This document shows, one piece after another, positions 1 through 64,000 of a stretch of DNA of 64,000 nucleotides. Within the stretch, counting starts at the first letter, position 1, and the number at the start of each line of letters is the position of its first letter. A model generated the notes under the pieces. The model was not told the origin of the DNA. It saw only the letters and a program-made list of their open reading frames with translations, and did not search any database. This stretch comes from Spirochaetia bacterium (GTDB taxonomy: Bacteria; Spirochaetota; Spirochaetia; CADAEX01), in the NCBI GenBank assembly GCA_963662265.2, contig CAXXHA010000010.1:160001-224000 (forward strand), written 5' to 3'. Made by a program: the position numbers and the translations under genes.

Positions 1-1
1 T

Positions 2-370
2 GTGATAAACGGTGCAGATATGATTATAAACATATCAAACGATTACTGGTCTCTCACAGAAACCGAAGGGATGCAGCATTTTGTAAACAGCCTGTTCAGG
101 GCTGTCGAAAACAGGAGACATGTTGCAAGAGGGACTGCATCAGGACTTACTGGTGTAATTGACAGGACAGGAAAAATTCTTGAGACAGTACCTTTCTACA
201 GCAGGGAATATATGAATATAGATATTCCGATCAGTAATGAAAACAACAGGTCCCTTTCATTTTACACAAGGCACGGAGACTGGTTCCCGTTTCTTTCCCT
301 GCTTGTCTTTGTTACAGCTTTTTTTCTGACCGCAATACTGGATATTCTCAGGAAAAAAACAGGACGGTAA
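2..370 (+). CDS. lnt: Apolipoprotein N-acyltransferase, C-terminal part (runs off window start)
   Basis: NISND-W...QH...RAVENRR...G.T.VID..G and FYTRHGDWF motifs typical of the Lnt C-terminus. Confidence 0.85.
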   Translation: MINGADMIINISNDYWSLTETEGMQHFVNSLFRAVENRRHVARGTASGLTGVIDRTGKILETVPFYSREYMNIDIPISNENNRSLSFYTRHGDWFPFLSLLVFVTAFFLTAILDILRKKTGR

Positions 371-377
371 AACAGGG

Positions 378-1301
378 ATGGCTGATTTTTACAGGTACAG
401 GGCAAAATCTGCACTGCATCATCACAACAGGAAAAACCTACCCTACTCCACAGACCTGAACCTTTATACAGGATGCAGCCACAGCTGCATATACTGCTAT
501 GCCGCGGCCAGGAGGATACAGAGAACAGGAAGAGACTGCGGGAAAACAGGATACAAGGAAAACATTACAGAGCTCCTTGAAAAGGAACTTTACAGCGAAG
601 ACTTCAGCCGAAAAATAATAAACATAGGGGGATCTACCGATTCCTACCAGGAGAGTGAAAGGGAAACCGGAGCAATGAGGGATATACTCAGGCTGCTGAT
701 AAAACATCGAGTTCCTGTAATAATAAGCACAAAGTCTGACCTGATACTGAGGGACATTGATCTTATCAGGGAACTTTCAGGGCTGACATATGTAAACATT
801 GCTTTTTCAATATCAACACTTAATCCTGATCATTCCGCCATATTTGAACCGGGAACACATGAACCTTTAAGAAGAATAAAAGCACTCAAGGAATTTTCAG
901 AAGCGGGAATAAATTCTGCCCTCCACTTCTTTCCTGCAATACCATTCATATCTGATACCGAGGATATGATTGAATCGGTGGTATCGTCAGCTGCTGATTC
1001 TGGATGCAGGTATCTCATGCCGGGGTTTCTGTATCTCACGGGAAATATCAGAAACGTCTTTTTCGAAAAGCTGAAGAAGAGAAGCCCTGAACTGGAAGAG
1101 AAAATCAGGAATGTGTATGTAAGCGGAAAACTCGATAAAGAAGTTAAATACAGTTTTTATGCAAAACTCAATAAATATGCTGCAAAATACGGAGTTGAAA
1201 CAAACTACAGGAAATTCACACCTGAAAACCTCATCCCGCCCGGAAGAAAGAATCATAAAATGGAATACAGCAGAACTGAAGGACAGCTTGAACTGTTTTA
1301 G
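378..1301 (+). CDS. Radical SAM protein, spore photoproduct lyase-like (SplB/Rv2578c) family
   Basis: LNLYTGCSHSCIYCYA CxxxCxxC motif, TDSYQ, ISTKS, C-terminal QLELF. Confidence 0.8.
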   Translation: MADFYRYRAKSALHHHNRKNLPYSTDLNLYTGCSHSCIYCYAAARRIQRTGRDCGKTGYKENITELLEKELYSEDFSRKIINIGGSTDSYQESERETGAMRDILRLLIKHRVPVIISTKSDLILRDIDLIRELSGLTYVNIAFSISTLNPDHSAIFEPGTHEPLRRIKALKEFSEAGINSALHFFPAIPFISDTEDMIESVVSSAADSGCRYLMPGFLYLTGNIRNVFFEKLKKRSPELEEKIRNVYVSGKLDKEVKYSFYAKLNKYAAKYGVETNYRKFTPENLIPPGRKNHKMEYSRTEGQLELF

Positions 1302-1452
1302 CAGCAATAATCAGGCATTCAGAATATTTATATATTCAAAGAGCCTTGAAATCCTGAATCTTTAAAAGCCTGTCACACTTGATAAAATATCAATTACTAT
1401 TTATTTTTAAGTGTGAGAAACAGTCACAAACAGATCAAAACAGGGAAGAATA

Positions 1453-1968
1453 ATGGGCGAAAAACTATATTTTACTTATAACGACATACATAAAACAATA
1501 AAAAAACTCTCTATAGAAATTTCAGAATCAGATTTCAAACCTGACCTCATGGTTGCGATAGGAACAGGGGGATTTATCCCGGCACGAATCATGAAAACAT
1601 TCCTTAACCTTCCTATCCTCACAGTCGGAATCAAGTACTATGACAGCAACAACAAGATTCAGAGTGAACCTGAAAAAATCCAGTGGATCGATGAGGTGGA
1701 AAAAAGGCTCAAGGGGAAAAAAATACTTCTGGTCGATGAAGTTGATGATTCCCGTTCAACCCTGGAATACTGCCTGAGAGAGCTCCTCAAGCATGAACCA
1801 GAGGAAATCGCAGTTGCAGTGCTTCACCAGAAAGACAAGGAAAAGGCAGGTGTAATACCTGAGGAAATAAACAGATACTTCACAGGGGAAACAATACCTG
1901 ATTACTGGTGCTGCTACCCGTGGGATGCAGATGACATCGATATGCATGACAGCTCAAGCAGGAAATAA
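1453..1968 (+). CDS. Purine (xanthine/hypoxanthine) phosphoribosyltransferase
   Basis: AIGTGG, PRPP-binding ILLVDEVDDSRSTL, W..YPW. Confidence 0.85.
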   Translation: MGEKLYFTYNDIHKTIKKLSIEISESDFKPDLMVAIGTGGFIPARIMKTFLNLPILTVGIKYYDSNNKIQSEPEKIQWIDEVEKRLKGKKILLVDEVDDSRSTLEYCLRELLKHEPEEIAVAVLHQKDKEKAGVIPEEINRYFTGETIPDYWCCYPWDADDIDMHDSSSRK

Positions 1969-1977
1969 TATTTAAGA

Positions 1978-2014
1978 TTTTCCGGATTATCTATAAACAG
2001 GATAATCCGGAAAA
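1978..2014 (+). terminator. Terminator-like hairpin after the PRTase gene
   Basis: TTTTCCGGATTATC-loop-GATAATCCGGAAAA, perfect 14-bp stem. Confidence 0.55.
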
Positions 2015-2339
2015 AACTGCCCCAGAAAAAGCACCACCATTCACCCGGTTCTGATCCCATCTGAATCAAAACATTCTGAAACTTTTTTACAGATCTTTCC
2101 CTTTTTACTGATAGCTTTACAGCTTCTTTACAGAACCCCCTTGTAACAGGTCTGCATTTTTTTCAAGCATCGCAACACTACCTTTATATTTTATCCGCCC
2201 TTGGGCAGGAACTTCTTCTTTACAGGACAGGAGGGGAAATAACGCAGACTGAAAACTTCAGCAAAATAACAGATCAGGAAAACTTCTTGTAAAAAAAACT
2301 TATTCACATGTTATTATTGGAAAAACAGGGGGATGAGAA

Positions 2340-2660
2340 ATGATAGATATTAATCTTGATTCGATTAAAGAACGGGAAGTTGTAAAGGGATTCAGGGGAA
2401 GATTTATCCATTCCGAGAGCATGACACATGCCTACTGGAACATTGATAAGGGAGCCGACCTCCCTGAACACGCTCATGTTCATGAACAGGTTGTAAACAT
2501 TCTTGAAGGGGAATTCGAACTTACAGTTGGAGGAGAAAAAAAGATTATCAAACCGGGCGACATTGTGGTTATCCCGTCCAATATACCCCATACAGGAAGA
2601 GCAATAACTAACTGCAGAATACTTGATGTGTTTTCACCTGTGAGAGAGGATATGAAGTAA
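2340..2660 (+). CDS. Cupin domain protein
   Basis: PEHAHVHEQ...GE...PGD...IPSNIPH cupin motifs. Confidence 0.85.
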   Translation: MIDINLDSIKEREVVKGFRGRFIHSESMTHAYWNIDKGADLPEHAHVHEQVVNILEGEFELTVGGEKKIIKPGDIVVIPSNIPHTGRAITNCRILDVFSPVREDMK

Positions 2661-2685
2661 ACAGTCCCGGACTTTCCTTGCAGTG

Positions 2686-2707
2686 TTATCACGCAATACA
2701 GACAATT
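2686..2707 (+). repeat. 22-bp direct repeat, copy 1 (downstream of integrase)
   Basis: TTATCACGCAATACAGACAATT vs TTATCATGCAATACAGACAATT at 3619-3640 (21/22). Confidence 0.85.
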
Positions 2708-2742
2708 TGGATTTTAAGACTTATCAGGAAATACACATAACT

Positions 2743-3543
2743 CTATAACGGGCTCTTCACCCTCTTTGATACAGGGTCTGCAAGGTTTATATAGATCATT
2801 GTTGTCTTGACCGATTTATGCCCCAGAAGATCCTTAACTGTCTTGATATCAATCCCGGCCTCTATCAGGTGCGTGGCGAAACAATGCCTGAGAGTATGGC
2901 AGGTTGCACTTTTCTGAATCAAACTCTTATTGAGAGCATTCTCGAATATTTTCTGGACCGTCCTTACAGAATATTTCTTCCCTGAAATTGTCCTGAAAAC
3001 ATAATCAGAAGCATTTCTCCCTGCAGTAAGCTGTCTTAAAGATTCTGAATACTTTTCCGAAAGAAGAGTAATCCTGTCCTTGTTCCCCTTGGAATCCCTT
3101 ATCTTAAGCGATAAGTCATTGAAATTAATATCCCTTATTTTTATTCTGCAGACCTCACTCACACGGAGACCGCTGCCGTAAAGAAGGGAGATAATAAGCT
3201 GATGCTTTTTGTTCTCAATATTTCCTAGAAGCTTAAGGACCTCCTCCCTTGAAAGAATATCGGGAAGCCTTTTCCTTGTTCTTACCCTGTCAAGCTTATA
3301 AGGACAGGGCTTGTCCAGTACAAGAGTATAAAACAGCTTTATCGCTGACCAGGCAAGCCTTCTCTGCTCACTCGAACTCTCTTCATTTTCAAGAAAAAGA
3401 GCAATCCTCCTTTCAGGATCAAAATCAGTTTTCCGGGAATATTCAAGAAAATGCTTCAGATGACCCGTATAAATCCTTACAGTATTTTTCGAATAATTCC
3501 GGTTCTTAAGCTCCCTTGTAAAATCTTCAAGATAATTTTTCAT
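2743..3543 (-). CDS. IntI-like tyrosine recombinase lacking the IntI-specific insertion (266 aa from the RBS-supported ATG)
   Basis: N-terminal RNYSKNTVRIY SAM-like domain; catalytic GLRVSE, SKGNKDR, HTLRH, LGH, TMIY; IntI-like C-terminal KSPL; only ~64 aa between catalytic K and HxxR. Confidence 0.92.
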   Translation of the reverse strand: MKNYLEDFTRELKNRNYSKNTVRIYTGHLKHFLEYSRKTDFDPERRIALFLENEESSSEQRRLAWSAIKLFYTLVLDKPCPYKLDRVRTRKRLPDILSREEVLKLLGNIENKKHQLIISLLYGSGLRVSEVCRIKIRDINFNDLSLKIRDSKGNKDRITLLSEKYSESLRQLTAGRNASDYVFRTISGKKYSVRTVQKIFENALNKSLIQKSATCHTLRHCFATHLIEAGIDIKTVKDLLGHKSVKTTMIYINLADPVSKRVKSPL

Positions 3544-3590
3544 GAAAAACGACCCCCTAGTATGTATAACAAGGGAAAAAGTAATTCTGC

Positions 3591-3619
3591 TTGAATTATA
3601 CACCCGCAGACTTTAAAAT
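3591..3619 (+). promoter_or_regulatory. Pc-like promoter facing the cassette array
   Basis: TTGAAT-17 bp-TAAAAT, ending ~25 bp before the first GTT; a divergent TATAAT (3595-3600, - strand) could serve the integrase. Confidence 0.55.
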
Positions 3620-3647
3620 TATCATGCAATACAGACAATTATAGTTA
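3619..3647 (+). other. Putative attI-like primary site: direct repeat copy 2, then ATA, then first GTTA (3644-3647)
   Basis: The first GTTA of the array is not preceded by a spacer hairpin; lies between the integrase start and cassette C0. Confidence 0.55.
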
Positions 3648-3866
3648 TCGTAAATGACAGGCCTTTGGAAATTTAGAAAGTCATTGATTCTTGACTTCTT
3701 TCTTCATGGCAAGGAACACAGCTGTATAAATTCAATTGTGAATTATGATGCTAATTATTGAAATATTAAGAATAGTTAAAATGCCGAGAATTAAATTTGA
3801 AGAAGCCATGAAGAAATTCTGACTTACATTGATTTGTAGATCTTGAAGCCTGTCACTCCCGATAAC
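3644..3866 (+). mobile_element. Cassette C0, no ORF of 60 aa or more
   Basis: Ends GTTATCGTAAATGACAGGC / GCCTGTCACTCCCGATAAC are inverted repeats (16/19); internal 12-bp IR at 3699-3710 / 3805-3816. Confidence 0.8.
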
Positions 3867-4026
3867 AGAGAATACCCGGTTCAGGCATAAGTAGTAAAAA
3901 GTATAGGGCTTAACTGCCGTTCACCCAAAATGTCGGAGCTTTTCTTGTTGCGTGTAAAATCTGGTAGGTATATGATTATTTTAATACGTGGAGAATCCGA
4001 CATCTTCGGATATTCTCAGAACGTTA
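3863..4026 (+). repeat. Spacer family A (attC-like), copy 1, 164 bp
   Basis: TAACAGAGAATACCCG...TGTCGGA...TCCGACA..CGGATATTCTCAGAACGTTA; homologous to 5035-5199 and 13663-13824. Confidence 0.9.
3948..3976 (+). promoter_or_regulatory. Putative sigma70 promoter inside spacer A copy 1
   Basis: TTGCGT-17-TATGAT; equivalent at 5121-5149 and 13746-13774. Confidence 0.55.
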
Positions 4027-4098
4027 AGTGCAATTCTTTGCTTAATATATTTTTTCCTCGCCATCCATGGCTCGGATTTAGAAAAGGAGTATTTCAAA

Positions 4099-4965
4099 AT
4101 GAAAAAAATTATTATTTATTGTTTAGCACTGTTTTTATTATTTTCATGTGCTAATAATGAATTTAATGTAGAACTTGGTATTGATGCAAACTTCATTGAG
4201 AATGATTTAAAAATTACAGGATCAACAAATCTTCCGGATGGTGCAATGATTTCATTAAATCTTAAACCACTATATGAAGAAGAAGTTTCTATTAAAGATG
4301 GAAAAATTGAACATACATTCTCTTTTAATGGAGATGCTATACCTGATGGAGATTATACACTAGAAGCAATATTTATTCCTACTCAAAACGAATCACCAAA
4401 ATTAAAAAATATGATTCTAATTGAAAATGAAAATGTATATGAAAAAGATGGAATAAAATATTATTATATCGGAAATAATTTTAATATAAACAAAGTAGTT
4501 AAAAATAAAGAGCTAAAAAATTTAATAAACAGAAAAGTTCCATATGAAAAATGGAATGATTGGGGAAATCCTGAAACTCTTGAACAAACTAACAATATTT
4601 TTTGGGCAGCATATCTCGAGAAAGCTGATATTTCTTTTATATCAAAAAAAGAGAATGATAAAATCATTTTTGCATGTAGAGGAAAAGAAAAACTAGAAAA
4701 ATATTTTACTGATCGTCAAAATAATATTGAAATTGGATTTTCTCTTTGGGATGGTTCGCATAAAAAACTTACAGAATTAATCAAACAAAGTATGAATGAC
4801 GCAAAAAGTTATGAACATGTTAAAACTGTTTACTGGGATAAAGGAGATCATTTAATAGTTAAAACAGATTTTAGGGGTGCAAATGTTTTTGGAGGTATCG
4901 TCTTAGATTCTGTTACTGCTAAGACATCTATTGATGGTGAGATCTTAGAAATAATTTCAGATTAA
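4099..4965 (+). CDS. Lipoprotein of unknown function (cassette C1, 4023-5038)
   Basis: AAGGAG RBS then MKKIIIYCLALFLLFSC signal and lipobox; the ORF-track start at 3988 lies inside the spacer. Confidence 0.8.
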   Translation: MKKIIIYCLALFLLFSCANNEFNVELGIDANFIENDLKITGSTNLPDGAMISLNLKPLYEEEVSIKDGKIEHTFSFNGDAIPDGDYTLEAIFIPTQNESPKLKNMILIENENVYEKDGIKYYYIGNNFNINKVVKNKELKNLINRKVPYEKWNDWGNPETLEQTNNIFWAAYLEKADISFISKKENDKIIFACRGKEKLEKYFTDRQNNIEIGFSLWDGSHKKLTELIKQSMNDAKSYEHVKTVYWDKGDHLIVKTDFRGANVFGGIVLDSVTAKTSIDGEILEIISD

Positions 4966-5034
4966 TTTTTTACTGCCAGAAAGTACATCCCTGTACTTTC
5001 TGGAATTTATTAAAATTCAGCAAAGAACAGCACT

Positions 5035-5199
5035 TAACAGAGAATACCACGGTTCAGGCTTAAGCAGTAGAAGCATGTAGCAAAACAGCCGTTCACCCAA
5101 AATGTCGGGACTTTTTATTGTTGCAGGTGGAATCTGTTGGGTATAAGATTAATTAAATATCTGGAGCATCCGACATCTTCGGGTATTCTCAGAACGTTA
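5035..5199 (+). repeat. Spacer family A, copy 2, 165 bp
   Basis: Same terminal IR and internal motifs as copy 1; TTGCAG-17-TAAGAT at 5121-5149. Confidence 0.9.
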
Positions 5200-5431
5200 T
5201 GTACAATGAGCCCGACAAGAGGAAGACGCCCGGACCTCCGGCCGACGGGCGAAGAGATAATATATATATGTTATATCGAAAGAAGGAGTAAAAATGAGAT
5301 TGAAGGCATTAATATTAGAGAACTTCCGAGGCTATTCTGGAGTAAATTTAATTAATTTTGAAAAAGACTGGAAATGGCAAGTCATTTTCCCCACATTTAG
5401 GAAATTAAAAATCCCCCACCTGCAGAAAAAA

Positions 5432-6172
5432 TTATACCCCCTTTTTCTCCTGAATTCTATATGAATCTCCCTCAAGGGAGAAAACATGCGCATGATGTAA
5501 AAGCCTATCAAGCATTGCTGTTGTCATGATTTCATCACCCATCATTTCAGACCACTGATCAAAACCTTTATTTGAAGTAATTATTACTGACGATCTTTCA
5601 TAGAGTTCGCTGATAAGATTAAAAAAAAGATTGGCCTCTTTTCTGTCGATAGGCGTATAGCCTATTTCATCAATAATTAGTAACGAAGATCTGAGAATCC
5701 TGTTTATTCTGAATGAACTTGATCTCATAGTTTCCATTGTTTTCAACAGTTTTATTAGTGAAGTTATCCTTTCAAAACAGACAGTGTATCCGGCTTCAAT
5801 TGCCTTGTACCCGAGAGCAATTGATAGATGTGTTTTCCCAAGGCCGGGAGGTCCAAAGAACATGATATTTTCAGATTTATCTATCCACCTGAAATCCTTG
5901 AGATTATTTAACTGTTCTTCAGTTATCCCTTTTATTCTTGAAAAATTGAATGTCTCAAGTTCCTTAATTACAGGAAAATGGGCACCTGTAAGATTTCTAT
6001 GAAGACGTCTTTCATTTCTGAAATGTACTTCTTCTGTAAGAAGGATGCTTAAAAAATCAAGATGAGATATTTTCTCCTTTGTTGCTTTTTCAAGTGCCTC
6101 ATCAAGATTAACAGATATTCCTTTAAGCTTTAGACTATCAAGTATTCCTGTACAGTAATCAAAACAGCTCAT
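5432..6172 (-). CDS. istB: IS21 helper ATPase
   Basis: GPPGLGKTHL Walker A, LLIIDEIGY, TSN, LDRLLHH, GDSYR. Confidence 0.95.
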   Translation of the reverse strand: MSCFDYCTGILDSLKLKGISVNLDEALEKATKEKISHLDFLSILLTEEVHFRNERRLHRNLTGAHFPVIKELETFNFSRIKGITEEQLNNLKDFRWIDKSENIMFFGPPGLGKTHLSIALGYKAIEAGYTVCFERITSLIKLLKTMETMRSSSFRINRILRSSLLIIDEIGYTPIDRKEANLFFNLISELYERSSVIITSNKGFDQWSEMMGDEIMTTAMLDRLLHHAHVFSLEGDSYRIQEKKGV

Positions 6173-7731
6173 AAAGCACCTCCTAAAAGACTTACAAGTG
6201 AGGTGTAGTAACTTAAATCCCTTTTCTTTACTTCTATGTTTTTATTCTCATGTTTTACAGCTTTTATTCCTGTAAGAAGCTGTGGCAGAATATCCGGATA
6301 ATTTTCAGTTTCACAGCTTCTTACATAAAGATAAGACTCTTCAAAATTCCTTGCAGATAGTGTTCCGTTTTCAATGCATAAATCTGCAGTTTTTGCTATT
6401 AACTTATCATCAGGATTTGAGTTTATGAAAGCATAAAGCTCGCGCTGCTGATCTCTGTAATACCTGCTGTATTTTTTGTAATTCTGATCAACATATTGTT
6501 TCCATGAGTTACTGCTAAATCTGTTCTTTAATTTTTTGATAACTTCATCGGGCTTGGAATCATAATTCCTGAAATGATTATGTTTGGTTATTTTTTTCCC
6601 CTTTATCGGTGAGATTTTGTGCCTGGCAATCTCTTCTCCATCTATTTTGTCATAGATAAAAAGGTCTGTATCTGTTTGGTAAATCCAGACAGTTTTTTTT
6701 CTGAACCTGTTAGGGACAGAGTAAAATGAAGATGAAACACTTATCAATGATTTACTATTTACTTCCCTTGATTCTTTATTTATGATGCTTTCCCTTCTGA
6801 AAATAGACGGCTTTAATTTTTTAAAATGTGGAATCTCTTTAAGCAAAGCTTCTTGAGGAATTATTCCAGTTGCCTGGCATATTTTACCGTTAGCTCTTCT
6901 TGAAAGCCAATTATTTAATGCCTCCTGTATTTGATCAAAGGATGTGAAATGTCTTGCTGAAAAGAAACTGCTTTTGATGAATTTCACAAAGTTTTCGACT
7001 TTACCTTTGCTCTCAGGGTCTGCTTTTCTGCAGACATACATCTTAAACCCCTGCTCATCCTTGAAGGCTTTAAATTCTTTTGTATACTTAATATCTCCGC
7101 TGTTTTCTTTAACAACCATGACTTTGTCCTGATCAATCACGATTTCTTCAGGTACCCCTCCTATTATTTCAAAGGTATCAAGTAAATGATTTATCACATC
7201 TATGGATTTAAACGGCCTCTTCTGTACTGCTGCATACTTGAATCTGCTTACAGATAGAATGACTCCAAAGATATATACTTTCTCACCGGTTTCTATTTCA
7301 GTTTCTCCGAAATCAAGCTGTAGTTGTTTTCCATGTGGAAGTTCTTCAACCGGTGTATAGATTCTCTTGTATTCGTAATTATCTACTTCTCCTGTTTTCT
7401 TTAAGAAAATGAGATAATTTCTCAAAGTCCTTTCAGTGCCGGGAAGTTCTCCATATTTTTCTTCAAGAACATCATAGATTGATGAAGTGTATATTTTATT
7501 GTTATTTAAATTAAAAATATTCAGTATTTCATCTTTGAAAGGAGCAAAAATCTTTTCCTTTTCTACACTGTTTATCTGGTATTCAAGATACTCTGCTTCC
7601 GACATTTCAAAGTATTTTCTAACTGTTTTTCTGTCGATTTTTAATTCTCTGGATATTTTCCTTTTTGAATATCCTCTATTCTTGAAAACTCTTATTTTTT
7701 GGTACATATTCATAGTAATCATTTGAGTCAT
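6169..7731 (-). CDS. istA: IS21 transposase
   Basis: N-terminal HTH (IDRKTVRKY), QLDFG, GGVPEEIVIDQ, SKGKVE. Confidence 0.95.
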   Translation of the reverse strand: MTQMITMNMYQKIRVFKNRGYSKRKISRELKIDRKTVRKYFEMSEAEYLEYQINSVEKEKIFAPFKDEILNIFNLNNNKIYTSSIYDVLEEKYGELPGTERTLRNYLIFLKKTGEVDNYEYKRIYTPVEELPHGKQLQLDFGETEIETGEKVYIFGVILSVSRFKYAAVQKRPFKSIDVINHLLDTFEIIGGVPEEIVIDQDKVMVVKENSGDIKYTKEFKAFKDEQGFKMYVCRKADPESKGKVENFVKFIKSSFFSARHFTSFDQIQEALNNWLSRRANGKICQATGIIPQEALLKEIPHFKKLKPSIFRRESIINKESREVNSKSLISVSSSFYSVPNRFRKKTVWIYQTDTDLFIYDKIDGEEIARHKISPIKGKKITKHNHFRNYDSKPDEVIKKLKNRFSSNSWKQYVDQNYKKYSRYYRDQQRELYAFINSNPDDKLIAKTADLCIENGTLSARNFEESYLYVRSCETENYPDILPQLLTGIKAVKHENKNIEVKKRDLSYYTSLVSLLGGAL

Positions 7732-9749
7732 TCCTGGTAGTTTTTGTCGTGATTACATACTAAGGTTTGACTCTTTTTTTTCCTATAGGGTGGGGAATTT
7801 TATTTTCCATCCTATGGGGATTTCATGTTACCATTTCCAAAGACCTAACATCTTTTATAGGAAAGAATGATAGTGGTAAGTCATCAATTCTTGAAGCTCT
7901 TGAGATATTTTTTAATAGTAAAGTTATTAAAATTGATGGTGATGATAAATTTGTACGTTCATTAGAAAATATTGTGAATATTGGTTGTGTTTTTACGGAT
8001 CTTCCAGAAAAAGTCATTATTGATGAAACTAATGAGACATCATTTATAGATGAATATCTTACAAATGAAAATGAGGATTTGGTTGTTTTAAAGAGATTTA
8101 AAATACAGAAAACTGCAAGTAAACCGGAAACATTTATAATAGCAAATCATCCTAGTAAAACTGGTTATGACGACTTACATAGTTTAAAAATCGGCGAATT
8201 AAAGAAGAGAGGAAAAGAATTAGGTATTAAAGATACCGTAGAAGATCAGAGAATTAGTGCTCATTGGAGAAAAGCGATTTGGTCTTCAACTGATAATTTG
8301 GAAATACAAAAATCTGAAATTGAAATTACACAATTAAGCACAGAATCAAAAAAATTATATACAAGAATAAGTGAAGCAATGCCAACATTTGCTCTTTTCC
8401 GATCAGATAGAGAAAGTAGTGACTCTGATCCCGAAGCGAAAGACCCTATGCAATTAGCAGTAAATGAAGCAAAAAAAACTTATGAAGCTCAAATTAATGA
8501 ATTACAAGAGAAAATAGAAAAAAGTGTTTTCGAGGTTGCAGAAAGAACGCTAGAAAAAATGAATGAAATGGATCCTTCTTTAGCTAATGAATTGAACCCA
8601 AGATTAAAAGAAACACCAAAATGGAGTTTTAGTTTTACAATTGATGGTGATGAAAATATTCCAATTAATAAGAGAGGTAGTGGGGTCAGGAGACTTGTTC
8701 TTTTAAATTTCTTTAGAGCAGAAGCTGAAAGAAAGAAAATTCAAAATCATTCTCCTGATGTAATATATGCAATTGAAGAACCTGAAACATCTCAGCATCC
8801 GAATTATCAGCAATTATTGATTGATTCATTGATAGCATTATCACAAAATGATAATTGTCAGGTTTTATTAACAACACATGTTCCAGCATTGGCAGAAAGA
8901 TTAGAAATTAACTCTATTAGATTTATTGAGAAAATCGGATTAGGTGAAATTAAAGTTCATATGCATAATGATTATGTTTTAGAATTAGCTACAGAAAGTT
9001 TAGGGATAATGCCTGAAAAAGAAATATCTTTAGCCAATAAAGTTATATTAGTTGAAGGTCATAGTGATATAACATTTTTGAATAAAATTAGTGAAGAATA
9101 TAAGAATGCGGGAGAAATAACGTCAACATTAAGTGATTCAAAAATATATCCAATACCTATTGGTGGATGCGGGAATCTTAAACATTGGATAACCAAACGC
9201 ATAATAGATAAAATGGGAATAGAATATTTTATTTTAATGGATTCAGATTTAGGAGATCCAGTAAATAATTCTAGAAACATTACTAAAATAAATGAAATTA
9301 ATACAAATGGTCAAATCGGATATTTAACAAATAAACGAGAACCTGAGAACTATATTGATCCAGATTTATTGAAAACAAAGTATGATAAAGATATTAGATA
9401 CACTAACACTTGTGATGCGAAAAAAATAATTGGAAAAGAATTAACAATTAGACCAAATGATGTTCTTGAGTTTATATGGCCACATATGGAATATCAGCAT
9501 ATGAAAAAAATGGCGAAATATGGTGATAAAGATGAATTCAAAGAGTGGATGGATGCGTTCTTAGAATAATGATAATATGAATATTCTAGCTAAGAAGATT
9601 ATAATGGTGAAGAATCCAAACCTCTGAAATAAAGACAAATAGAGAATGTAATTACTTTTTACAAATAGTATTGCTGACGATATTTTTAAGAATAGCTTAA
9701 ATATCTGGTAGAATACGTTCAATAACAATTAAATAAATGGTATAATTTT

Positions 9750-11546
9750 ATGATGGAAACGAGTCTTTCAGTTCTTATTGAAGATTTATCAGTCTCAGCA
9801 AAGAAATATGAAAATGAATATAACGATGATGAGATGCTTACATTTGCTATTTCATTTTGTCAGAGATTAATATCAACATATTGGCAGATTAATATCTCTG
9901 ATACAAAATATTCAATTACTCCGTATAATTCTGAGCTATATGGATATCTGAAAGGGCAACCAATAATTATTGCTGATCAAATCGCACAGTTATTATCTGC
10001 AATGCCAAATAAGGATGCTGGTTTCTTTATTGGAAATATTTATACATCATTACTTCCGAAGAATGTCAGGTCAAAAAACGGCGCTTATTACACACCTCCA
10101 ATACTCGTACAAAGATTATTAACATCTATTGATAACTATAGATTTGATTGGATTAATAGTAAAATATTGGATCCTTCATGTGGTGGAGCTGCATTTCTTA
10201 CAAGTATATCCAGATTTATTATTGAAAAATATAAACATGAATTATCAGCAGATGATTTATTTTCCTTTATTGAAAAAAACATACAAGGGTATGAAATTGA
10301 TCCTTTTGCAGCATGGATCTCACAAACATTGTTGGAATTTGAATTATATGATCTATATCTCAAAGTAAATAAAAGAATAAAAAAAATCATTTCTGTAACT
10401 AATTCCCTTGAGGAAAATTACGACAAGAATTTTGACCTTATCATAGGAAATCCCCCTTATGGAAAAGTAACAATTGAAAAAAACTTAAGAGAGAAATTCA
10501 GTAATAGCGTATATGGACATGCCAATCTTTATGGATTATTTACAGATTTAGCATTAAATCTTTTAAATGAAAATGGATATATAGCCTATGTTACTCCAAC
10601 TTCGTTTTTGGGTGGAAATTATTTTAAGAATTTAAGAAAACTTTTAGGAGAAAATTCTCCTTTAGTTTCTATTGATTTCATAAAAGATAGAAGTGGCGTT
10701 TTTAGTGATGTTCTTCAAGAAACAGCACTAGCAATATATAAAAAATCAAAATTTGTAAAAAAAGTTGAAATATCTGAATTATCAACTACAAAAAATCTTG
10801 ATTCCTTATCAATTATAAAAATTGGAAGTTTGCTAGTTAATCAAAATACAGAAAAACCCTGGCTTATTCCAAGAGAAAAAGATCAATTATCGTTATATAA
10901 GAATATTTCTTCCTTCGAGTATACTTTACGGGACTATGGATTTAAGGTCCGTACTGGACAACTTGTATGGAACAGACACAAGGAACAATTATCAAGTTCA
11001 AAAAGAAACTCTTATCCTTTAATATGGGCCGAATCCATATTAAGAAATGGAAATTTTGAATTTAAATATACAAAGAAGAATCATTTCCCATACTTTAAAT
11101 TGGAAAGAAAACAAAATTATTTACTCACAAATAAAGAATGTATTATATTACAGCGAACAACATCTAAAGAACAAAGTAGAAGATTAATATCTTCAATACT
11201 TCCAAATGAATTTATTAGTCAATATGGTGGTGTAGTTATTGAAAACCATATTAATATTATAGAACAGAATGAAGAAACAGTTTTAGATTTAGTTACACTT
11301 AATATCTTGTTAAATTCAATAGCAATAGATAGAATTTTTCGTTGTATTAATGGCAGTGTAGCCGTTTCTGCTTATGAGTTAAATTCAATACCATTTCCAT
11401 CCCCAGAAAAGATTTTGAATCTAAAAAAATTCTTAATTAAAAATGATAAACGAAGCTCAATAGAAGAATATATTCTAGATATTTATGGAGGCAATATTGA
11501 TGAGTCAACTTCCTACAGTTCAATCGATACAAGACAAACTGGATAA
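9750..11546 (+). CDS. N6-adenine DNA methyltransferase (Eco57I/BsuBI-PstI-like)
   Basis: GAYYTP, ILDPSCGGAAFL, IIGNPPY. Confidence 0.9.
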   Translation: MMETSLSVLIEDLSVSAKKYENEYNDDEMLTFAISFCQRLISTYWQINISDTKYSITPYNSELYGYLKGQPIIIADQIAQLLSAMPNKDAGFFIGNIYTSLLPKNVRSKNGAYYTPPILVQRLLTSIDNYRFDWINSKILDPSCGGAAFLTSISRFIIEKYKHELSADDLFSFIEKNIQGYEIDPFAAWISQTLLEFELYDLYLKVNKRIKKIISVTNSLEENYDKNFDLIIGNPPYGKVTIEKNLREKFSNSVYGHANLYGLFTDLALNLLNENGYIAYVTPTSFLGGNYFKNLRKLLGENSPLVSIDFIKDRSGVFSDVLQETALAIYKKSKFVKKVEISELSTTKNLDSLSIIKIGSLLVNQNTEKPWLIPREKDQLSLYKNISSFEYTLRDYGFKVRTGQLVWNRHKEQLSSSKRNSYPLIWAESILRNGNFEFKYTKKNHFPYFKLERKQNYLLTNKECIILQRTTSKEQSRRLISSILPNEFISQYGGVVIENHINIIEQNEETVLDLVTLNILLNSIAIDRIFRCINGSVAVSAYELNSIPFPSPEKILNLKKFLIKNDKRSSIEEYILDIYGGNIDESTSYSSIDTRQTG

Positions 11547-12582
11547 AATATTTCCTCAGGGTTTAGAAAACAGAGGTTATTTGACTCGAGAAATGGCTGC
11601 CAAGACAATATTTGTTATGATTTATTCAACAGCAGTTGAAGGAACAGATATTTGGATTAGACCTGATCAAATTACAAAAATGACTGATAAGCAAGCAGCC
11701 ATTACCGATATTGATAAAAGAGAAGAATGGTATGAAATGACACTTCGTCCTGGAGCTATGAAGGATATTAAAGATCGATGGTATGCTGCAAATACAAGAG
11801 AACCTATTAGAGATGAAACATTAAGATACGGTCTGATAGTGTATAATGCGGTAATAGAGCGCGCAGGTTTACCTACAACATCTTCAAAACCAAGATATGC
11901 TCTACAACGGGAATTCTATGAATTATTTATGGTTGACGAAAATGCAGATGATTTTATTAAAAATTGGCAAGATAAATATTTATCTGCTGAATCATTAGCT
12001 CGGGTAAAATTATTAGGTCAATCAAAACAATCAAAAACTAATAATGAAAATATTTTGATTGATCTGCCAGATGGTCAGAGAAGAAAAATGCTTCCTGGAC
12101 CAAGTTCATTTCTTACAAAAGCAACTGTAGAATTATTCTGTAAATCTTTTTTAAAAAATCCCGTTGTAATTTTCATTAGTGAATCAGGGAATAAAGTAGT
12201 ACTTAAAGATGATGAATTAGCAAAATCAATTGGATTTAATATTCCAGCGGAAAAAAGTTTACCAGATCTGATAATCGCTGATCTTACTGATGACAATACG
12301 CTAATATATTTTATTGAAATAGTTGCAACAGACGGCCCAATTAACAGAAAAAGAAAAGATGATTTGCTGAAAATTGTAGCTGAATCTTCATTTAAAAGAG
12401 AGAATGTATTTTTTATGACGGTATTTGAAGATAGGAATTCAGCACCCTTTAAGAAAAATATATCTTCGATAGCACCAAATACACTTATTTGGTTTGCCTC
12501 AGAACCTGAATTTATAATGATCTGGAATTCTTTAAAAAATTATAAAATTGCAGATATGTCTAGTTTCATAAATGAAACATAA
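11500..12582 (+). CDS. BsuBI/PstI-family type II restriction endonuclease
   Basis: YAANTREPIRDETLR, PTTSSKP.Y, PD...IEIVATDGP, WFASEP; GGAGG RBS at 11487. Confidence 0.88.
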   Translation: MSQLPTVQSIQDKLDKIFPQGLENRGYLTREMAAKTIFVMIYSTAVEGTDIWIRPDQITKMTDKQAAITDIDKREEWYEMTLRPGAMKDIKDRWYAANTREPIRDETLRYGLIVYNAVIERAGLPTTSSKPRYALQREFYELFMVDENADDFIKNWQDKYLSAESLARVKLLGQSKQSKTNNENILIDLPDGQRRKMLPGPSSFLTKATVELFCKSFLKNPVVIFISESGNKVVLKDDELAKSIGFNIPAEKSLPDLIIADLTDDNTLIYFIEIVATDGPINRKRKDDLLKIVAESSFKRENVFFMTVFEDRNSAPFKKNISSIAPNTLIWFASEPEFIMIWNSLKNYKIADMSSFINET

Positions 12583-12680
12583 AAAATAGTTTCAGTAGTC
12601 TTGGCTATTTTTTTTAAAGTATAAATGAAGAATCCAGACCTAACTCCGTTGAACGGTCTGGATGTCGGGCTCAAAGCACA

Positions 12681-12756
12681 TAACAGCGAATATGCGGTTT
12701 CGCTTCGCTTTACCCAAACTGGCCTTTGGCCAGCTTCGCATATTCGCGGAACGTTA
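12681..12756 (+). repeat. Spacer family B (short attC-like, 76 bp)
   Basis: TAACAGCGAATATGCG...CGCATATTCGCGGAACGTTA; homologous to 17086-17163. Confidence 0.88.
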
Positions 12757-12834
12757 TGAATAATTCCTGACCAAGAAGAGACCTTTATACTCGCCATCCA
12801 TGGCTCGTGAAGAAATAGAAAATCTTATATTGTA

Positions 12835-13164
12835 TTAAACACTTAGTATTTTATGATCTTCCAGAATATTACCATCCATTTCTAACAACTGCAAAAATCT
12901 AGAAGCTGGTCCTTGAGGTTTGTTTCTACCGGATTCCCAGGCTTCAACCGTTTTTACAGATACACCAAGTGCTTCTGCGAAAATAGTCTGTGATAAATTC
13001 AATGATAACCGGATTTGTTTTATTTTGGATGCATCATATTTTGGAATTGGAGAAATACTGACTTTCCTTCTTTTTACTGAAGGTAATTTACCTTTACTAT
13101 ATTCAAGAGATTCATTGAGTCCGGAGATAATTGAGTTATAATAATTTTTATCATCGTTTTTCAT
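12835..13164 (-). CDS. XRE-HTH antitoxin (HigA-like) (cassette C3, 12753-13666)
   Basis: LSQTIFAEALGVSVKTVEAWESGRNKPQGPA; directly downstream of the toxin. Confidence 0.88.
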   Translation of the reverse strand: MKNDDKNYYNSIISGLNESLEYSKGKLPSVKRRKVSISPIPKYDASKIKQIRLSLNLSQTIFAEALGVSVKTVEAWESGRNKPQGPASRFLQLLEMDGNILEDHKILSV

Positions 13165-13514
13165 TTCTGCCCTCCGTTCGTACGTAAATTATTCTTAATC
13201 TGATCTATCAAAGACTTAATATTGTTTTTTTCACCTTTCGTAAGACTTTGCTTTTCACTTTTTCTAAAACAGGCAATCATATGAATCTGTTCAAATGATG
13301 CAAAATCAACATATAGTGTTCTTACGCCACCACTTTTACCTTTTCCTGGAACTGACCATCGAAGCTTTCGCAAGCCCCCTGTTCCTTGAATCATTTTTCC
13401 AGCTTCAGGATTCTCACAAAGCAATATCTCAAGATCTTTGAGATCATCATCTGTCAAATTGGCATCTGCCCACTGTTTTTCGAATGTTGGCATATACACA
13501 AATTCTCGTGTCAT
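13161..13514 (-). CDS. RelE/HigB-family toxin
   Basis: NPEAG..IQGTGGLRKLRW...GKGKSGGVR; toxin-first operon. Confidence 0.88.
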   Translation of the reverse strand: MTREFVYMPTFEKQWADANLTDDDLKDLEILLCENPEAGKMIQGTGGLRKLRWSVPGKGKSGGVRTLYVDFASFEQIHMIACFRKSEKQSLTKGEKNNIKSLIDQIKNNLRTNGGQK

Positions 13515-13519
13515 GATTA

Positions 13520-13549
13520 ATTATTACACCCTATTCAATAGGGTGTCAA
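13520..13549 (-). promoter_or_regulatory. TA promoter with palindromic operator
   Basis: TTGACA, 17-18 bp, TAATAAT on the - strand; perfect IR ACACCCTATT-C-AATAGGGTGT (13526-13546) between the boxes. Confidence 0.75.
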
Positions 13550-13662
13550 GAGTTGAAAATACAAATATTCTAACCTTTAGTTATACTTTTACCTTTTACT
13601 GTCTCAAAAGGACTTCCATGTCCTTTTGAGAATGAAATATCTTAATGGTCAGGAACTATACA

Positions 13663-13824
13663 TAACAGAGAATACCCGGTTCAGGCATAAGCAGTAAAAG
13701 TTCGGGGCTTAACAGCCTTTCACCCAAAATGTCGGAACTTTCTTGTTGCAGGTGGAAACTGGAGGGTATATGATTAATCAAATATCTGAGGCATCCGACA
13801 TCTTCGGGTATTCTCAAAACGTTA
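13663..13824 (+). repeat. Spacer family A, copy 3, 162 bp
   Basis: Homologous to copies 1 and 2; TTGCAG-17-TATGAT at 13746-13774. Confidence 0.9.
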
Positions 13825-13881
13825 TGTTCAATTTTTGGTCTAAAATATGTTTAAAAGGTAATTATCCAATAAGGAATCATT

Positions 13882-14550
13882 ATGGTAAAAGAAATGTACT
13901 TGGAATTAACAGGCGTCAATGGAAGACAAATTCAAAATACATATTGGTCTAATGTTGATAATCCATCAAAGATTGTCATTTTCTTTTCCGGTTATCGATA
14001 TCCTACTGAAGCCCCATTATTTCATTTTCTAAAAATACATTTTTTATCAAAAAATTGGGCAGTTTTAACTCTAGATTATAGGTATAATGAAGATTCAGTT
14101 TTTTTGAAGTTATCTGACCCTGAACAAATGAATTATTTGAATACTGAAGCTTTACTTATGAAAAAAAAATTAGAAGAAAATCTTAATTTCGAGCAGTATT
14201 GCTTTATTGCGAAATCTCTTGGCACAACCATTCTATATAAAATGTTAGAAAATGATTTTATTTTCATGAAAGATTTAAAGAATCAATTTGTATGGCTTAC
14301 TCCTGCAGAGTCTAATAGGAAGATATCTGATTTTATTTTAAAAAATACAATTTCTTCGATTTATGTGATTGGAGATGATGATCCATATTATGATGAGGAC
14401 ATCATTTCAAAATTAAGAGATAATTCTTCTTGCTTATGTACAATTGTTTCTGATGCAGGGCATATCTTTAATCATAAAGAAAATCTAGACTTAACCATGC
14501 AGAATAATTTTAATGTCATTAGGTATCTAATTGAGAAGATTAATGTTTAA
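13882..14550 (+). CDS. Alpha/beta hydrolase-fold protein (cassette C4, 13821-14585)
   Basis: AKSLGT nucleophile elbow, GDDDP, AGH. Confidence 0.75.
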   Translation: MVKEMYLELTGVNGRQIQNTYWSNVDNPSKIVIFFSGYRYPTEAPLFHFLKIHFLSKNWAVLTLDYRYNEDSVFLKLSDPEQMNYLNTEALLMKKKLEENLNFEQYCFIAKSLGTTILYKMLENDFIFMKDLKNQFVWLTPAESNRKISDFILKNTISSIYVIGDDDPYYDEDIISKLRDNSSCLCTIVSDAGHIFNHKENLDLTMQNNFNVIRYLIEKINV

Positions 14551-14650
14551 GATACAACCAGATGAGACCAAAAACTGAACATAACAGCGAATATGGCATT
14601 CCCCCAAAACTGTAGACACTTGATATACTTAGAAACTAAGGAGTATTAAA

Positions 14651-14938
14651 GTGCCAAAGAGTCCCTACACAGAAGAATTTAAAGACGAAATATTAAAGCA
14701 AATAATGGAAGAAGAACACAGTGTTCTTGAAGTATCAAAAGCAACAGGAATAAGTGACGTTACTCTTTATAACTGGCTTAGAAAGGCCGGGTGGAAATCC
14801 GGGGAGTCTCGAGAAAAGAAAAAATTAACAGAAGCAGAAAAGGAAAACAGAGAATTAAAAGCAGAGATCAGAAAGCTTAAGATGGAGCGTGATATCTTAA
14901 AAAAGGCCGCAGCGTACTTTGCGAAGGAGTCCCAGTAA
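14651..14938 (+). CDS. IS3 OrfA
   Basis: YTEEFK, HTH, ERDILKKAAAYFA; A-AAA-AAG shift site at 14899-14905. Confidence 0.9.
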   Translation: MPKSPYTEEFKDEILKQIMEEEHSVLEVSKATGISDVTLYNWLRKAGWKSGESREKKKLTEAEKENRELKAEIRKLKMERDILKKAAAYFAKESQ

Positions 14939-14985
14939 AGTACGCTTTTATTCGGGACAACAGAAAAGCGTTTCCAATTCGCCCT

Positions 14986-15795
14986 ATGTGCAGGATATTA
15001 AAAGTTAATCCATCAGGATTTTATCGGTGGTTAAAAACACCAGAATCTCCTAGAACAATAGAAAATAAAAAAGTGACAGAACTAATCCGTTTTTACTGGG
15101 AAGAAAGCGGTCAAGTATATGGAAGTCCAAATATACATGAGGATCTAAAAGAAGCAGGTTATAGCTACGGTGTTAATCGGGTTGCTCGTTTGATGAGAGT
15201 AGCTGGAATAAAAGGTGCTTACAGACGGAAACGGCATCATGTACCTTGGGTTCCTGGAGAAATTTACCAGAAGAATACTTTGAATAGAGAATTTTCTGTT
15301 GCTGAGCCAAATCAAGCTTGGTGTACTGATATAACATATATCCGAACTTATGAAGGCTGGTTATATCTGGCAGTAGTAATTGATCTATTTAACAGAGGAG
15401 TTGTTGGCTGGTCGATGAAGAATCATCAGAAAGCAATTATTGTTATGGATGCTTTGTTTATGGCAGTAAAAAGAAGAAGACCTACAAAGTCTGTTCTTAT
15501 CCATTCTGATCAAGGGTGTCAGTTTACAAGTAAGGATTGGGAGGATTTTTGTGAGGCCCACTCTTTGGAAATTAGCATGAGTAGAAGAGGTAATTGTTGG
15601 GATAATTCTGTAGTTGAATCATTCTTTTCAAATCTTAAAAGAGAAAGAATCAGGAATAAAATTTATAAAACCAGAGAGGAGGCAAGAAAAGATATTTTTA
15701 ATTATATTGAAATGTTTTACAATACAAAAAGACGGCATGGTCATTTAGGAAAGCGAAGCCCTGCTGATTTTGAAGATAAGTTTTCATCAGATTAA
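14986..15795 (+). CDS. IS3 OrfB (DDE transposase, probably fused to OrfA by -1 frameshift)
   Basis: WCTDITY, HSDQGCQF, GNCWDNSVVESFF. Confidence 0.92.
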   Translation: MCRILKVNPSGFYRWLKTPESPRTIENKKVTELIRFYWEESGQVYGSPNIHEDLKEAGYSYGVNRVARLMRVAGIKGAYRRKRHHVPWVPGEIYQKNTLNREFSVAEPNQAWCTDITYIRTYEGWLYLAVVIDLFNRGVVGWSMKNHQKAIIVMDALFMAVKRRRPTKSVLIHSDQGCQFTSKDWEDFCEAHSLEISMSRRGNCWDNSVVESFFSNLKRERIRNKIYKTREEARKDIFNYIEMFYNTKRRHGHLGKRSPADFEDKFSSD

Positions 15796-15822
15796 AGTGT
15801 CTACAGAATCAGGGGAATGCCA

Positions 15823-15984
15823 GTTGAAAACTTTAGTGCTGTCGATAGGACATACGATGAAGTAATTAAAAAAGGGGCAATATCAATTCTTAAGCCAACA
15901 ACAGAACCTTGGGGACAAAGAACGTGTTATGTGGCAGATCCTGAAGGAAACTTAATTGAAATTGGATCATTTCAGAAAGATTGA
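15823..15984 (+). pseudogene. 5'-truncated VOC/glyoxalase-family gene
   Basis: Frame directly after the IS3 end reads VENFSAVDRTYDEVIKKGA...EPWGQRTCYVADPEGNLIEI. Confidence 0.8.
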
Positions 15985-15997
15985 TAGAGGGGGATAT

Positions 15998-16345
15998 ATG
16001 TCAACTACACCGGATTTTATTGAATTTGTCTTTGATCAGATTGATAATAAATGGAATAAACGATATAGGAAAATGTTTGGAGAATATATGGTTTACGTAA
16101 ATGACAAACCGATATTGCTTGTATGTGATAATATAGTTTATGCAAAAAAATTGGATTGCATAAAGCCATTTATTAAGGAAAAGGAATGTGGATTTCCATA
16201 TAATGGAGCAAAAGAACATTATATAGTTGATGTTGAAGATGATGAACTTTTTAGTAAAATTATCGAGGAGCTTGAAAAAGTAATTAAAGTACCTGTGAAA
16301 AAGAATAAAAGACGAATAAGTAACGTACAGACTGAAAGATATTAG
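15998..16345 (+). CDS. TfoX N-terminal domain-like protein
   Basis: MSTTPDFIEFV...YRKMFGEYMVY...LVCDN; GAGGGG RBS. Confidence 0.75.
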   Translation: MSTTPDFIEFVFDQIDNKWNKRYRKMFGEYMVYVNDKPILLVCDNIVYAKKLDCIKPFIKEKECGFPYNGAKEHYIVDVEDDELFSKIIEELEKVIKVPVKKNKRRISNVQTERY

Positions 16346-16423
16346 TGAAAATGTGAAGCCAAAAATATCCATGTATTTGGCAGAGGATATAATCAATAAT
16401 TTCTAAAAACAAAAACTGGGTTA

Positions 16424-16499
16424 CAACAAGAAATATACGATTCTGCTTCACTCCAACCAAATACGGAGTTGCCACACTTCGCATATTCCTGAAACGTTA
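16424..16499 (+). repeat. Degenerate family B spacer
   Basis: CAACAAGAAATATACG...CGCATATTCCTGAAACGTTA. Confidence 0.75.
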
Positions 16500-16526
16500 C
16501 AGGCAACTACATTCTGAGGAGACTTA

Positions 16527-17078
16527 ATGATAAACAGTGAACGACTTACTTTGAGAAACATCGAAGAGAGAGATATTACTTTTCTTGAAGAAATCTTACT
16601 CGATAAGCGTTTAATGAAATTTATACCACTCCCAATTTCGAATCATGATCAGGTTGAATCATTTATGAAATCATTGATTAAAGCCCAATGTTTACAAAAG
16701 AGAAAACAGTATTTTTTAATAATTGAAGCGAATGATTCAAAGCAGCAAATTGGTACGATAACTGGAAAAATTATTAGCGAAGAAATACAAGATGGTATCG
16801 GTATTCTGGGATATACAATTTTGAAAGAATATTGGGGAAATGGATATGCTACTGAAGCAACAAATACTATTATTTCCTTTTTTCTGAATGAATTGAAACT
16901 TCATAGACTCGAAGCATCAAGTGTAGCTGACAACAAATCATCAGAGAATGTGTTAAAAAAAGTAGGAATGAAATATGAAGGGACTAAACGTAAGTCTCTG
17001 AATATTGATGGAATCTGGTATGATGAATTACAATACGGGATTCTCAGAAACGATATTTCTGCGAACTTTGAATTGTAG
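16527..17078 (+). CDS. RimJ/RimL-family GNAT (cassette 16496-17089)
   Basis: SERLTLR, LGY..LKEYWGNGYATEA, N..S..VLKKVGM. Confidence 0.88.
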   Translation: MINSERLTLRNIEERDITFLEEILLDKRLMKFIPLPISNHDQVESFMKSLIKAQCLQKRKQYFLIIEANDSKQQIGTITGKIISEEIQDGIGILGYTILKEYWGNGYATEATNTIISFFLNELKLHRLEASSVADNKSSENVLKKVGMKYEGTKRKSLNIDGIWYDELQYGILRNDISANFEL

Positions 17079-17085
17079 CTTCCTA

Positions 17086-17163
17086 TAACAGCGCATGTGC
17101 GGTGCTGCATTCGGCTTTACGCAAATTGGCCTTTGACCAACATCGCATATTCGCAATACGTTG
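17086..17163 (+). repeat. Family B spacer
   Basis: TAACAGCGCATGTGCG...TTGGCCTTTGACCAACATCGCATATTCGCAATACGTTG. Confidence 0.85.
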
Positions 17164-17289
17164 TACATCATATCAAAATATTATCGTCATTAGCGGCGAT
17201 TAAAGGCAAAAAAGATTTTAAAGAGAAAGGCGATGTTTTTGAAGTAAAAGACATTTCCTGGATAGAAAATATCAGAGGAAAAATATTAT

Positions 17290-17829
17290 ATGAAAAGATA
17301 TATTGCCTTGTTGCGGGGAATTAATATAAGTGGAAAAAACAAGATATCCATGTCTGAATTAAAGAATGGATTTACAGAACATGGTTTTACAGAGGTTGTG
17401 ACATATCTTAATAGTGGTAATGTGATCTTTTCATGTATTAATAATAATGAAGCTGTTCTTTCAAATGAAATAAAGTTAATGATAAAAGAAAGATTTGATT
17501 TAAACATACCGGTTTTTGTTGTCTTACAAGAAAAATTAGAAGAACTATTAAATCATGCTCCCGGTTGGTGGGGAAATGATAACAAAGAAATATATGATAA
17601 TCTCATTTTTATGATGCCTCCTTTATCTTATGAGGAGTTTTATGATGTAATCGGCAATCCTAAAGCGGAATATGAAAAAGTGCATAATTACAGCAATGTT
17701 ATTTTCTGGTCATTTATACGGAAAGATTATCAAAAGACAAATTGGTGGTCAGGGACTGCTGGCTCAAACATAAGTGATAAGATTACAATTCGAACAGCTA
17801 ATACAGTAAGAAAGATAGTGAGTATGTGA
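17290..17829 (+). CDS. DUF1697 family protein
   Basis: YIALLRGINISG.NKI.M.EL...V.TYLNSGNVIF. Confidence 0.85.
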   Translation: MKRYIALLRGINISGKNKISMSELKNGFTEHGFTEVVTYLNSGNVIFSCINNNEAVLSNEIKLMIKERFDLNIPVFVVLQEKLEELLNHAPGWWGNDNKEIYDNLIFMMPPLSYEEFYDVIGNPKAEYEKVHNYSNVIFWSFIRKDYQKTNWWSGTAGSNISDKITIRTANTVRKIVSM

Positions 17830-17879
17830 TATATAGTAGTGAGGTTAATTAAAATCTCAATATTACTTATGGAGAAAGA

Positions 17880-18074
17880 ATGAGAATTGAAAATGTCAGC
17901 AAAAAAGACTATTCACAGTTAATTGAAATATGGGAAACTTCTGTACGTTCAACTCATGATTTCCTGACTGAAAAGGATATTATATCGTTAAGATCTTTAA
18001 TAATTGATAAATATTTTCCTGCTGTTGACCAACTTCCCATATTCGTGAAACGTTATAAGCAATTAATAAATTGA
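17880..18074 (+). pseudogene. 3'-truncated GNAT (YjaB-like) fused to the right half of a spacer
   Basis: IWETSVRSTHDFL N-terminus runs into GTTGACCAACTTCCCATATTCGTGAAACGTTA. Confidence 0.75.
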
Positions 18075-18095
18075 TTAGTTTAAAGGAGTTCTAAT

Positions 18096-18590
18096 ATGAA
18101 AGCTGCATTAATGATAATTGATATGCAAAAAGAATATTTCACTGGTCTTGCAAAAAAATCAATGACCGAAGCATCCGAGTATATAAATGAAGTTTTAGGG
18201 TATTTCAGAGAACGAAAACTGCCTATTGTTTGGGTTCAGGATATTGATAAAAAATGTGGAGTTGTTCCAGATTCAGAAGGTTTTGAAATTATTGATTTAC
18301 TAGAGAAGCAGAATAATGAAATAAGTATTTTCAAAGAATATGGAAATAGTTTTAATAAAACAGAATGTGGAAATATCCTAAAGAAAGAAAATGTCGATGT
18401 AATTGTAATAACTGGATACTGTGCAGAATATTGTGTTTTATCTACATATCGAGGCGCTCAGGATTTGGATTTTACACCAGTCATACTGAAAAAAGGAATT
18501 GCGAGTGGTGATTATCAGAATCTACAATTTATTGAGAAAATCTGTGATACAATTCCCTATAATATAATCAGCAAGATGATTGGAAAATAA
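18096..18590 (+). CDS. Isochorismatase-family cysteine hydrolase
   Basis: ALMIIDMQ, K...NSF, G..AEYCV.ST. Confidence 0.88.
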   Translation: MKAALMIIDMQKEYFTGLAKKSMTEASEYINEVLGYFRERKLPIVWVQDIDKKCGVVPDSEGFEIIDLLEKQNNEISIFKEYGNSFNKTECGNILKKENVDVIVITGYCAEYCVLSTYRGAQDLDFTPVILKKGIASGDYQNLQFIEKICDTIPYNIISKMIGK

Positions 18591-18616
18591 TACTCCCAAG
18601 TACTACTGACTGTTCA

Positions 18617-18703
18617 TAACAGGGGCTATTTACTCCGCCAAGTCGGGCTTCGTGCTGCACCATTTTTGGCCTAAGCCAAACATCACATAACCCAAGAACG
18701 TTA
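18617..18703 (+). repeat. Degenerate spacer
   Basis: TAACAGGGGCTAT...ATAACCCAAGAACGTTA followed by TTGGC-AAT. Confidence 0.75.
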
Positions 18704-18741
18704 TTGGCAATATCCCTTAAGATCAACATGTGAGGAAGATA

Positions 18742-19647
18742 ATGAGAATCAAGCTGGAAAAGCATACGACAAGCATATTACAGGCACTCCTCGTGACTTT
18801 TCTCTGGTCTACATCTTTCATTATCATCAAAAAGGGATTGCTCTCAATACCACCTCTGACATTTGCTGGCCTAAGATACTTTTTTGCATCACTTTGCTTG
18901 TTGCCATTTTCATTTATGCCGCAACGTCAATCTGAAATCCGGAAATTGGGTAAAAATAAATGGGGTAAACTGATTATTTTAGGCATGGTATTCTATGTGT
19001 TTACCCAGGGGATACAATTCATAGGTCTATCACTTCTGCCTTCCACAACTGTCAGCTTAATGCTCAATTTTACTCCTGTAATAGTTATGATACTAAGTGT
19101 CGTATTCATTAATGAAAAACCGGTGAAAAGACAAGTCGCGGGAGTATTCATCTTTGTTGCAGGAGCTCTTGTTTATTTTCTACCTTTATCAAATCTCGGG
19201 GCGCAGTTAATAGGATTGATTGTTATGGCCTTTGGCATTATTTCAAATGCAATTTCATCGGTTTTAGGAAGAAATATAAATCGAGATAAAGAAATTACTC
19301 CGTTTACAATTACATTAATTTCGATGTCATTTGGTTCAATGCTTCTCCTGATTACCGGGCTTGTCATTGAAGGAATACCAAGTATACCACTCCGGTCATG
19401 GATATCTCTGATTTGGTTATCAGTTGTAAATACCGCATTTGCATTTACACTTTGGAACCGATCTCTTCGTCACCTTACAGCAATGAAATCAAGTATCATC
19501 AACGGAACAATGTTGATTCAAATCGCTATATTGGCCTGGATTTTTCTAGGAGAGGGCCTCTCCGGGACCAATATCGGCGGCATGATTATTGCATCAATCG
19601 GTGCAATATTAGTCCAGTTGCGGTATAAAGAGAAGGTAAGCAATTAG
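18742..19647 (+). CDS. DMT/EamA transporter
   Basis: About 10 TM segments, LWSTSF, duplicated EamA pattern. Confidence 0.88.
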   Translation: MRIKLEKHTTSILQALLVTFLWSTSFIIIKKGLLSIPPLTFAGLRYFFASLCLLPFSFMPQRQSEIRKLGKNKWGKLIILGMVFYVFTQGIQFIGLSLLPSTTVSLMLNFTPVIVMILSVVFINEKPVKRQVAGVFIFVAGALVYFLPLSNLGAQLIGLIVMAFGIISNAISSVLGRNINRDKEITPFTITLISMSFGSMLLLITGLVIEGIPSIPLRSWISLIWLSVVNTAFAFTLWNRSLRHLTAMKSSIINGTMLIQIAILAWIFLGEGLSGTNIGGMIIASIGAILVQLRYKEKVSN

Positions 19648-19668
19648 CGGAGACCGGGAGACTATCAA

Positions 19669-19745
19669 GAACAGTGAATATGTGGTTCAGCATTCAGCAT
19701 CTCCCAAAATGCCGTTGACCAACATCGCATATTTACAAAACATTA
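19669..19745 (+). repeat. Degenerate family B spacer (GAAC...ATTA)
   Basis: GAACAGTGAATATGTG...GTTGACCAACATCGCATATTTACAAAACATTA. Confidence 0.75.
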
Positions 19746-19786
19746 TAGTTAATTTTGAATTAAGATTTTAATCAAGGAGTTTTCAT

Positions 19787-20218
19787 TTGAATATTACTAA
19801 AATGACAATAGCTGACTATGACGAAGCATTTAAACTCTGGTCAAATACTGAAGGGATGGGACTACGCTCCCTTGATGACTCACAAAAGGGTATTGATTCT
19901 TTTTTACAGAGAAATCCCAACACAAATTTTGTTTGCAGAAATAACAGTGAATTGATTGGTGTCATTTTATCAGGGCATGATGGTCGAAGAGGTTATATTT
20001 ATCATGCTGCTGTACATCCAAATTACCGGAGAAAGGGAGTTGGAAGAAAACTTGTAAAAGAAGTTATTTCTTCGCTGGACAAAGAGGGAATAAAAAAAGT
20101 CGCATTAGTTGTTTTCTCAAGCAATCAGAAAGGCAATGACTTCTGGGAATCTTTAGGCTTTATAAATAGAAAAGACTTGAATTATAGAAATCTCGCTATT
20201 GATCCTACAAATATTTGA
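19787..20218 (+). CDS. GNAT acetyltransferase (YpeA-like)
   Basis: GHDGRRGYIYH.AV.P.YRRKGVG. Confidence 0.88.
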   Translation: MNITKMTIADYDEAFKLWSNTEGMGLRSLDDSQKGIDSFLQRNPNTNFVCRNNSELIGVILSGHDGRRGYIYHAAVHPNYRRKGVGRKLVKEVISSLDKEGIKKVALVVFSSNQKGNDFWESLGFINRKDLNYRNLAIDPTNI

Positions 20219-20246
20219 TAAGCAAACACTTAATTTAAACTTTCAA

Positions 20247-20330
20247 GAACAGACAATATATGATCCGCCCAGCTACGGGCTCGCCAAATCCATTACTTAG
20301 TGCTAGACTTCATATATTTCTTAAACGTTA
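20247..20330 (+). repeat. Degenerate spacer
   Basis: GAACAGACAATATATGA...TCATATATTTCTTAAACGTTA. Confidence 0.7.
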
Positions 20331-20361
20331 TATCTAATTATATTTTGTAAAGAGAACATAA

Positions 20362-20883
20362 ATGAAACATATAGAAATAAAAGAAATTACTGAAATAGAC
20401 ATCCCTGAAATTGTAGACATTTGGTATGAAGTTTCTCTTCAAGCTCATGGATTTATTTCCAGCGAATATTGGAGAGCGAACAAAGATCAAATGAGTAATA
20501 AATACATACCAATGTCTGAAACATTTCAAGCAACAGATGGTGAAAATATATTAGGATTTATCTCATTATTAGATGATTATCTTGCTGCAATTTTTGTAAA
20601 ATCTGAATTCCAGGGAAGAGGAATTGGATCTTTATTATTAAACCATGCAATGAGTCTTCGCAATAATCTGCAATTAAAAGTATTCTGCAAAAATGCAAAG
20701 AGTATAGAATACTATAAATCAAAAGGTTTTTCTGTAATTTCAGAATCAAAAGATAATGAGACAGGAGAAAATGAGCTTGTCATGAAGTGGCATAAAAAAA
20801 AACTAGACGTAACAAGAAATATGCACAGCCCTACAGGCTTGGCCTTCGCAAATGCAGCGTTGCTTCTCTTTGCATATTTCTGA
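20362..20883 (+). CDS. GNAT acetyltransferase (YiaC-like), C-terminus reads through the next spacer
   Basis: AHGFI...YW, FV..EFQGRGIG; the last ~25 aa are encoded by spacer 20810-20890. Confidence 0.82.
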   Translation: MKHIEIKEITEIDIPEIVDIWYEVSLQAHGFISSEYWRANKDQMSNKYIPMSETFQATDGENILGFISLLDDYLAAIFVKSEFQGRGIGSLLLNHAMSLRNNLQLKVFCKNAKSIEYYKSKGFSVISESKDNETGENELVMKWHKKKLDVTRNMHSPTGLAFANAALLLFAYF

Positions 20884-20890
20884 AACGTTT
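20810..20890 (+). repeat. Degenerate spacer
   Basis: TAACAAGAAATATGCA...TGCATATTTCTGAAACGTTT then GGCGC-AAT. Confidence 0.75.
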
Positions 20891-21014
20891 GGCGCAATTT
20901 GTCCCCCAAGAAAAACATTGCCCGGACATCCAGCCAACAGACTAAAATAACACTTCATGATGTGGTAATTAAATTAGCTGGTGAAAAAAACCATTTTTTA
21001 TGAGAAAATAGTTT

Positions 21015-21521
21015 ATGAATGAACAAAATTTTATAGAAAAAGATAATAACATTAGAAATAAGTTTGATACCATAATTTTATACTATTCTTATCATCATAA
21101 AAATACTGAAAAGATTGCAAAAGCAATAGGCGATATTTTAAAAGCAGAAGTCTATCCAATAGAAGAGTTGAAACAAATAAATATTGATAAATATAAATTG
21201 ATAGGTTTTGGAGCAGGAATTGATAGTTGTCAACACTATAAAGAGTTAATCGAGTTTATAGATAAAATAGAAAAAAATGAAGGAAAAGAGGCGTTTATCT
21301 TTTCGACCAGCGCGATTTACAATAAAGATAAGATGAAAAACGATCATTTAAAATTGAGAAATATTTTAGAAAACAACGAGTATAGAATTATAGGGGAATT
21401 TAGCTGTAAAGGTTTTAACACCAATAGTTTTTTGAAATATTTCGGAGGAATGAATCGAGGTCGTCCAAATGATGAAGATATAAAAAATGCTCAAGAGTTT
21501 GCAAAGAAATTATTAATATGA
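21015..21521 (+). CDS. Flavodoxin-family protein
   Basis: YYSYHHKNTEKIAKAI, GFGAGI, GRPNDED. Confidence 0.85.
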   Translation: MNEQNFIEKDNNIRNKFDTIILYYSYHHKNTEKIAKAIGDILKAEVYPIEELKQINIDKYKLIGFGAGIDSCQHYKELIEFIDKIEKNEGKEAFIFSTSAIYNKDKMKNDHLKLRNILENNEYRIIGEFSCKGFNTNSFLKYFGGMNRGRPNDEDIKNAQEFAKKLLI

Positions 21522-21633
21522 GCAACTAGGGTGCTCGATAAACTTAATGTTTTTATAAAGAAGTTTGTTGATCCAGAGATTTAGAATCCAGACCGAACTC
21601 TGTTTAATATTCTGAATGTTGAACCAAAGCATA

Positions 21634-21742
21634 TAAGAGGGGCTATGTCGCATTGCTATAAGCTCACTGGCCTGAGGCATATGGCCTATGTCAAAATTTC
21701 TGCGCAGTAACTCCGGGAACTTAGCATATTCTTGAACCGTTA
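21634..21742 (+). repeat. Highly degenerate spacer
   Basis: TAAGAGGGGCTATG...GCATATTCTTGAACCGTTA. Confidence 0.6.
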
Positions 21743-21785
21743 AATACATTACAATTTGTTTAATAACACCTTAAAGAGGACAATA

Positions 21786-22235
21786 ATGATAAGACAACTG
21801 AATGAAAAGGATTATTCTATCTGGCTTGAAATGGCAGAAGAAGTTGAGCATTTATTTGGACCGATGGTACAAAATAAAGATTTTCAGGAAGGGATTAAGT
21901 CATGCATCAATAAAGGTGACTCATTTTGTACGACTAACAGTGATGGAATTGTGACCGGTATAATTGCTATAGACAGGACACAAAATGAAATTTCCTGGCT
22001 TGCTGTTAGGAAACAGTATAGAGGTAATAAAACAGGTGATATTTTAGTAAAAAAAGCAGTAGATGAATTACTTGATAATGGGAATATCTATGTTCAAACA
22101 TTTTCTGAAAATGCTGAGGTTGGAAATAGTGCCAGAAAGCTATATTTAAATAATGGATTTACTGATTTTAATGCAGCCGGTAAAAATCCAGCTGGAATAG
22201 ATACTGTAATAATGGTGAGAAAGGCTGGAAAATAG
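21786..22235 (+). CDS. GNAT acetyltransferase
   Basis: ISWLAV...YRG, ARKLY...GF. Confidence 0.82.
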   Translation: MIRQLNEKDYSIWLEMAEEVEHLFGPMVQNKDFQEGIKSCINKGDSFCTTNSDGIVTGIIAIDRTQNEISWLAVRKQYRGNKTGDILVKKAVDELLDNGNIYVQTFSENAEVGNSARKLYLNNGFTDFNAAGKNPAGIDTVIMVRKAGK

Positions 22236-22463
22236 TAAAAATCGTACAAGATCTAATCTTATAATGTTATATGTAACAATTTTTGATAAAATTATTTCAA
22301 CAAGGAATAAAATAAATGTTTGAATGGAATCACAATTCCACCTAAAACAACTTTCAAGGAGATAAAGAAAGCATCGCAATTTTCTGAAACAACAAGGGAT
22401 TTTTCCGATTAAATATAATATGATAAAAAAAAGATTCTGGAATTACTGGGAGAATTATAATAT

Positions 22464-22820
22464 ATACAGCCAAAAGAATTAGTAAAATTATGGGTAGATG
22501 CTTTTAATGATGGAGATGCAACAAGAATATCCGATTTCTATGCAGAAAATGCTGTTAACCACCAGGTAGCTAATGAACCAGTTGAAGGAAAATCTGCAAT
22601 AACTGATATGTTTAAACAGGAATTTTCTGCTGCAAAAATGGTTTGTGTAGTTGAAAATATTTTTCAAGATGGAGATTGGGCAATTCTTGAATGGAAAGAT
22701 CCTTTAGGATTACGGGGCTGCGGCTTTTTTCATATCTTAAATGATAAAATAATTTTTCAGAGAGGTTATTGGGATAAACTCAGTTTTTTAAAAGCACATA
22801 ACTTGCCAATTCCAGAATAG
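22464..22820 (+). CDS. SnoaL/NTF2-like protein; start codon appears mutated to ATA (possible pseudogene)
   Basis: The open frame upstream of the 22608 ATG reads QPKELVKLWVDAFN.GD...FYAENAVNHQV; followed by ACT-N5-TAAC at 22824-22835. Confidence 0.7.
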   Translation: MQPKELVKLWVDAFNDGDATRISDFYAENAVNHQVANEPVEGKSAITDMFKQEFSAAKMVCVVENIFQDGDWAILEWKDPLGLRGCGFFHILNDKIIFQRGYWDKLSFLKAHNLPIPE

Positions 22821-23044
22821 AAAACTTCTCTTAACAGCAAATATGCACTTCATCATTCAGCTTCTCTTAAAAACAGCAATTTGCCGGCTTTGCAGTAAAT
22901 ATAGCATTCCAACTAAAACTTTATATAATAAAATTTAAAATAAGAAGGAAACACTGTGGCCTAGAGGAAATAAGAGAGATTTACAGGCAAAAGCTGTTTG
23001 CTCAAATGTTTTTTTACAAGTATTATTGAAAAAAGGAAAAAGTA

Positions 23045-23488
23045 ATGAGAATAGAAAAAATTAAAAAGAACAAGAAGCAGCACCTTGATTTATTGCTATT
23101 GGCAGATGAGCAAGAGGATATGATTGACAGATATCTGGAAAGTGGAGATATGTTTGCACTATTCGATCATGACTTGAAGACTGTTTGTGTTGTTGCCGCA
23201 ATAGACAAAGAAACATGCGAATTAAAAAACATAGCAACATATGAAAAATACCAGGGTAAAGGATATGCTAAAGCTCTAATTAAATTTGTCTCAGATTATT
23301 ACAAAAACGACTATGAAACAATGCTTGTCGGAACAGGAGAAACTCCCAAAATATTGTCATTTTATGAAAGTTGCGGATTTGAAAAATCTCATGTTATCAG
23401 GAATTTTTTTACAGATAATTATGACCATCTAATGTTTGAAGACGGAATACAGCTTATTGACATGGTTTATCTGAAGAAATTTTTATAA
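23045..23488 (+). CDS. GNAT acetyltransferase
   Basis: LLLLADE, ELKNIAT...QGKGY, FYE.CGF. Confidence 0.88.
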
Positions 23489-23560
23489 ATATCTGCGGCT
23501 AATAAAAATCTTTCCGCATCCTTTAATAGGAAGGTAAGAAATACACGTCAGGAGTAAATT

Positions 23561-24073
23561 ATGTATAATCATTCAATTCCGTATAAGAAAAAAGGATTAT
23601 ATATCCTGATTACATTGCCGCTTATTCTGGTTTATATATTAATAGGATATTATTTAAACAATATAGGTAATATTAATCTCATCATTTATATCACTTTATT
23701 TACTATAACAATTATTTTTCAGAGTTATAATTGTATATATTGGAAATGTCCACATGTTGGAACTCTTTGCCCAGGCGCCGGCGGTTTTTGTGTACTATCA
23801 AGTCCTATTGGAAAATTATTAATTAATATGAAAATAAAGAGTTCTGAGAAATTATATAAAATACTCTGCAGCATTGCTTTTACAGGTTTTTTGGGGATAA
23901 TTTTATATCCGGTCTATTTCATATATAAATTAAGTATTTTATATCTAGCTTTTTATTTTTTTATAATTTCAGCTTATTTCTTGTTTATGATGATATTGAT
24001 CTGTCCTGACTGCGGAGCTAAAAAAGCATGCCCGGGAGGACAATTTTCATTAAAAATAAAAAAACAATGTTGA
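23561..24073 (+). CDS. Membrane protein with Cys clusters, unknown function
   Basis: Four hydrophobic segments; C...CP....CP and CPDC....CP motifs. Confidence 0.7.
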   Translation: MYNHSIPYKKKGLYILITLPLILVYILIGYYLNNIGNINLIIYITLFTITIIFQSYNCIYWKCPHVGTLCPGAGGFCVLSSPIGKLLINMKIKSSEKLYKILCSIAFTGFLGIILYPVYFIYKLSILYLAFYFFIISAYFLFMMILICPDCGAKKACPGGQFSLKIKKQC

Positions 24074-24242
24074 AACAGTTTAATAAGGAAAGTTCAGATA
24101 AATATTTTACCGGAACAAAACTAATGGAGCCTGGATTATTGTGATAAGAAAGGAATTATAAAGCTAAGGCAGATATTCGGATGAACACAAGGTAAACAGG
24201 ATTCATACATCAGGACTCATAAAATGATAAAGGAAAATATTT

Positions 24243-24743
24243 GTGGTTGAAAAATTTGCAATACCAGGTGTAGGCGGAATAATAAGAAAATATAATAATA
24301 ATTCGCAGGAATATATTCTTGTTCAGGACAGAGTAAAACCGAATTATGAAAACATGAAAGGAATCATTGAAATCCCCGCAGGAAAAATAAGAGAATTTGA
24401 AAATATCTATTCTTGTTTAAGAAGAGAAATTTATGAAGAAACCGGCTTGAGTGTTGAAGAAATTGATGGTGAGGACTTATCAGAAATTATAAAAATCAAT
24501 AATTATGAAGTCCTGTCATATGAACCTTATTCCAGCAGTCAGAATATATCTGGAGATTATCCGATCTTAGTACAGGTATTTTTATGTACTGTTAATGACG
24601 GAAAAGACCCGATTAAAGAAAGTGATGAGTCGAAAAATATTCGATGGATAACGAAAGAAGAATTAAAGAGACTACTGCTTGAAGAGATAGATAGTTTCTT
24701 TCCAATGCATATATCTACTTTGAAAAAATATTGTGGAATATAA
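24243..24743 (+). CDS. NUDIX hydrolase
   Basis: PAGK...E.....LRREIYEETGL Nudix box. Confidence 0.88.
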   Translation: MVEKFAIPGVGGIIRKYNNNSQEYILVQDRVKPNYENMKGIIEIPAGKIREFENIYSCLRREIYEETGLSVEEIDGEDLSEIIKINNYEVLSYEPYSSSQNISGDYPILVQVFLCTVNDGKDPIKESDESKNIRWITKEELKRLLLEEIDSFFPMHISTLKKYCGI

Positions 24744-24796
24744 CAACAACAAAATAATTCCATGTTTTTTATTTAAAAAGGAGTGTTGGTTAATAA

Positions 24797-24934
24797 ATGC
24801 TTGAATGGAAAGATCCTTTAGGATTACGGGGCTGCGGCTTTTTCCATATCTTAAATGATAAAATAATTTTTCAGAGAGGTTATTGGGATAAGCTCAGTTT
24901 TTTAAAAGTACATAATTTGCCGATCCCAGAATAG
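24797..24934 (+). pseudogene. Duplicated 3' fragment of the SnoaL-like gene
   Basis: 24800-24934 matches 22686-22820 with about 6 mismatches. Confidence 0.85.
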
Positions 24935-25057
24935 TTTTTTTTCAACAAATATGCAGTTCAGCTTTTCGCTTCACCTGAACTGGATGTTGGTAAATAAGCA
25001 TTTATGAGAAACATTGGGTATAATAAAAAACTTTGACGGAGGATTTAGGAGGTAAGA

Positions 25058-25774
25058 ATGAAAATATTAATTCTTGGAGCGAGTGGAGCAACAGGGAAGT
25101 TAGTTACAATGCAATTTGTGAAAAAGAAAATTAATGTACGTATCCTGGTAAGAGAAAGCGCTTTTCTCCCGAAAGAAATACTAGAAAGTAAAAATGTCGA
25201 AATCATTAGGGGGAATATTAATGATTTTAATAATGAACAGGTTATAACATTACTTGAAGATTGCACAGCCGTGATTTCATGTCTTGGACATAATATTACA
25301 TTTAAGGGAATATTCGGAAAACCTCATTACCTGGTATATTCAGCAATAAAAAAGATTTGTGAATCAATAACAAAAAATGAAAGCAGTTTAAAAAAGATTA
25401 TCCTTATGAGTACAACAGCTTATACAAACAAAAATAATGGAGAAAAAAATACAATAGGAGAAAAAATCATATTTTCTCTGCTTTTGCTGTTATTGCCACC
25501 TCATAAAGATAATATAAAAGCGGGTAAATATCTTAACAGGAAAATAGGGAGAAGCAGCAATATTGAATGGGTAGCTGTACGCCCGGACACATTATTTGAT
25601 GAAGAAGTTGAAAGTAAATATAGTGACTATGAATCTTTAAAGAGAAGTCCGATTTTCAATGCCGGAAAAACAAGTAGGATAAATGTAAGCCACTTCATGT
25701 CACAGCTTGTCAGCAATGAAGAGCTTTGGGAAAAATGGAAATTTAAAATGCCTGTAATTTATAATGAAGAATAA
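25058..25774 (+). CDS. NAD(P)H-binding oxidoreductase (atypical SDR)
   Basis: ILGASGATG Rossmann motif, WVAVRP. Confidence 0.85.
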   Translation: MKILILGASGATGKLVTMQFVKKKINVRILVRESAFLPKEILESKNVEIIRGNINDFNNEQVITLLEDCTAVISCLGHNITFKGIFGKPHYLVYSAIKKICESITKNESSLKKIILMSTTAYTNKNNGEKNTIGEKIIFSLLLLLLPPHKDNIKAGKYLNRKIGRSSNIEWVAVRPDTLFDEEVESKYSDYESLKRSPIFNAGKTSRINVSHFMSQLVSNEELWEKWKFKMPVIYNEE

Positions 25775-25898
25775 GAGTGAAGAGATACTTCCCGTAATAC
25801 CTGGGGGGTAGAGAGAATACCGGTATCATTGGAAAAGACAAGAAAAATTTCGAATCAGCTACCCAGGCAGTATTCAGGGAAGAAAAGGGAAAAGATCT

Positions 25899-26807
25899 AT
25901 GTATGAAAAGAAAATATATTTTATTCAGGATTATATCTGCACTCACCTGGATAAAAATTTAAGTCTTGAAAAACTGGCCCGGATTGCAGCCTTCTCCCCC
26001 TTCCATTTTCATAGAATATTTAAGGAAATTACAGGAGAAAATCTCTATGATTTTATTCAAAGAAAAAGACTGGAAAACGCATGTACAATGCTATCTTCAA
26101 ATCTTGATATGAAAATTATTGATATTGCCCTGTACAACGGATTCTCAACCCCTTCCTCATTCTCAAAAGCATTTAAAAACCACCTAAAAGTAAGTCCATC
26201 TGAATACCGCAGACTTAATTCCATAAAAAACAGCAAGAATGGAACATATAACAGCAATCCGGACAAAGATTCATTTTTTACTGATGAGTATATTACAGAC
26301 AATGATTTAGCAGATTTATACACATGGAGGGAAAAAATGAATGTAAAGATAGAAGAACTGCCGGAATACCGTATCGCTTATATGCGGCAGATAGGACCTT
26401 ATGGATCCTCAAATATTCAGTTGATGCAGAAACTGAAGAAATGGGCAATTACAAGAGGCCTTCTTACTGAATCATCAGTAATACTCGGAATAGCTCATGA
26501 TGACCCAGGCATTACACCGGCAGAGAAATGCCGCTATGATACCTGTTTAGTAATTTCAGATGACTATGAGCTGGAAAACAGGGTATGTGAAAGCAGACTC
26601 CCGGGAGGAAAATACGGGATTATTAGAGCTGAACATTCTGCTGAAGCAATTAAAAAAGCATGGAAAGATATCTTCACTTCCTGGTTACCGGAAAGCGGTT
26701 ACCAAATTGATGACAGGCCTGTCTTTGAAAGGTATACAGGTGCTGCAATTGACATAACAATTGAGCCTGTTACCTGTGAGATTTGCATACCCTTAAAACC
26801 TGAATAG
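25899..26807 (+). CDS. AraC regulator with GyrI-like effector domain
   Basis: FSPFHFHRIF HTH; C-terminal GPYG...WLPESGY. Confidence 0.9.
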   Translation: MYEKKIYFIQDYICTHLDKNLSLEKLARIAAFSPFHFHRIFKEITGENLYDFIQRKRLENACTMLSSNLDMKIIDIALYNGFSTPSSFSKAFKNHLKVSPSEYRRLNSIKNSKNGTYNSNPDKDSFFTDEYITDNDLADLYTWREKMNVKIEELPEYRIAYMRQIGPYGSSNIQLMQKLKKWAITRGLLTESSVILGIAHDDPGITPAEKCRYDTCLVISDDYELENRVCESRLPGGKYGIIRAEHSAEAIKKAWKDIFTSWLPESGYQIDDRPVFERYTGAAIDITIEPVTCEICIPLKPE

Positions 26808-27021
26808 GCTGTATTACAGAGAGCCGAACTGTCTTCGTATACGAATATATGCTTCGGCTCTGGTTGTTCAATCATCTTCTTTTCATAATTCCGAAAATCA
26901 GAAATAAAAATAATTAAAGATAATACTGTCCCGAGACATAACAGGATATGGCTATTGATCTGTTCCTTCTTTGTAAATACTATTAAAAATGGAGGTGCCA
27001 GATATCCTTCAGGAGAAAAAC

Positions 27022-27822
27022 ATGGAAGAAATATACTTAGCCGGAGGATGCCTCTGGGGAGTTCAGGAGTATCTGAGGCACCTGCCCGGCGTTACACTCA
27101 CCGAAGCCGGAAGAGCTAATGGATCAGCAAATACACTGGACAGCGATTATGACGGGTATGCAGAATGCGTTAAGACACAGTTTGATCCCGGCATAATATC
27201 ACTGGAACAATTATTATCATATTTCTTCGAAATCATCGATCCATACAGCAGGGACAGACAGGGAAATGATATAGGAAAAAAATACCGAACAGGTATATAC
27301 AGCACTTCCGGAGAGCACTTGAGAAGAGCCGGAGAATTCATAAAAAAACGAAGCGATGCAGAAAAAATAGTGGTGGAAATTCTGCCTCTTGTAAATTACA
27401 TACGAAGTGCTGATGAGCATCAGGACAGGCTTCAGAGATTTCCCGGGGACTATTGTCATATTCCCAAAAACAAGCTCTACAAATACAGGGAAAACAGGAC
27501 AGAATACAAACTGGAAATATATTTATCCAGAGAACTGATACCACAGATGCTTGCTGAAGTCACAAAATCAGGCGCATGCAGAGTAGGCAACTATGACAAT
27601 GTTGCATCATATTATGAAATAGAAGGCTGCTGGAAACCGCTTGAAAATTCAGCTCCAGCTGCGGGAGAAAAGAATACAGTCAACTACGGCAGGGAATACA
27701 AACTGGAAATCAGATGCAAAGAAAAAAAAGTCAGGGATGTATTACAAAAAATCAGGGAACTGCATCCATATGAAGAGCCCCTGATAAATATCATTAAACT
27801 GGAAAACCACAACTTTGAATAA
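27022..27822 (+). CDS. msrA: Methionine sulfoxide reductase A fused to a YqfO/NIF3-like domain
   Basis: IYLAGGCLWG, YRTGIY, YCHIP; C-terminal YKLEI...GNYD...HPYEEP. Confidence 0.8.
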   Translation: MEEIYLAGGCLWGVQEYLRHLPGVTLTEAGRANGSANTLDSDYDGYAECVKTQFDPGIISLEQLLSYFFEIIDPYSRDRQGNDIGKKYRTGIYSTSGEHLRRAGEFIKKRSDAEKIVVEILPLVNYIRSADEHQDRLQRFPGDYCHIPKNKLYKYRENRTEYKLEIYLSRELIPQMLAEVTKSGACRVGNYDNVASYYEIEGCWKPLENSAPAAGEKNTVNYGREYKLEIRCKEKKVRDVLQKIRELHPYEEPLINIIKLENHNFE

Positions 27823-27944
27823 AAATCCTGAATAGATAACAATCAATATTATAATGTTCCTGCCATCTGATTCTAAAGATTTAAACAAAATAATTGCTGA
27901 TGACAGGAGGGCATGAATGACACAAAATCGGGGAATAAAAAACA

Positions 27945-28499
27945 ATGAACAGACACATAATAATTATTCATGAAATATACGGAGTAACAGAAAATCTCAT
28001 CAAATTAAAAAACACACTGGTAAAATCCGGCTTCACAGTTTCCCTCCCTTCTTTATATGAAGACAATTATGAAGGATCCGATGAAAAGATATCTTATGAT
28101 AAATTCTATTCAGAAGTAGGTCTTGAAAAAGCATACAATATAATTAATGAAATTATTCAGGAAAACAGGGAGAAAGAGATAGTTCTGATTGGATTCAGTA
28201 CAGGTGCGACAGTTGCCTGGCTTCATTCTGCAAATAAAAGAGTAAAAACAATAATCGGAATTTACGGTTCCAGAATCCGCAACTACCTGGAGATTGAACC
28301 TGCGGCTGATGCAAACTTATTTTTCTGCAGAGAACCGTCATTTGATATTGAAAAGATAAACAATATCCTGAATATGAAAAAGAATGTTTTATCGGAAATC
28401 ATACCGGGGAATCATGGATTTTACGGAAAATCAGCATATGATGATTTAAAAGTACAGGACCTGAATGAGGAAATTCTCAGGATTTTAAACAAGCCGTGA
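27945..28499 (+). CDS. Dienelactone hydrolase family protein
   Basis: HEIYG, GFSTGA, YGSRIR, HGF. Confidence 0.82.
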   Translation: MNRHIIIIHEIYGVTENLIKLKNTLVKSGFTVSLPSLYEDNYEGSDEKISYDKFYSEVGLEKAYNIINEIIQENREKEIVLIGFSTGATVAWLHSANKRVKTIIGIYGSRIRNYLEIEPAADANLFFCREPSFDIEKINNILNMKKNVLSEIIPGNHGFYGKSAYDDLKVQDLNEEILRILNKP

Positions 28500-28730
28500 G
28501 TGTAAATAAAACCTTTCTCTTTTACTGCGGATAGAGACATAATTCATGCAGGAATGGTTGCTGCATATAACTAACAATAAACGCATGGAAAAAAGAGCTT
28601 TTTCTTGACCGCATGCAATGCCCAATGTATGCTTTAATCAGGCACATTAAAAACTATAAAAGAATCTATCGAAAAAGACAGGGGACAAGCCCTTTCTGCC
28701 TGAAACCTAACAGTATGAGGTAAGTAATAA

Positions 28731-29903
28731 ATGCGAATGTACCCGTTCACAGCAATTGTCGGTCAGGAGGCTATGAAGACAGCCCTGATTATCCACGCTA
28801 TTGATCCGTCAATAGGCGGAGTACTGATAAGGGGCCAGAAAGGAACTGCCAAAAGTACAGCTGTGAGGGCGTTTGCAGATCTTCTTCCGCGTATCAGGGT
28901 TGTTGCAGGTTGTCCATACCACTGCCCGCCTGATGCATCTTCCTATATACATGATGACTGCAGGCAGAAAGCAGAAAGAGGAGAAAGCTTCATTTCTGTT
29001 GAATGCCCTGTTCCGCTGGTTGAACTGCCTCTCGGGGCCACAGAAGACAGGCTTGTCGGATCACTTCATATAGAACAGGTTATCCACTCGGGAAAAAGGA
29101 TTTTCGAACCAGGCCTGCTTGCAGCAGCCAACCGGGGCATACTCTACGTCGATGAGGTAAACCTTCTGGATGATCACCTGGTGGATCTTCTTCTCGACAC
29201 AGCTGCGTCCGGTATAAACCGGGTAGAGAGGGAGGGGCTTTCAGAAATACATCCGTCCGAGTTTATACTGATAGGCACAATGAATCCGGAGGAGGGAGAA
29301 CTCAGGCCTCAGTTTCTCGACCGATTCGGCCTCTGCATCGGGGTTACAGGGGAACCTGATGTGAAAAAACGGAGTGAACTTGTCAGACGCCGTCTTGCTT
29401 TTGAAAAAGATCCTGAGACATTCTGCTCTTCATGGGATAATGCCCAGGATGCACTTCGGAAGCAGATTGAGAAGGCGCGTATTCTTTTAAAGGAAATATC
29501 CATACCTGATGATGTAATAGATTCCGCATCAAAACTTGCAATAAAAGCAGGTGCCCAGGGGCACCGCGCGGAAATCACAATGACTAAGGTTGCGGCAGTA
29601 CTTGCAGCTTTTCAGGAACGGGAAACAGTAACACATAAAGATATTATTGAAGCTGCAACAATGGCACTTCCTCACAGGATTGACCGCTTTATCGAGCACG
29701 GGGGAGCTGATCTTCCGGAGGAACTGAAAGATGCGCTGAAAGAGGTATTCGGGGAAATGCCTTTTGTGCTTGAGGATGAATCAGAAGAGGATGACAGGTT
29801 CCCCTTATACAGACCTGATGATGATATATTCCCCGGCTCCCATGCCGGCGGCATGACTATCTTCTCATTCCTAAAAAAAAAGCACCCAGCATTGTTCTCC
29901 TAG
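28731..29903 (+). CDS. Chelatase AAA+ subunit (ChlI-like); 0-frame product of a chlD-like gene
   Basis: [50 protein letters not shown]. Confidence 0.9.
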
Positions 29904-30680
29904 CTGACGAAACACCACTCCACCTTTCATTCGAAGAACAAAGCAGTTTACCAATGCGGAAAAAACTGAAACCCTCAAGCTGCGGCCGCCATATAGCATC
30001 TGTCCCGTTCAAAGAGGGAGAACATGTAAATGAAATCGATCCACTGGCAACCTGCCTGGCAGCAGCTCTGCGAAGGGCAACGGGAACCTCTTCTGATGCA
30101 GATAACATCATCACCGAACAGGATCTCAGGCGGAGACTCCGGGTGCAGCCTGTGAGAAAAACAATTCTATTCCTGATTGATTCATCAGAATCAATGCTGG
30201 TTGAAGAGCAGATGAAGCTTGCAAAAGGGGCTGTTCTCGGACTGCTGACAAAGGCTTATCAGAAAAGGTACAGGGTCGGTGTTGTTGTATTCCGGGATTC
30301 CCGTGCGGAAGTAGCCCTTCCCCCGACAACAAGTATTGCCAGAGCCCGCCGTGCGCTTCAGGCTGTCGCAACAGGCGGAGGCACCCCGCTTGCAGACGGA
30401 CTTCATACAGTACTCAGGCTGATTAAAATCGGAACGTATCCGACATCCGGATGATGTTACCCAGATGATTCTGGTCACTGACGGCCGGCCGTCTGTTTCA
30501 ATGCAGCAGGGAGCAGATCTCAGAGAAGAGGTCCTTACAATAGCCGCCAGGTTTCCCGCCCGGAACATCCCCTCAATAATTCTTGTCACAGAAGAGGCGG
30601 GAGAACTTATCAGGGAGATTGCGGCAAAACTGAATGCACCTGTCCGGAAAATAACAGATGTTATTCTGGACAGTAATTAA
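29882..30680 (+). CDS. vWA half of the chlD-like gene, in the -1 frame; one extra A near 30425
   Basis: [29 protein letters not shown]; frame open from the A9 run. Confidence 0.75.
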
Positions 30681-30808
30681 TATTAACTTTGAGGATAATT
30701 TTTTTATACTGAAGAGAAGCAAACCAGGTTTATAATATGGGAAATCTTTTTACTTATTTTGAAACATAAATTAATATAAATAATCCAGTAAATACTGAGA
30801 GGATAAAT

Positions 30809-31583
30809 ATGAGCCTTCCTGAAAAAATGAAAATCATCCCCCTTACACCGGAAAATATTCTGGAATACGGATTCTGCGGATATAAAGATGCAGCAAAACA
30901 CAAGGAAATGACAAGAAAGGCAGACTGGTTCAGAAAGTATTATCCCAGAGGTCTCAGAATAAATATTCTCATGTCAGAAAAAAAACGGCAGCCAGGGGAT
31001 GATAGAATATATTCCGGGAGAGTATGCTCACCGCCCTGTAAAGGCAGACAACTATATGTTTATTCACTGCCTTTTTACCGGCTATAAGAAGGAATACAAA
31101 AACCAGGGCTACGGAAGCCTCCTGATAGAAAGCTGCATAAGCGAAGCAGAAAAACTCGGAAAGATCGGTGTTGTTGTCGTAACAAGAAAGGGATCTTTCA
31201 TGGCAAAGAAAGATATATTTATAAAAAAAGGATTCTGTGTTGTTGATAAAAGGAAACCTGACTTTGAATTACTGGAACTGAAATTAAAATCATCACCTGA
31301 CAATCCGGAATTCTCAAATATTTTTCCGGACAAGTATAAGGAAGGGCTTTTCATTCTCCGCTCTCCCCAATGTCCCTACACGGAAAAGAATGTAAAAGCA
31401 ATGGCAGGAACAGCAGAGAAAATGGGGCTTAACCCGGTAGTCGTTGATCTTAACGGGCATGAAGATGCCAGGAAAAATCCCAGCCCTTTCGGGACATTCG
31501 CACTGATATATAACGGGGAAATACTGAGCCACCACCCTATCAGCAATACAAGGTTCATGAATATCATGAAATCCATCTCATAA
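30809..31583 (+). CDS. YoaP-like GNAT, split by one extra A in the A8 run (30978-30985)
   Basis: Removing one A gives SEKNGSQGMIEYIPGE; C-terminal QCPY...PSPFGTF. Confidence 0.75.
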
Positions 31584-31742
31584 TACGGAAATCCTGCTTA
31601 TTCATTTCAAGAGTCAGCCATTATGCGGAAAGACAAATTGCCTGGTGATATAAAATAATTTATATCTTCCTGCAAAATATAAACTATAAAAAATGATGCA
31701 GAATTGACTGTATATGGAAAAATACATGGAGTAAAATATTTC

Positions 31743-32249
31743 ATGATAAAAAAAATTACACTAAAAGATTTTGACATAGTAAAAGATTTGTTTAAAAGTG
31801 TGACTGCTGATATGAGTTCTGCCGGTATTGATCAGTGGGATGATAAATACCCGTCATACGATATATTAACAGAAGATATTACTTCGGGATCTGCTTTCGG
31901 TTATTTTATTGAAAATAAACCTGAAGCCTATATTGTTCTTAATGAAAAATATGACAGGGAATATGATGAAGTGGAATGGCAGTATGATCATGGCAATTCA
32001 CTGATAATTCACAGGCTTGCAGTTCATCCGGATTTCCAGAACAGGGGAATTGCAAAATCAATGATGAATTTTGCCGAAATTTTTGCATCTGAAAACAAAT
32101 ATTCAGCTATACGGTTTGATGCGTTTGAAAAAAATCACAAATCGGTAAATTTCTATGAAAAACTTGGATACAGTATCCCGGGAACTGTCAGGTTCAGGAA
32201 AGGGATTTTCTGCTGTTTCGAAAAATTACTGAAACCTTCCGTCCTATAA
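31743..32249 (+). CDS. GNAT acetyltransferase
   Basis: GIDQWD..YP, IHRLAVHPDFQNRGIA. Confidence 0.88.
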   Translation: MIKKITLKDFDIVKDLFKSVTADMSSAGIDQWDDKYPSYDILTEDITSGSAFGYFIENKPEAYIVLNEKYDREYDEVEWQYDHGNSLIIHRLAVHPDFQNRGIAKSMMNFAEIFASENKYSAIRFDAFEKNHKSVNFYEKLGYSIPGTVRFRKGIFCCFEKLLKPSVL

Positions 32250-32411
32250 AGGACAGTATCATTTGACAGATTGCTGTTAAAGATAATATCAACAATCCCT
32301 TCAGTTAAGAATATGAGCGCTGGATTTTAACAGAAAAATCGGGGCCGGAAAATACAGAAATGCTTCTTTACAGAAAAATAAATAAACAGGCTCCTTAAGA
32401 GATAATAAAAT

Positions 32412-33416
32412 TCACACAAGGACTGACATGAATATCATCAGATACAGGGGAAGAAGGACAATATACAGAATATATGTCACAAAAAGAATATAGGCTGTAA
32501 GATCCTCATTTACACCGGCATTCATGGCCATTGTGGAAAAATTATTAGCCGGGGGAATGTGGAATTCAAGGAACAGAACAAATATTATAACCTTATCTAT
32601 TCCCAATGGTTTCAGGATAAAAATACAGAAAAGAAAATAAATAACAGGAAGCAGCACATATCTTACAGCAATGACACCGACAAGAACAGTATTCATCTGC
32701 CTCCTTACGGAATCATGGAGATGAATCCCTGCAATCATTGCTCCGAGAGTCACAAGAATCAGGGGGGCAAGGATTGTTCCCAGCTTTTCAATTGCGGTAT
32801 AGATATAGAGAAGTGGCATTTCCGGATTAAAAACAATTTCCTGAAGGTGGAAAAGAGGAATTAAAAGCCCTGCAAGTATACCGCACACGGGGGGAGAAAT
32901 AAAATTCCTGAGTGAAAAATCATGTCCCCTTTTGGTAATAAGGTTATTTCCAAGGGACCACAGAAGAGGACTGTAAAGAAAAATATAAATACCAATAAGG
33001 ATTACTGCCTTATCCAGGTCAAAGTACCTGGAAAAAACAGGAATTGTCATGGGAAATATTTCTATCAGGGAGATTGGAACATATCCTGAGTTGCCGAAAG
33101 CTCCCAGAGCTGTACCGGCTCTTTTTTCATTTGTCTTCAGGGGAAGAAATCTGAATACAGCAAATGCAAGCAGAAACGCTGCAGAAAAACTGACCAGGGC
33201 TGCAAGCGGCATGTATAGGGAATTTCTGAAAACATTCAGATCCGCCCTTCCCATCTTTGCAAAAAAATAAAGGGGAAGAGCAGCCTTTACAAGAAAAGCG
33301 CTTACTGATTTCTGAAACCCCTGATCTACCAGGCCAGCCTTTCTTGCAATAAAACCTATGCTCATGAGCACAAGAATCTGTATTGATGTATAAAATCCGG
33401 GAAGTATATATTCCAT
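32412..33416 (-). CDS. AEC (auxin efflux carrier) family transporter
   Basis: About 10 TM segments, FGNSGY, SPP, PPA motifs. Confidence 0.82.
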   Translation of the reverse strand: MEYILPGFYTSIQILVLMSIGFIARKAGLVDQGFQKSVSAFLVKAALPLYFFAKMGRADLNVFRNSLYMPLAALVSFSAAFLLAFAVFRFLPLKTNEKRAGTALGAFGNSGYVPISLIEIFPMTIPVFSRYFDLDKAVILIGIYIFLYSPLLWSLGNNLITKRGHDFSLRNFISPPVCGILAGLLIPLFHLQEIVFNPEMPLLYIYTAIEKLGTILAPLILVTLGAMIAGIHLHDSVRRQMNTVLVGVIAVRYVLLPVIYFLFCIFILKPLGIDKVIIFVLFLEFHIPPANNFSTMAMNAGVNEDLTAYILFVTYILYIVLLPLYLMIFMSVLV

Positions 33417-33612
33417 AACTTAAAGAAAGTATAATAATTAAACTCATGGAAGCAAAGGGAGAAATAAAGGATATAAAAAATATCTTTTAAAATGGCAGAA
33501 AATCTCTGATAATAAAACCGGGAAAAAGACCAGCAGACATGATATGATTTAACCCATATGAAAGAAAGTTAATGGAAACAATAAATAATTCAAAAAGGAG
33601 AACTTACAGGAA

Positions 33613-34464
33613 ATGTATGAATGCAGGAATTTAAGCAGTATTGATATTGAAATTATCCGATCCACATTTGAAGATGCTTTTTCAAACTATGAGGTAAAAG
33701 TAGAAATGCCCCTCGAAAAGCTGAAAGAGATGATGAAAACAAGGGACTACAGGGCAGAACTATCTTTCGGGTGTTTTGACGGGAAGGAACTGGTTGGTGT
33801 AAGCCTCACAGGATACAGGGAGATAAACAGGAAAAAATACTGCTATGATACCGGAACAGGTATAAGGGTGAAATACCAGAACAGGAAGATAGGCAGCCTT
33901 ATCATAAAAGAACTTATCAGTTACCTTAAATCATATGATATTGATTATTTCCAGCTGGAAGTACTTGTTAACAATCTGCCTGCGCAGAAAATATATCTGA
34001 ATAACGGTTTTGAAGTGACAAGAAAACTCAACTGCTATGAACTTTCAGGCAGAATAGCTGACATAGATACTTCGGGATACAGCTTTTCAGATTCCGCTGA
34101 TTATCTTGAAAAACTGGATGAAGAAAAATACTGTTCATATCAGCCATCATGGCAGAACTGCCTGACAGCATACTTCAACAGCAAAGATGTTCATGAAGTT
34201 TTCATAATTCCCGGAAAAAGAAATATTGCAGCCTATGCAATTGTACACAGGGTAAACGGATCTATTTTACAGCTGGGAGTTGAAGAATCAGAAAGAGACA
34301 ATGGACTCGAAAGAATCCTTCTCGGAAAAATACATTCTGTGCTTAAAAAAGAAAGGTATTCAGTATCAAACGTGGAAGATGAATCATATATGGACGGGAA
34401 ACTAAAGGAACTGGGATTTGTAAACAGTATCAGCCAGTATGAAATGATTCTGGAGATGAAATGA
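33613..34464 (+). CDS. Double-domain GNAT
   Basis: AFSNY, YDTGTG, LEVL..N..A...Y...GF, PSWQN. Confidence 0.82.
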   Translation: MYECRNLSSIDIEIIRSTFEDAFSNYEVKVEMPLEKLKEMMKTRDYRAELSFGCFDGKELVGVSLTGYREINRKKYCYDTGTGIRVKYQNRKIGSLIIKELISYLKSYDIDYFQLEVLVNNLPAQKIYLNNGFEVTRKLNCYELSGRIADIDTSGYSFSDSADYLEKLDEEKYCSYQPSWQNCLTAYFNSKDVHEVFIIPGKRNIAAYAIVHRVNGSILQLGVEESERDNGLERILLGKIHSVLKKERYSVSNVEDESYMDGKLKELGFVNSISQYEMILEMK

Positions 34465-34577
34465 AACTAATGAAATGCAGCCGGGCAGACCTTGAAACAA
34501 TAATTGAAATTGGAAGAGAAACCTGCTATGACACGTTATATATTCAGAGGGATTATATCCTCAGAAAGGATCTGTAA
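34461..34577 (+). pseudogene. Internally deleted PaiA-like GNAT remnant (38 aa)
   Basis: MKLMKCSRADLETIIEIGRETCYDT joined in frame to IQRDYILRKDL. Confidence 0.5.
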
Positions 34578-34672
34578 CCAGGTATAATCAAAAACTCTGG
34601 AACCAGACAGGATATCAGAAAAAGAGTCCTGTTAAGCGATAAACAGTCTAAATAATAGAAAAGGAATACATA

Positions 34673-35158
34673 TTGGCAAAAATACTGATAAGCTCATGTC
34701 TCCTGGGCAGTAAAGTCCGCTACAACGGGACAGATATCAAACCGGATAATGAAATCCTTGAAAAAATAATAAGGGAAAATGAAATTATATCATTCTGCCC
34801 GGAAGTTTCAGCAGGCTTGCCGATTCCGCGCACACCAGCTGAAATAAGCAGCGGAGGGGGAGAAGATGTTATTTCAGGATCTTCTAAAGTAAAGGATAAA
34901 ACAGGGGCTGATGTTACAGAAGAATTCATACGAGGTGCGGAACTGGCGCTTGAGCTTTGCAGAAAGGAAAAAATCGAGCTGGCAGTCCTGGCGGAAAGAA
35001 GCCCTTCCTGCGGAAGCAGTCTCATATATGACGGGACTTTCTCCGGCAGACTGGTAAAGGGAAAAGGGGTAACCACAGCTCTCCTTGAAAAATCAGGGAT
35101 AAGAGTGTTCAGCCAGTTCAGTATTTCAGCATTGCAGGATTTTTTAGCCGATGATTAA
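34673..35158 (+). CDS. DUF523 / 2-thiouracil desulfurase-like protein
   Basis: ISSCLLG..VRY, CPEV..GL..PR, RSPSCG. Confidence 0.88.
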   Translation: MAKILISSCLLGSKVRYNGTDIKPDNEILEKIIRENEIISFCPEVSAGLPIPRTPAEISSGGGEDVISGSSKVKDKTGADVTEEFIRGAELALELCRKEKIELAVLAERSPSCGSSLIYDGTFSGRLVKGKGVTTALLEKSGIRVFSQFSISALQDFLADD

Positions 35159-35229
35159 GCATTATCATCATTTCTGTATATAATTATTATATAGAATTAA
35201 AGAAATATGATTTCCTTCAGGAAGGAAAA

Positions 35230-35751
35230 ATGAAGACTGATGTCGAGTTTCTCGAATACATGTGGCCTATGCGCCATTTTCTCATCACATGCGGAAATAT
35301 AGAAAGCAGGAAAAATATTACAGCTGTGAGTTTCTGCATGCCGGTATCAAAGAAGCCGGCGCAAATTGCAATTGCAATCACGAAAGACTCATATTCCTAT
35401 GAGCTTATAACCGAGAGCAGGGAGTTTGCAGTAAATATTCCTCTTCAGGACTTTTCATCACAGATTTATTACTGCGGTTTTCATTCAGGGAGAGATGTGG
35501 ATAAATTCGAAGAGACAGGGTTTTCAGCAGTAAAAGCAAAAAAAATACATTCTCCTGTAATTGGGGAATGTATCGCGCATATGGAATGCAGATATGCGGG
35601 CAGGAAAAAGACAGGGGACAAGGTTCTGATTATAGGAGATGTCGTTGAAGCATATGCAGATAAATCCTTCTCTGCCGGGCTGAAATTCACAGATTACGCA
35701 TTCGGGGATTTTCCCAGAAAAATATACAGCACCCGTTTCGGCAAAAACTGA
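35230..35751 (+). CDS. Flavin reductase-like protein
   Basis: EFAVNIP, CG..SGRDVDKF, EC. Confidence 0.85.
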   Translation: MKTDVEFLEYMWPMRHFLITCGNIESRKNITAVSFCMPVSKKPAQIAIAITKDSYSYELITESREFAVNIPLQDFSSQIYYCGFHSGRDVDKFEETGFSAVKAKKIHSPVIGECIAHMECRYAGRKKTGDKVLIIGDVVEAYADKSFSAGLKFTDYAFGDFPRKIYSTRFGKN

Positions 35752-35824
35752 CCGAAGATATTTTATAACAGAACTTTCTCACACATGAGTAGCAACATAA
35801 AAGTAACGAGAAATAATAACAGTT

Positions 35825-36040
35825 TTACAGTTTTTCAAACTTCTTATTCATACTCTCTCTCGACCTGGCTGTTTTGCAGTTTTCGCAGAAAAAACTGACA
35901 GAACCACAGCTCTCAACCTGTACCGGAGTACTGCCGCATACCTCGCAGCTGAATAGGACTTTCCACCTTACCCCGCATTCCCCGCACCGGTAGGAGCTCC
36001 CTGCCCCGTTGAGTTTTCCGCCGCAATCAGGACAATTCAT
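35825..36040 (-). CDS. Double zinc-ribbon protein (YfgJ-like)
   Basis: Four CxxC pairs, CGSVSFFC. Confidence 0.7.
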   Translation of the reverse strand: MNCPDCGGKLNGAGSSYRCGECGVRWKVLFSCEVCGSTPVQVESCGSVSFFCENCKTARSRESMNKKFEKL

Positions 36041-36102
36041 AATTCTTCCCCCTGTTCACTGAAAATAGATCAGATACATCTTAAATATAATAATATTCAC
36101 AG

Positions 36103-36993
36103 CTAATTTGCAAAATTATCTGAAAGAGTCAGCAGAGCCTTAAGCGCGGGGGAAATCCATTTATCCTTGTGATACAGGACCTGGGAATAGATTGAAAGCT
36201 CAGCATCAGGAGTATCAAAGCTGACAAGGACCTTACTTTCTATCTCCTTCCTTACAGTTGTTTCGGGAAGGAACGAGATGCCGTGCCCGCTTTTAACAAA
36301 ATGCTTTATTGCTTCTATACTTTCAAAATCAAGGTGTGATTTATACTTAATCTTTTTTTCGTCAAGATACCTGTCGAAAAGCTCCCTGTATTTGCTCCTC
36401 TGCGGTGTGAGAATAAGAGTCTGGTCTTTGAAGTCTTCGGGGGAAAGCTCATGTTTATCAGCAATACGGCTTCCCCCCCCTGCAACAATTACGAGTTTTT
36501 CCTCGGAAAGTATATGTGTAACAAGGTTCGGGTAATCTGTTTCATCATCAAGAACAAATGCAATATCTATAACACTGCTGTTGAGCCAGTCAGGGAAATC
36601 ATAGCAGCTTCCCATTTTAAGATTCAGCTCAACATCGGGATAGAGATTATTATACTGCATCAGAAGGTCGGGGAGCTTGTAAAAACACTGCGATTCTGTC
36701 ATTCCCACTTTAAGAACCCCCTTTACAGTATCCTTATCAGAGGATGACATTGCAGTCTCAGCCTCGCTGCACAGGTTCAGGATTCGTGATGAATATTCAA
36801 GAAGTTTTCTCCCGTCATGAGTAAGTTCAATCCTGTTTCCTATCCTCTCAAAAAGCACTGTATCAAGATCTGCTTCAAGCTTCCTGATCTGGTCGGAAAT
36901 ACTTGACTGGGAATAATTAAGCTCTTCTGAAGCTGCGGTGAAACTGTTAAGAGCTGCAACTGTATTGAAAGATTTAAGAAGTCTGATTTCCAT
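36103..36993 (-). CDS. LysR-family regulator
   Basis: SFTAASEELNYSQSSIS.QI..LE...LFER. Confidence 0.92.
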   Translation of the reverse strand: MEIRLLKSFNTVAALNSFTAASEELNYSQSSISDQIRKLEADLDTVLFERIGNRIELTHDGRKLLEYSSRILNLCSEAETAMSSSDKDTVKGVLKVGMTESQCFYKLPDLLMQYNNLYPDVELNLKMGSCYDFPDWLNSSVIDIAFVLDDETDYPNLVTHILSEEKLVIVAGGGSRIADKHELSPEDFKDQTLILTPQRSKYRELFDRYLDEKKIKYKSHLDFESIEAIKHFVKSGHGISFLPETTVRKEIESKVLVSFDTPDAELSIYSQVLYHKDKWISPALKALLTLSDNFAN

Positions 36994-37205
36994 GATTTCC
37001 CCCTGTACCATATTCAGTTATCCTGTTCTGAAAACAAGCATAGTCATCGATTATTCCGATAGCTTCTATCTAAACTATCCGTTTTACTGTTTCAACTCCT
37101 CATGATAGCATGGAAACCGGCCAGAATGATCATTCTTTTTTTCGAAGGGCAGCTTTAATTGCTCATGTATGAATATTAATTGACTAATTGTTGACGGAGA
37201 ACGGA

Positions 37206-38129
37206 ATGACATATTTATGGATACTGATGACTGTATTTTTCTGGGGGACATCTTTTGCCGCATCCAAGGCAGGGATGGGAAGCCTCAATCCACTTCACTT
37301 TTTGTTTTTGAGGCTGCTGTTTTCAGCTGTTATTTTTACAGCAGTCCTGATACTGATGCCTGAATCAAAAAGAAAAATTCAGAAGGAAGATATTCCCAGG
37401 CTTTTTTTCCTGAGCCTGATAGGAATAAGCGGCTACTTTACAATACAGTACACAGCACTGACAATTACAACGACAGTCAATGCATCCCTTATAATCGGGA
37501 TGTCGCCTGTATTTATTGCCCTTTATATGCATTTCTCAGGAAAGGAATATTTAAGAAAAATTCAGGCAGCAGGAATAGCATTGAGTTTTGCAGGAATTAT
37601 CCTGGTTATTACAGGGGGAAATCCTGCAGGTATAGTTGCAGCAGGTCATTTTTCAGGAGACATGCTGATGATTCTCAATGCTGTAATGCTTGCAGTCTTT
37701 ACTGTAAGCGCAAGTGATATGGTAAAAAAATACAACCCCTTCACTGTAGTCGCAGTTATAAACATTATAGCGCTGTTTATTCTCATGCCTGTTATCTTAA
37801 CTGATAATCCGTTTTCTGAAGTTTCAATACTTCACATCATCAACAAAATTGAACTTAAAACCTGCCTTGCAGCTCTATACCTTGCAGTATTCTGCACAAT
37901 AATAGGGTATTACGGATGGTACAGGGGAATCAGAAACATAGGGGCGGCAAAAACATCTGTGTTCAACTACATGAATCCCCTTGTTGCAGCGGTTGTTTCG
38001 CATTTTGTCTTCAATGAAAAATTTTCAGTCTACACAGCAGCGGGAACAGCCCTTGTTCTTACAGGGGTCTTCATGGGAAGCAGCATAAGCAGCGTCCTGA
38101 AAAAAGGCCACGCAGTAGAAAAAACATGA
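37206..38129 (+). CDS. DMT/EamA transporter, divergent from LysR
   Basis: FWGTSF, about 10 TM segments. Confidence 0.88.
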   Translation: MTYLWILMTVFFWGTSFAASKAGMGSLNPLHFLFLRLLFSAVIFTAVLILMPESKRKIQKEDIPRLFFLSLIGISGYFTIQYTALTITTTVNASLIIGMSPVFIALYMHFSGKEYLRKIQAAGIALSFAGIILVITGGNPAGIVAAGHFSGDMLMILNAVMLAVFTVSASDMVKKYNPFTVVAVINIIALFILMPVILTDNPFSEVSILHIINKIELKTCLAALYLAVFCTIIGYYGWYRGIRNIGAAKTSVFNYMNPLVAAVVSHFVFNEKFSVYTAAGTALVLTGVFMGSSISSVLKKGHAVEKT

Positions 38130-38322
38130 ATATGATCTATGGTGAACATGGGTTTACCGGGATTGCCTGAGTAACCGGGGTTGCTGGTGTTGCAGGTATT
38201 ACCGGAGTTTCCCGATTCTATCAGGCAAAACAGGGAAGCTGTGAAAAACTCATAATAAATAAGCCCCCGGAATTTGATTTTGAAGCTGTCATTTCCTATG
38301 ATTTATTAGCAGGGGGAAATCT

Positions 38323-39102
38323 ATGAATAAAACAGCTCTGATAACAGGGGCAAGCAGCGGCATAGGAAAGGAATTTGCACGTATTCATGCAGAACACGGC
38401 GGAGACCTTGTTATTGTAGCAAGAAGCTATGATAAACTCAATTCACTGAAGGCGGAACTTGAACAGGCCCATAATATAAAAGTAACAGTAATTGACAAGG
38501 ACCTCATAAAACCGGGAGCTGCAGAGGAAGTCTATAATAAAGTTAAAAAATCGGGAATTGAAATCGATTACCTGATTAATAATGCAGGCTTCGGAGGATG
38601 GGGGAAATTTCATGAAAGGGAATGGGAAAAAGACAGGGCAATGATTGACCTGAATATTACTGCTCTTACGGCCCTAACAAGATTCTTCCTCCCCGATTTT
38701 GTAAAACGAAACAGCGGAAAAATACTCAATGTATCATCAACTGCAAGCCTGATGCCAGGACCTCTTCAGGCTGTTTATTATGCCACAAAGGCATATGTTT
38801 CCTATTTCAGCAATGCAATTGCCGAGGAATTAAGCGACACTGAAATAACTGTAACAGCACTTCTCCCCGGGGCAACAGATACCGGCTTTGCATCAGTTTC
38901 CGGAATGGAGAAAACACCACTCTTTGCAAAAACAACCTCTCCCAGGGTAGTTGCAGAGGACGGGTATAAAGGGATGCTGAAAGGGAAGCTTAATGTTATT
39001 TCAGGATTGACCTTTTCCCAGAAAATCCTGACATCAATAATACCTTTTATGCCCAGGAAAATAGTTCTCAAGCAGATTCATGAAATGCAGAAAATAAAAT
39101 AA
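38323..39102 (+). CDS. Short-chain dehydrogenase
   Basis: TGASSGIG, NNAG, YYATK. Confidence 0.92.
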   Translation: MNKTALITGASSGIGKEFARIHAEHGGDLVIVARSYDKLNSLKAELEQAHNIKVTVIDKDLIKPGAAEEVYNKVKKSGIEIDYLINNAGFGGWGKFHEREWEKDRAMIDLNITALTALTRFFLPDFVKRNSGKILNVSSTASLMPGPLQAVYYATKAYVSYFSNAIAEELSDTEITVTALLPGATDTGFASVSGMEKTPLFAKTTSPRVVAEDGYKGMLKGKLNVISGLTFSQKILTSIIPFMPRKIVLKQIHEMQKIK

Positions 39103-39123
39103 GGACACAGGAAGGATAATAAA

Positions 39124-40095
39124 TTGAAAGCATTCATATATGATAAATACGGCTCCCCCGATGTCATGAAACTGGCAGATATTCCGGAACCTGTGCCGGG
39201 AGAAGGTGAAGTTATTGTAAAGACAGAGTATGTTTCGCTCAATACTTCCGATTATGAACTTCTAACAGGAAAGCCTCTTTTTACCAGGTTATTCGGACTT
39301 TTCAGACCGAAGAACAGAATACTAGGAACAGATATTGCGGGAACAGTGAAAGCTGCCGGTAAAAATGCTGTGAAATTTTCACCCGGCGACAGGGTTTTCG
39401 GAGATATATTTGAGAACTTCGGAGGATTTGCAGAATATGTATCTGTCCCTGAAAAACTGCTTACAGAAATACCTGGAGAAATATCCTTCAAAACAGCCTC
39501 TGCAATACCGCAGGCAGCAGAAATTGCTTTTCAGGGAGTATTCTACAGAGGAAGTATCAGGAAAGGGGAGAAAATTCTAATCAACGGAGCAGGGGGAGGA
39601 TCAGGGTCCTTTGCAGTCCAGATAGCAAAACATTTCAAGGCCGACGTGACAGGGGTCGACAGCCCGGAAAAGCAGGATTTCATACTCTCGCTTGGAGCTG
39701 ACAGGGCAATTGACTATAAAACTGAAGATTTTACAAGTTCAGGTGAATCCTATGACCTGATACTTGATCTTGCGGCCTATCACCCTGTCGCAGATTATAA
39801 GAGAGTTCTCGCTAAAAAGGGTATTTACTGGATGGTTGGGGGATCAATGTCAGTTATATTACAGCTCCTCTTTTTCTCCCCCTTTATATCACTTTTCAGC
39901 GGGAAAAAAATGGGAATCCTTGCACTGAAAACCAACAGCAATATAGAAAAACGGCTGTCCATGGTAAAAGAAGGGATAATAACACCGGCAATTGACAGGG
40001 AATACAGCTTTCATGAAATACCTGAAGCACTCAGGTATCTCGGGGATGGTCATGCGAAGGGAAAAATAGTCATAAAAATAACAGGCAGCAGGTGA
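39124..40095 (+). CDS. MDR-family NAD(P)-dependent oxidoreductase
   Basis: YGSPDV, GTDIAG.V, GAGGGSG, GHAKGKIV. Confidence 0.88.
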   Translation: MKAFIYDKYGSPDVMKLADIPEPVPGEGEVIVKTEYVSLNTSDYELLTGKPLFTRLFGLFRPKNRILGTDIAGTVKAAGKNAVKFSPGDRVFGDIFENFGGFAEYVSVPEKLLTEIPGEISFKTASAIPQAAEIAFQGVFYRGSIRKGEKILINGAGGGSGSFAVQIAKHFKADVTGVDSPEKQDFILSLGADRAIDYKTEDFTSSGESYDLILDLAAYHPVADYKRVLAKKGIYWMVGGSMSVILQLLFFSPFISLFSGKKMGILALKTNSNIEKRLSMVKEGIITPAIDREYSFHEIPEALRYLGDGHAKGKIVIKITGSR

Positions 40096-40214
40096 TAATT
40101 TAAGAAGGAATAATAAATATTTTTTTTACACAGGCAAAGACTTCATGCAGGGAAGTACCTGACAGAAATATATAAGCGATGTACAAGTGTCTTTAACGTT
40201 ACAGGAGATAAATT

Positions 40215-41180
40215 ATGAAAGCAGTTTATAACAAGAAATACGGAAAGCCTGAGACTCTCCGGATAAGGGAGATTGAAAAACCTGTCCCGGCCGATAATGA
40301 AATTCTTGTAAAAGTGCATGCTGCAACAGTTAACAGGACAGACTGCGCAGCAATCATCGCCCATCCTTTTTTCATGCGGCTTGCAACAGGTTTGCTGAAG
40401 CCGAAAAATCCGGTGCCCGGAACTGACTTTGCAGGAACTGTTGAAGAAACAGGGAAGTCTGTCAAAGCCTTCAGCAGGGGCGACAGGGTTTTCGGCTTCA
40501 ATGACATGGGGACCTCTTCACATGCTGAATATCTGGTAATCGGGTCAGATCAGGCAGTGGATAAAATACCTGACAACAGCTCCTTTGAGGAGGCTGTATC
40601 AAGCTGTGAAGGGGCACATTATGCCATCAACTTCATCAATAAAGTTGACCTTAAAAAAGGGGATAAAGTACTTGTATACGGAGCAACCGGGGCCATAGGA
40701 TCGGCTGCTGTACAGCTTCTGAAGCATAAAGGGGCAGATATAACAGCTGTATGCGGAACCAAAAACATTGACCTGATCAGATCACTGGGAATTGACAGAG
40801 TCATTGATTACCAGAGGGAGGATTTTACAAAAGACAGCGCAAGATACAAATATGCTTTTGATACAGTGGGGAAAAGCTCTTTTTTTATCTGCAGAAAAGT
40901 ACTCGAACCGGGCGGGATCTATATATCATCAGAACTCGGTAAATTCTCACAGAATATTTTCCTGGCGCTTTTCAGCCCCCTTTTCAGAAAAAGAGTGGTT
41001 AAATTCCCCTACCCCTATGATCTCAAGGGGACTGTTGTCTACATGAAAGACCTTCTCGAAAAAAAGCTTTTCAGGCCTCTGATAGACAGGGAATACAGAC
41101 TTGAACAGGCTGTTGAAGCATATAAATATGCGGGATCAGGTGAAAAAACAGGGAATGTACTGCTAAAGATGAACCAATGA
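40215..41180 (+). CDS. MDR-family oxidoreductase (same family as the previous gene)
   Basis: YGKPE, GTDFAG.V, GATGAIG, GEKTGNV. Confidence 0.88.
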   Translation: MKAVYNKKYGKPETLRIREIEKPVPADNEILVKVHAATVNRTDCAAIIAHPFFMRLATGLLKPKNPVPGTDFAGTVEETGKSVKAFSRGDRVFGFNDMGTSSHAEYLVIGSDQAVDKIPDNSSFEEAVSSCEGAHYAINFINKVDLKKGDKVLVYGATGAIGSAAVQLLKHKGADITAVCGTKNIDLIRSLGIDRVIDYQREDFTKDSARYKYAFDTVGKSSFFICRKVLEPGGIYISSELGKFSQNIFLALFSPLFRKRVVKFPYPYDLKGTVVYMKDLLEKKLFRPLIDREYRLEQAVEAYKYAGSGEKTGNVLLKMNQ

Positions 41181-41269
41181 GCATTAAATTCCCTGAAAAT
41201 CAGTATATTTATTACTATGAGTTTTTACTCAGAGGAAAAGTCATAGTAATATATATCTGAGGAGATAAA

Positions 41270-42160
41270 ATGTCAGATTTAAAAATTATCAGAAAAAATA
41301 TCAAAAATCTTGAAAAAGACAACAGGAAAGAGGAAGCGGAAAAAGATCTGCTTAAAACAGGAAAACCTGCAATAACATATCTCATCGAATCATTGATAAC
41401 AAAGGACAGGGGAAATGAGGCAAAATTGAATCTCCTTGAAAAGCTTATACTGAACCACGGAGATGAAACAGCATTACTGAAGTTCAGTGAACATGCAGAA
41501 AAGAAAAAGTTCCATTCCCGTATTGCATGGGTTATCTGGAGAATCAGGATGAAATCCGGGAAGAATATTCTCATAAATATCCTGAAAGGAAAAGACAAGC
41601 ATTTTGCCTTAACAGCTTTAACCGATTGGCAGATTCCTGTCGATTTCAGCATAATAACTGATTTGTTGAATTCTCCATCAACAAGAAACACTGCACTTAA
41701 GGCTCTTTCATACCATGACACTGAAGAATCAAGAAATATTGCAATGAATTTTATTACAGATGAATATGAATCAACAAGAGAAGCTGCTTATTACGCTCTC
41801 GGTAAAATCGGGACAAAAGAGACTCTTTATAAATTTATCAGTCACAGGGAACCGGACAACAGTTATTTTAAAAATGCTGTTAAATCTCTGACCGACAGAT
41901 ATGCCGGCAAAAATATTGAAAAAGAAATAAGGCAGCTTGAAAAAATAGGCAGTTCAGAGGGATTTTTATCTCTTCAGCCGGGCGGAAGTTTTAATGAAAA
42001 CAGCAGAAACATTGAAGCTGTTAAAATCGGCCAGTCCCTGAATAACCAGGCAGGAAAAGAGGGGATGGAAATTGCAGCTTTAAGAATTTCAATTTCACTC
42101 GGAACAACAGCAGGAAGAGAACTTGAAGCAGCATGGAAGGGCATAGGCTCCTGGCTTTAA
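41270..42160 (+). CDS. HEAT-repeat protein
   Basis: TREAAYYALGKIG and related helical repeats. Confidence 0.65.
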   Translation: MSDLKIIRKNIKNLEKDNRKEEAEKDLLKTGKPAITYLIESLITKDRGNEAKLNLLEKLILNHGDETALLKFSEHAEKKKFHSRIAWVIWRIRMKSGKNILINILKGKDKHFALTALTDWQIPVDFSIITDLLNSPSTRNTALKALSYHDTEESRNIAMNFITDEYESTREAAYYALGKIGTKETLYKFISHREPDNSYFKNAVKSLTDRYAGKNIEKEIRQLEKIGSSEGFLSLQPGGSFNENSRNIEAVKIGQSLNNQAGKEGMEIAALRISISLGTTAGRELEAAWKGIGSWL

Positions 42161-42429
42161 CAGGTGGCTGAAAAACAATATCAATACTGAACATTTTTTT
42201 AAGAAATGCTATTCACATATATCGCTTTGTAGGATAATCTGAACATATAGGTGAAAATATTAAACAGGACGAATATCCGGTCCTGGTTTCCAGGAATATT
42301 ATAAAAATAATTCATTCAGTTAATCAGGAAAAATGAATTGATGATGCGCAATAAGCATTAAATTAAAATATTCAGATAAAAACCAGTTACCGGGAATTCG
42401 GCCTGAAATAATTCAATCAGGGGGAAAAT

Positions 42430-42858
42430 ATGGCAATCGATAAAAACTGCATGTACTGCATGAGAGACAGCAGAGTATCAGATCTGATGTTTGAAATAGC
42501 AGAGCTGAAAGTATCAACATTCTACTTTTTCAGGGAGCAGACACATCCCGGAAGATGCATCCTTGCCTTCAACAAGGGGCACAAGGGGGAAATTTTTGAA
42601 CTGACAGAAGATGAAAGAAGAAATCTCATGGATGATCTTGCAAAAGCTTCAAATGCAGTCCAGAAAGTATTCAGCCCTGATAAGCTAAATTATGCTTCAT
42701 TCGGAGACAAGGGTCCGCACATCCATTTCCACATTGTACCGAAATACAAAAACGGGGTGAAATGGGGTGAAATATTTGACATGATGCCTGAAAACAAAGT
42801 TTATATTGAAGAGGCTGAATATAAAAAATATATTGAAGCTTTAAAAGCGGAACTGTAA
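42430..42858 (+). CDS. HIT-family protein
   Basis: HIHFHIVP histidine triad. Confidence 0.9.
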   Translation: MAIDKNCMYCMRDSRVSDLMFEIAELKVSTFYFFREQTHPGRCILAFNKGHKGEIFELTEDERRNLMDDLAKASNAVQKVFSPDKLNYASFGDKGPHIHFHIVPKYKNGVKWGEIFDMMPENKVYIEEAEYKKYIEALKAEL

Positions 42859-42939
42859 TCAGCAGGGGAGCCCGGTCAGCAGCAGGACTCCCCCCGTATT
42901 TTAATCAATTTTATAAAGGATTCTAATATTATAGGCCTG

Positions 42940-43404
42940 TCAGACATCCTCGGCTGTTTCCGGGACTACAAGGACAGGACAGAGTGCTTTTCTTATAAGC
43001 TTTTCAGTATAGTTGCCAAGCATCCTGTTGATAATATTCTTGCCGGCTCCCCGGCCTATTATTATCAGGTCCACTTTTTCCTTCTTCGCCTCTTTAAGAA
43101 TTTCCTCTCCCACATTGCCGATAACATATCCTGTATTCCATTTTATGCCTTCGGGGATAAGGGGAACATAATCCTTCTCAATTTTCCTGTCTATATCCTG
43201 TTTTGCCTTGATATCAACATCATCAACTTCATAAATATATGATTTCCAGAACTGTGCATCAGGTTCAGGAATTACATGAAACATTATTATTTCGCTGCCG
43301 GGATTGCCGGCAGCAATGTTGAGAGTATAGTGGAACGCTTTCATCGCATCTGTATTAAAGTCAGTGCAGAAAAGTATTTTACTGAAAATATTTCTGTATG
43401 GCAT
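42940..43404 (-). CDS. Universal stress protein
   Basis: ILFCTDF, DLIIIG, CPVLVVP. Confidence 0.9.
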   Translation of the reverse strand: MPYRNIFSKILFCTDFNTDAMKAFHYTLNIAAGNPGSEIIMFHVIPEPDAQFWKSYIYEVDDVDIKAKQDIDRKIEKDYVPLIPEGIKWNTGYVIGNVGEEILKEAKKEKVDLIIIGRGAGKNIINRMLGNYTEKLIRKALCPVLVVPETAEDV

Positions 43405-43435
43405 TTAAAACTCCTTTATCGCTTATACACCGCTA

Positions 43436-43660
43436 TCAGCCACTTTCTCCGAGAAAGGCTCTGCTGTTTCAGGCACTTCCCTGCAGGAAGTCTCTGCCAC
43501 CAGGAGGAACTTCCGCCAACAGAAATGCCCGACTTAAGAGCACTTTCGGAAACAGAAGTCTCCTGTCTGCAGGCACTTTCAAAATGAAATCTCCTGACTA
43601 TCGAGCACTCTTCCAGAAACGAAAGCCTCTTGTCTGCAGGCACTTTCCAAATAAAAGCAC
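43436..43660. repeat. Degenerate tandem array of seven ~33-bp units
   Basis: GCACTTTC-like cores at 43440, 43473, 43507, 43540, 43573, 43605, 43640. Confidence 0.75.
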
Positions 43661-43664
43661 CTTA

Positions 43665-44966
43665 TCAATGCAGCAGGTTCGGAAGAAAAAGACATATATC
43701 CGGAACCAGAATCAGAATAAGTGCGGATATTATGAGCATCAACAAAAACGGAATCGCACCCTTGAATATGACAGGAAGGGGAATATCCCTTTCCATGCCG
43801 CTCACGACATATACATTCACCCCTACAGGAGGCGTGATAACACCCATCTGGGTAATAACAACAACAATTACACCGAACCATACAGGATCAAAACCAAGTT
43901 CAAGAACAACCGGGTAGAATATCGGTATTGTAAGAAGTATTAGAGCCAGCGCATCAATTATACACCCTGCAGCCAGAAAGAACAGGATAATAACCATCAT
44001 CACCATCCACCCGGGCAGGGGAAGCGATATAAAAAATTCAGCTGCTGCAAAAGGAATACGGGAAACAGCCAGAAATCTTCCGAATATGACAGCGCCTGCT
44101 ACAATAAAGAAAATCATGCTTGATGTTCTTACTGTCTCAAGAAGGATCTGCCTGATCTTGTGCATATTCAGCTCTTTCTGGAAAAAGGCAATCGCAAAGC
44201 TCCCTGCAGCGCCTATGGCGGCAGCCTCGATCGGTGTAAATAATCCGAAAAACATTCCTCCCATTACAAGAAGGAAAAGAAGTATTGTCTCAACAACTCC
44301 GTTAAGAGAACGAATCCTCTCCTTCCATGAATGCTTCGGTCCGGCCGGGCCGAGAGTTTTATCTTTTGTACATCTTACATATATATTGATACAGAACATT
44401 GCTGTTATGAGAATTCCCGGAACTATGCCTGCGAGAAACAGGCTGCCTATAGACTGCTCTGTCATCAGCGCATAGACTATAAAGACAACTGACGGAGGAA
44501 TAAGCATTCCAAGCGATCCCCCCGATGCTACCGTGCCGGAGGAGAGAGAATCCGCGTAACCGTATCTTTTCATCTCAGGCAGGGCCACCGCAGCCATTGT
44601 CGCTGCTGTAGCAGGCCCGGAACCGCATATAGCGCCGAACCCGGCACAGGCGCCAACTGTTGCCATTGCAAGGCCCCCTTTAAGGTGACCTATCCACACA
44701 TATGCGGAATGAAAAAGACGCCTGCTTATACCTGCATGAAAAGAGACCTGCCCCATCATTACAAACAGGGGGATAACTGTAAGACCATAGGATGAAAAAG
44801 TTTCAAAAAGGTCCGCAGTCACCATGCTGAATGCAGCCTGGGGAGATATTATCATGGCAAAACCGATTACACCTGCGGCAAGCATGGCAAAAGCCACCGG
44901 CATACTTGTCAGAAGCATTGTAAAAAGAATCAGGCAGCCGAAGATGCCTATCTGAACAGGACTCAT
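43665..44966 (-). CDS. dctM: TRAP transporter large permease
   Basis: IPLF, GSGPATAA, LGMLIPPS, ITPPVG. Confidence 0.92.
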   Translation of the reverse strand: MSPVQIGIFGCLILFTMLLTSMPVAFAMLAAGVIGFAMIISPQAAFSMVTADLFETFSSYGLTVIPLFVMMGQVSFHAGISRRLFHSAYVWIGHLKGGLAMATVGACAGFGAICGSGPATAATMAAVALPEMKRYGYADSLSSGTVASGGSLGMLIPPSVVFIVYALMTEQSIGSLFLAGIVPGILITAMFCINIYVRCTKDKTLGPAGPKHSWKERIRSLNGVVETILLFLLVMGGMFFGLFTPIEAAAIGAAGSFAIAFFQKELNMHKIRQILLETVRTSSMIFFIVAGAVIFGRFLAVSRIPFAAAEFFISLPLPGWMVMMVIILFFLAAGCIIDALALILLTIPIFYPVVLELGFDPVWFGVIVVVITQMGVITPPVGVNVYVVSGMERDIPLPVIFKGAIPFLLMLIISALILILVPDICLFLPNLLH

Positions 44967-45445
44967 GGTTTAATCAGCTCCTTTCCCGGATGTACAAGGT
45001 GATAGATAAAAACAACCATCATAAGAAAACAGTTAAAACTGATAAGAAGCGGTATCCAGAAAACCGGAAGCCCCAGGTTTGGAAAAACTTCCCCTGCCCT
45101 GAATAATGACATACCATGCTGAAATATCTTCACAGCAAGAACGGCGAAGATTACAAGCGATAGAATCCTGAGTACAGTATCGAGTATAACCCTCCAGAAA
45201 TGTCCGCATTTATGATAGAAAAATTCAATTGCAATATGACCCTTGACAGCTGTAAGGTATGGAAGAGCACATGCTACAGCCACTGCACCGCAGGCACGGA
45301 CCATATCATAAGCCCCGGTTATTCCTGTATTGAATATTCTCATCACAACATCCAGAACAGTAATAACAATCATCAGAAGAATTGCAGCGCCTGCCGCATA
45401 GGCAAGCGCAATAATTAGACGGCTTATTAAAGAAAATATTTTCAT
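44963..45445 (-). CDS. dctQ: TRAP transporter small permease
   Basis: Four TM segments, DVVMR, GHIAIE. Confidence 0.85.
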   Translation of the reverse strand: MKIFSLISRLIIALAYAAGAAILLMIVITVLDVVMRIFNTGITGAYDMVRACGAVAVACALPYLTAVKGHIAIEFFYHKCGHFWRVILDTVLRILSLVIFAVLAVKIFQHGMSLFRAGEVFPNLGLPVFWIPLLISFNCFLMMVVFIYHLVHPGKELIKP

Positions 45446-45448
45446 TGT

Positions 45449-46465
45449 TTATTTTAACATCTCTTTGATGTCTTTCAGAAAATCAGAGCCGGGAAGACCT
45501 TTAGCCGCTGCAGCATCAACATATTCCCTGTATACAGGATCCATGGCAGCAACAAGCTTGCTGTTTTCCTCATCGCTGAGAGAGATATATGTTTTGCCGA
45601 GTTCCTTTACAAATGCATCGCCCTGGCTGTCGCTTTCATCCCATGCTTCTCCCTGCTTTGTAATCCATTCATTGCTGACTTCTGTCATAACTGCCTGGAG
45701 ATCTGAAGGAAGGGAATTCCATTTGTCATTATTCATAACAACAAACATAGATGTTGTATATCCCACTGCTTTTGTATCTACAACATAGTCAATAACTTCG
45801 CCCTGTTTCCAGCCTTTAAGAGTCTCAACCGGGCAGAATGTTGCATCAACTACACCTTTCTGGAGAGCTTCATATGTATCTCCCTGGCTCATTGAAACAG
45901 GAGTTCCCCCGAGGGCGGAAACAATTTTAGCTGAGAGTCCTGTAGCCCTTATTTTCATGCTGCTCATATCTGAAATGTTTTCTGCCTTTTTTCTGCTTGC
46001 AAGAATTCCGGGTCCGTGCGCATGAAGATATAAAACATGTACGCCTGAAAGCTCTTCAGGCTGATATTTTTTTACCATTTCATTGGCAATTTTAGTTGCT
46101 GTAACTCCATCTGGATAACCAAGGGGAAGATCAAGCCCCTCGAGAAGAGGGAAGCGTCCTCTTGTATATGCAAAAACACTCATACCGATATCTGCGACAC
46201 CTGTTTCAACAGCTTCATAAGTCTGTGCTGCCTTTGTAAGTGTACCACCGTGGAAAAGAGATATTTTTATCCTTCCGTTTGACCTTGATTCAACTTCTTC
46301 GGCCCATGCTTCGGCTGTTTTTGCCTGAAGATGTGTTGCAGGAAAAAATACTGCATAATTGAATTCATAAGTCTTTTCTGCCGAAGCAGCTGTTTCATTT
46401 TTCTTACTGCATCCCGAGAGCAGTACAAGAACTGCTAATAATAAGAGTGTTGTGATCTTTTTCAT
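45449..46465 (-). CDS. dctP: TRAP substrate-binding lipoprotein
   Basis: Lipobox LLSGC, SNGRIKI, KIR, YEALQKGVVD. Confidence 0.9.
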   Translation of the reverse strand: MKKITTLLLLAVLVLLSGCSKKNETAASAEKTYEFNYAVFFPATHLQAKTAEAWAEEVESRSNGRIKISLFHGGTLTKAAQTYEAVETGVADIGMSVFAYTRGRFPLLEGLDLPLGYPDGVTATKIANEMVKKYQPEELSGVHVLYLHAHGPGILASRKKAENISDMSSMKIRATGLSAKIVSALGGTPVSMSQGDTYEALQKGVVDATFCPVETLKGWKQGEVIDYVVDTKAVGYTTSMFVVMNNDKWNSLPSDLQAVMTEVSNEWITKQGEAWDESDSQGDAFVKELGKTYISLSDEENSKLVAAMDPVYREYVDAAAAKGLPGSDFLKDIKEMLK

Positions 46466-46713
46466 AGTTTCTCCATATAGTATTGGAATTTAAACAAGGA
46501 TATATTGATTTTATCATTTTATCAAATGGTTTTATCCTATCTTTTATTTTATTTTTAAATAAATATGCACTTCTGTGTATAATAATGCAGCTTATAGGTT
46601 TAGCAGAATTAAACAGGCTCAACAGTTATTGTTGAAGTATATTAAGTTGCAGAGTTCAATATTCAGAAGTAATATTATCCTGTCCTGTACAGATATATTA
46701 TAGCGGAGGAAAA

Positions 46714-47157
46714 ATGAAAATAAGAAATATTGAATATAAAGACCTCGAATCTCTGGGTAAGCTGTATTTCCAGTTCTGGGGAGATAAATCAGAACTCGAG
46801 AAAATGCAGGGAAAATATAAAGAACTTGAAAACAATGATAATTATATATTTCTCGCAGCAGAAGTTGACGGCAGACTTGCAGGATCAGTTATGGGTATTG
46901 TTTGTTCTGAACTTTACGGAGACTGCCGTCCTTTTATGGTTCTTGAGGACCTTATAGTTGATAAAAATTTCAGAAAAAAAGGAATAGGAAAAGCGCTTGT
47001 AAGAAAGCTTGAAGAAGAGGCAGAAAAAAGAAACTGCTGCCAGATTATTTTTATTACAGAAACAGACAGACATGATGCAGTTGCTTTCTACGAATCAGTA
47101 GGATATGACTCTAATAAAAATAGAGGATTCAAAAAAAAGATATCACAGGATACTTGA
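46714..47157 (+). CDS. GNAT acetyltransferase
   Basis: LEDLIVD..FRKKGIG, FYESVGY. Confidence 0.88.
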   Translation: MKIRNIEYKDLESLGKLYFQFWGDKSELEKMQGKYKELENNDNYIFLAAEVDGRLAGSVMGIVCSELYGDCRPFMVLEDLIVDKNFRKKGIGKALVRKLEEEAEKRNCCQIIFITETDRHDAVAFYESVGYDSNKNRGFKKKISQDT

Positions 47158-47238
47158 ATGATGATTTCTATAATATCAACTGCGGTCAGGAAATATGTCC
47201 CCGGATCCGTATAATCCTTTGATACGGGGGAATAATAA

Positions 47239-48126
47239 ATGCATGAAGAGGATGTAATCAGCGAAATCCTGGAGTTTATAGATACTCATCTGAATGAGGA
47301 AATTACTCTGAAAAAAATCAGCGACAGAATCTGCTATTCAGAAGAATACACCTGCCGTCTCTTTAAAAAGAAGACAGGTGAAAACCTTTTTGATTACATA
47401 AGAAGCAGACGGCTTCTGAATGCTGCGGAACTGCTTAAAACAAACGGTGGAAAAATCATCGATGTAGCACTTGCACACGGCTTTGATTCTCCGGAAGGAT
47501 TTTCAAGAGCATTCTCATCATACTTCGGCATGCCGCCCCTGAAATTCCGGAACTGCAGGCCGGAAATTAAACATTTCATGCCAAGGGGATACAAAGTATA
47601 CCCCTGGACTATCAGGGAGAAAAAAATGAAAAAACTGACTGTATTTACACAGGTAATCGAAAGACCTGAAAGAAAACTGTACCTTGTCAGAGGAAAAAAA
47701 GCGGAAAACTATTTCGAATACTGCGAGGAACTGGGGTGCGATATATGGGGGAGGCTTCTGGAAGTGGAAAACCCTCTTTATGAGCCGGTGGGTGTATGGC
47801 TTCCGGATCCATTCAGGCCTGAAGAAACTTCAAATTATGCTCAGGGGGTTGAAGTTGCAATAAATCATACAGGAGCTGTTCCTGCCGGCCTCGAATGCAT
47901 TACACTTCCCGCATCAAAATATATGATTTTCCAGAGTGAACCCTATGAAGAAAATGATGAGACAATGATGGAAGTTATTCTCCAGGTCCAGGATTCAATA
48001 AAGAAATATAATCCTGAGATTTACGGCTATGAATGGGCGGAAAACAACGGCCCGAGGTTTCAGCTTATGCCGATCGGGGAAAGAGGATATATTGAAGGGC
48101 TTCCTGTAAAAATGAAAGCTGAATAA
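47239..48126 (+). CDS. AraC-family regulator
   Basis: RLFKKKTG, HGFDSPEGFSRAF. Confidence 0.9.
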   Translation: MHEEDVISEILEFIDTHLNEEITLKKISDRICYSEEYTCRLFKKKTGENLFDYIRSRRLLNAAELLKTNGGKIIDVALAHGFDSPEGFSRAFSSYFGMPPLKFRNCRPEIKHFMPRGYKVYPWTIREKKMKKLTVFTQVIERPERKLYLVRGKKAENYFEYCEELGCDIWGRLLEVENPLYEPVGVWLPDPFRPEETSNYAQGVEVAINHTGAVPAGLECITLPASKYMIFQSEPYEENDETMMEVILQVQDSIKKYNPEIYGYEWAENNGPRFQLMPIGERGYIEGLPVKMKAE

Positions 48127-48348
48127 CACAGGCTGTATTTGATGCGGATTATTCTGTTTCCAGATATTATTCCTGTCAGGCTGCAGAATTTTAATCCTTA
48201 GGATCATATAAACCCGGGGAAGCAAACCAGCTTTATCCGGGTTTTTTATCGCTTTTGTCACTTTTTTCAGCCATATCCGAAGACAGCTGATCATTGTATT
48301 GCAGAAAACTCAGAGTGCTTTTAAAATGATAACAAAAGGATAATAGAT

Positions 48349-49101
48349 ATGGAAGAACTGAAACTTCTAATAGATCTCCACAAAGACAGCGGAAGGCTTG
48401 GCCCCGGCAGCAGAGAAACAACAGAAAAAGCATTCAATCTCACCGGGTTAAGCAGCAGCAGGAATTACAAGGCTGCAGATATCGGATGCGGAACAGGGGC
48501 ACAAACCTTCGATCTTGTAGAGATGTCGGAATGCAGTATTACTGCTGTTGACCTCTTTCAGATATTTCTTGATAAGATTGAGAATAATAAACTATATGAA
48601 AAATACAGCGACAGAATAAGAACAGTCTGCTGTTCAATGGATAATCTTCCATTTGAAGACAATGAATTAGACCTGATATGGTCCGAAGGTGCTGTCTATA
48701 ATATCGGATTTGAAAACGGAATAAAGAAATGGAGAAAATTTTTAAAGCCTGACGGAATCCTGGCTGTTACAGAAATAAGCTGGCTGACAGAATCAAGACC
48801 TGCAGAACTGGAAAACTACTGGAATAAAGCATACCCGGAAATTGCTACAGCTGAAGTGAAAAAAAATCAGCTGGAAACCGCCGGTTACAGGGTAATAGCC
48901 GACTTTGTACTTCCTGACAGCTGCTGGCTTGATAATTACTATCTCCCTCTCGAGAAAAAGTTCCATTCATTTCTCGGCAGTCATGACAACAGCAAAACAG
49001 CAGCAGCACTTATCAATGATGAAATTGATGAAATAGAAATGTACAGAAAATACAGTACCTGTTACGGATATGTTTTTTATATAGCAGCAAAAAAAGGATA
49101 A
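48349..49101 (+). CDS. Class I SAM-dependent methyltransferase
   Basis: ADIGCGTGAQT, DLIWSEGA. Confidence 0.88.
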   Translation: MEELKLLIDLHKDSGRLGPGSRETTEKAFNLTGLSSSRNYKAADIGCGTGAQTFDLVEMSECSITAVDLFQIFLDKIENNKLYEKYSDRIRTVCCSMDNLPFEDNELDLIWSEGAVYNIGFENGIKKWRKFLKPDGILAVTEISWLTESRPAELENYWNKAYPEIATAEVKKNQLETAGYRVIADFVLPDSCWLDNYYLPLEKKFHSFLGSHDNSKTAAALINDEIDEIEMYRKYSTCYGYVFYIAAKKG

Positions 49102-49121
49102 TAGTTTAATAAATCAGACTG

Positions 49122-49316
49122 ATGATACTTTGCAGGGGAAAATCAACCGGACAGAAGCTGATCAATGAATTAAGCAGTATCGCAGATTCAAAAGGAGCTG
49201 TAAGGCTGATGCTTAATAATGAGAAAAATTCAGAATCCTACAAACGATCTTTTTATAAGAAGCAGGATTTTACTGAATGGGAAAATTTTGCAAATTTTGT
49301 AACCCCGGTTAAATAA
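49122..49316 (+). pseudogene. C-terminal GNAT fragment
   Basis: RGK.TG..LI...A...G..RLML...FY.K..F motif without the N-terminal half. Confidence 0.5.
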
Positions 49317-49565
49317 CTGCAAGCATTACTGTAAGAAATACCCGGGGATTTTTTATTTAATCTGAATAAAAGAAACCCTGAAAAAAAACTGATCATATTG
49401 TACATGAAGAAATTATTAAACAAAACTTCAGCCTTACCGTAAACAACTCCAATCAAACATCATATATATTGACTTTTATATATATAGTTTTTATCTTAAA
49501 TCTCATCAGAAAATATTTATTGTTTAAATAAACGAATATCCTAAAACAGGGAGTGAGCATACATA

Positions 49566-50534
49566 ATGTGGAAACTGCTATCTTTCATACAGAAAAATTT
49601 AATATGGAGCATTCCGGTTACGATGATACTTGGAATAGTCTACGGAACAAGCTTTGATGCGTCAAATCTTAAAGTCTTAATACTTCCGCTTACCTTCCTT
49701 ATGGTTTATCCGATGATGGTAAACCTGCAGGTCAGAAAAGTAGTATCGACAGGCGACTTCAATCTGCAGCTGGCTGTCCAGGTAATCAACTTCACTCTGA
49801 TACCGGCTGCAGCTTTTATACTGGGCAAAACAGCATTTGCCGAAACACCGTTAACAGCGCTGGGACTCCTTCTTGCAGCACTTCTGCCTACAAGCGGCAT
49901 GACAATATCATGGACAGGTTTCGCAAAAGGCAATATAAATGCGGCAATCAAAATGACTGTAATCGGCCTGATTATCGGATCTCTTGCAACACCGCTCTAT
50001 ATCAAATACCTGATGGGAACTGTGATAGAAATACCTCTTGCTGCAATTTTCAGGCAGATTATTCTCATTGTTTTCCTCCCCATGCTTGCGGGACAGATAA
50101 CACAGAAAATAATTATTAAAACAGCGGGTGAGGAAAAATACCATAAAAAGATTAAACAGAAATTTCCTCCAGTTTCTACGCTGGGTGTACTGGGAATTGT
50201 CTTCACAGCAATGGCGCTGAAAGCTGACCTGATTGTAAAAAATCCCTTTTCGCTGTTATACCTGATTGTCCCTCTATTCATACTTTATGCATTCAACTTT
50301 GTCATAAGCACAGCTGCTGCAAAGCTTTTTTTCAACAGGGAGGACGGGATTGCCCTTGTTTACGGAACAGTGATGCGCAATCTCTCAATTGCCCTTGCAA
50401 TAGCAATGACAGTTTTCGGCAAGGCAGGATCTGAAATAGCCCTCATCATTGCAGTAGCATATATTATTCAGGTACAGTCTGCAGCATGGTATGTAAAACT
50501 GACAGATAGAATATTTCCTCTCAAAGCAGCCTGA
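49566..50534 (+). CDS. ACR3/bile acid:sodium symporter family transporter
   Basis: MVYPMM, SWTGFAKGN, RNLSIALA. Confidence 0.85.
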   Translation: MWKLLSFIQKNLIWSIPVTMILGIVYGTSFDASNLKVLILPLTFLMVYPMMVNLQVRKVVSTGDFNLQLAVQVINFTLIPAAAFILGKTAFAETPLTALGLLLAALLPTSGMTISWTGFAKGNINAAIKMTVIGLIIGSLATPLYIKYLMGTVIEIPLAAIFRQIILIVFLPMLAGQITQKIIIKTAGEEKYHKKIKQKFPPVSTLGVLGIVFTAMALKADLIVKNPFSLLYLIVPLFILYAFNFVISTAAAKLFFNREDGIALVYGTVMRNLSIALAIAMTVFGKAGSEIALIIAVAYIIQVQSAAWYVKLTDRIFPLKAA

Positions 50535-50768
50535 ACAGCAGGCTGTTTTGATTTTCAATTATAAGGAGAACCTACCGGAGATAAAGTTGACATGGCTTCT
50601 TTCTAAATCTCACTTATTTTTAAAAAATTACACAGCAAGCTGCGGGGTGATGGATCCGACCGGTGGATAAAGAAATAATTAATACAGAAATCCCGGATTA
50701 TACTTTTTTTTCTATTCTTTCTGTATTAATCTGAAATACAGAACATATTTATAAAAGGAAAAATTATA

Positions 50769-51509
50769 TTGAACGAAATACTTGAACAGATAAAGAAAAG
50801 AAAATCGGTCAGAATCTTCGAAAAAAACGAAATCCCGGGCAATCATAAAGAGGAAATAATACAGTCAGCTTTTGAAGCACCTTCTGCAGGCGGCATGATG
50901 CTTTATTCGATTCTTGATATTACAGATCAGGAACTTAAAGAAAAACTGGCTGTCAGCTGCGACAACCAGATGTTTATCGCAGAGGCTCCGCTTGTTCTTA
51001 TTTTTCTTGCTGATTACCAGAGATGGTATGACACATTCTGCCATTATAAATGCAATCCCAGAAAGCCGGGCGAGGGAGATATTCTTCTTGCTTCTGCAGA
51101 TGCAGTAATTGCTGCCCAGAATACAGTTGTCGCGGCAGAATCCCTTGGACTAGGATCATGTTATATAGGTGATATTCTTGAAAACTGCGAACAGGTTAGG
51201 GAATTGCTTGACCTCCCGGAATATGTATTCCCGGCTGCAATGCTGGTTTACGGCTATCCTACGGAAAAGCAGAAACAGAGAAAAAAACCGGTAAGATTTG
51301 ACAGGGAATATATTGTTTTTAAGAACAGGTACAGAAAACTGCCTGAAGAAAAACATTTTGAAATGCATGAAAAAAGAAATAAAAAGTCAGGAAAATCAAA
51401 CCCGGAATCAATTGAAGCATTCTGCAGCAGAAAATATATGTCTAAATTTTCACTTGAAATGAGCAGGTCAGCTTCTGAATATATGAAAAACTTCAGAGGA
51501 CATCAATAA
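50769..51509 (+). CDS. NfsA/FRP-like nitroreductase
   Basis: RKSVR.F, APSAG, AAESLGLGSCYIG. Confidence 0.9.
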   Translation: MNEILEQIKKRKSVRIFEKNEIPGNHKEEIIQSAFEAPSAGGMMLYSILDITDQELKEKLAVSCDNQMFIAEAPLVLIFLADYQRWYDTFCHYKCNPRKPGEGDILLASADAVIAAQNTVVAAESLGLGSCYIGDILENCEQVRELLDLPEYVFPAAMLVYGYPTEKQKQRKKPVRFDREYIVFKNRYRKLPEEKHFEMHEKRNKKSGKSNPESIEAFCSRKYMSKFSLEMSRSASEYMKNFRGHQ

Positions 51510-51605
51510 CACAGCCGCAAACTAAAGAGCATTACCTGTGCCGGGGAATGACAGGCAGCGGGGAACAAGAAGCTTAAACCGTCCTGTGAAGAAGAGGGGG
51601 ATAAC

Positions 51606-52070
51606 ATGGGAAAAGCTGTCAAATTTATTATATCTCTTGCACTACCTTTAACAGCAGGATTAACAGGTTCTTTTTTCACACGCTCATCAGTTACAACATG
51701 GTATCAGACCTTAAACAAACCTCTTTTTAATCCGCCTGATTATGTTTTTGCACCTGTCTGGACACTGCTCTACCTTCTCATGGGAGTTTCCTTTTTCCTG
51801 ATATGGAATATTAAAAATAATAATAAAAAACCAGCCGTTGCTGTTTACTTTATACAGCTCTTTTTTAACTTCCTTTGGTCCGCTGTTTTTTTCGGACTCA
51901 GGAACCCGCTGGCCGGATTATTTGATATAATACTGCTTCAGGCGCTTATTGCTGTTACAATACTCTTCTTTCACAGGATACATGCAAAAGCATCCTATCT
52001 TCTCATTCCTTACCTGGGATGGGTAACATTTGCTTCTGTACTTAATTTCTCGATAGTTTTACTGAATTAG
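51606..52070 (+). CDS. tspO: TspO/MBR tryptophan-rich sensory protein
   Basis: WYQTLNKP.FNPP..VFAPVWT.LY, LIPYL.WV.FA. Confidence 0.92.
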   Translation: MGKAVKFIISLALPLTAGLTGSFFTRSSVTTWYQTLNKPLFNPPDYVFAPVWTLLYLLMGVSFFLIWNIKNNNKKPAVAVYFIQLFFNFLWSAVFFGLRNPLAGLFDIILLQALIAVTILFFHRIHAKASYLLIPYLGWVTFASVLNFSIVLLN

Positions 52071-52081
52071 GAGGCTGACAG

Positions 52082-52513
52082 ATGGATACAGAAGAAAATT
52101 TACGAAAATTTCAGGCAGATACAGAAAAACTCACACTAAAACAGAAAGCATTCAGACTTTTATTGATCACAGCAGGATCTGTATCTCTTGTCCTCGGGAT
52201 AACCGGGATTTTTCTTCCGATACTACCGACAACACCTTTTCTTCTCCTTGCCGCATTCTGCTATGCAAGAAGTTCCGGCAGATTTTACTCTATGCTGATG
52301 AATAACAGGTATCTCGGAAACTATATAAGAAACTACAGGGAATACAGGGCAATTCCGCTCAAAACAAAGATAGGCTCAATATCACTGCTGTGGATAACAA
52401 TACTTATTTCCGCGTTCATTTTTACAGAGAATCAAATCGGAAGAACAATACTGATAATAATTGCAGCAGCAGTAACCTGGCATATTGTATCAATAAAGAC
52501 ACTGCGGAAATAA
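52082..52513 (+). CDS. YbaN/DUF454 membrane protein
   Basis: GIFLPILPTTPFLLLAAFCYARSS. Confidence 0.9.
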   Translation: MDTEENLRKFQADTEKLTLKQKAFRLLLITAGSVSLVLGITGIFLPILPTTPFLLLAAFCYARSSGRFYSMLMNNRYLGNYIRNYREYRAIPLKTKIGSISLLWITILISAFIFTENQIGRTILIIIAAAVTWHIVSIKTLRK

Positions 52514-52705
52514 CCATTTATGGAGAATAATGGAGGTTTATTTTCATTAAAATAATGGTTTTAAATTTTTATTTTCTAGATATTTTTATTATTTTACAAA
52601 TAAGGAAAAGCAGAAAATAATCAGATACAGGTCAGTAAATATTGCTGAAATATTAACAGGAAAAATGTGCTTCTGATGATACAGAGGAATGAAAAGGATC
52701 ATGAA

Positions 52706-53212
52706 ATGATCGGGAAAAAAGTTGTTATAAATGATTCAATGCAGAAAGGATATTATTATATCACGGAACCTGAGGGAAAAAACTTTGATCCGGAATTCAA
52801 ACCGGAACTTACACCAAAAGAAATGCTGTCTCTCGGCGTATTCGGGGGGAAATATATGACAGACTGCAGAGGGGAATTTCCTGATCAATGGTTTGAAAAT
52901 GCAAAGCTTTCTCCGGATAAAAAAGATATTTCTCTTAATTACTTCAATGTTGATGCATCGCTGCCGCTGCGTATCTGGCAGGACAGGGGGTGGATTCATC
53001 CGGCAGATCCCAGGGGCTGGTTTCAGTGGTACTGCCGTTATTATATGGGCAGAAGAATGGAGGATGAAGACAGTCGCCAGATAAAAAGATGGAAAGCAAT
53101 GAAGAGACATATCGCTCAGATAAGGAAAAACTGCAGACCGGGAGATATTGAATGCAGAAAAAAACAGAGGCAGGCGCTTCTTCACTGGGCTTATGACAGC
53201 AGGAAATATTGA
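52706..53212 (+). CDS. Conserved hypothetical protein
   Basis: F.PELTPKEML.LGVFGGKY, DPRGWFQWYCRYY.GRR, RQALLHWAYD. Confidence 0.75.
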   Translation: MIGKKVVINDSMQKGYYYITEPEGKNFDPEFKPELTPKEMLSLGVFGGKYMTDCRGEFPDQWFENAKLSPDKKDISLNYFNVDASLPLRIWQDRGWIHPADPRGWFQWYCRYYMGRRMEDEDSRQIKRWKAMKRHIAQIRKNCRPGDIECRKKQRQALLHWAYDSRKY

Positions 53213-53453
53213 GAGGAATATTCCGGGTATCAGAGGCTGCTCCCTATTTAATTTTTTAAATATTTGCAATTCTCAAGATTTAAAGATATTATTTAATAAT
53301 AAAACCAATCCTGTATGTTTTCAGCTGTTGTATTAATTCTGTAGGATCTGTTAGTAAAGGATTTAAAGGCAGCGGTAAAATTTAGATATTCCGGAATTCC
53401 ATTTTTCATCAGCCTTTATTCAAATATATAATTTCAAAATCAGGGATTTTAAA

Positions 53454-54356
53454 ATGGCAGATAAAGATATCTATGAAAAAATCATTGAGAATCTTCATGA
53501 CGGTCTCTTCTTCATCAATCAGGATAATATAATCACATACTGGAACAATGCTGCAGAAAGAATTACTGGATACTCAGCTGAGGAAATAATTGGAAAATCA
53601 TACACCGAGACTTTATTAAGCTATTATGATGCAAACGGAGAAATAATCGGCAACAATTTCTGCACGATACAGACCGCTATTTCAGAGGCTCTCCAGGTTG
53701 AAACTGATTTATATATTATTCACAAGAACGGAAAAAAAATACCTGTATCTGTAAGGGTTAGCACTCTGAAAGATAACAATGACAGGATAATAGGAACAAT
53801 AGAACTCTTTACAGATATCAGTACAAAAACAGTCAATGAACTACGTATCAGGGAACTTGAAAAAATGGCGCTAATCGACAATTTGACAATGCTTGCAAAC
53901 CGCCATTATATAGAACGGGAGCTGAAAAGCAGATTTGAGGAAAAAAAGCGGTTTAATATACCTTTCGGAATACTGTTTGCAGATATAGATAATTTTAAAA
54001 ATTTTAATGATACATATGGCCATCTGACAGGGGATGAAGTTCTAAAAAAAGTATCAGAAATATTCATATCAAACTCAAGACCTTTTGATCTTTTCGGAAG
54101 ATGGGGTGGAGAGGAATTTTTGGGAATTATCCGCAATATCAACGGACAGGACCTTCTCAATCTCGGAGAAAAAATGAGAAAACTTGTCGAAAAATCAGAT
54201 ATACAGAATAGCAATGGCAAGCTTAATGTAACAATATCTATAGGGGCAACACTCGTAAAATCAGAAGACAATGTCAACACCCTTATAGACAGGGCAGACA
54301 ACCTGCTGTATGAGAGCAAGGAAAACGGAAGAAACCGTCTATCATCAGATATTTAG
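53454..54356 (+). CDS. PAS-GGDEF diguanylate cyclase
   Basis: WNNAAERITGY PAS; DIDNFK.FND.YGH..GD, RWGGEEF. Confidence 0.92.
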   Translation: MADKDIYEKIIENLHDGLFFINQDNIITYWNNAAERITGYSAEEIIGKSYTETLLSYYDANGEIIGNNFCTIQTAISEALQVETDLYIIHKNGKKIPVSVRVSTLKDNNDRIIGTIELFTDISTKTVNELRIRELEKMALIDNLTMLANRHYIERELKSRFEEKKRFNIPFGILFADIDNFKNFNDTYGHLTGDEVLKKVSEIFISNSRPFDLFGRWGGEEFLGIIRNINGQDLLNLGEKMRKLVEKSDIQNSNGKLNVTISIGATLVKSEDNVNTLIDRADNLLYESKENGRNRLSSDI

Positions 54357-54418
54357 AATAATAAAGATATCGATGAAAATTCATAAACACAGTTTCAAGG
54401 ATTCCTTATAATAAACAG

Positions 54419-55120
54419 ATGAAAAACAGAATAATCGGATTTGATGCAGATGATACATTATGGGTAAATGAACCATATTACAGAGAAACAGAAAAAGAAT
54501 TTGCAGATCTTCTTTCAGGTTTCTATCCAGAAGAGACCGTAAACAGGGAACTTCTGAAAACAGAAATTGCCAATATACCACTCTACGGTTTCGGGGCAAA
54601 AGGATTTACCCTGTCTCTCATTGAGACAGCCCTCAGGCTGAGCAGCAACAGAATAGAACAGGAAAAAATCGGGAAAATCATAGACTTATGCAAGGCCCTC
54701 ATCAACCGCCCCCTGATTCTTCTGGAGGGAGTTGAAGAGACGCTTGAAAAACTTTTCACGAGCGGTTACGGAATGGTTGTTGCCACAAAAGGAGACCTCC
54801 TTGACCAGCAGAGAAAACTCAAAAATTCCGGACTTGAAAAATATTTCGATCATATTGAGATAATGAGTGACAAGAAAGAGAGAGACTATCTGAATCTCAC
54901 AGAAAGACTCGGCATAAGAACTGAAAATTTTGTAATGATTGGAAACTCGCTGAAATCAGACATTCTGCCTGTTATCAGGATCGGGGCATCTGCTGTTCAT
55001 ATTCCGTTTCATACAACATGGGAACATGAAAAAGCAGAAGTTTCAGAAGAAGAAAAGAATAAATATATTGAAGCAGATCATATTAACGATGTAATCAGGA
55101 TTCTGGAAAATAAATATTGA
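54419..55120 (+). CDS. HAD-family hydrolase
   Basis: FDADDTLW, TKGD, MIGNSLKSD. Confidence 0.9.
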   Translation: MKNRIIGFDADDTLWVNEPYYRETEKEFADLLSGFYPEETVNRELLKTEIANIPLYGFGAKGFTLSLIETALRLSSNRIEQEKIGKIIDLCKALINRPLILLEGVEETLEKLFTSGYGMVVATKGDLLDQQRKLKNSGLEKYFDHIEIMSDKKERDYLNLTERLGIRTENFVMIGNSLKSDILPVIRIGASAVHIPFHTTWEHEKAEVSEEEKNKYIEADHINDVIRILENKY

Positions 55121-55264
55121 AAAAAAATAATTCTTAAATAAGAATTATATAGGGAAATAATTTATATAAAATCAGGAATTTTCTGCCGGGGGTTTCAATT
55201 CCGGATAAGTTGATATTTCCGCCGGCACCTGCAATAAAAATAAAATTATTTTCGGGAGGTTTAT

Positions 55265-55786
55265 GTGAAAACTGCTGTTGTTTACAAATCAGTATCTGGC
55301 TTTACAAGGAAATATGCGGAATGGATATCGGAAGAACTTGGCTGCGATATCTATGAGCTTTCCAGGTTTACAGGGAAAAAAATAAAAACCTATGATGCTT
55401 TTATTTACGGCGGCCCGCTTCATGCTGTAGGTATATCAGGATTAAAATCATTCAGAAGCAGGATAGGAAAAGCTGATGGAAAAAAAGTTATCATATATGC
55501 CTGCGGCGCTTCTCCTGAAAATAGAAAAGTGCTTTCTGATATTGAAAGAAAGAATTTTCCTGAACAGAGGAAAGAAAACATATCATTTCATTACCTTAGA
55601 GGCGGCTTCAACTACAGCAAGCTCAATTTAACAAACCGCCTGATAATGTCAATGATGAGAAACATGCTTGAAAAGAAAAAAGACAGAACTGAAGAGGAAC
55701 AGCAAATGCTTGATTCCTATGACAATCCTGTAGACTTTACACAAAGAGAAAATATAAAACCGCTTATTGAAGAACTTCTGACATAA
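55265..55786 (+). CDS. Flavodoxin-domain protein (HemG-like)
   Basis: YKSVSGFTRKYAEWI, YLRGGFNY. Confidence 0.82.
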   Translation: MKTAVVYKSVSGFTRKYAEWISEELGCDIYELSRFTGKKIKTYDAFIYGGPLHAVGISGLKSFRSRIGKADGKKVIIYACGASPENRKVLSDIERKNFPEQRKENISFHYLRGGFNYSKLNLTNRLIMSMMRNMLEKKKDRTEEEQQMLDSYDNPVDFTQRENIKPLIEELLT

Positions 55787-55853
55787 GAGGGGATAATATT
55801 CAGTATTTTTGGAATAAAACCACTGATCAAGGTTTTCAGAAACCGGGGGAAAT

Positions 55854-56351
55854 ATGGATTTAAAAGATGTATTAAAAAAAGCAATTCAGGGAGAAATTGA
55901 AGGAAGAGAACTGTACAGAATGGCTTCAGAAAAAAGTGATGATGAAAAGGCAAGGGAGGTTTTTGCTTTTCTTGCGGAAGAGGAAAATTCACATATCACA
56001 GCTCTCCAGTCAATTTATAAATCATTTATTGATGAGGAAGAACTTGCCATAGCTCTTCCTGATAAAAAAATAACTCTGGATAAAGCGGACAATCCTATTT
56101 TTTCAGCGAATTTCAAAGAGAGACTAAAGGGAAAACATTTTGAAATCTCAGCTATTTCAATAGGGATGAAGCTGGAAATGGATTCATACAAATTTTATTC
56201 AGAAATGGCTGAACAGGCATATGACATAAAATTAAAGGAATTTTTCAAAAGCTTGTCTGACTGGGAAAAATCCCATTACAATGCTCTGAACAGGGAAATG
56301 GAATCTCTCCAGAATGATTATTTTGAAATGAACAACTTTGCACCCTTCTGA
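55854..56351 (+). CDS. Ferritin-like/rubrerythrin-family protein
   Basis: E...Y, EE..H, E...Y, WE..H di-iron motifs. Confidence 0.88.
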   Translation: MDLKDVLKKAIQGEIEGRELYRMASEKSDDEKAREVFAFLAEEENSHITALQSIYKSFIDEEELAIALPDKKITLDKADNPIFSANFKERLKGKHFEISAISIGMKLEMDSYKFYSEMAEQAYDIKLKEFFKSLSDWEKSHYNALNREMESLQNDYFEMNNFAPF

Positions 56352-56377
56352 TTTAAGCCGGCTCTTCATATCATTAT

Positions 56378-56407
56378 AAACTCTCCGCAAAGCCGGGGAG
56401 TTTTTTT
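56378..56407 (+). terminator. Intrinsic terminator
   Basis: AACTCTCCG-CAAAGC-CGGGGAGTT followed by a T run. Confidence 0.7.
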
Positions 56408-56556
56408 ATAAAACTGGCCAATAAGAAAAACAGTTAAAAATATAAAAAACCTATTAACCGGCAACAGGTGCAGAGGGATTGCAATATTCAGCTTTTTTAA
56501 AAGAAAGGGTGACATAAATGATATCCTGCAGGAACTGGATACAACAGGATTGCAGT

Positions 56557-57420
56557 TTAACAGAGCTGTTCACACAAAGCAGACTGCATAAGAATATCTT
56601 TCCACTCATCTTCATATGCCGGGAAAAATTTCAGGAGGAATCCCCCCCTGTGACAGAATATTGTCTCTCCTACATCTGCCCTGCAGAAATCAAGGTTATC
56701 ATAACCGTGATTTGTCCTGAAAAGTGTTCTTGAAGCTTCATCATCCTCATCAAATGAATAAACAGCATCTGCAGTATAATTATCAACAATATCCTTATCA
56801 GCCGACCGGGTTGCCTGGAAAAGACCTTCAGGCGGCCTTTTGTTGTAAACAAGCACCTTAAGCCCGGCAATCTCCTTTATCCCGACATTTCCATCTTCAG
56901 ACAGCCATTCAGCTGCAAGAAGGCATTTTTCTTCAAAACTGATTTTTTCCTTAAGACCTTCGGTAAAAATACCTGTTATCAGGCGCGGATCCTCTTCAAA
57001 AGCCTTTAGAACAATATTCTGGGGAAATGAAAAATACTTTCTGCTCTCATCCGATGTTTCAAAATCTAATAAAGCTTTCTGCCCCTGGGTATCAACTTTT
57101 GAAACAAGACTGATATATTCATTAAGCTTGCTCCCTTCAAGTTCCGGGAAAAAATAGTCAAAAACAAGCTTTGCTGAACAGGAAAGGTTTATGTCCTGAT
57201 GATGATCAAACATCCTGTTATCAGGATCATATAAAAGGCCGCAGTCTATGAAATATGTATCGCTTTCGTAATCACCTGTTTCGGCAAGAGCTGCAGCTTC
57301 CTGAGAATTCATTCTTGTTATTTCTTCGGGAAGTTCATTCCTGTAAACTGCAATCAGTGATATAGCAAGAAGTTCATCCATATGGGCTTTACCATGGTGA
57401 GTTATTATTCTGTATCCCAT
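56557..57420 (-). CDS. MYG1-like (DHH superfamily) protein
   Basis: THHGKAHMDE, D.G..YDP....FDHHQ, FCH..GF. Confidence 0.8.
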   Translation of the reverse strand: MGYRIITHHGKAHMDELLAISLIAVYRNELPEEITRMNSQEAAALAETGDYESDTYFIDCGLLYDPDNRMFDHHQDINLSCSAKLVFDYFFPELEGSKLNEYISLVSKVDTQGQKALLDFETSDESRKYFSFPQNIVLKAFEEDPRLITGIFTEGLKEKISFEEKCLLAAEWLSEDGNVGIKEIAGLKVLVYNKRPPEGLFQATRSADKDIVDNYTADAVYSFDEDDEASRTLFRTNHGYDNLDFCRADVGETIFCHRGGFLLKFFPAYEDEWKDILMQSALCEQLC

Positions 57421-57658
57421 TTTATCTCCGGTAATATCTAAATATCTAATTCATAGTATGATTAGAGTGTACAAGTCTAATGACAGGGGATAAAATAATA
57501 TATAGAAAAAAAGACTGAATTTAAATACTTTCATACATGAATCATTGCATAAACTTTGATTATTCAGTTTTTTTACAGATAGAATAATTATTTTCATATG
57601 AAATTTTATTTATCAGAATTGTTTATCAATTTCCTGTTGAATAAAATACTGTAACCAC

Positions 57659-58321
57659 ATGGACGGCAAAATCAGAAAAACGGAGATCAGATTGAACATT
57701 GAAAGACTTAAACTGGCAGAACAGATGTTTTTTAAAAAATATCCCGAAGGATTCAATGCTCCGGAAATGCTGGAAATAGCAAAAAAACACAAACCGGAAA
57801 AAATGCATTCAATGGCACGGGAATTTTTCAGTAGAGAGAATTTTTCAAACCCTGAAAATATTGTAGAAAACATGATTAAAATCATAACAAGATCTTCAAT
57901 GGTTTCTGTTTTTGAAAAACCTAAATTCCGCGATTATGCAAGGTCCCTTGAAAAAGGGGAAAAACTGGTACTTGCAAAAGGTCTTGAAGACTTTCTTTAC
58001 AGTAACCAGGAAGCCGGATTTTCAGCAATAGTTGATATTCTCACTCCCGGGAAAATAGCAAAATGGCCTGTAATAACAGTGATACCTGAATACTTTAATC
58101 CACAGTGGGAAATATTTGTAAAACCTACAACAGCAAAGAATGTCCTTTCCTTTTTTGATATTCACGATCCTGTATACAGACCTAAACCGACTTTTGATTT
58201 CTACACAAAATACAGAGATATAATAAACAGCATGAAGAAAGAGGTTTCTGAATCTCTTGCTCCATCCAATGCGGCATTCTGCGGATTTCTGATGATGATA
58301 ATGGACCCGGAACAATGCTGA
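57659..58321 (+). CDS. Conserved hypothetical protein
   Basis: Long ORF with YPEGF, VSVFEKPKFRD, KPTTAK, NAAFCGFLM. Confidence 0.7.
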   Translation: MDGKIRKTEIRLNIERLKLAEQMFFKKYPEGFNAPEMLEIAKKHKPEKMHSMAREFFSRENFSNPENIVENMIKIITRSSMVSVFEKPKFRDYARSLEKGEKLVLAKGLEDFLYSNQEAGFSAIVDILTPGKIAKWPVITVIPEYFNPQWEIFVKPTTAKNVLSFFDIHDPVYRPKPTFDFYTKYRDIINSMKKEVSESLAPSNAAFCGFLMMIMDPEQC

Positions 58322-58364
58322 ACAGAATTCTACAGAAACCGGAACACAGGAGAAACAGAAACAA

Positions 58365-58847
58365 ATGAAAATACTGTATATTTTTACAGCACTCTGCATT
58401 GCAGCTTCTTTTCTTACTGACAGGAAAAAAACAAAGCAGGCATTTAAAAAAGCCCTTAAAAAATTTGAAAAAATGATACCTCCCTTCCTCACGATGATTA
58501 TTGCAATATCAATAGTCCTCTATTTCCTTTCAGACAGAGTACTCCTTAATATACTGGACAACAGCAACCGCACAGTATCTGTCATGCTCGCATCTCTTCT
58601 GGGTTCTATATCTTTCATGCCGGGATTCATAACCTATCCATTGTGCGGCCTGCTTCTTGATAAAGGGGTAAGCTACACAGTACTTTCAGCATTCACCACA
58701 ACTCTGATGATGGTGGGAGTTCTTACATTCCCTGTTGAAAAAGCATACTTCGGAAGCAGGGTAACTGTTATCAGAAACCTGATAGGTTTCATTACAGCAC
58801 TTATTGTGGCATTTGCTACAGGACTCTTCTTCGGGGAGATTTTCTGA
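58365..58847 (+). CDS. Permease (DUF318-like half)
   Basis: Hydrophobic; LGSI..MPGFI.YP. Confidence 0.75.
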   Translation: MKILYIFTALCIAASFLTDRKKTKQAFKKALKKFEKMIPPFLTMIIAISIVLYFLSDRVLLNILDNSNRTVSVMLASLLGSISFMPGFITYPLCGLLLDKGVSYTVLSAFTTTLMMVGVLTFPVEKAYFGSRVTVIRNLIGFITALIVAFATGLFFGEIF

Positions 58848-59369
58848 TGAAAAAGAATTTAATAATCAAAGGAATTATTATACTGCTCTACGGCTGTTTT
58901 CTTGCATGGTCATGGTTTACAGGTTTTAAACCGGGGATTGAAATAGGAAAAACTTTTTCCCATTTTGTATCAGACCTTATAAGCATTATCCCATGCGTAT
59001 TCATACTTCTGGGACTTTTTGAAGTGTGGGTAAAAAGGGAAACTGTTGAAAAACATCTGGGAGAAAAATCATCCTTCCTGAGTTACATATGGGTAATTCT
59101 TCTCGCGGGAACAACCGTGGGGGGGGCTTTATCTGGCATTTCCTGTTGCCTATACACTTTATAAAAAGGGGGCAAGGCTTTCCGTTATTTTCACATATAT
59201 AGGTGCATCTGCTGTATGCAGGATTCCGATGACAGCGTTTGAAGCATCATTCCTGGGGCTGAAATTCACACTTGTAAGGCTTTCTGTATCAGTACCTCTT
59301 ATCATACTCAGTTCGCTGATTCTTGAAAAATTTCTGAAAAATAAAAACTTTGAAATAAATGAGGGATAA
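58847..59369 (+). CDS. Permease (second half), split by one extra G in the G8 run (59119-59126)
   Basis: Removing one G gives TVGGLYLAFPVAYTLYKKGA, open to TAA at 59367-59369. Confidence 0.72.
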
Positions 59370-59371
59370 GA

Positions 59372-60046
59372 ATGTTAAGAAAAGAAATAAAAATAATTTC
59401 AAAAAAAGGCATCAGCTATCAGCTTGAAAACGGAAAAATCCTTAAATTCAAACCATGGCTGGGGGACCTTTTTGCCTTCAAATATGATGAAATAATGGAG
59501 AAGTCAATTTTCCCGAAAAAATTCAAATCCGACATGGTGAAACATGAAAACACTATCAGGTCGGAGTTGAAAGATATTCATGAAAAAATGGTACTGGAAC
59601 TTGCCTGCGGAAGCGGCAGCCTCTCAAAACAGCTGCCTGAAGACAATATCTATACAGGAATCGATATCAGCCCGGGGCTTGTAAAAAATGCGGTTAAAAA
59701 GTTCAAATCGGAAGGATTCAAGGATGCCCGTTTTTTCATATCTGATGTTTCAGATCTGCCGTTTGAAGATAACAGCTTTGACATATGCATATGCAGCCTT
59801 TCGCTCAATTTTTTCCCGGACACAGAAAACACAGCAGAAGAAATTTACAGGGTACTGAAGCAGGGAGGATGTTTTTTCTGCTGTGTTCCAGTCCCTGAAA
59901 GAGTGCCGGAAGGAAGCACAGTAAGGGGGACTCTTCACACAGAAGCTGAACTTGAAAAGATTTTCACAGGAAGACATTTCAGCTTCAATTCCTTTTCAGA
60001 CCAGTTAAACGGGGCGCTGCTATATTTCAAGGCAGAAAAAACATAG
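59372..60046 (+). CDS. Class I SAM-dependent methyltransferase
   Basis: VLELACGSG, GIDIS, LPFEDNSFD. Confidence 0.88.
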   Translation: MLRKEIKIISKKGISYQLENGKILKFKPWLGDLFAFKYDEIMEKSIFPKKFKSDMVKHENTIRSELKDIHEKMVLELACGSGSLSKQLPEDNIYTGIDISPGLVKNAVKKFKSEGFKDARFFISDVSDLPFEDNSFDICICSLSLNFFPDTENTAEEIYRVLKQGGCFFCCVPVPERVPEGSTVRGTLHTEAELEKIFTGRHFSFNSFSDQLNGALLYFKAEKT

Positions 60047-60127
60047 ATTTCACTGCTCAGCCGATACTGATGAAAAATGAGCAGGAAGTGAAATCCCCAT
60101 TATAAAATACCGGAGGTTTTATAAAAA

Positions 60128-61156
60128 ATGGGAAAAATAAGACTCAACCACTTATTCAATTTTATTTTTCCTGTCACATTTTTTATACTGCTTTTAAGCA
60201 GCTGCTATAAAAGTAATTCTCTCGAAAAAATACCGCCTGAAGAAGCAGGTTTTTCATCAGAAAAGCTTGAAAAAGTTTCAGCTCATGCTGATAAAGCCGG
60301 GGCTTCTGCAATTATTGCGTTGTATGACAGTAAAGTGTTTTATTCATGGGGAAATGTTTCTAAAAACATTCCCTGCCATTCCATCAGGAAACCTTTTCTG
60401 GGAGCATTATACGGGATCTTTATCGAAAGGGGACTAATAAATCCCGGTATGACTGTCGGGGAACTTGGAATTGATGATATTCCCCCGTCACTGACAGCCT
60501 CAGAGAAAAAGGCAACAGTTAGAGACCTTCTAATGTCAAAGTCGGGAATATATCATGAGGCTGCTTCTGAATCTGAAAAAATGAAAAGACTCAGACCGGA
60601 AAGGGGAATCCATGCACCGGGAACCTTCTTCTACTACAACAACTGGGACTTCAATGTACTGGGGACTTCATTTGAAAAGACAACAGATAAGAAAATATTC
60701 AGTTCCTTCAAAAAGGAGATTGCAGATAAAATCGGGATGGAGGATTTCAACCCGTATATATGCTCTTACAAATATGAAAGAAAGCTGTCAAAGCACCCTG
60801 CCTATATTTTCAGGATGTCTGCAAGAGACATGGCAAGGTTCGGCCTTCTATGTATGAATTACGGTAAATGGAAAGGAAAGCAGATAATCCCGGAAGAATG
60901 GATAAGGGAAAGTACAAAGAGCCATTCGTTCAAGTGCCTTAACGGGGATGACTACGGATATCTCTGGAGCATTATACCGGAATCAGTTTTTCCGGGGGGA
61001 GGATTTTACCATACAGGTTTTAAAAACCATTTCCTGGGGATTCTTCCGGATGAAAAACTCGTTGTTGTATACAGGGGAGAGGGTGATCAAGGAGTGGAAC
61101 AGGATGCGGCACAGATGAGAGAGATTCTTTTCATGCTGTATAATGCGAAAAAATGA
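60128..61156 (+). CDS. Serine hydrolase (class C beta-lactamase-like) lipoprotein
   Basis: Lipobox LLSSC, SIRK (SxxK), YNN (YxN), HTG. Confidence 0.85.
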   Translation: MGKIRLNHLFNFIFPVTFFILLLSSCYKSNSLEKIPPEEAGFSSEKLEKVSAHADKAGASAIIALYDSKVFYSWGNVSKNIPCHSIRKPFLGALYGIFIERGLINPGMTVGELGIDDIPPSLTASEKKATVRDLLMSKSGIYHEAASESEKMKRLRPERGIHAPGTFFYYNNWDFNVLGTSFEKTTDKKIFSSFKKEIADKIGMEDFNPYICSYKYERKLSKHPAYIFRMSARDMARFGLLCMNYGKWKGKQIIPEEWIRESTKSHSFKCLNGDDYGYLWSIIPESVFPGGGFYHTGFKNHFLGILPDEKLVVVYRGEGDQGVEQDAAQMREILFMLYNAKK

Positions 61157-61160
61157 GGGA

Positions 61161-61254
61161 CATAATTTCGTCCATTCATTCGCCGGCCTCTACGCCTTCC
61201 TTGGCTGGCCGGCATAATTTCGTCCATGAAATTAACCGCCGCGGTTTGCGGCGG
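61161..61254. repeat. REP-like cluster of palindromes between convergent genes
   Basis: CATAATTTCGTCCAT twice; hairpins GCCGGCC..GGCCGGC, TAATTTC-GTCCAT-GAAATTA, CCGCCGC-GGTTT-GCGGCGG. Confidence 0.65.
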
Positions 61255-61349
61255 CTTATATCTGATATTAATTTTTAAGGGCAGAACATTTAAACTCTGG
61301 AACCGGAAGCTCTTCAGGCTGCTGTATCAGGATTCAGCGCCCTGTTTTA

Positions 61350-62276
61350 TTACCTTTCCCCCCTGATATAGGGCTCCCCGAGATGTGCGGGAGCATTCAT
61401 TTTCCTGTGCCCCTCCTTGCTTATGCCGTAGAGGAACAGCACGGCAAGAGTCGTGAGGTATGGGAGCATACCAAGGAAATTCGGAGAAATCCCTAGCGGC
61501 TGGAGAAGATACTGGAGTACAAATATTCCTCCGAAAATGTAGGCCCCTGCAAAAGCTTTCCTCGGATCCCACATGGCGAAAATTGTAAGAGCCACAACTA
61601 TCCAGCCCCTTCCTGCAATCATCCCCTCGATCCAGGACTTGCTGTATGCAATGGAAAGATGAGATCCCGCAAGCCCCGCAAAAGCACCTCCGGTCATGAC
61701 ACAAAGATACTGAACTACCGATGCATTCACCCCCTGTGTTTCCGCAGCCCTTGGGTTCTCACCGACAGTCCTCACTGCAATACCGCCCCTTGTCTTGAAG
61801 AGAAAAAACCATGCAGCAATCCCGAGAATAACTGATATATAAAAATAGGGATCATGATTAAAAAGAATATCACCTACAACAGGGATATCACCCAGTAAAG
61901 GTATTTTAACAGCTGCCATTTTCATCTTGAGAGGTTTACCGATATATGGTTTGCCCCACAGGCCGCTTATTCCAAGGCCGAGCATTGTGAGGGCAAGGCC
62001 GGAGACTACCTGGTTTGCCTTGAGAGTGATACTTACAAAACCGTGGACCAGCGAAATCAGCGCGCCCATCACAATGGATGCAAACATTCCAAGCCATGGG
62101 TTTCCGGTAGTAAAAGTTACTATAAACCCGGAAACAGCGCCAACAGCCATCATCCCCTCTATACCGAGGTTCATCACACCGCCTCTCTGTGTTATTACTT
62201 CGCCGACAGTCCCGAGAAGAAGAGGCGTACCTGCAATAAGAGTTCTTTTCAATATTGATATAATTATCTGTTCCAT
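61350..62276 (-). CDS. Nucleoside/sugar ABC transporter permease
   Basis: GVMNLGIEGMM, GENP.AA...G, GRGWI, MLPY. Confidence 0.9.
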   Translation of the reverse strand: MEQIIISILKRTLIAGTPLLLGTVGEVITQRGGVMNLGIEGMMAVGAVSGFIVTFTTGNPWLGMFASIVMGALISLVHGFVSITLKANQVVSGLALTMLGLGISGLWGKPYIGKPLKMKMAAVKIPLLGDIPVVGDILFNHDPYFYISVILGIAAWFFLFKTRGGIAVRTVGENPRAAETQGVNASVVQYLCVMTGGAFAGLAGSHLSIAYSKSWIEGMIAGRGWIVVALTIFAMWDPRKAFAGAYIFGGIFVLQYLLQPLGISPNFLGMLPYLTTLAVLFLYGISKEGHRKMNAPAHLGEPYIRGER

Positions 62277-63382
62277 TATTTACCTTTCCTGATAAGAGAA
62301 ATCCTGTTTCTCTGGAAATATTCCCCCATTATGAGGAAAACAAGAATTATTCCGTTAAATACATTTACAGTAGCAGCAGGAAGATTAAGAGATATCTGGA
62401 TAGCATCTCCCCCCACAAGGATCCCGGCAAAAAATATACCTGATATTATTACAAGTACAGGATTCAGCCGCGCAAGCCATGCAACTATAATAGCGGTAAA
62501 TCCGTATCCTGAACTGATTGATTCGGGATATGTGAGGTGATGATGTATACCTGCAACCTCGCCTACCCCGGCAACTCCTGCAAGCCCGCCGCTAATAACC
62601 ATCATGAGAACTGTGGTTCTGAAAAAATCTATACCTGCATAACGTGCAGCTTCCTGGTTTTCACCGATAACTCTCACCTCATAGCCGAACCTTGTCCTGA
62701 AAAGAAGGAAGAAAAGATAAACCACACAGATAAGTGCAACAGCAAGTGTGAAGACATGGATCCTTGATCCCGGCAGAATAGCAAGCATTGCCTGCTCGGG
62801 GAAATCATCTGTATAGGGATACCCGAACTGGGTCTTTCCCTTCCAGGGCCCTATTACCAGCATCTTTATAAATTCGGCAGCAACATAGTTCAGCATCAGA
62901 GTTGAAATAACCTCGTTTATTCCGAAACGGACCTTCAGAAGCGCAGGGATAATTCCCCAGAGAGCACCTCCTACAAAACCTCCCAGAAACATGAGAGGAA
63001 CAACTACAGCAGCGGGAAGAAAAGGCCCCCACCGGAGGGCAATCCATGTGGCAACTGCGGCGCCGGCAAGAAGCTGGCTCTCTGCCCCGATATTCCAGAA
63101 CTTTCCCCTGTAAACAACAGTCAGCCCGCCCCCAATAAGTATAAGGGGAATTGCCTTTGTAATTGTTTCCTTGAATCCGTACATGCTTCCGAATGAGCCG
63201 GAAAATATCCTGAATATTGCATAAAAAGGGTTAATCCCCTTGAGGAGGAAAATAAAACCAATTGCTGAAAGCCCGGCGAAGAGAGAAATAAGCGCTATGA
63301 GCGATGAAACCCAACCCTTTACTTCTCCCCTGGGAGCTACATCTATTTTATAGTTTGTCATTAAATCTGTCGCAATTTTCAT
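62276..63382 (-). CDS. Nucleoside/sugar ABC transporter permease
   Basis: WNIGAE.Q, NEVISTLMLNY, GYGFTAI. Confidence 0.9.
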   Translation of the reverse strand: MKIATDLMTNYKIDVAPRGEVKGWVSSLIALISLFAGLSAIGFIFLLKGINPFYAIFRIFSGSFGSMYGFKETITKAIPLILIGGGLTVVYRGKFWNIGAESQLLAGAAVATWIALRWGPFLPAAVVVPLMFLGGFVGGALWGIIPALLKVRFGINEVISTLMLNYVAAEFIKMLVIGPWKGKTQFGYPYTDDFPEQAMLAILPGSRIHVFTLAVALICVVYLFFLLFRTRFGYEVRVIGENQEAARYAGIDFFRTTVLMMVISGGLAGVAGVGEVAGIHHHLTYPESISSGYGFTAIIVAWLARLNPVLVIISGIFFAGILVGGDAIQISLNLPAATVNVFNGIILVFLIMGEYFQRNRISLIRKGK

Positions 63383-64000
63383 CTGGCAGCCCCGTTAATA
63401 ATAGTATTTTCAGACTCTGTATCACTGTCATTATTCTCATCAAGTTTCAATGAGCCTGTCATCATCAGTCCTATATCCTTGATATTGGAATCTCCCGCAG
63501 AGAGGATGCCCATGAACTCACCCTTGAATATGACCGCTATCCTGTCGCAGATTTCAAAAAGCTCTTCAAGGTCTTCTGAAACAAGGAGAACTCCGCCCCC
63601 TTCCTCACGCCTGTTAAGTATCTGTTTTCTGATATATTCTGTTGCACCGATATCAAGACCATATGTCGGATGAGAAGCAACAAGAAGAGCAGGCTTGCTT
63701 TCTATCTCACGGCCGATAATAAGCTTCTGTATATTACCCCCTGAAAGGGATTTAACCGGCACATTTATGGAAGGCGCTGCAATATTGAATTTTTCTACAA
63801 TATTTGTTGTATGCTGTTTAATCAGGTCGTAATCGAGAAAGAGAAGCCTGGAAAAAGGGCTTGAATGGTGTTTTTTCAGAATTGCATTCTCATATATGAA
63901 GAGATTGGGAACAATCCCGAACTTGATCCTTTCCTCCGGGACATGTGTTATACCGCGTGTATTTACAACACGGGCAGACTGATTTGTAATTGAATCATCT
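63379..64000 (-). CDS. ABC transporter ATP-binding protein, C-terminal part (runs off window end)
   Basis: HVPEER, LSGGNIQK, PTYGLD, SEDLEE. Confidence 0.9.
   Translation of the reverse strand, partial: DDSITNQSARVVNTRGITHVPEERIKFGIVPNLFIYENAILKKHHSSPFSRLLFLDYDLIKQHTTNIVEKFNIAAPSINVPVKSLSGGNIQKLIIGREIESKPALLVASHPTYGLDIGATEYIRKQILNRREEGGGVLLVSEDLEELFEICDRIAVIFKGEFMGILSAGDSNIKDIGLMMTGSLKLDENNDSDTESENTIINGAAR

Follow-up and report, generated by a model that had tools for sequence, protein, structure and literature searches.

A probable integron-like cassette array headed by a short IntI/XerA relative without the I2 insertion in a Spirochaetota chromosome

Can a gene cassette array be assembled by a tyrosine recombinase that lacks the domain by which integrons are recognized? 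The IntI-specific domain is regarded as necessary for integron recombination and as diagnostic of integrons. The integron surveys of Nemergut 2008, Cury 2016 and Ghaly 2022 select on this domain, according to the available parts of these papers. The question is raised by a Spirochaetota locus in the 64-kb window analysed here (the whole stretch of DNA), in which a short recombinase gene adjoins a series of AT-rich units. We consider it likely, from sequence comparisons, that the locus is a chromosomal integron-like cassette platform, that is, an integron variant operated by a short recombinase that is related to IntI and XerA and lacks the I2 insertion. Our literature search found no description of an I2-less integron variant of this kind.

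The recombinase gene (2743–3543, minus strand) encodes 266 aa from its ATG, or 286 aa if translation began at the GTG at 3603. The product matches Pfam PF00589 (4.9e-40), confirming the divergent tyrosine recombinase proposed in an earlier sequence-only reading of this DNA, and no second tyrosine recombinase was detected among the 75 window ORFs scanned. It does not score as a normal IntI: the integron integrase profile TIGR02249 gives 204.9 bits against a cut-off of 265, in a match broken into two stretches, and NF011946 gives 139.7 against 435. The top family is the NCBIfam XerA_Arch, at 206.1 bits still under the cut-off of 220, and the curated scores of XerC (154.9, cut-off 335) and XerD (149.7, cut-off 330) are not reached either. 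By alignment, the IntI-specific insertion of approximately 42 residues, the I2 region near patch III, is absent. Against VchIntIA (2a3v), query residues 182–195 lie opposite chain residues 188–246, leaving chain residues 189–245 without a counterpart, and the span of window residues 150–222 comprises 72 residues here versus 114–120 in eight canonical IntI proteins and 75–79 in E. coli XerC/D. This gap, the shortened span and the split TIGR02249 match all bear out the proposed lack of I2. R127, K152, H216, R219, H242 and Y251 are invariant across 22 family members and are candidate catalytic residues. Among structural matches of the recombinase model, VchIntIA was the best (E 4.5e-18) and XerA the next.

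In the phylogeny, the 35 rows of canonical IntI proteins group in one clade, whose support is 100/100 and whose stem measures 0.71, and the window recombinase falls outside it, as it also does in a quick tree of 102 rows. Its family groups with recombinases from three other loci (L003, L005 and L007) in a clade separate from canonical IntI (97/67), the SH-aLRT value of 67 representing moderate support. Among solved structures, the top sequence match is archaeal XerA (Pyrococcus abyssi 4a8e; 5hxy), with 138 bits in one stretch, and length class and domain make-up also match. XerA, however, is described in the accessible text of PMC5357621 as resolving chromosome dimers at one duplex dif site, in which 6 bp separate two 11-bp arms, whereas the window enzyme heads an array of hairpin sites. 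The short XerA-like recombinases linked to IS91, together with 578-aa fusions of Bacteroidota, are 37–40% identical to the window protein and likewise lack the insertion, but they have no hairpin arrays and form a separate clade (95/94); the IS91-linked proteins adjoin IS91-type transposases on plasmids.

The recombinase gene faces away from approximately 15 same-strand, AT-rich cassettes, which extend from 3644 to 25024 and have a G+C content of 32.1%, compared with 40.5% and 39.9% in the flanks. A covariance model of the hairpin sites (R1), scanned with filters off over all 64 kb, gave 13 matches with E ≤ 0.011, all of them plus-strand sites within 3859–25024; 11 of them are training rows and two are new. 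The remaining match at E < 0.1 is only the reverse reading of a near-palindromic site (12673–12760). Two more sites, one split by an IS3 element and one degenerate, lie beyond these 13, in keeping with the at least 13 AT-rich units counted previously. The array ends at the last site, X2 (24939–25024, plus strand, weak at 24.6 bits, E 0.0063); past it, R1 gave no other match up to 64000, and beyond 25 kb the 5′-arm motif occurs only at chance level. Every cassette terminates in a hairpin site. The locus has the arrangement expected of an integron, with same-direction cassettes adjoining an integrase gene and an insertion site at the array head. Cumulative GC skew showed no turning point at the locus, with 64 kb of genome in view.

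The first cassette contains no ORF and is closed by A1, a 176-nt site of a long family (3859–4034, 72.2 bits; this and all following sites are on the plus strand). Site A2 of the same family (5031–5207, 73.7 bits) closes a cassette (4023–5038) with one ORF of unknown family. A 7.5-kb cassette on the plus strand (5208–12676) carries an IS21-family insertion (5432–7731, minus strand), an OLD/AriA/GajA-like ATPase-TOPRIM protein (7767–9569), a type II methylase (9750–11546) and a restriction enzyme (11485–12582), and is followed by B1, an 88-nt site of a short family with the top R1 score (12677–12764, 87.9 bits). A RelE-like toxin and an HTH/MqsA-like antitoxin occupy a reverse-oriented cassette (12835–13514, minus strand) before the long-family site A3 (13659–13832, 77.9 bits). 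The IS3-split site (14577–15843) has its 5′ half at 14577–14605 and its 3′ half at 15812–15843, with ORFs of the IS3-family element between them (14651–14938 and 14986–15795). Further sites are B2 (16420–16507, 70.8 bits), B3 (17082–17171, 74.7), the weak X1, which has the left core TAAT and lies outside the training rows (17916–18063, 25.0 bits, E 0.0052), B4 (18613–18711, 57.0), B5 (19665–19753, 70.8), B6 (20243–20338, 62.4), B7 (20806–20898, 75.3) and B8 (21630–21750, 43.6). The degenerate site Y1 (about 22828–22924) retains an exact 5′-arm motif at 22832, but its 3′ arm has decayed and it has no R1 match. In view of the several weak or decayed sites and of the two IS elements that have entered the array, the system may be inactive now.

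In these respects, the locus resembles sedentary chromosomal integrons, which share the divergent recombinase gene, the insertion point beside it and the array in one direction, in which most of the small genes have no promoter and every gene is followed by an imperfect hairpin bounded by AAC and GTT. The cargo, consisting of GNATs, toxin-antitoxin pairs and defence genes, is of the same kind, including the IS insertions, and the inferred G|TT crossover and the better folding of the bottom strand are further shared features.

Each site opens with TAAC and a single base, continues through the two halves of an 11-bp stem separated by a loop, and closes with five bases (RRAAC) and GTTA-N5-AAT. 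The junction motif read from the sequence earlier is recurrent: GTTA is present in 10 right ends out of 16, AA(T/C) occupies positions 10–12 in 12 of these 16, and TAAC is present in 9 left ends out of 15. The asymmetric spacer bulge that had been described is likewise present, with a single base on the 5′ arm facing five bases of the 3′ arm; no extrahelical bases interrupt the 11-bp L stem. Nine of the 17 stem pairs change on both sides, paired cells amount to 85.6% versus 76.9% in shuffles (0 of 500 shuffles as high), and the covariation score is 0.356 versus 0.03–0.16 with slid partners. Stem sequences vary between sites while remaining complementary within each site, also across genomes, which points to intrastrand pairing. 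The bottom strand is the stabler fold in 16 of 21 sites (mean −17.35 versus −15.58 kcal/mol; in B1, −20.8 versus −17.6 kcal/mol), and wobble pairs are balanced between top and bottom strands (15 versus 16).

It is very improbable that such hairpins are intergenic repeats (terminators or REP-like elements) without a recombination role, next to an irrelevant recombinase. They do lie at the 3′ ends of genes with stable stems, and ordinary terminator-like stems also occur in some cassettes (e.g. 4976–5003). However, the sites have no Rfam family match, terminators would not explain the complementarity between the start and end of gene units, and the AAC/GTT frame and bulge conserved across phyla, as well as the confinement to a single array beside a recombinase, would be left without explanation.

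Alternatively, the sites could be recombined as duplexes, like plasmid dif modules, the 5′ half being an arm-6 bp-arm core for ordinary two-strand exchange and the inverted 3′ half a second, differently spaced site. The resemblance of the recombinase to XerA and the exactly 6 nt between the end of TAA and the conserved ATATG part of the stem on the 5′ arm would fit such a use; Xer sites consist of 11-bp arms around 6–11 bp (PMC5357621), and IntI itself is still able to recombine duplex sites (PMC4792948), as far as the available portions of these sources indicate. We nevertheless regard duplex exchange as quite unlikely, given the covarying within-site complementarity, the stability bias toward the bottom strand and the complementarity of each cassette's own ends beyond the arms, for which duplex exchange would have no need. 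Acinetobacter plasmid dif modules, in which genes are delimited by Xer-type sites in alternating orientation, are similar to the window array in that respect, but they rely on host XerC/D acting on duplex sites, with no dedicated recombinase at their head. To our knowledge, they also have neither a covarying hairpin nor a conserved bulge.

The hairpin form preferred here also differs from that of canonical attC sites, which have an unpaired central spacer of 5–6 nt per arm and 2–3 extrahelical bases on the L″ arm. Beside canonical IntI genes in the same data set, sites with the RYYYAAC/GTTRRRY pattern were detected (12 at L042, 11 at L032, 5 at L074 and 3 at L019), with a 7-bp R box, an approximately 5/5 spacer and single-base bulges at positions 17 and 23; the canonical spacer and extrahelical bases are present in the sites of L042, L032 and L074. 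None of these traits characterizes the window sites: their R boxes do not fit the consensus (2 right ends out of 16 read GTTRRRY, and 1 left end out of 15 reads RYYYAAC), the spacer has 1 nt facing 5 nt, and the extra bases are on the L′-R′ arm, not on the R″-L″ arm described in the available part of PMC5027507. For canonical attC, the same partial source reports a strand bias of 2.12 kcal/mol (Nivina 2016). The right arm is here conserved to position 12 (AAT), and pairing with the cassette's own end reaches up to approximately 20 bp. The proposal that a 16–24-bp pairing replaces the 7-bp R box is better recast as a conserved R core shrunk to TAAC/GTTA(+AAT) and lengthened by own-cassette pairing.

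This pairing was assessed by comparing each cassette start with the reverse complement of its own end over 24 nt. The first five cassettes paired at 17 (the first unit), 21 (4023–5038), 19 (the 7.5-kb cassette), 20 (the toxin-antitoxin cassette) and 21 of 24 positions, and two further cassettes at 16 each. The extended pairing claimed for all cassette ends is thus found in 7 of 15 cassettes (16–21 of 24), whereas the other eight show none (6–12). In the control, a cassette start compared with the neighbouring flank of the same site, the mean was 9.5. Because cassette starts pair with their own ends, we infer a crossover at G|TT. The earlier placement of the first junction at 3644 is supported by the first unit (3644–3866, 223 bp), whose start pairs with its end as given above.

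That junction is 100 bp away from the start codon of the recombinase gene and, together with the second copy (3619–3640) of a 22-bp direct repeat, makes up a candidate attI (3619–3655, plus strand, G|TTA at 3644). The first copy of the repeat (2686–2707, plus strand) is just past the 3′ end of the recombinase gene. Two matches were found in the window versus 0.02 expected, and none around the recombinase genes of L001, L003 and L007. A promoter-like sequence at 3591–3619 (plus strand, TTGAAT-17-TAAAAT, 9/12 match) points into the array at a position suitable for Pc, but the region holds about as many matches of this kind as chance predicts (10 versus 9.7 expected), so that the suggested Pc-like promoter does not stand out. 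Nor was the suggested promoter-bearing spacer family recovered, as the long 'A' sites contain no plus-strand promoter match.

If the short recombinase belongs with the array, its relatives should adjoin similar sites, a check already proposed for this locus. The same site shape and divergent layout were found beside recombinases that are 53%, 40% and 37% identical, two of the genomes being Spirochaetota and the third Peregrinibacteria. These loci have three (L001), four (L003) and three (L007) sites, all on the strand opposite to the recombinase gene and upstream of it, keeping the shape TAAC-N-stem...stem-RAAC-GTTA-N5-AAT with different stem sequences. The related arrays also follow the order of ORF then site, the ORFs encoding ParE, MazE/PIN and small unknown proteins. 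Usable upstream DNA was available at only three other loci, the L004 and L005 genes being at a contig edge; L002 has no sites. Apart from L001, L003 and L007, the 76 other loci fetched with the family profile gave 0 site matches at E < 0.01.

This linkage bears on whether the array is instead a CALIN, an attC cluster made by a canonical IntI that is elsewhere or lost, with the short recombinase an unrelated Xer-type enzyme present by chance or for another task. Cury et al. 2016 concluded so for recombinases without intI_Cterm near attC sites, as stated in the part of that paper available; the cargo is typical of ordinary chromosomal integrons, and AAC/GTT cores are common to window sites and attC. 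Yet a divergent, abutting layout is common to four independent loci whose recombinases are only 37–53% identical, the first junction is close to the recombinase start codon, and no other tyrosine recombinase was found among the scanned ORFs. Moreover, the rarity of canonical R boxes and the lack of the extrahelical bases and symmetric spacer of the canonical sites in the same data set make a CALIN unlikely, although a canonical intI may still be present elsewhere in these genomes. At its core, the broader proposal of a distinct gene-capture system holds: integrase and sites both depart from classical integrons and are linked at three other loci. The promoter claims are at chance, and long end pairing is limited to about half the cassettes.

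For an integron variant run by the short recombinase, a precedent is the integration of CTX phage by XerC/D (IMEX), in which, according to the accessible part of PMC5357621, a folded single strand of approximately 150 nt with two inverted half-sites imitates a Xer core, and one strand exchange with the duplex site is finished by replication, with no I2 domain. CTX phage differs in borrowing the host Xer at chromosomal dif, with no dedicated recombinase heading a growing cassette array.

In the proposed mechanism, a cassette would be excised as a circle when two sites recombine at G|TT. Circularization would complete the site, with a long R stem formed by TAAC/GTTA and both cassette ends (approximately 12–20 bp), a central region measuring 6 nt along one arm but 10 nt along the opposite arm, leaving a 4-nt bulge with the conserved sequence RRAAC, an L stem of 11 perfectly matched base pairs and a loop that varies. 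The bottom strand would form the hairpin and mimic the arm-spacer-arm core site of a Xer-type recombinase. The monomer on the R stem would cleave after TAA, one strand would be exchanged with the duplex attI at 3644, and the junction would be resolved by replication, as for integrons and the XerC-mediated integration of CTX phage. With the I2 helix and extrahelical bases both absent, strand choice would be set by the central bulge and bottom-strand stability, and would not depend on an I2 helix reading extrahelical bases.

More tentatively, and with slightly less than even confidence, these recombinases could be a separate old branch of integrons that never gained I2, and a living relative of the step from Xer to IntI. 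If so, cassette capture by folded hairpins would be older than the I2 helix and the recognition of extrahelical bases, or would have arisen separately from them, and strand choice would come from a conserved 4-nt central bulge beside the cleavage point. Such a branch, occurring at least in Spirochaetota and Peregrinibacteria, would be uncounted, because the published surveys, as far as their available text shows, select on the additional domain. A conserved I2-less clade heading cassette arrays would extend cassette capture to lineages scored as lacking complete integrons, would provide a natural case for testing how recombination of single-strand hairpins arose from Xer-type duplex recombination, and would reveal a second structural means of choosing the strand. 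Cassette censuses would then undercount such arrays, including their defence cargo, here an OLD-type nuclease and a restriction-modification pair.

The gene at 2743–3543 on the minus strand encodes a tyrosine recombinase of 266 aa in which Pfam recognizes PF00589 and an N-terminal SAM-like domain. The top NCBIfam models were XerA_Arch (206.1 bits, cut-off 220) and the integron integrase model TIGR02249 (204.9 bits, cut-off 265), the latter matching in two stretches, followed by XerC and XerD at about 150 bits. Searched against the sequences of solved structures, the protein aligned with P. abyssi XerA in one stretch (138 bits) and with VchIntIA in two (132.6 bits), chain residues 189–245 of VchIntIA having no counterpart; a C-terminal SPL is common to the window protein and VchIntIA. 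The AlphaFold model (pLDDT 84.3) had VchIntIA as its first structural match (E 4.5e-18), then XerA. When the sequences were aligned jointly, the region of window residues 150–222 was 72 residues long both in the window protein and in its relatives from L001, L003 and L007, three loci from other genomes, compared with 75–79 in E. coli XerC/D and 114–120 in eight canonical integron integrases (IntI). This bears out the sequence-only reading that the enzyme lacks I2, the IntI-specific insertion of about 42 residues. A truncated or frameshifted intI was considered and rejected: the gene is intact, and a length of 265–266 aa, typical of the family, is kept in most of the 120 relatives listed. These best 120 clusters are 44–100% identical, and their named members belong to Spirochaeta isovalerica or Spirochaetota MAGs, apart from one labelled Actinobacteria. 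A scan of 75 ORFs from across the window revealed no second tyrosine recombinase.

Ordinary genes, encoding a radical SAM protein, a phosphoribosyltransferase and a cupin, lie to the left of the recombinase. On the array side, G+C content is 32.1% over 3644–25024, against 40.5% and 39.9% in the flanks, and about 15 cassettes can be counted when a site split by an IS3-family element and one decayed site are included. The array genes are small and mostly on the plus strand, with a reverse-oriented RelE/HTH pair, and encode five GNAT acetyltransferases together with isochorismatase, DUF1697, EamA, flavodoxin and NUDIX proteins and ORFs without a family. None of the five acetyltransferases reaches the cut-off of an aminoglycoside-resistance model in the NCBIfam scan. 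The largest cassette (7.5 kb, 5196–12684), whose ends pair at 19 of 24 positions, encodes a type II restriction-modification pair (methylase and restriction enzyme) alongside an OLD/AriA/GajA-like ATPase-TOPRIM protein, and is anti-phage defence cargo carried within the array. It is interrupted by an IS21-family element (istA/istB, 5432–7731, minus strand). The IS3-family element (14651–15795) comprises two ORFs, HTH_Tnp_1 and rve, and has entered a site on its loop side, leaving the site's halves at 14577–14605 and 15812–15843. A 139-nt stretch occurs in two copies, 95% identical, at 22682–22820 and 24796–24934, each preceding a different site; identity falls to about 76% inside the sites, and the duplicate could be a duplicated cassette tail.

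The elements between the gene units measure 86–177 nt and follow one common plan on the plus strand. The 5' half opens with a left core (usually TAAC), followed by a single unpaired base and an 11–12-nt stem arm, often GNGAATATGCG; after a variable loop, the 3' half consists of the complementary arm, five unpaired bases (RRAAC in the conserved form) and the right core GTTA, downstream of which come five free bases and then AAT. The asymmetric spacer bulge seen in the sequence-only reading thus stands, with one unpaired base against five on the other arm. In an alignment of eleven hand-picked sites, on which the pairing scheme was tested, standard pairs occupied 85.6% of cells versus 76.9% in shuffles (0 of 500 shuffles as high), both sides had changed in 9 of 17 pairs, and sliding the partner by 1–3 columns lowered pairing to 22–47%. 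A covariance model built from these eleven sites and run over the whole window with filters off gave 13 matches at E <= 0.011. These range from 3859 to 25024, are without exception on the plus strand and include two sites outside the training set; the sole other match at E < 0.1 is the reverse reading of a near-palindromic site (12673–12760). Across the window there are 20 occurrences of the 5'-arm motif versus 5.3 expected, and nine of them begin sites in the array.

AACGTTR occurs 10 times in the whole window versus 7.1 expected, which is not significant alone, although the array's plus strand accounts for 8 of these occurrences, and an arm-pairing scanner proved too unspecific, with 23 matches versus 11–25 in shuffles. 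Rfam gave no family matches in the window, a result of little weight since Rfam has no general attC model. Three sites (3859–4034, 5031–5207 and 13659–13832) have a common long loop, 71–83% identical over 65–114 nt, for which no function was found; the promoter placed there in the sequence-only reading gains no support from a consensus scan. The promoters proposed earlier did not hold up: inside the long site family there is no match on the plus strand, and the 9-of-12 match at the array head (3591–3619) belongs to a region with 10 such matches versus 9.7 expected.

If cassettes are circles cut at G|TT, the bases after the starting GTT and those before the ending AAC belong to one site and should pair. 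The first five cassettes pair start to end at 17, 21, 19, 20 and 21 of 24 positions and two more at 16, while the remaining eight reach 6–12; the proposed pairing of cassette ends over 16–24 bp therefore applies to seven cassettes, at 16–21 of 24, and not to the other eight. Neighbouring flanks of the same site in the array average 9.5 paired positions of 24. Although no hairpin precedes the first unit, which begins at 3644, its start is complementary to its own end. From this we infer that 3644 is the attI junction and that crossover more likely falls in the right-hand core, the arrangement of classical integrons. For 16 of 21 sites it is the bottom strand that gives the more stable fold, and its mean advantage is 1.8 kcal/mol, close to the bottom-strand bias of 2.12 kcal/mol given for 263 attC sites in the relevant passages of PMC5027507. 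Wobble pairs in the modelled stems number 15 on the top strand and 16 on the bottom, so this measure picks neither strand. A 22-bp direct repeat with one mismatch, about 40 bp by eye with an indel, brackets the recombinase gene at 2686–2707 and 3619–3640; its second copy stops 3 bp short of the attI crossover point, and its first has no GTTA arm. The recombinase gene would be lost if the copies recombined. A search around the recombinase genes of L001, L003 and L007 showed no such flanking repeat.

Continuation of the array past 25 kb was rejected, as no model matches occur there and the arm motif is at chance level. The stretch from 25058 to 60000, in which no sites were detectable, carries many small plus-strand accessory genes, among them GNATs, methyltransferases and a nitroreductase, and an AraC/GyrI-like protein with an 'integron-associated' Cass2 domain is encoded at 25899–26807. 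These genes may be remnants of old cassettes that have decayed, or simply accessory DNA.

Using a profile of 22 family members, we fetched 80 loci and searched them with the site model, including a run with filters off. It matched three at E < 0.01: L001 from Spirochaetes (recombinase 53% identical to the window protein, 3 sites), L003 from Spirochaetaceae (40%, 4 sites) and L007 from Peribacteria (37%, 3 sites). The expected link between homologues and arrays is thus found in these three, with no match at that threshold in the other loci fetched; L002 has no sites by the model, and L004 and L005, with the gene at a contig edge, were left out of this judgement. In all three loci, the sites are upstream of the recombinase gene and on the strand opposite to it; they keep the frame and the bulge, and their stems differ yet remain mutually complementary. 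A series of three small ORFs in L007, every one with a site after it, extends right up to the recombinase gene. The cargo of the three includes ParE, MazE/PIN, a deaminase and a methyltransferase.

For comparison, canonical sites were searched as RYYYAAC...GTTRRRY with 6 of 7 positions complementary. Arrays of this pattern lie beside canonical IntI in four of the fetched loci: L042 (12 sites), L032 (11), L074 (5) and L019 (3). Their folded sites have a 7-bp R box, about five unpaired bases per arm and single bulges at 17 and 23 of the R''-L'' arm, matching the attC shape described in the passages of PMC5027507 that deal with it. In contrast to canonical attC, with its RYYYAAC and GTTRRRY ends, the window's sites show RYYYAAC at one of 15 left ends and GTTRRRY at two of 16 right ends; a strict scan of the window returned only two chance pairs, and the window's sites are not of this form. 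Canonical attC also carries bulged bases on the R''-L'' arm, whereas the window's L stem has none, and the extra bases that the window's sites do have lie on the opposite arm from those of canonical attC, next to the inferred cleavage point. This placement depends on the L042 cassettes being minus-strand, which the ORF positions suggest. With both I2 and the extrahelical bases absent, the reading feature and the bases read are missing together. In L032, the eleven canonical 60-nt attC sites (11862–20765) lie downstream, not upstream, of the canonical intI (10001–10912), possibly the inverted-integrase arrangement described in the literature. A direct-repeat search found no canonical array beside the Xanthomonas intI of L077.

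A tree of 72 rows and 266 columns, with insertion columns left out, groups L007, L005 and L003 with the window family in one clade (support 97/67). Canonical IntI form a separate clade (100/100), on which a quick 102-row tree agrees, and IS91-linked and Bacteroidota forms a third (95/94); the 72-row tree leaves the order of the three unsettled and places all of them apart from a Pacearchaeota protein and E. coli XerC/D. The nearest plasmid relatives lie beside IS91-family transposases, without arrays. Plasmids of Clostridium estertheticum (L083) and Acinetobacter indicus (L084) encode short XerA-like recombinases that share about 38% identity with the window protein. The L083 gene directly abuts an IS91-family transposase; the L084 gene adjoins tet(X3), and a transposase of ISVsa3 (IS91-like) lies about 2.7 kb downstream of it. 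Several of the plasmid short recombinases are labelled 'site-specific tyrosine recombinase/integron integrase' by PGAP. In the Bacteroidota loci L006, L009, L010, L012–L015, L020 and L035, relatives 35–41% identical form the C-terminal part of ORFs of 544–593 aa, with an N-terminal extension of about 300 residues.

How an enzyme without I2 might act on such sites can be proposed by analogy. The folded bottom strand would imitate a Xer-type core site. Its R arm would be the TAAC/GTTA core with the conserved AAT, extended by the cassette's own ends, and this right-hand arm presumably resembles a XerD-type half-site; in the central region, 6 nt would face 10 nt on the opposite arm, and the L arm would be 11 bp. 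Xer sites, as outlined in parts of PMC5357621, have 11-bp arms around 6–11 bp, and the same passages describe XerC joining a folded phage hairpin of about 150 nt to a duplex site by one strand exchange, which replication completes. Passages of PMC4792948 report that IntI retains duplex activity and that the block to second cleavage at attC stems from the interplay of I2 with the site. Given the XerC hairpin precedent and the duplex activity of IntI, an I2-less enzyme acting on bulged hairpins is mechanistically plausible.

Integron surveys, as far as their relevant passages go, select integrases on the additional domain (PMC2426708; PMC4889954; archaeal study 10.1101/2022.02.06.479319). Cury et al. 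mention 50 PF00589 proteins that lie near attC sites but lack intI_Cterm; four of these fell between IntI and Xer, had <3 attC sites and were judged not to be IntI (passages of PMC4889954). Smyshlyaev et al. call the insertion 'not fully conserved' in an integron-like subgroup, and the passages concerned draw no link from a missing insertion to arrays (PMC8138268). Our full-text searches, which covered literature outside subscription journals, yielded no account of an insertion-less recombinase at the head of a cassette array. Considering the few comparable loci on which this verdict rests (the window, L001, L003 and L007), the locus is a real, conserved, integron-like system that falls outside the definition of an integron by both its enzyme and its sites. 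Judging from its sequence, it most probably works like an integron.

What the first reader, a model, noticed from the sequence alone, without database searches (positions are those of the whole stretch)
2686..25030. Non-canonical integron-like cassette system: short integrase, self-complementary cassettes, promoter-bearing spacers
Seen: a divergent tyrosine recombinase, a Pc-like promoter and about 13 or more AT-rich units, all joined at ...TAAC-spacer-(AAC)GTTA-N5-AA(T/C)... Known: integrons have this layout and cross over at G/TT. Three properties differ from classical integrons. The integrase has no I2 insertion. Cassette ends pair with each other over 16-24 bp rather than the 7-bp R''/R' box. 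The spacers have an asymmetric bulge, and one family holds a promoter. Inference: this is a distinct gene-capture and shuffling system that standard integron detectors may miss. I know of no characterised system with this architecture, but could not search to confirm that.
Basis: partly seen in the sequence, partly recalled or inferred. Interest (0 to 1): 0.92.

Follow-up and report, generated by a model that had tools for sequence, protein, structure and literature searches.

The report
Integron-type array with insert-less integrase
This spirochaete DNA holds a real array of swappable gene cassettes built like an integron, but its recombinase lacks the protein insert thought to define integron integrases and its DNA sites are marked differently, which points to a second, apparently undescribed way of running an integron.

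Summary
Confirmed. A 266-aa tyrosine recombinase (2743-3543, minus strand) with a full catalytic set but no IntI insertion (42 residues shorter than IntI) sits divergently beside an entry site at 3644 and 13 G|TT-bounded units. Cassette ends pair over 20 bp, with a fixed mismatch at position 11 (A facing C; a T-G wobble on the bottom strand; 41 of 45 cassettes) and a 1-versus-5-nt central bulge instead of extrahelical bases. Mobility is shown by comparison: cassettes over 99% identical lie at different array positions in other genomes with ends at G|TT, and a second population leaves the window exactly at 3646. Such cassettes occur at 14 of 30 insert-less-recombinase loci and 0 of 68 canonical-IntI loci. 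The same genome runs a separate canonical integron with 36 textbook attC sites, and the two main arrays share no site type. It works like an integron but fails two defining tests (I2 domain, attC geometry). Catalysis by this enzyme is inferred, not shown. Ten literature searches found no description. This scan has noted the same kind before on other DNA, including another contig of this genome.

The parts
2686..2705 (+). Direct-repeat copy of the left part of the entry site, beyond the 3' end of the integrase gene; no matching right arm; role unexplained
   Evidence: (family D11); similar copies in G001
2721..2740 (+). Second, weaker copy of the same repeat, next to the integrase stop codon
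2743..3543 (-). Tyrosine recombinase, 266 aa, R127-K152-H216-R219-H242-Y251 intact, IntI-like C-terminal S-P-L, no I2 insertion
3591..3619 (+). Pc-like promoter motif (two hexamers, 17-nt spacing); hexamers kept in G001 while the spacer diverged; function not shown
3619..3655 (+). Entry site (attI equivalent): 11-bp left arm 3628-3638, 6-bp centre 3639-3644, crossover G|TT at 3644/3645, 11-bp right arm supplied by the first cassette; an extra arm-like 12-mer at 3619-3630
   Evidence: contigs of a second population leave the window at 3646
3644..4022 (+). Cassette 1: no ORF over 40 codons; ends pair 16 of 20; 156-nt spacer 3867-4022 with promoter-like motif at 3948-3976
4023..5195 (+). Cassette 2: 288-aa protein without Pfam match (4099-4965, lipoprotein-like start, inferred); ends pair 18 of 20; 157-nt spacer 5039-5195 with promoter-like motif
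5196..12752 (+). Cassette 3: defence cassette (OLD-like ATPase-TOPRIM, type II methyltransferase, BsuBI/PstI-family endonuclease); ends pair 17 of 20; 68-nt spacer 12685-12752
5369..7839 (-). IS21-family element (IstA, IstB) inserted in the start of the ATPase-TOPRIM gene of cassette 3; passenger, not part of the system
12753..13820 (+). Cassette 4: RelE / helix-turn-helix toxin-antitoxin pair on the minus strand; ends pair 18 of 20; 154-nt promoter-type spacer; 95% identical copy at another position in the G001 array
13821..14593 (+). Cassette 5: 222-aa protein without Pfam match; ends pair 19 of 20; spacer cut off after 8 nt by an IS3 element
14594..15822 (+). IS3-family element; adjoining spacer and the start of the next cassette are deleted
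15823..16495 (+). Truncated unit: gene fragment, TfoX-N-like gene, 68-nt spacer 16428-16495
16496..17159 (+). Cassette: GNAT acetyltransferase; ends pair 14 of 20; 70-nt spacer
17160..18051 (+). Unit: DUF1697 gene and a 64-aa gene fragment; left half of its spacer is lost
18052..18699 (+). Cassette: isochorismatase family; ends pair 12 of 20; 79-nt spacer
18700..19741 (+). Cassette: EamA transporter; ends pair 12 of 20; 69-nt spacer
19742..20326 (+). Cassette: GNAT; ends pair 10 of 20; start reads ATT instead of GTT; 76-nt spacer
20327..20886 (+). Cassette: GNAT; ends pair 15 of 20; 83% identical relative in the Marispirochaeta array (L036)
20887..21738 (+). Unit: flavodoxin; degenerate end
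21739..25030 (+). Eroded tail: GNATs, NUDIX and small genes with half-spacers near 22260, 22830-22920 and 24940-25015
   Evidence: (D4, D6)

Best explanation
A sedentary integron-type platform of a spirochaete, run by its own insert-less tyrosine recombinase. The enzyme binds 11-bp arms (T-T-N7-A/G-T read outwards). The entry site at 3628-3655 is a double-stranded 11-6-11 site. A free cassette circle folds its bottom strand into a hairpin in which the cassette's two ends form a 20-bp stem with one T-G wobble at position 11, followed by a centre of 10 nt facing 6 nt (a 4-nt bulge next to the cut) and a second arm. The enzyme cuts the bottom strand at AA|C, one strand is exchanged and replication finishes the job, so the cassette enters at G|TT with its spacer behind it. 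The wobble and the bulge take over what extrahelical bases and the I2 helix do in classical integrons: the top strand would carry an A-C mismatch and the bulge on the other arm, so it is the poorer substrate, and the distorted centre blocks the second exchange. Because the 20-bp stem is complete only in the circle, integration is favoured over excision. Long spacers carry a promoter for the next cassette. SHOWN: anatomy, boundaries, mobility, insertion at 3644, polarity of ageing, linkage of site type to enzyme type. INFERRED: that this enzyme catalyses it, single-strand chemistry, the roles of wobble, bulge and promoters.
For: Cassette movement: a 2.05-kb cassette is first behind the entry site in Marispirochaeta (L036) and mid-array in G001, 99.8% identical, ends at G|TT; a 1.56-kb cassette is first in the C5 array of this genome and mid-array in G001, 99.5%; cassette 4 of the window is at another position in G001, 95%. 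The spacer travels with the upstream gene in these three. Entry point: contigs of two runs of a second sample match up to 3646 without a difference (2400-3646 and 3271-3646) and go on with 374 and 254 other letters, while 15823-22300 differs at 2 places. Signature: of 45 consecutive cassettes from 10 arrays, positions 12-20 match in 25-42, position 11 in 2, and position 11 is A facing C in 41; of 40 canonical cassettes pairing fades after position 9. Linkage: 1-versus-5 sites 32 at 44 insert-less loci and 0 at 103 IntI loci; canonical sites 62 and 1 the other way round; wobble-marked cassettes at 14 of 30 and 0 of 68 loci; strict motif in 8 of 14 genomes with a strong insert-less hit and 1 of 27 others. 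Bottom strand folds more stably in 35 of 35 circle junctions. Catalytic residues conserved in 35 homologues; top fold match VchIntIA.
Against: No biochemical test. No circle junction among the joints listed (14 not shown; contigs only). 16 of 30 insert-less loci show no such cassette, and related enzymes sit beside IS91-type transposases instead, so the protein alone does not predict an array. This genome and G001 also encode a canonical IntI that could act in trans. The motif was derived from the window and its kin, so the counts are partly circular for spirochaete loci; kin are not independent. The bottom-strand advantage follows in part from the wobble itself. One canonical-looking attC lies far down the integrase-less C5 array (seen by eye, missed by my rule).
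Confidence: 0.8

Rival explanations
1. Same enzyme, different chemistry: cassettes move by ordinary double-stranded recombination, or by the two 20-bp cassette ends pairing with each other across the gene, and the hairpin in the spacer is only accessory.
For: Arms and the 11-6-11 entry site look like a classical double-stranded core; the enzyme is nearly as close to archaeal XerA as to IntI; IntI itself keeps double-stranded activity (PMC4792948, passages). In the array the 20-bp partners are the two ends of one cassette.
Against: The centre left of G|TT differs between sites and from the entry site, which double exchange would not tolerate; spacer arms vary in sequence yet stay complementary with a fixed 4-nt offset; the position-11 mismatch only makes sense in a folded single strand.
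Confidence: 0.08
2. The canonical IntI on contig C8 serves this array in trans; the short recombinase is a bystander or relic.
For: A 406-aa IntI with the I2 region exists in this genome and in G001 and G002. Some attC sites recombine without extrahelical bases (PMC5027507, passages).
Against: The C8 array has 36 canonical sites and no 1-versus-5 site; the window's array has no canonical site. The short gene is intact and conserved beside the entry site in at least four spirochaete genomes. No wobble-marked cassette at 68 IntI loci. G008 has such an array and no split, IntI-like hit among its listed matches (92% complete).
Confidence: 0.06
3. Host XerC/XerD captures the cassettes at dif-like sites, as for CTX-type elements or pdif modules.
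For: 11-6-11 layout (likeness to dif is recalled, not from a call); an integrase-less array on C5 starts at such a site.
Against: All 41 genomes have Xer-like hits but the motif follows the insert-less recombinase (8 of 14 against 1 of 27). The C5 site lies at no GC-skew switch and was not found at an equivalent place in G001 or G002. The main array starts 100 bp from its own recombinase gene.
Confidence: 0.04
4. The repeats are chance or non-recombining elements (terminators, RNA motifs) in a variable AT-rich island.
For: AT-rich DNA gives many short inverted repeats; distal sites are weak.
Against: Permutation p = 5e-6; shuffles give 0-1 sites; exact shared boundaries between genomes; no credible Rfam match.
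Confidence: 0.01

Closest known systems
Sedentary chromosomal integrons (IntI, attI, attC; VchIntIA, PDB 2a3v)
   Same: Divergent tyrosine recombinase, entry site next to it, Pc-like promoter, co-oriented cassettes, AAC/GTT core, crossover at G|TT, hairpin belonging to the upstream gene, new cassettes at the front and decay at the back, toxin-antitoxin, defence and GNAT cargo, gene-less cassettes. Best fold match.
   Different: No I2 region (42 aa shorter); no extrahelical base in the inner arm; centre paired over 4 bp with a 1-versus-5 bulge instead of 5-6 unpaired nt per arm; cassette ends pair over 20 bp instead of 7-9; fixed T-G wobble at position 11.
Insert-less members of the 'integron-like' tyrosine recombinase subgroup (Smyshlyaev et al., PMC8138268 and bioRxiv 10.1101/542381; NCBIfam NF040815), including those beside IS91-type transposases
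   Same: Short Xer-like enzyme close to IntI without the insertion; NF040815 is the top profile (206.5 bits, cut-off 220); 37-38% identical relatives beside IS91 transposases on Clostridium plasmids.
   Different: The passages read link these proteins to IS91 and IS3 elements and call the insertion essential for integron function; no cassette arrays are described. The IS91-linked loci checked have no such cassettes.
Treponema and other Spirochaetota integrons (PMC3607928)
   Same: Same phylum, chromosomal arrays, strain-specific cassettes.
   Different: Those have the integrase co-oriented with the cassettes and about 410 codons long (T. succinifaciens coordinates in the passage read). Their I2 status and site geometry were not tested here; the 406-aa IntI on C8 has I2 and canonical attC.
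Xer/dif systems and elements that exploit them (CTX phage, pdif modules; archaeal XerA)
   Same: 11-6-11 site layout (recalled), enzyme size and fold; CTX integrates as a folded single strand without I2 (PMC4792948, passage).
   Different: Here a dedicated recombinase lies beside the array, the host has its own XerC/D-like pair elsewhere, and cassettes carry a hairpin with a bulge and wobble.
Promoter-bearing gene-less cassettes of Vibrio superintegrons (bioRxiv 10.1101/2023.11.21.568050)
   Same: Gene-less cassettes and internal promoters that can drive the next cassette.
   Different: Here the motif lies inside the loop of the recombination hairpin itself and is untested.

Membership tests
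Integron (IntI-based) | Tyrosine recombinase with the R-K-H-R-H-Y catalytic set | tested here: met
   PF00589 E 4e-40; R127, K152, H216, R219, H242, Y251 invariant in 35 homologues
Integron (IntI-based) | IntI-specific additional domain (I2 region) | tested here: not met
   Gap against 2a3v; motif distance 91 against 133; profile from 93 canonical I2 regions: -2.7 bits, C8 IntI 89.8 bits; TIGR02249 below cut-off
Integron (IntI-based) | attI next to the integrase gene with insertion at G|TT | tested here: met
Integron (IntI-based) | attC hairpin with AAC/GTT core | tested here: met
Integron (IntI-based) | attC with extrahelical bases at L'' and an unpaired central spacer of 5-6 nt per arm (as defined in PMC5027507) | tested here: not met
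   0 sites of that geometry in 2600-27000 against 36 on C8; 4-nt offset best at 10 of 10 spacers
Integron (IntI-based) | Array of mobile cassettes that differs between strains | tested here: met
Integron (IntI-based) | Pc promoter driving the first cassettes | tested here: inconclusive
   9 of 12 consensus match, no excess over shuffles; hexamers conserved in G001; no RNA data
Integron (IntI-based) | Bottom-strand, single-exchange recombination resolved by replication | not testable with these tools
   Only folding energies
Integron (IntI-based) | Detection by IntegronFinder (intI_Cterm profile, attC covariance model) | not testable with these tools
   Program and models not available; proxies
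Integron (IntI-based) | Integrase inside the IntI clade | tested here: not met
   28 I2-bearing proteins form one branch (SH-aLRT 100) that excludes this enzyme, with the insert columns left out (quick tree, 82 of 159 sequences)
XerC/XerD-dif | Housekeeping XerC/XerD family membership and a single dif at the terminus | tested here: not met
   TIGR02224/02225 155/150 bits against cut-offs 335/330; separate Xer-like pair on C11 groups apart
IS91-associated tyrosine recombinase | IS91-type transposase gene directly downstream | tested here: not met
   The 3' neighbour is a 106-aa ORF (2340-2660) that is also there in G001; no transposase

The most novel reading that the evidence does not exclude
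These arrays are a surviving pre-I2 grade of integrons: a Xer-like enzyme that already shuffles single-stranded cassette hairpins using a wobble and a bulge, from which canonical IntI arose by gaining I2 and switching to extrahelical bases. It would be widespread in lineages that surveys count as integron-poor (the same site grammar appears beside insert-less enzymes in records labelled Firmicutes and Nomurabacteria and in metagenome contigs) and would be a second, orthogonal cassette pool in cells that also hold a canonical integron.
Probability: 0.35. Interest if true: 0.92.

Novelty: new variant of a known kind. Interest (0 to 1): 0.78.

Why it matters
The I2 region is the working definition of an integron integrase, and surveys require it: Cury et al. 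[quoted passage not shown] Escudero et al. 2016 posed a chicken-and-egg problem: how could I2 and attC arise one without the other (PMC4792948, passage). A cassette system that works without I2 makes that question testable with one 266-aa enzyme and short DNA sites, means that a pool of mobile defence, toxin-antitoxin and acetyltransferase cassettes goes uncounted, and offers a recombinase for folded single-stranded DNA that may be orthogonal to IntI1. This genome is a good test bed because it holds both systems side by side.

Tried and rejected
Rfam scan of 2000-29000: one chance match, E 0.21. Generic promoter scan of 3500-5400: 7 sites against 9.2 expected, so no support by itself. First genome-wide pattern was one base too long and missed the window's own sites; repeated correctly. 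First strict canonical-attC rule was too narrow; relaxed. No RNA holder listed for the stretch. No circle junction among the listed joints (contigs cannot show absence). C5 entry site as the chromosomal dif: no skew switch, no equivalent in G001/G002; not supported. Phage collection: best hits 30-34% identical, not followed up. Plasmid hits: two Clostridium loci are IS91-linked without cassettes; the Chryseobacterium locus gave one weak candidate, at shuffle level. The tree does not resolve whether insert-less enzymes are sister to or ancestral to IntI. AlphaFold model (pLDDT 84.7, C-terminal 14 residues poor) shows only a short loop where I2 would lie and no substitute module. Look-ups of earlier findings by sequence and by nearby place gave nothing. 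Supplements of the papers (for example the list of 21 insert-less integrases near attC in PMC4889954) were not read and may hold members of this family.
Full report
Host and setting. The window is G000:C10:160001-224000. The closest named homologues of the recombinase are from Spirochaetota. The region 3.6-25 kb is AT-rich against its flanks and holds co-oriented small genes: GNATs, a toxin-antitoxin pair, a restriction-modification and OLD-like defence block, and two IS elements.

The enzyme. The gene at 2743-3543 (minus strand) encodes 266 aa. It matches PF00589 and, below the curated cut-offs, NF040815 (206.5 of 220 bits) and TIGR02249 (205 of 265, in two stretches). It aligns to VchIntIA in two pieces with about 45 residues missing between them. 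Across the loci scanned, the distance between the two catalytic motifs is about 91 aa in this type and about 133 in canonical IntI. A profile built from 93 canonical I2 regions scores it -2.7 bits and the held-out C8 IntI 89.8 bits. All six catalytic residues are invariant in 35 homologues chosen from the 120 listed. The predicted fold is closest to VchIntIA, then XerA. In a quick tree of 82 of 159 extracted sequences (7 duplicates, 2 odd-length rows and 68 of 96 IntI left out; insert columns dropped) the 28 IntI form one branch that excludes it; the order of deeper branches is open.

The sites. Thirteen units start at G|TT (one at ATT). The first start, 3644, has no hairpin before it but an 11-bp arm and a 6-bp centre: the entry site. 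For 10 cassettes with both ends assignable, own ends match at positions 8-20 in 9.0 of 13 against 4.5 for non-cognate pairs, p = 5e-6. The five proximal cassettes match 16-19 of 20, the distal five 10-15. Position 11 never matches: A at the start faces C at the end in 9 of 10, which is a T-G wobble on the bottom strand. Inside the spacer the arms pair with a 4-nt offset at 10 of 10 complete spacers, so 10 nt face 6 nt between the two arms and there is no extrahelical base of the classical kind.

Internal control. Contig C8 of the same genome carries a 406-aa IntI with the I2 region and an array with 36 sites of textbook geometry (5-nt spacer, 8-nt arm with one extra base, 7-nt arm, 5-6-nt spacer). 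In 40 canonical cassettes (C8, G001, G002) end pairing holds to position 8-9 and then drops (24 of 40 at position 9, 4 at position 10). In all 45 consecutive cassettes of the new type from 10 arrays it holds to position 20 (25-42 of 45 at positions 12-20, 8-19 beyond), with 2 of 45 at position 11 and A facing C in 41. The detector favoured A at position 11 of the start but did not look at the facing base. My canonical rule finds 0 sites in the window's array and in the C5, G001, G028 and L036 arrays, and the 1-versus-5 rule finds 0 on C8.

Mobility. G001 (same genus, complete) has the same left flank and an 82% identical enzyme but a different array of at least 17 sites. A 2.05-kb cassette is 99.8% identical between mid-array in G001 and the first position in Marispirochaeta L036; a 1.56-kb cassette is 99.5% identical between mid-array in G001 and the first position of an integrase-less array on C5 of this genome; the window's toxin-antitoxin cassette lies elsewhere in G001 at 95%. 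All begin and end at G|TT and take the downstream spacer along. In a second sample from another study, contigs identical to the platform leave the window at 3646 and continue with other letters, while 15823-22300 differs at 2 places (two runs, one sample). New cassettes therefore enter at 3644, and the back of the array is old and eroding.

Linkage and spread. Sites with the 1-versus-5 offset: 32 at 44 insert-less loci (0 in shuffles), 0 at 103 IntI loci; canonical sites: 62 at IntI loci (4.3 in shuffles), 1 at insert-less loci (10 duplicate loci skipped; window and C8 included). Wobble-marked cassettes in loci of at least 5 kb: 52 at 14 of 30 insert-less loci (1.0 in shuffles), 0 at 68 IntI loci (L024 was classed by hand as the G028 array). 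Six of the 14 are not spirochaete records: L038 (labelled Firmicutes), L040 (Nomurabacteria), L041 (labelled Gammaproteobacteria) and three metagenome contigs. Against: 16 of 30 show none, and some relatives are tied to IS91-type transposases instead. Among 41 genomes of the class a strict motif occurs in 8 of the 14 with a contiguous hit at E about 1e-38 or better and in 1 of the other 27; two of the six misses (G008, G009) have arrays under the looser rule. Kin are not independent. Longer insert-less enzymes (340-390 aa, co-oriented with the array) use the same cassettes.

Promoters. A motif TTG-N3, 16-18 nt, TA-N3-T lies in 17 of 28 distinct long spacers on the sense strand (3.4 expected, 4 on the reverse strand) and in 0 of 16 short ones, mostly 43-46 nt before the next GTT. 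Most belong to one spacer family, and the match is only 7-8 of 12 in the window. Cassette 1 has no ORF over 40 codons; G001 repeats a 434-bp cassette with such a spacer six times. Function is untested; no RNA run was listed.

Mechanism. By analogy with integrons (PMC4792948 and PMC5027507, passages) I infer bottom-strand cleavage at AA|C in a folded single strand, one exchange with the double-stranded entry site, and replicative resolution. The bottom strand of the predicted circle junction is the more stable one in 35 of 35 cases (those of 45 with at least 14 of 20 matches and no N; mean 4.6 kcal/mol), and circle junctions are more stable than the chimeric sites in the array in 29 of 35 (-36.6 against -26.8). 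The wobble keeps a T on the strand to be cut in both the entry site and the folded site, whereas the top strand would offer C; the bulge sits beside the cut on that same strand. These two marks are my candidates for strand choice and for blocking the second exchange. All of this paragraph is inference.

Rivals. Canonical IntI in trans, host XerC/D, and double-stranded chemistry are each possible but fit the segregation of site types, the linkage and the non-identical centres poorly (see Rival explanations). One observation leaves room for cross-talk: a canonical-looking attC far down the C5 array (by eye).

Literature. Ten full-text searches showed no paper describing cassette arrays run by an I2-less recombinase; the library lacks most subscription journals, and I saw most hits only as listings. 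Passages read: PMC4889954 (21 insert-less integrases near attC judged not IntI), PMC8138268 and 10.1101/542381 (insert-less proteins in the integron-like subgroup, tied to IS91 and IS3), PMC4792948, PMC5027507, PMC3607928, 10.1101/2022.02.06.479319, PMC8352920, PMC5737381 (DUF1874 motif in consecutive spacers without integrase; not matched here), PMC9892861; abstract only: 10.1101/2023.11.21.568050. No supplements were read. Earlier notes of this scan report the same kind in CPR bacteria, phages and Flavobacteriaceae and on another contig of this genome; they are unchecked and count as leads only. I had noted the position-11 mismatch before reading them; the wording 'wobble' follows note e1-6352997.

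Verdict. The feature is real, it works like an integron, and it is not a member of the IntI-defined family as currently defined. New variant of a known kind; interest 0.78.

Noticed in passing
G000:C8 about 30000-78862: Canonical integron with a 406-aa IntI, divergent from its array, and at least 36 attC sites; many gene-less cassettes and one cassette with an IS91-like transposase gene (motif recalled).
   Followed up: partly
G000:C5 about 41500-52350 (L195): Integrase-less array of the new type starting at a solo 11-6-11 site; its first cassette is 99.5% identical to one in G001; a canonical-looking attC lies further down.
   Followed up: partly
window 2686-2740: Two direct copies of the left part of the entry site beyond the 3' end of the integrase gene, also present in G001; possible extra binding sites or traces of platform movement.
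   Followed up: partly
L028 2120-3178 (G002): In G002, same genus, the same chromosomal position holds a different insert-less recombinase (352-aa frame, co-oriented with its array): the platform appears to have been replaced while the cassette type stayed.
   Followed up: partly
L021 7625-18061 (G001): A 434-bp cassette without a long ORF, with a promoter-type spacer, occurs six times, three of them in tandem.
   Followed up: partly
window 5196-5260 and 12620-12684; 20887-20950 and 21564-21620: A conserved GC-rich element just inside the start of several cassettes, with a partner near the end; it recurs in G001, G009, L036 and C5 cassettes. Function unknown.
   Followed up: no
window 22682-22820 and 24796-24934: A 139-bp, 95% identical duplication of a gene end plus half-spacer in the eroded tail.
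   Followed up: no
L129 7481-8341 and 9866-10954: A metagenome contig with an insert-less recombinase and a canonical IntI 1.5 kb apart.
   Followed up: no
L197, L199 (Clostridium estertheticum plasmids): Two copies of a short recombinase plus IS91-family transposase module flank a MerR/DUF554 pair; no cassettes of the new type.
   Followed up: partly
G002:C1 3112652-3120814: A second cluster of four motif hits about 100 kb from the main array, on the other strand.
   Followed up: no

Follow-up and report, generated by a model that had tools for sequence, protein, structure and literature searches.

An integrase without the IntI-specific insertion at the head of a cassette array with attC-like hairpins in a spirochaete genome

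In Ghaly et al. (2022) and in the IntegronFinder 2.0 paper, an extra domain is the defining mark of IntI, the integron integrase; the domain is treated as necessary for integron integrases and also serves as a filter for recognising integrons in genomes. By the definition used in IntegronFinder, an integrase is a protein that matches both PF00589 and intI_Cterm (Cury et al. 2016). Within the extra domain, I2 accommodates extrahelical bases (Escudero 2016), two or three of which sit on the R''-L'' arm of attC (Bouvier 2009). Extrahelical bases, an unpaired central spacer and a variable terminal structure are described as 'common to all known' substrates, and a G after AAC is conserved on the bottom strand of attC (Bouvier 2009). 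A different solution is used by XerCD on the folded CTX-phage site, with no I2-like domain and a stem without extrahelical bases (Escudero 2016).

Insertion-less close homologues of IntI are already in print: Smyshlyaev et al. (10.1101/542381) describe an 'Integron-like' subgroup with an insertion that is 'specific to IntI only' and absent from the homologues of IS91 and IS3 elements. Cury et al. (2016) found 50 of 18,808 non-IntI recombinases co-localised with attC; only four of the 50 fell between IntI and Xer, these having fewer than three attC apiece, and the conclusion was that these 'are not IntI'. The described spirochaete case is that of the Treponema integrons, whose intI is about 1.2 kb long and whose attC sites have a protruding G (Wu et al. 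2013). The literature searched yielded no description of cassette arrays headed by insertion-less integrases.

In the window, the whole 64-kb stretch of spirochaete DNA analysed here, a tyrosine recombinase gene heads a cassette array and is divergent from it (Table 1). We consider it probable (about 0.6) that the product of this gene is the site-specific recombinase resident in a sedentary, chromosomal cassette platform of the integron type, and is an insertion-less relative of IntI without the I2 domain. That the integrase of this platform never had the I2 segment, and that its hairpins need none, we hold to be probable to the same degree. This reading rests on covariation, synteny and the specificity of a model of the sites. 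Integrase and site both depart from the canonical pair in matching features, since I2 is missing from the one and the extrahelical bases are missing from the other.

Table 1 Features of the integrase region and the cassette array, in window coordinates
Feature	Position	Strand	Remark
Direct repeat copy A, 22 nt	2686..2707	+	directly beyond the stop codon of the integrase
Integron-like tyrosine recombinase lacking the IntI-specific insertion	2743..3543	-	266 aa, C-terminal SPL
Candidate attI region	3567..3650	+	by analogy with the attI-side junction in locus L002
Direct repeat copy B	3619..3640	+	76-97 nt upstream of the integrase ATG
Cassette array	3860..25019 (~21 kb)	+	small accessory genes with an attC-like hairpin behind each
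attC-like site 1, long class, 170 nt	3860..4029	+	located by hairpin pattern scan
attC-like site 2, long class	5032..5202	+	read by eye
IS21-family istB/istA	5432..7731	-	inserted in the OLD-family ATPase gene of the third cassette
attC-like site, short class	12678..12759	+	84.4 bits
attC-like site, long class, 168 nt	13660..13827	+	41.5 bits; outside the R1 training set
R''-A-L'' half-site	14577..14593	+	severed by IS3 insertion
IS3-family element with terminal inverted repeats	14594..15822	+	
attC-like site, short class	16421..16502	+	
attC-like site, short class	17083..17166	+	
Partial site, L'-R' half, following a fragment of a GNAT gene	17998..18058	+	weak, 16.1 bits, E 0.51
attC-like site, short class	18614..18706	+	
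attC-like site, short class	19666..19748	+	R' is ATT, not GTT
attC-like site, short class	20244..20333	+	
attC-like site, short class	20807..20893	+	overlaps the stop codon of the GNAT ORF upstream
Decayed site	21618..21745	+	10.1 bits, E 9.7
Decayed site	22829..22920	+	R''-A-L'' half recognisable, 3' arm not
Decayed site	24940..25019	+	17.6 bits, E 0.25

The integrase and its relatives

The length of the integrase is counted from an ATG at which the start also falls in 24 of 24 aligned relatives; an alternative GTG at 3603 would add 20 residues. PF00589 (Phage_integrase) matches the protein at E = 4e-40, Phage_int_SAM_4 matches its N-terminus at E = 1.1e-5, below the Pfam cut-off, and the active site is complete (R127, K152, H216, R219, H242 and Y251). 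The IntI-specific additional domain near patch III, including the I2 helix, is absent. Between K152 (SKGNKDR) and H216 (HTLRH) there are 64 residues, in line with the approximate 64 that the initial annotation had read off the sequence; for IntI1, to which it had assigned about 106, the measured value is 106. The same spacing is 103-106 in 20 other canonical IntI, as against 62-68 in 47 other insertion-less relatives, 68 in XerC and 72 in XerD (it could be read in 70 of the 75 rows of the tree described below).

The position of the missing segment was read from an alignment with IntI1 (from a plasmid), three other canonical IntI, four short forms and E. coli XerC and XerD. The window integrase and the four other short forms have a 42-column gap where IntI1 and the three other canonical IntI carry '..LP.AL..KYP.A...W.W..'. 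The phmmer match to VchIntIA (2a3v) is split, with query residues 11-182 on target 12-188 and query 195-266 on target 246-317, and so leaves about 45 IntI residues (VchIntIA 189-245) without a counterpart. The earlier claim that a segment resembling LP.AL.RKYP...W.W is missing is thus borne out by gap and split alike, and an insertion showing up in an alignment, named at the time as an outcome that would refute it, is absent. The terminal SPL, described at the time as IntI-like, lines up with the SPL(D) of canonical IntI; XerC and XerD lack it. Structure prediction points the same way: in an AlphaFold model with a mean pLDDT of 86.8, residues 174-192 form only a short strand or loop between helices 163-173 and 193-207, with no extra helix, and the top fold match of the model is VchIntIA (2a3v, E 1.3e-18), followed by XerA.

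Identity is 34% to IntI1 and 31-38% to canonical IntI generally. The best sequence match in the PDB is the XerA of P. abyssi (4a8e), aligned in one stretch at 138 bits, with VchIntIA next; the XerA of T. acidophilum (5hxy) also aligns in one stretch, at 117 bits. Of the NCBIfam models, XerA_Arch (NF040815) scores best, at 206.5 bits against a cut-off of 220, followed by TIGR02249 (integron integrase), at 205.4 bits in two stretches against a cut-off of 265; NF011946 reaches 140 bits against 435. The protein therefore falls between two NCBIfam families and reaches the cut-off of neither. It differs from canonical IntI in lacking a segment of about 42 residues that includes the I2 helix, in scoring below the TIGR02249 cut-off and in standing outside the IntI clade. 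It resembles archaeal XerA in length class, one-stretch alignment, second-best fold match and best NCBIfam model, but remains under the cut-off of that family. XerA resolves chromosome dimers at dif, and we know of no link of XerA to cassette arrays. The two best scores, for the XerA_Arch model and for XerA in the PDB, lend weight to an alternative in which the array is a CALIN (a cluster of attC sites that lacks its integrase), made and moved by a canonical IntI that is encoded elsewhere or has been lost, while the short recombinase does other work, such as XerA-like dimer resolution or the mobility of a small element of its own. Cury et al. (2016) concluded as much for the cases they saw. 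Further evidence on this alternative comes from the sites and from other genomes.

The short form is common. A word-indexed search returned 7785 relatives among 8000 candidates scored; 118 of the 120 relatives listed from these are at most 279 aa long, and the named ones among the 120 come from spirochaetes. The homologue of Spirochaeta isovalerica is 65% identical. The 24 relatives that were aligned are all 265-276 aa long, and at identities down to 45% every one of them keeps the six catalytic residues at R127, K152, H216, R219, H242 and Y251 and the terminal SPL. In an exhaustive search of cluster representatives, 1775 clusters matched at E <= 1e-30, and 142 of the 150 best representatives did so in one stretch, as expected for proteins without the insertion. 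Given these lengths and one-stretch matches, the short form is a conserved state of a large group rather than a one-off deletion.

A tree of 75 hand-picked rows, built on 282 of 913 alignment columns and rooted on E. coli XerC and XerD, places the window integrase among these forms. From the 24 aligned relatives 6 were taken, from the 80 loci of the genome scan described below 37 (16 short and 21 long, picked for full coverage), and from the 150 representatives 28; IntI1, the IS91-linked protein of locus L082, XerC and XerD complete the set, and all other sequences were omitted. The 22 insertion-bearing rows, those of canonical IntI, make up a single clade (100/100, branch 0.90). Outside it lies the window integrase, in a clade of 12 rows (99/96) that includes the integrases of loci L001 and L002. 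Taken together, all bacterial insertion-less forms group only weakly with IntI as its sister (78/58). Below the bacterial short forms and IntI, two archaeal short forms diverge, and a 100/99 branch parts XerC and XerD from the remaining 73 rows. Over the tree as a whole, the insertion state changes once. The tree thus supports a placement of the window integrase outside and below IntI. The initial annotation had proposed a sister or ancestral lineage between Xer-type enzymes and IntI; the placement outside and below IntI stands, and exclusive sisterhood or direct ancestry may or may not hold.

These results bear on a second alternative, in which the protein is a canonical integrase that has lost the insertion secondarily and is now inactive. 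Its 34% identity to IntI1, the SPL terminus in common and the IS insertions in the array would all fit such a history. Set against it are the place of the protein outside a 100/100 clade, on a tree where a single change of insertion state suffices, the retention of short length and of all six catalytic residues in 24 relatives down to 45% identity, and the one-stretch match of 142 of the 150 best representatives. We regard secondary loss as very improbable.

Other short forms keep other company. Bacteroidota proteins of about 580 aa, with an N-terminal extension of 300 aa, form another short clade, and in six loci (L020, L025, L030, L060, L061 and L082) an IS91 transposase lies directly downstream of the short integrase. 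Close relatives of the window integrase thus serve other elements, an observation that counts against the reading of a resident cassette recombinase. It also gives substance to a third alternative, that the protein serves as recombinase to a transposable element, of the IS91 type or similar, lying beside the array by chance, as does the grouping of IS91 and IS3 recombinases with IntI by Smyshlyaev et al. (10.1101/542381). The window integrase shares with that Integron-like subgroup its status as a close IntI homologue without the insertion, and on our tree it belongs to the same assemblage. The members described there, however, come from IS91 and IS3 elements, whereas the window integrase has no transposase partner and heads an array; the gene downstream of it encodes a cupin. 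A tblastn search with the L082 transposase found no IS91 transposase in the window or in the four loci with comparable arrays (L001, L002, L003 and L007), and the IS91-linked forms of L082, L020, L025 and L030 make up a separate clade (98/99). A chance neighbour of this kind seems to us a far-fetched explanation of the locus. Array-linked short forms occur in three separate clades, those of the window, of L003 and of L007.

The array and the architecture of its sites

As in a canonical integron, the tyrosine recombinase with its SPL terminus is divergent from an array of promoterless small genes. The array comprises 10 full and 5 partial or decayed attC-like hairpins, which begin 5-25 nt past the stops of the ORFs or overlap them. 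The sites became apparent through a recurring '...ATATTCnnnnAACGTTAY...' at gene ends, found among direct repeats and in a motif listing. The cassettes encode several GNATs, an isochorismatase, EamA, DUF1697, a flavodoxin and NUDIX, together with a RelE/HTH pair on the strand opposite to the other cassette genes and, in a single large cassette, an OLD-family ATPase alongside an Eco57I-type methylase and a BsuBI/PstI-type endonuclease (restriction-modification). This content is typical of integrons. No second tyrosine recombinase was found in the 64-kb window by tblastn with IntI1, a second IntI and XerD or among its 71 ORFs of at least 90 aa; no Rfam family matched in the window, and ARAGORN found no tRNA or tmRNA in it. 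The array is partly decayed and is interrupted by two IS elements, which counts against a resident cassette recombinase.

The seven short-class sites of the window (82-93 nt) align into one architecture. From the 5' end this consists of R'' (nnnTAAC), a single A, a 12-nt L'', a variable loop, L', a spacer of 4-5 nt ending in AC, and R' (GTTAnnn). Sites 1 and 2, of the long class, have the same ends. Pairing in this architecture exceeds expectation: 81% of cells are paired in the seven window sites; shuffles give 74.5 +/- 1.9, and sliding the partner leaves no more than 45% paired. In a set of 15 sites from four genomes (window, L001, L002 and L007), the L helix is 91.7% paired, 9 of its 12 pairs have changes on both sides, and compensatory cells number 45 against 15.7 +/- 3.0, with at most 39.5% paired when the partner is slid by 1-3 columns; the 15-site alignment was fitted to the covariance model R1 and so leans towards the structure. 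The innermost R pairs, A-T, A-T and C-G, are standard in 15, 13 and 13 of the 15 sites, respectively.

Folding energy alone is weak evidence and does not single out most window sites. Bottom-strand DNA fold z-scores of the seven window sites are -5.58, -2.27 and -1.73 for three and lie between +0.39 and -0.77 for the other four, and of the 10 sites folded, 6 have the two-helix hairpin as their minimum-energy structure. A strict RYYYAAC...GTTRRRY scan gave a single site (3908-4029), because the sites deviate from that consensus. A looser hairpin pattern scan is noisy, with 221 matches against 78 in shuffled sequence, and was used only to locate site 1 and to confirm spacer lengths. Model R1, trained on the seven short-class sites only, recovers all of them in the window along with weak decayed ones, and a joint search adds the untrained long-class site at 13660-13827.

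As with canonical attC, the window-type sites are imperfect palindromes with AAC and GTT boxes, an L stem kept by structure and a variable loop, here of 34-120 nt. A C precedes GTT in 14 of the 15 sites and corresponds to the conserved bottom-strand G after AAC described for attC (Bouvier 2009). The differences lie in the arms. In none of the 15 sites is there an insertion inside the 12-bp L helix, so the R''-L'' arm has no extrahelical bases, unlike that of canonical attC. The unpaired spacer region has 1 nt on the 5' arm, an A in all 15 sites, against 4-5 nt on the 3' arm; the surplus of 4 nt lies beside the R box on the L'-R' arm, opposite to the arm that bears the extrahelical bases in canonical attC. 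For comparison, the canonical attC of blaBEL-1 and the sites of locus L075, read by eye, have spacers of 5 versus 6-7 nt and two unpaired bases in L''.

The same arrangement in other genomes

From a genome scan in which 583 stretches matched and 574 were confirmed, we took the best 80 loci, which include neither the window's own genome nor relatives at least 64% identical. By Lys-to-His spacing they fall into short forms (62-68) and canonical IntI (103-106). R1 matched at E < 0.01 in 3 of the 21 short-form loci: L002 and L007 with three sites each and L001 with one. L001 is from a Spirochaetes MAG, L002 from a Spirochaetaceae MAG and L007 from a Peribacteria MAG, with integrases 53%, 40% and 37% identical to that of the window, respectively. 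All R1 matches in these loci lie upstream of the integrase and on the opposite strand, as in the window. The 60 other loci (737,619 nt), which include every canonical IntI locus, gave no R1 match at E <= 1, and some of the canonical IntI loci among them carry 18-29 repeat positions. These comparisons support an association of site type with integrase type, the window type accompanying short integrases and not canonical ones.

A fourth locus with an array, L003, is from a Firmicutes MAG with a short integrase 39% identical to that of the window. Upstream of it, reading by eye reveals five repeats of about 270 nt, spaced about 1 kb apart, whose boxes read GCCTAAC/GTTAGGC, whose 10-bp L stem pairs perfectly and whose spacers measure 4 versus 7 nt. 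Arrays are thus present, by reading, in 4 of the 15 short-form loci that have at least 3 kb of upstream flank, and with the window the carriers of a short integrase and an array number five genomes in 3 phyla. The window's own clade was examined in 3 genomes, those of the window, L001 and L002. ORFs in all four further arrays point away from the integrase and encode cargo typical of cassettes, including ParE, methyltransferases, a deaminase, NUDIX and many unknowns. Repeats that closely follow the L005 and L017 integrases were also considered and are not arrays.

Locus L002 additionally preserves what may be a record of insertion. A cassette start of about 160 nt is present there in three copies, one proximal to the integrase and two after hairpins, and the similarity of all three begins at the GAT of R'. 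This is what insertion by attI x attC recombination at R' would leave, and the junction evidence thus suggests a crossover at the R' box, as in the canonical integron.

By the IntegronFinder definition, the window array would probably be filed as a CALIN. A canonical IntI acting from elsewhere, or since lost, agrees with the decay of the distal sites, and the case against it draws on five carriers of a short integrase and an array. Under that alternative, however, the position at the head of the array and the divergent orientation would not be expected to recur in five genomes of 3 phyla, with a related recombinase at the head of an array in each. Nor would the site type be expected to track the integrase type, with R1 silent over the 737,619 nt that hold the canonical IntI loci, and the very feature used by canonical IntI is missing from the sites. 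The L002 cassette junction lies right beside the short integrase, and tblastn with IntI1, a second IntI and XerD found no second tyrosine recombinase in the flanks of L001, L002, L003 and L007, nor in the window. On balance we think it unlikely that the array is the work of another integrase. The earlier proposal that the protein reads a different hairpin is upheld to the extent that comparison can do so: the sites have no extrahelical bases, and their type goes with the short integrases.

Possible mechanism and the flanks of the integrase gene

If the short recombinase is indeed the resident enzyme of the platform, it would recombine attC-like sites at the C|GTT junction of R'. The partners would be a hairpin, either a folded single strand or a cruciform, and an attI beside the integrase's own gene, in a reaction like that of IntI or like that of XerCD on the folded CTX-phage site. 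Without I2 and extrahelical bases, the hairpin stem may mimic duplex DNA, and the 4-nt bulge beside the R box could take over the choice of strand or orientation. The CTX-phage system offers a mechanistic likeness for such a pair, in that a Xer-type enzyme, itself lacking an I2-like domain, works on a duplex-mimicking hairpin without extrahelical bases (Escudero 2016). It differs in its components: the recombinases are the host's XerCD and the DNA is a phage genome, and neither a cassette array nor a dedicated integrase takes part.

A broader proposal, to which we give somewhat less than even odds, is that cassette capture at folded attC-type sites predates the I2 insertion. 'I2-less integrons' would then exist in Spirochaetota, Bacillota and candidate-phyla bacteria, in which an insertion-less IntI relative recombines hairpins without extrahelical bases by way of an asymmetric spacer bulge. 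An array with an insertion-less integrase and bulge-less hairpins may be an older or a parallel form of bacterial gene capture. If that is true, the definition of the integron would be widened and many 'orphan' cassette arrays would have to be reread; the origin of single-strand hairpin recombination from Xer-type duplex recombination would become testable, and a simpler enzyme-site pair would be at hand for studying strand choice without extrahelical bases. Current integron finders would call I2-less integrons CALINs or miss them. Their existence would account for some of the arrays of cassettes in phyla described as having no integrons, and would provide the intermediate so far missing between the Xer-type enzymes and IntI.

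Between the integrase and the array we infer, by analogy with the attI-side junction in L002, a candidate attI region. It contains a decayed R''-A-L'' (GTATAAC-A-...), an R'-like ATTATCA followed by GCAAT, and then ATA-GTTATCG. On the left of the integrase, 1290-1460 and 1960-2345 have no clear site. The integrase gene is flanked by a 22-nt direct repeat, with copies A and B identical at 21 of 22 positions; copy A starts within an R'-like GTTATCA...GCAAT. This repeat fits a recombinase gene that is a unit of its own, and so speaks for the view that the array belongs to another integrase. A further candidate element, AGTTATCG, is common to the regions upstream of the integrases of the window and of L001; it was set aside as a weak lead, an 8-mer shared by two regions of about 350 nt being expected by chance. 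Around it, window and L001 agree at 22 of 33 flanking positions.

Direct repeat around the integrase gene

The integrase gene of the window is flanked by the two copies of a short direct repeat, which are identical at 21 of 22 positions and can be extended to approximately 40 nt. Both copies start within an R′-like heptamer, followed by GCAAT, the same pattern that is found at the cassette starts of the adjoining array, and a decayed R′′-A-L′′ lies ahead of the upstream copy. From these sequence features, the repeat could represent an attI that arose from an attC; alternatively, the integrase gene could formerly have been mobile as a unit. At the comparable position in L002, a Spirochaetaceae metagenome-assembled genome (MAG) locus encoding a relative of the integrase, there is a perfect repeat of 15 nt. 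The same locus carries a GC-rich and strongly self-complementary element in three copies, each directly after an R′ position, which may be a cassette lacking an ORF, a structured RNA or one component of a composite site.

Features of the window and of two loci encoding relatives of its integrase
Feature	Sequence	Coordinates	Remarks
22-nt direct repeat, two copies	Window	2686–2707; 3619–3640	Flanks integrase gene; blastn E = 2.5e-4
Large cassette with defence-like module	Window	5203–12759	OLD-family ATPase, Eco57I-type methylase, BsuBI/PstI-type endonuclease
IS21 element	Window	5432–7731	Splits OLD-family ATPase gene of large cassette
IS3-family element	Window	14594–15822	Terminal inverted repeats; within attC-like site
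139-nt duplication	Window	22682–22820; 24796–24934	95% identical
AraC-type regulator	Window	25899–26807	GyrI-like/Cass2 domain (‘integron-associated effector binding protein’)
~160-nt repeated element	L002	78–238; 1184–1344; 4888–5048	− strand
~335-nt direct repeats	L025	9202–9540; 11915–12250	Bracket short integrase and IS91 transposase

Extensions and settings of related integrases

Many of the closest cluster representatives (within P0133–P0269) are 340–480 amino acids long, with N-terminal extensions of approximately 70–230 residues ahead of an insertion-less core. The match to P0201 (324 amino acids) is split into two stretches, although this protein groups among the short forms near L007, a Peribacteria MAG locus; it may therefore carry a separate insertion of its own. 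The precomputed Pfam domain PF22823 is found on many relatives of the window integrase; it is absent from the listing of the Pfam scan of the window integrase itself.

In the Bacteroidota loci L006, L011 and L014, the short integrase makes up the C-terminal half of a longer ORF, approximately 545–595 amino acids in length, and L012, L013, L015, L016 and L018 were placed with this type by ORF length. The N-terminal ~300 residues of these long ORFs matched no Pfam family, and no arrays were seen near the Bacteroidota short integrases. In L004, L005 and L008, the 5′ end of the short-form integrase lies within approximately 40–220 nt of a contig end, so that the upstream sides of these three loci are cut off; assemblies often break at repeat arrays, which might conceivably apply to these loci. 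The long direct repeats in L025, a further locus encoding a short integrase, may be the ends of an element comprising the integrase and the IS91 transposase.

Insertions and distal end of the array

Insertion of IS21 has left the first ~46 codons of the OLD-family ATPase gene at 5294–5431 and the remainder at 7767–9569. The sequence that follows the IS3-family element belongs to an unrelated ORF, represented by its 3′ end, indicating that the insertion event involved a deletion or rearrangement. The 139-nt duplication spans the 3′ ends of two ORFs, with a decayed site closely downstream of each copy, and the AraC-type regulator is located shortly beyond the last decayed site of the array.

Follow-up and report, generated by a model that had tools for sequence, protein, structure and literature searches.

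The window analysed here, a 64,000-nucleotide stretch of a Spirochaetia genome (GenBank assembly GCA_963662265.2, contig CAXXHA010000010.1), contains a row of six DNA units, each of which opens with a sequence whose reverse complement closes the same unit. The coordinates and mismatch counts of these terminal inverted repeats, reported in an initial annotation made from the letters of the DNA, proved correct for all six. The question that they raise is what the repeats are, and why the start of each unit should pair with its own end. The region from 3644 to approximately 22835 is an integron-type cassette array, and we propose that the repeats probably belong to the attC hairpin of the cassette itself, whose outer (R-proximal) stem would be split at the G|TT crossover into one half at either end and selected as the site of the free cassette. 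The features on which the argument rests are as follows.

2743..3603, minus strand: array-adjacent tyrosine recombinase, 286 aa, IntI-like without the IntI-specific inserted domain (NCBIfam scores, 2a3v alignment, K-box spacing)
3600..3650, plus strand: attI region; the first cassette opens at the G of GTTATCG (3644), with no attC core upstream (sequence)
3644..3866, plus strand: cassette C0, 223 bp; arms 3644–3662 and 3848–3866 (16/19 matches)
3860..4029, plus strand: attC of C0, long type, ~157 nt from AAC to GTT (model R1 match, alignment A1)
4023..5038, plus strand: cassette C1; arms 4023–4046 and 5015–5038 (21/24)
5032..5202, plus strand: attC of C1, long type (alignment A1, model R1)
5196..12684, plus strand: cassette C2, 7.5 kb; arms 5196–5217 and 12663–12684 (19/22)
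5395..7813, minus strand: IS21-like insertion (istA, istB) within the OLD-family gene of C2 (Pfam IstB_IS21, rve)
12678..12759, plus strand: attC of C2, short type (R1 84.8 bits, bottom-strand fold)
12753..13666, plus strand: cassette C3; arms 12753–12773 and 13646–13666 (19/21)
13660..13827, plus strand: attC of C3, long type (alignment A1, fold, model R1)
13821..14585, plus strand: cassette C4; arms 13821–13841 and 14565–14585 (20/21)
14594..15822, plus strand: IS3-family element inserted in the attC of C4; 28-nt inverted repeats 14594–14621 and 15795–15822 (Pfam rve, HTH_21)
16496..17089, plus strand: sixth cassette, GNAT acetyltransferase; arms 16496–16511 and 17074–17089 (13/16; Pfam)
17160..22835, plus strand: distal array with six more attC sites, a partial site at ~18000–18058 and the last R'' at 22835 (R1 matches, Pfam of genes)

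The array holds 11 full attC sites by model R1. The attC of C0 shares 85% mean identity with two other long copies (alignment A1), and an Rfam scan of window positions 1–26000 returned no family for the long attC core and a single chance-level match. The contents of the cassettes are diverse: C0 has no open reading frame of at least 60 aa in the ORF list, and Pfam searches of the reading frames in C1 (3988–4965) and C4 (13882–14550) gave no match. C2 carries genes for an OLD-family ATPase/nuclease, an Eco57I-like methylase and a BsuBI/PstI-type endonuclease (Pfam). The empty site of its IS21-like insertion is preserved in a contig of sequencing run X9 that joins 5394 to 7814; the other sequencing-run contig joints listed for the region are mostly repeat breaks or belong to other organisms. 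Both genes of C3, encoding a RelE-like toxin and an HTH antitoxin (Pfam), lie on the minus strand, and the cassette recurs in a second genome, G001, at 96.5% identity. The remainder of the attC of C4 beyond the IS3-family element is missing, and the GNAT cassette is flanked by R1 matches at 16421–16502 and 17083–17166.

In classical integrons, the crossover falls at G|TT within the R stem of an attC site of the form R''-L''...L'-R', and the first bases of a cassette belong to its own attC. The hairpins here are likewise imperfect R''-L''...L'-R' structures with AAC and GTT triplets, with hybrid R boxes and an attI beside a recombinase gene, and the placement of the repeats suggests the same G|TT crossover, cassette starts that belong to their own attC and a first cassette joined to attI. 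At the attI junction, the first cassette start agrees with its own end at 17/21 positions, compared with 12 for the next best candidate, and junctions of the same kind occur in G065a, G011, G020, G015 and G146. A 22-bp repeat beside the integrase gene was considered as a general part of attI and rejected because it is absent from G001. The own-end stem is a longer version of the known attC R-box split, an identity that the initial annotation had missed. In the description of Loot et al. 2017 (PMC5371416), the R box is 7 bp long, and four of its bases are variable and free not to pair in the array. The stem described here differs in reaching ~20 bp, in a fixed non-Watson-Crick position 11 and in a freely covarying outer part. 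It consists of a 12-bp arm, which on the R' strand reads G, TTAY, four free bases and AAT and includes the non-Watson-Crick position 11, followed by an outer stem of 8–10 bp that is not conserved in sequence and whose two sides covary.

Within the window, own start and own end agree at 9, 9, 10, 10 and 10 of the ten positions 12–21 for C0–C4, whereas the 157 non-own comparisons average 3.35 and never exceed 7. Own pairing weakens with distance from the integrase gene: of the 12 own pairs, the remaining seven score 3–7 of 10, and the terminal stems of the distal array are weaker or decayed. We extended the comparison to 111 unique cassettes from 10 arrays in nine genomes (nine arrays and eight genomes besides the window). 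At positions 13–20, own ends match at 5.72/8 positions on average and other ends at 2.12/8, a mean that none of 10,000 shuffles reached, although the genomes are related and non-independent, so that this support is overstated. At least 7/8 outer-stem positions match in 56/111 own pairs, as opposed to 83/12,210 non-own pairs, and by position 21 own ends agree no better than background, which leaves a sharp edge at 20/21. The 55/111 cassettes with fewer than 7/8 ungapped matches include some missed sites, one-base shifts or one-base bulges and some cases of true decay. Compensatory changes are seen within one cassette family, where both sides of the stem shift together; homologous cassettes shared across arrays provided too few pairs for a search of this kind. 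The initial annotation had held that cassette ends covary and keep pairing with their own partners rather than with others, and the related arrays bear this out. Its further suggestion of a per-cassette barcode is not supported, as different cassettes carry identical arms: six consecutive cassettes of 955–4213 bp do so in G015, and such identical-arm families also occur in G058 and G084.

The mismatch at position 11 is present in all six repeats of the window; in five of them the top strand has A facing C, as first noted. Written as start against the reverse complement of the end, these five have A against G, and C2 has A against T. In the wider sample (n=111), A/G occurs in 86 cassettes, A/T in 14 and a Watson-Crick pair in four; none of the 56 cassettes that keep the outer stem intact has a Watson-Crick pair at this position. 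The T-G wobble proposed for the bottom strand thus describes most cassettes, but since 14/111 have T opposite T there, the conserved feature is the non-Watson-Crick position and not the wobble as such. The bottom strand is the one favoured by the remaining transition mismatches (29 vs 11), and it folds better than the top strand in 99/108 cassettes (median −4.4 kcal/mol). When only the arms are folded, its median advantage shrinks to −0.6 kcal/mol, and the top strand is the better one in 32/108. The whole-site folds thus favour the proposed folded bottom-strand substrate, whereas the position-11 wobble by itself adds little strand bias.

Bases that pair well with their own partners pair poorly with the neighbours that they meet in the array. 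The array hybrids match at 2.63/5 positions across 5–9 and at 2.46/8 across 13–20; the corresponding own-end values are 4.01 and 5.55. As the initial annotation held, the stem requires either the excised circle or the pairing of the two ends with each other. Circle junctions, rebuilt and folded on both strands, are more stable than the array site in 90/108 cassettes (median −9.4 kcal/mol) and no more stable in the other 18/108. Contigs from public sequencing runs, a form of data that does not reveal rare excisions, contained no circle junction. For C0–C3 of the window, the junction reaches −32 to −36 kcal/mol compared with −16 to −23 kcal/mol for the array site; distal cassettes C8–C11 show no gain.

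The core of the sites also departs from the classical plan. Among 133 unique sites, the 11-bp L arms pair gap-free and without an extra base, with complementarity at 10–11 of 11 positions in 95, and the central spacer is 1 nt vs 5 nt in 100 and 0 vs 4 in 18 more. Extrahelical bases and spacers of ~5–6 nt on both arms are thus absent here; both an extra L-box base and such spacers are found in the comparators, namely class 1 cassettes (5 nt) and a spirochaete array beside a canonical IntI, G053 (5–6 nt). Class 1 cassettes do pair with their own ends, over 7–12 bp, but lack the long stem: their unbroken own-end runs are 12, 12, 12, 8, 8, 7 and 4, the last matching at 10/12 positions, in comparisons read by eye of which that of aadA2 alone was confirmed by script. 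The long stem is also absent from G053 (own ends 2.23/8, other ends 2.10/8) and so belongs to the array type described here. Sites of the long-stem type occur in 32/151 sampled Spirochaetia genomes, and the same architecture was found in one Kapabacteria contig and one archaeal contig. A literature search of openly available main texts found no account of cassette ends that pair past the 7-bp R box, and none of this type of array.

Folded single-stranded sites are also known as the attachment sites of CTX-type phages used by XerCD, in which one strand folds into a hairpin that imitates a recombinase site with two arms, and exchange is limited to a single strand. The sites here resemble these and Xer/dif sites in that two 11-bp arms of the fold flank 6 nt of the cleaved strand, and the R' arm presumably resembles a Xer-type arm. 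They differ from Xer/dif in lying in an array with attI, in having two dissimilar arms and in adjoining a recombinase that is not XerC or XerD. Xer/dif sites are double-stranded, with two like arms around a centre of 6–8 bp. We rejected a site of this type on the grounds that the two-arm form exists only in the fold, the centre is 6 nt vs 2 nt, the arms are unlike and the XerC and XerD scores fall below their cut-offs.

The 286-aa recombinase scores 204.9 bits against TIGR02249, in two stretches (cut-off 265), 206.1 bits against a XerA-type model (cut-off 220), 154.9 bits against XerC (cut-off 335) and 149.7 bits against XerD (cut-off 330) (NCBIfam); judged by its sequence, it is neither XerC nor XerD. 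Its catalytic columns are conserved (alignment A3). Aligned with PDB 2a3v, residues 203–214 stand opposite chain residues 189–245, and its K-box and HxLRH motif are 64 residues apart, compared with 107 in canonical IntI. Every array of the long-stem type adjoins an IntI-like recombinase of this kind, without the IntI-specific domain, and the adjacent integrase with that domain that marks other integrons is lacking at the array. These short integrases have IntI (TIGR02249, 2a3v) as their nearest relatives and share with it the catalytic residues and a C-terminal SP(L/F) tail; they differ in missing ~41–45 residues, which correspond to the IntI-specific domain, and in scoring below the family cut-off. 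In a quick tree with one outgroup, short integrases group with canonical IntI in a single clade (100% SH-aLRT), outside which falls a Xer-like protein of the same genome. Canonical IntI is there encircled by short integrases, so the domain could be a later addition to a system already based on cassette arrays. One Bacillota homologue, whose two motifs lie 107 residues apart, groups among the short integrases in this tree.

The same genome encodes a canonical IntI on another contig (383.6 bits, cut-off 265), around which no R1-type attC was found in the 36 kb searched. Most genomes with such arrays also encode a canonical IntI elsewhere, and this enzyme could be the one that acts. Escudero et al. 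2016 (PMC4792948) tie the IntI-specific domain to the single-strand pathway. Cury et al. 2016 (PMC4889954) report attC sites next to 50 tyrosine recombinases that lack the IntI domain, and in 29 of these cases the genome encodes an IntI elsewhere; such proteins were judged not to be IntI, and the few proteins between IntI and Xer adjoined <3 attC sites. The situation here is the same in that a domain-less recombinase lies at attC sites with an IntI elsewhere, but differs in that the short integrase adjoins 11 arrays of up to 34 sites.

We suggest that the split stem would work as follows. On insertion, the 3' half (R' and the following bases) would become the first bases of the cassette, and the 5' half would remain at its end, just before the attC core. 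Each attC in the array would then be a hybrid, its R stem contributed on one side by the end of the cassette before it and on the other by the start of the cassette after it. For the full stem to re-form, the cassette would have to be excised, or its two ends would have to meet while it is single-stranded. With its outer stem and complete arm, the bottom-strand hairpin of the free cassette would offer the short integrase, the putative acting enzyme, a stable and fully formed site; this would favour insertion at attI and leave weak hybrid substrates in the array, with a predicted effect on rates and a predicted use of the bottom strand. In classical attC sites, extrahelical bases mark the correct strand. 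Here the odd position 11, together with the asymmetry of the spacer (5 nt vs 1 nt), would take over that role.

The strongest competitor places the functional state within the array: the own ends would pair in single-stranded array DNA (e.g. a lagging-strand template), with the cassette looped out and its flanking crossovers joined for excision. Within the array, these bases indeed have no stronger way to pair than the ~20-bp own-end stem; hybrids reach only the 2.46/8 given above. The attC cores are also alike within the array (85% identity in A1), so neighbouring L arms, complementary as they are at 10–11 of 11 positions in 95/133 sites, could pair. Yet the stem halves lie 0.2–7.5 kb apart and the second site of such a fold would still be a hybrid, and we regard this arrangement as unlikely. 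That the outer stem is unselected, the remnant of a long palindrome ancestral to each attC, seems more improbable still. The decayed stems of the distal window cassettes do show that pairing can be lost, but more than 100 different stem sequences still pair; together with the sharp 20/21 edge, the compensatory changes within one family and the 0/56 Watson-Crick pairs at position 11 in intact stems, this is not a pattern expected from neutral decay.

Two further explanations fare worse than a selected free-cassette site. Pairing might act in RNA, the 5' and 3' ends of a transcript joining to stabilise or regulate the message, and most cassette genes do lie on the top strand, so that both arms would be transcribed. 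The sense (top) strand, however, has A opposite C or A opposite A at position 11, the other transition mismatches favour the bottom strand by the 29 to 11 noted above, and the arm polarity of C3 is unchanged even though its genes lie on the other strand, all of which makes an RNA role highly improbable. Among the listed RNA sequencing runs none covers the region, a result that weighs neither for nor against this role. Terminal inverted repeats of 16–24 bp on each unit could suggest transposon-like elements, read by a transposase and inserted in a repeated target. This is scarcely credible, given that the ends lack a target duplication and are flanked on both sides by attC core, that no transposase gene belongs to the cassettes themselves (those of the IS21-like and IS3 elements arrived in separate insertions with ends of their own), that the repeats begin exactly at integron crossover triplets and that the first unit abuts attI beside a tyrosine recombinase gene. 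An identity as insertion sequence or MITE was rejected, neither a target-site duplication nor a cognate transposase having been found.

Beyond the selected free-cassette site, we put forward more tentatively, as a possibility somewhat short of probable, that such arrays are a second kind of integron, in which the recombinase is IntI-like but devoid of the IntI-specific domain, whether from the outset or by loss, and reads a different structural code on the folded site. Three elements would make up this code: the 12-bp arm, in which position 11 must form an odd pair; an outer stem of unconstrained sequence, present only while the cassette is free; and, substituting for extrahelical bases, a surplus of 4 nt on the cleaved strand.

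On the proposed reading, the long split stem is a record of selection on the excised form of the cassette. Intact stems would mark mobile or recently mobile cassettes and decayed stems fossil ones, and the start-to-own-end signature serves to locate attI and to expose fusions, missed sites and insertions. If the short integrase acts, single-stranded hairpins can be recognised without the IntI-specific domain, and arrays filed as integrase-less attC clusters may have an enzyme of their own, a possible gap in detection. Arrays with their own enzyme would, if real, bear on the origin of integrons from Xer-like recombinases.

The array lies in an assembly of 3.77 Mb (41 contigs), beside a recombinase gene whose closest public relative is carried by a Spirochaetia bacterium chromosome (82% identity). 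From 3644, to the right of this gene, units alternate with conserved hairpin elements of two sizes: a long type of approximately 157 nt from AAC to GTT, present in three copies that are 85% alike, and a short type of approximately 70 nt. Folded as bottom strands, these elements form hairpins in which the base is an R stem and the L stem measures 11 bp. A covariance model built on eight short copies (R1) retrieved eleven full sites and one partial site in the window, and a search of the whole genome returned none above noise elsewhere. The anatomy matches that of an integron cassette array whose attI is at approximately 3644. Cassettes are numbered C0–C12 from the integrase side.

Principal features of the array
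2743–3603, minus strand: tyrosine recombinase gene (286 aa)
C2: OLD-family nuclease gene interrupted by an IS21-like element, then a restriction-modification pair
C3: RelE-type toxin-antitoxin pair
Other cassettes: several GNAT acetyltransferases, an EamA transporter and further small genes

The attC of C4 is severed by an IS3 element. A 22-bp direct repeat (2686–2707 and 3621–3642; 21/22 identical) flanks the integrase gene, its right copy being the left part of attI; the related genome G001 has the attI copy only. At 17880–18058, a truncated acetyltransferase ORF (64 aa) runs straight into the 3' half of an attC, an arrangement that suggests a deletion within the array. C2 has a conserved leader after its stem (5218–5262), and contigs of two sequencing runs (X1 and X5) join other cassette starts to the same leader from 5227. 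A near-identical C3 (12750–13827) is also present in contigs from two runs whose labels name other organisms; the matches begin at the cassette boundary. In G001, C3 is 96.5% identical.

The initial annotation described six terminal inverted repeats, each with a mismatch at position 11; their coordinates and scores are as claimed, and position 11 is mismatched in all six. Each repeat starts with the G of GTT (R') and has the C of AAC (R'') as its last base, and the partner of a cassette start is the end of its own cassette, not the attC immediately upstream. At positions 12–21, the own pairs of C0–C4 match at 9, 9, 10, 10 and 10 positions, versus a mean of 3.35 and a maximum of 7 in 157 comparisons between ends of different cassettes of the window; the seven more distal own pairs reach just 3–7.

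This observation is confirmed, and it extends to related arrays. The sample comprised all intervals between consecutive R1 hits in ten arrays from nine genomes (the window, G001, G011, G015, G020, G058, G065 with two arrays, G084 and G146), i.e. 129 intervals, 111 of them unique; intervals with missed sites or insertions were retained, which lowers the own score. Own ends paired far better than ends of other cassettes (means of 5.72 and 2.12 matches of 8 at positions 13–20), with at least 7/8 matches in 56/111 own and 83/12,210 other comparisons, and none of 10,000 shuffles (102 distinct start words) attained the observed own mean—figures that describe a pattern rather than true probabilities, the sampled genomes being related and non-independent. 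Own matching is high at positions 5–9 and 12–20 and at background level from 21 on. Position 11 is A on the start side in nearly all cassettes and faces C in 86 of the 111, A in 14 and a Watson-Crick partner in 4; where the outer stem is intact (56 cassettes), the pair is never Watson-Crick. G015 has an extra base beside position 11 in the R'' arm, and in one family of related cassettes changes occur jointly in both arms.

On the top strand of R1-type arrays, the bases that immediately follow the outer stem of a cassette start are often AAGA(G) (e.g. window 5217–5226), and a similar purine run immediately precedes the stem of the cassette end; the two are in direct orientation and so do not pair. 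An identical, partly palindromic 17-nt motif (approximately 0.02 copies expected by chance in the window) recurs in three genomes, 35–38 nt past some cassette starts.

Copies of the 17-nt motif
Window 4058–4074
Window 12791–12807
Locus L014 78–94
Locus L032 19464–19480

Small cassettes are repeated within arrays: one of approximately 283 bp occurs six times in G001 (locus L013 2425–6436 and 12426–12709), and one of approximately 400 bp has at least nine copies in G058 and two in G084. The outer stem of these recurrent cassettes is just approximately 4 bp with a one-base bulge.

As is generally accepted for integrons, the first bases of a cassette belong to its own attC. Pairing of own ends is the product expected of the G|TT crossover known from integrons, in which insertion divides the R stem that attC has in the free cassette. 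Hybrid sites in arrays match at 2.63/5 positions at 5–9 and 2.46/8 at 13–20, and own ends in the same comparison at 4.01/5 and 5.55/8. The first cassette of the window's array, like that of five other arrays, directly adjoins non-attC sequence at G|TT, which puts the crossover at R' rather than R''. The split stem is unusual in its length and fine structure. In seven class 1 cassettes from two plasmids, unbroken own-end runs, read by eye with one confirmed by script, are 12, 12, 12, 8, 8, 7 and 4 (the run-4 cassette matches at 10/12), and none is a run of 20. In G053, a spirochaete genome with an array beside a canonical IntI (i.e. one with the IntI-specific domain), 13 intervals have runs of 0–9, and positions 13–20 give no signal (own 2.23/8, other 2.10/8). 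Because runs in these arrays extend up to 12, own-end arms no longer than 12 bp may be a general feature. R1-type arrays are distinguished by the odd position 11 and by the outer stem.

The attC sites of class 1 and G053 differ further from the R1 type: their spacers measure 5 and 5–6 nt, and their L box contains an additional base. The R–L spacers of 133 unique R1-type sites are 1 nt (R'' side) versus 5 nt (R' side) in 100 and 0 versus 4 in 18, and the 11-bp L arms pair ungapped at 10–11 of 11 positions in 95/133. An R1-like architecture (1 versus 5 nt spacers, long L arm) also occurs by related recombinase genes on a Kapabacteria contig and on a contig labelled as a Methanophagaceae archaeon.

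attC-like sites outside Spirochaetia
Locus L007 2288–4232
Locus L008 11129–11216

Two junctions were folded with DNA parameters, as the initial annotation had suggested for the rebuilt circle: the circle, in which a cassette end with its attC is joined to its own start, and the array, in which the same end is joined to the next start.

Stability comparisons for 108 cassettes
Bottom strand, circle more stable than array: 90/108, median -9.4 kcal/mol
Circle, bottom strand more stable than top: 99/108, median -4.4 kcal/mol
Arms alone, bottom strand more stable than top: 72/108 (top better 32, equal 4), median -0.6 kcal/mol

In the window, C0–C3 gain 10–16 kcal/mol in the circle; among the five distal cassettes, C8–C11 gain nothing and C12 gains approximately 2 kcal/mol. 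The proposed folded single-strand substrate fits these data and known integron biology. The arms alone give a small bottom-strand advantage, so that in these fold models the attC core is the source of most of the strand bias; the suggestion of a position-11 wobble was not borne out, nor was that of a per-cassette barcode. Position 11 is more likely a mark of shape or recognition than a stability device.

A short integrase gene, lacking the IntI-specific insertion, adjoins every R1-type array checked (the window, G001, G011, G014, G015, G020, G021, G058, G065a, G084 and G146). In the window, G001 and G065a this gene points away from its cassettes; in the others it shares their orientation.

Distance from K-box to HxLRH
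Short array-adjacent recombinases: 64–66 residues
Canonical IntI: 107 residues
Xer-like protein of the same genome: 78 residues

Elsewhere in the window's genome, on a different contig, lies a gene for a canonical IntI (383.6 bits, 44% identical to IntI1), and no R1-type site was found in the 36 kb searched around it.

G000 (the window's genome), contig C8:77642–78862 (L022 15643–16863): canonical IntI, 406 aa

The same situation holds in G011, G012, G058, G065, G084 and G146; the canonical gene of G015 is broken. Canonical IntI genes repeatedly stand alone in related genomes whose arrays stay beside a short integrase. Among 151 sampled genomes of the class, R1-type sites occur in 32 and canonical IntI in 45, both in 18, and R1-type sites without canonical IntI (E 1e-70 or better) in 14. 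The latter include G021, rated 100% complete, which has a short integrase beside its array; in one cassette of this array the ends match at 25/26 positions, position 11 being the sole exception. A quick tree with one outgroup and several long branches joins short integrases and canonical IntI in one clade, with the Xer-like protein outside; within it, canonical IntI form a clade of their own that is surrounded by short integrases. One homologue with long K-box spacing groups with the short integrases.

Cury et al. (2016; PMC4889954) report recombinases without the IntI domain near attC sites, 29/50 of them in genomes with IntI elsewhere, and judge them not to be IntI. A 7-bp R box, with variable bases that may stay unpaired in the array, is described by Loot et al. 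(2017; PMC5371416), and three unpaired features of classical sites are listed by Nivina et al. (2016). In the literature searched, neither a split stem of 20 bp nor a fixed odd position is described, nor is an R1-type array.

On the folded bottom strand the site runs from the outer stem into an arm of 11 bp whose last bases are TAA; next come the point of cleavage, which precedes C, a centre with six bases on the cleaved strand versus two opposite, and the 11-bp L arm. Read from folds and spacers, this is how a two-arm site for a tyrosine recombinase is laid out, with a kink built in; its R' arm may resemble Xer-type arms. We infer that a free cassette would offer the short integrase a complete, clamped arm for insertion at attI, and that integrated sites, with a partial arm only, would bias the system to capture and retention. 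The proper strand would be marked by position 11 together with the 4-nt excess, which would take over the role of extrahelical bases. The long split stem may be the outward sign of a type of integron that has yet to be described.
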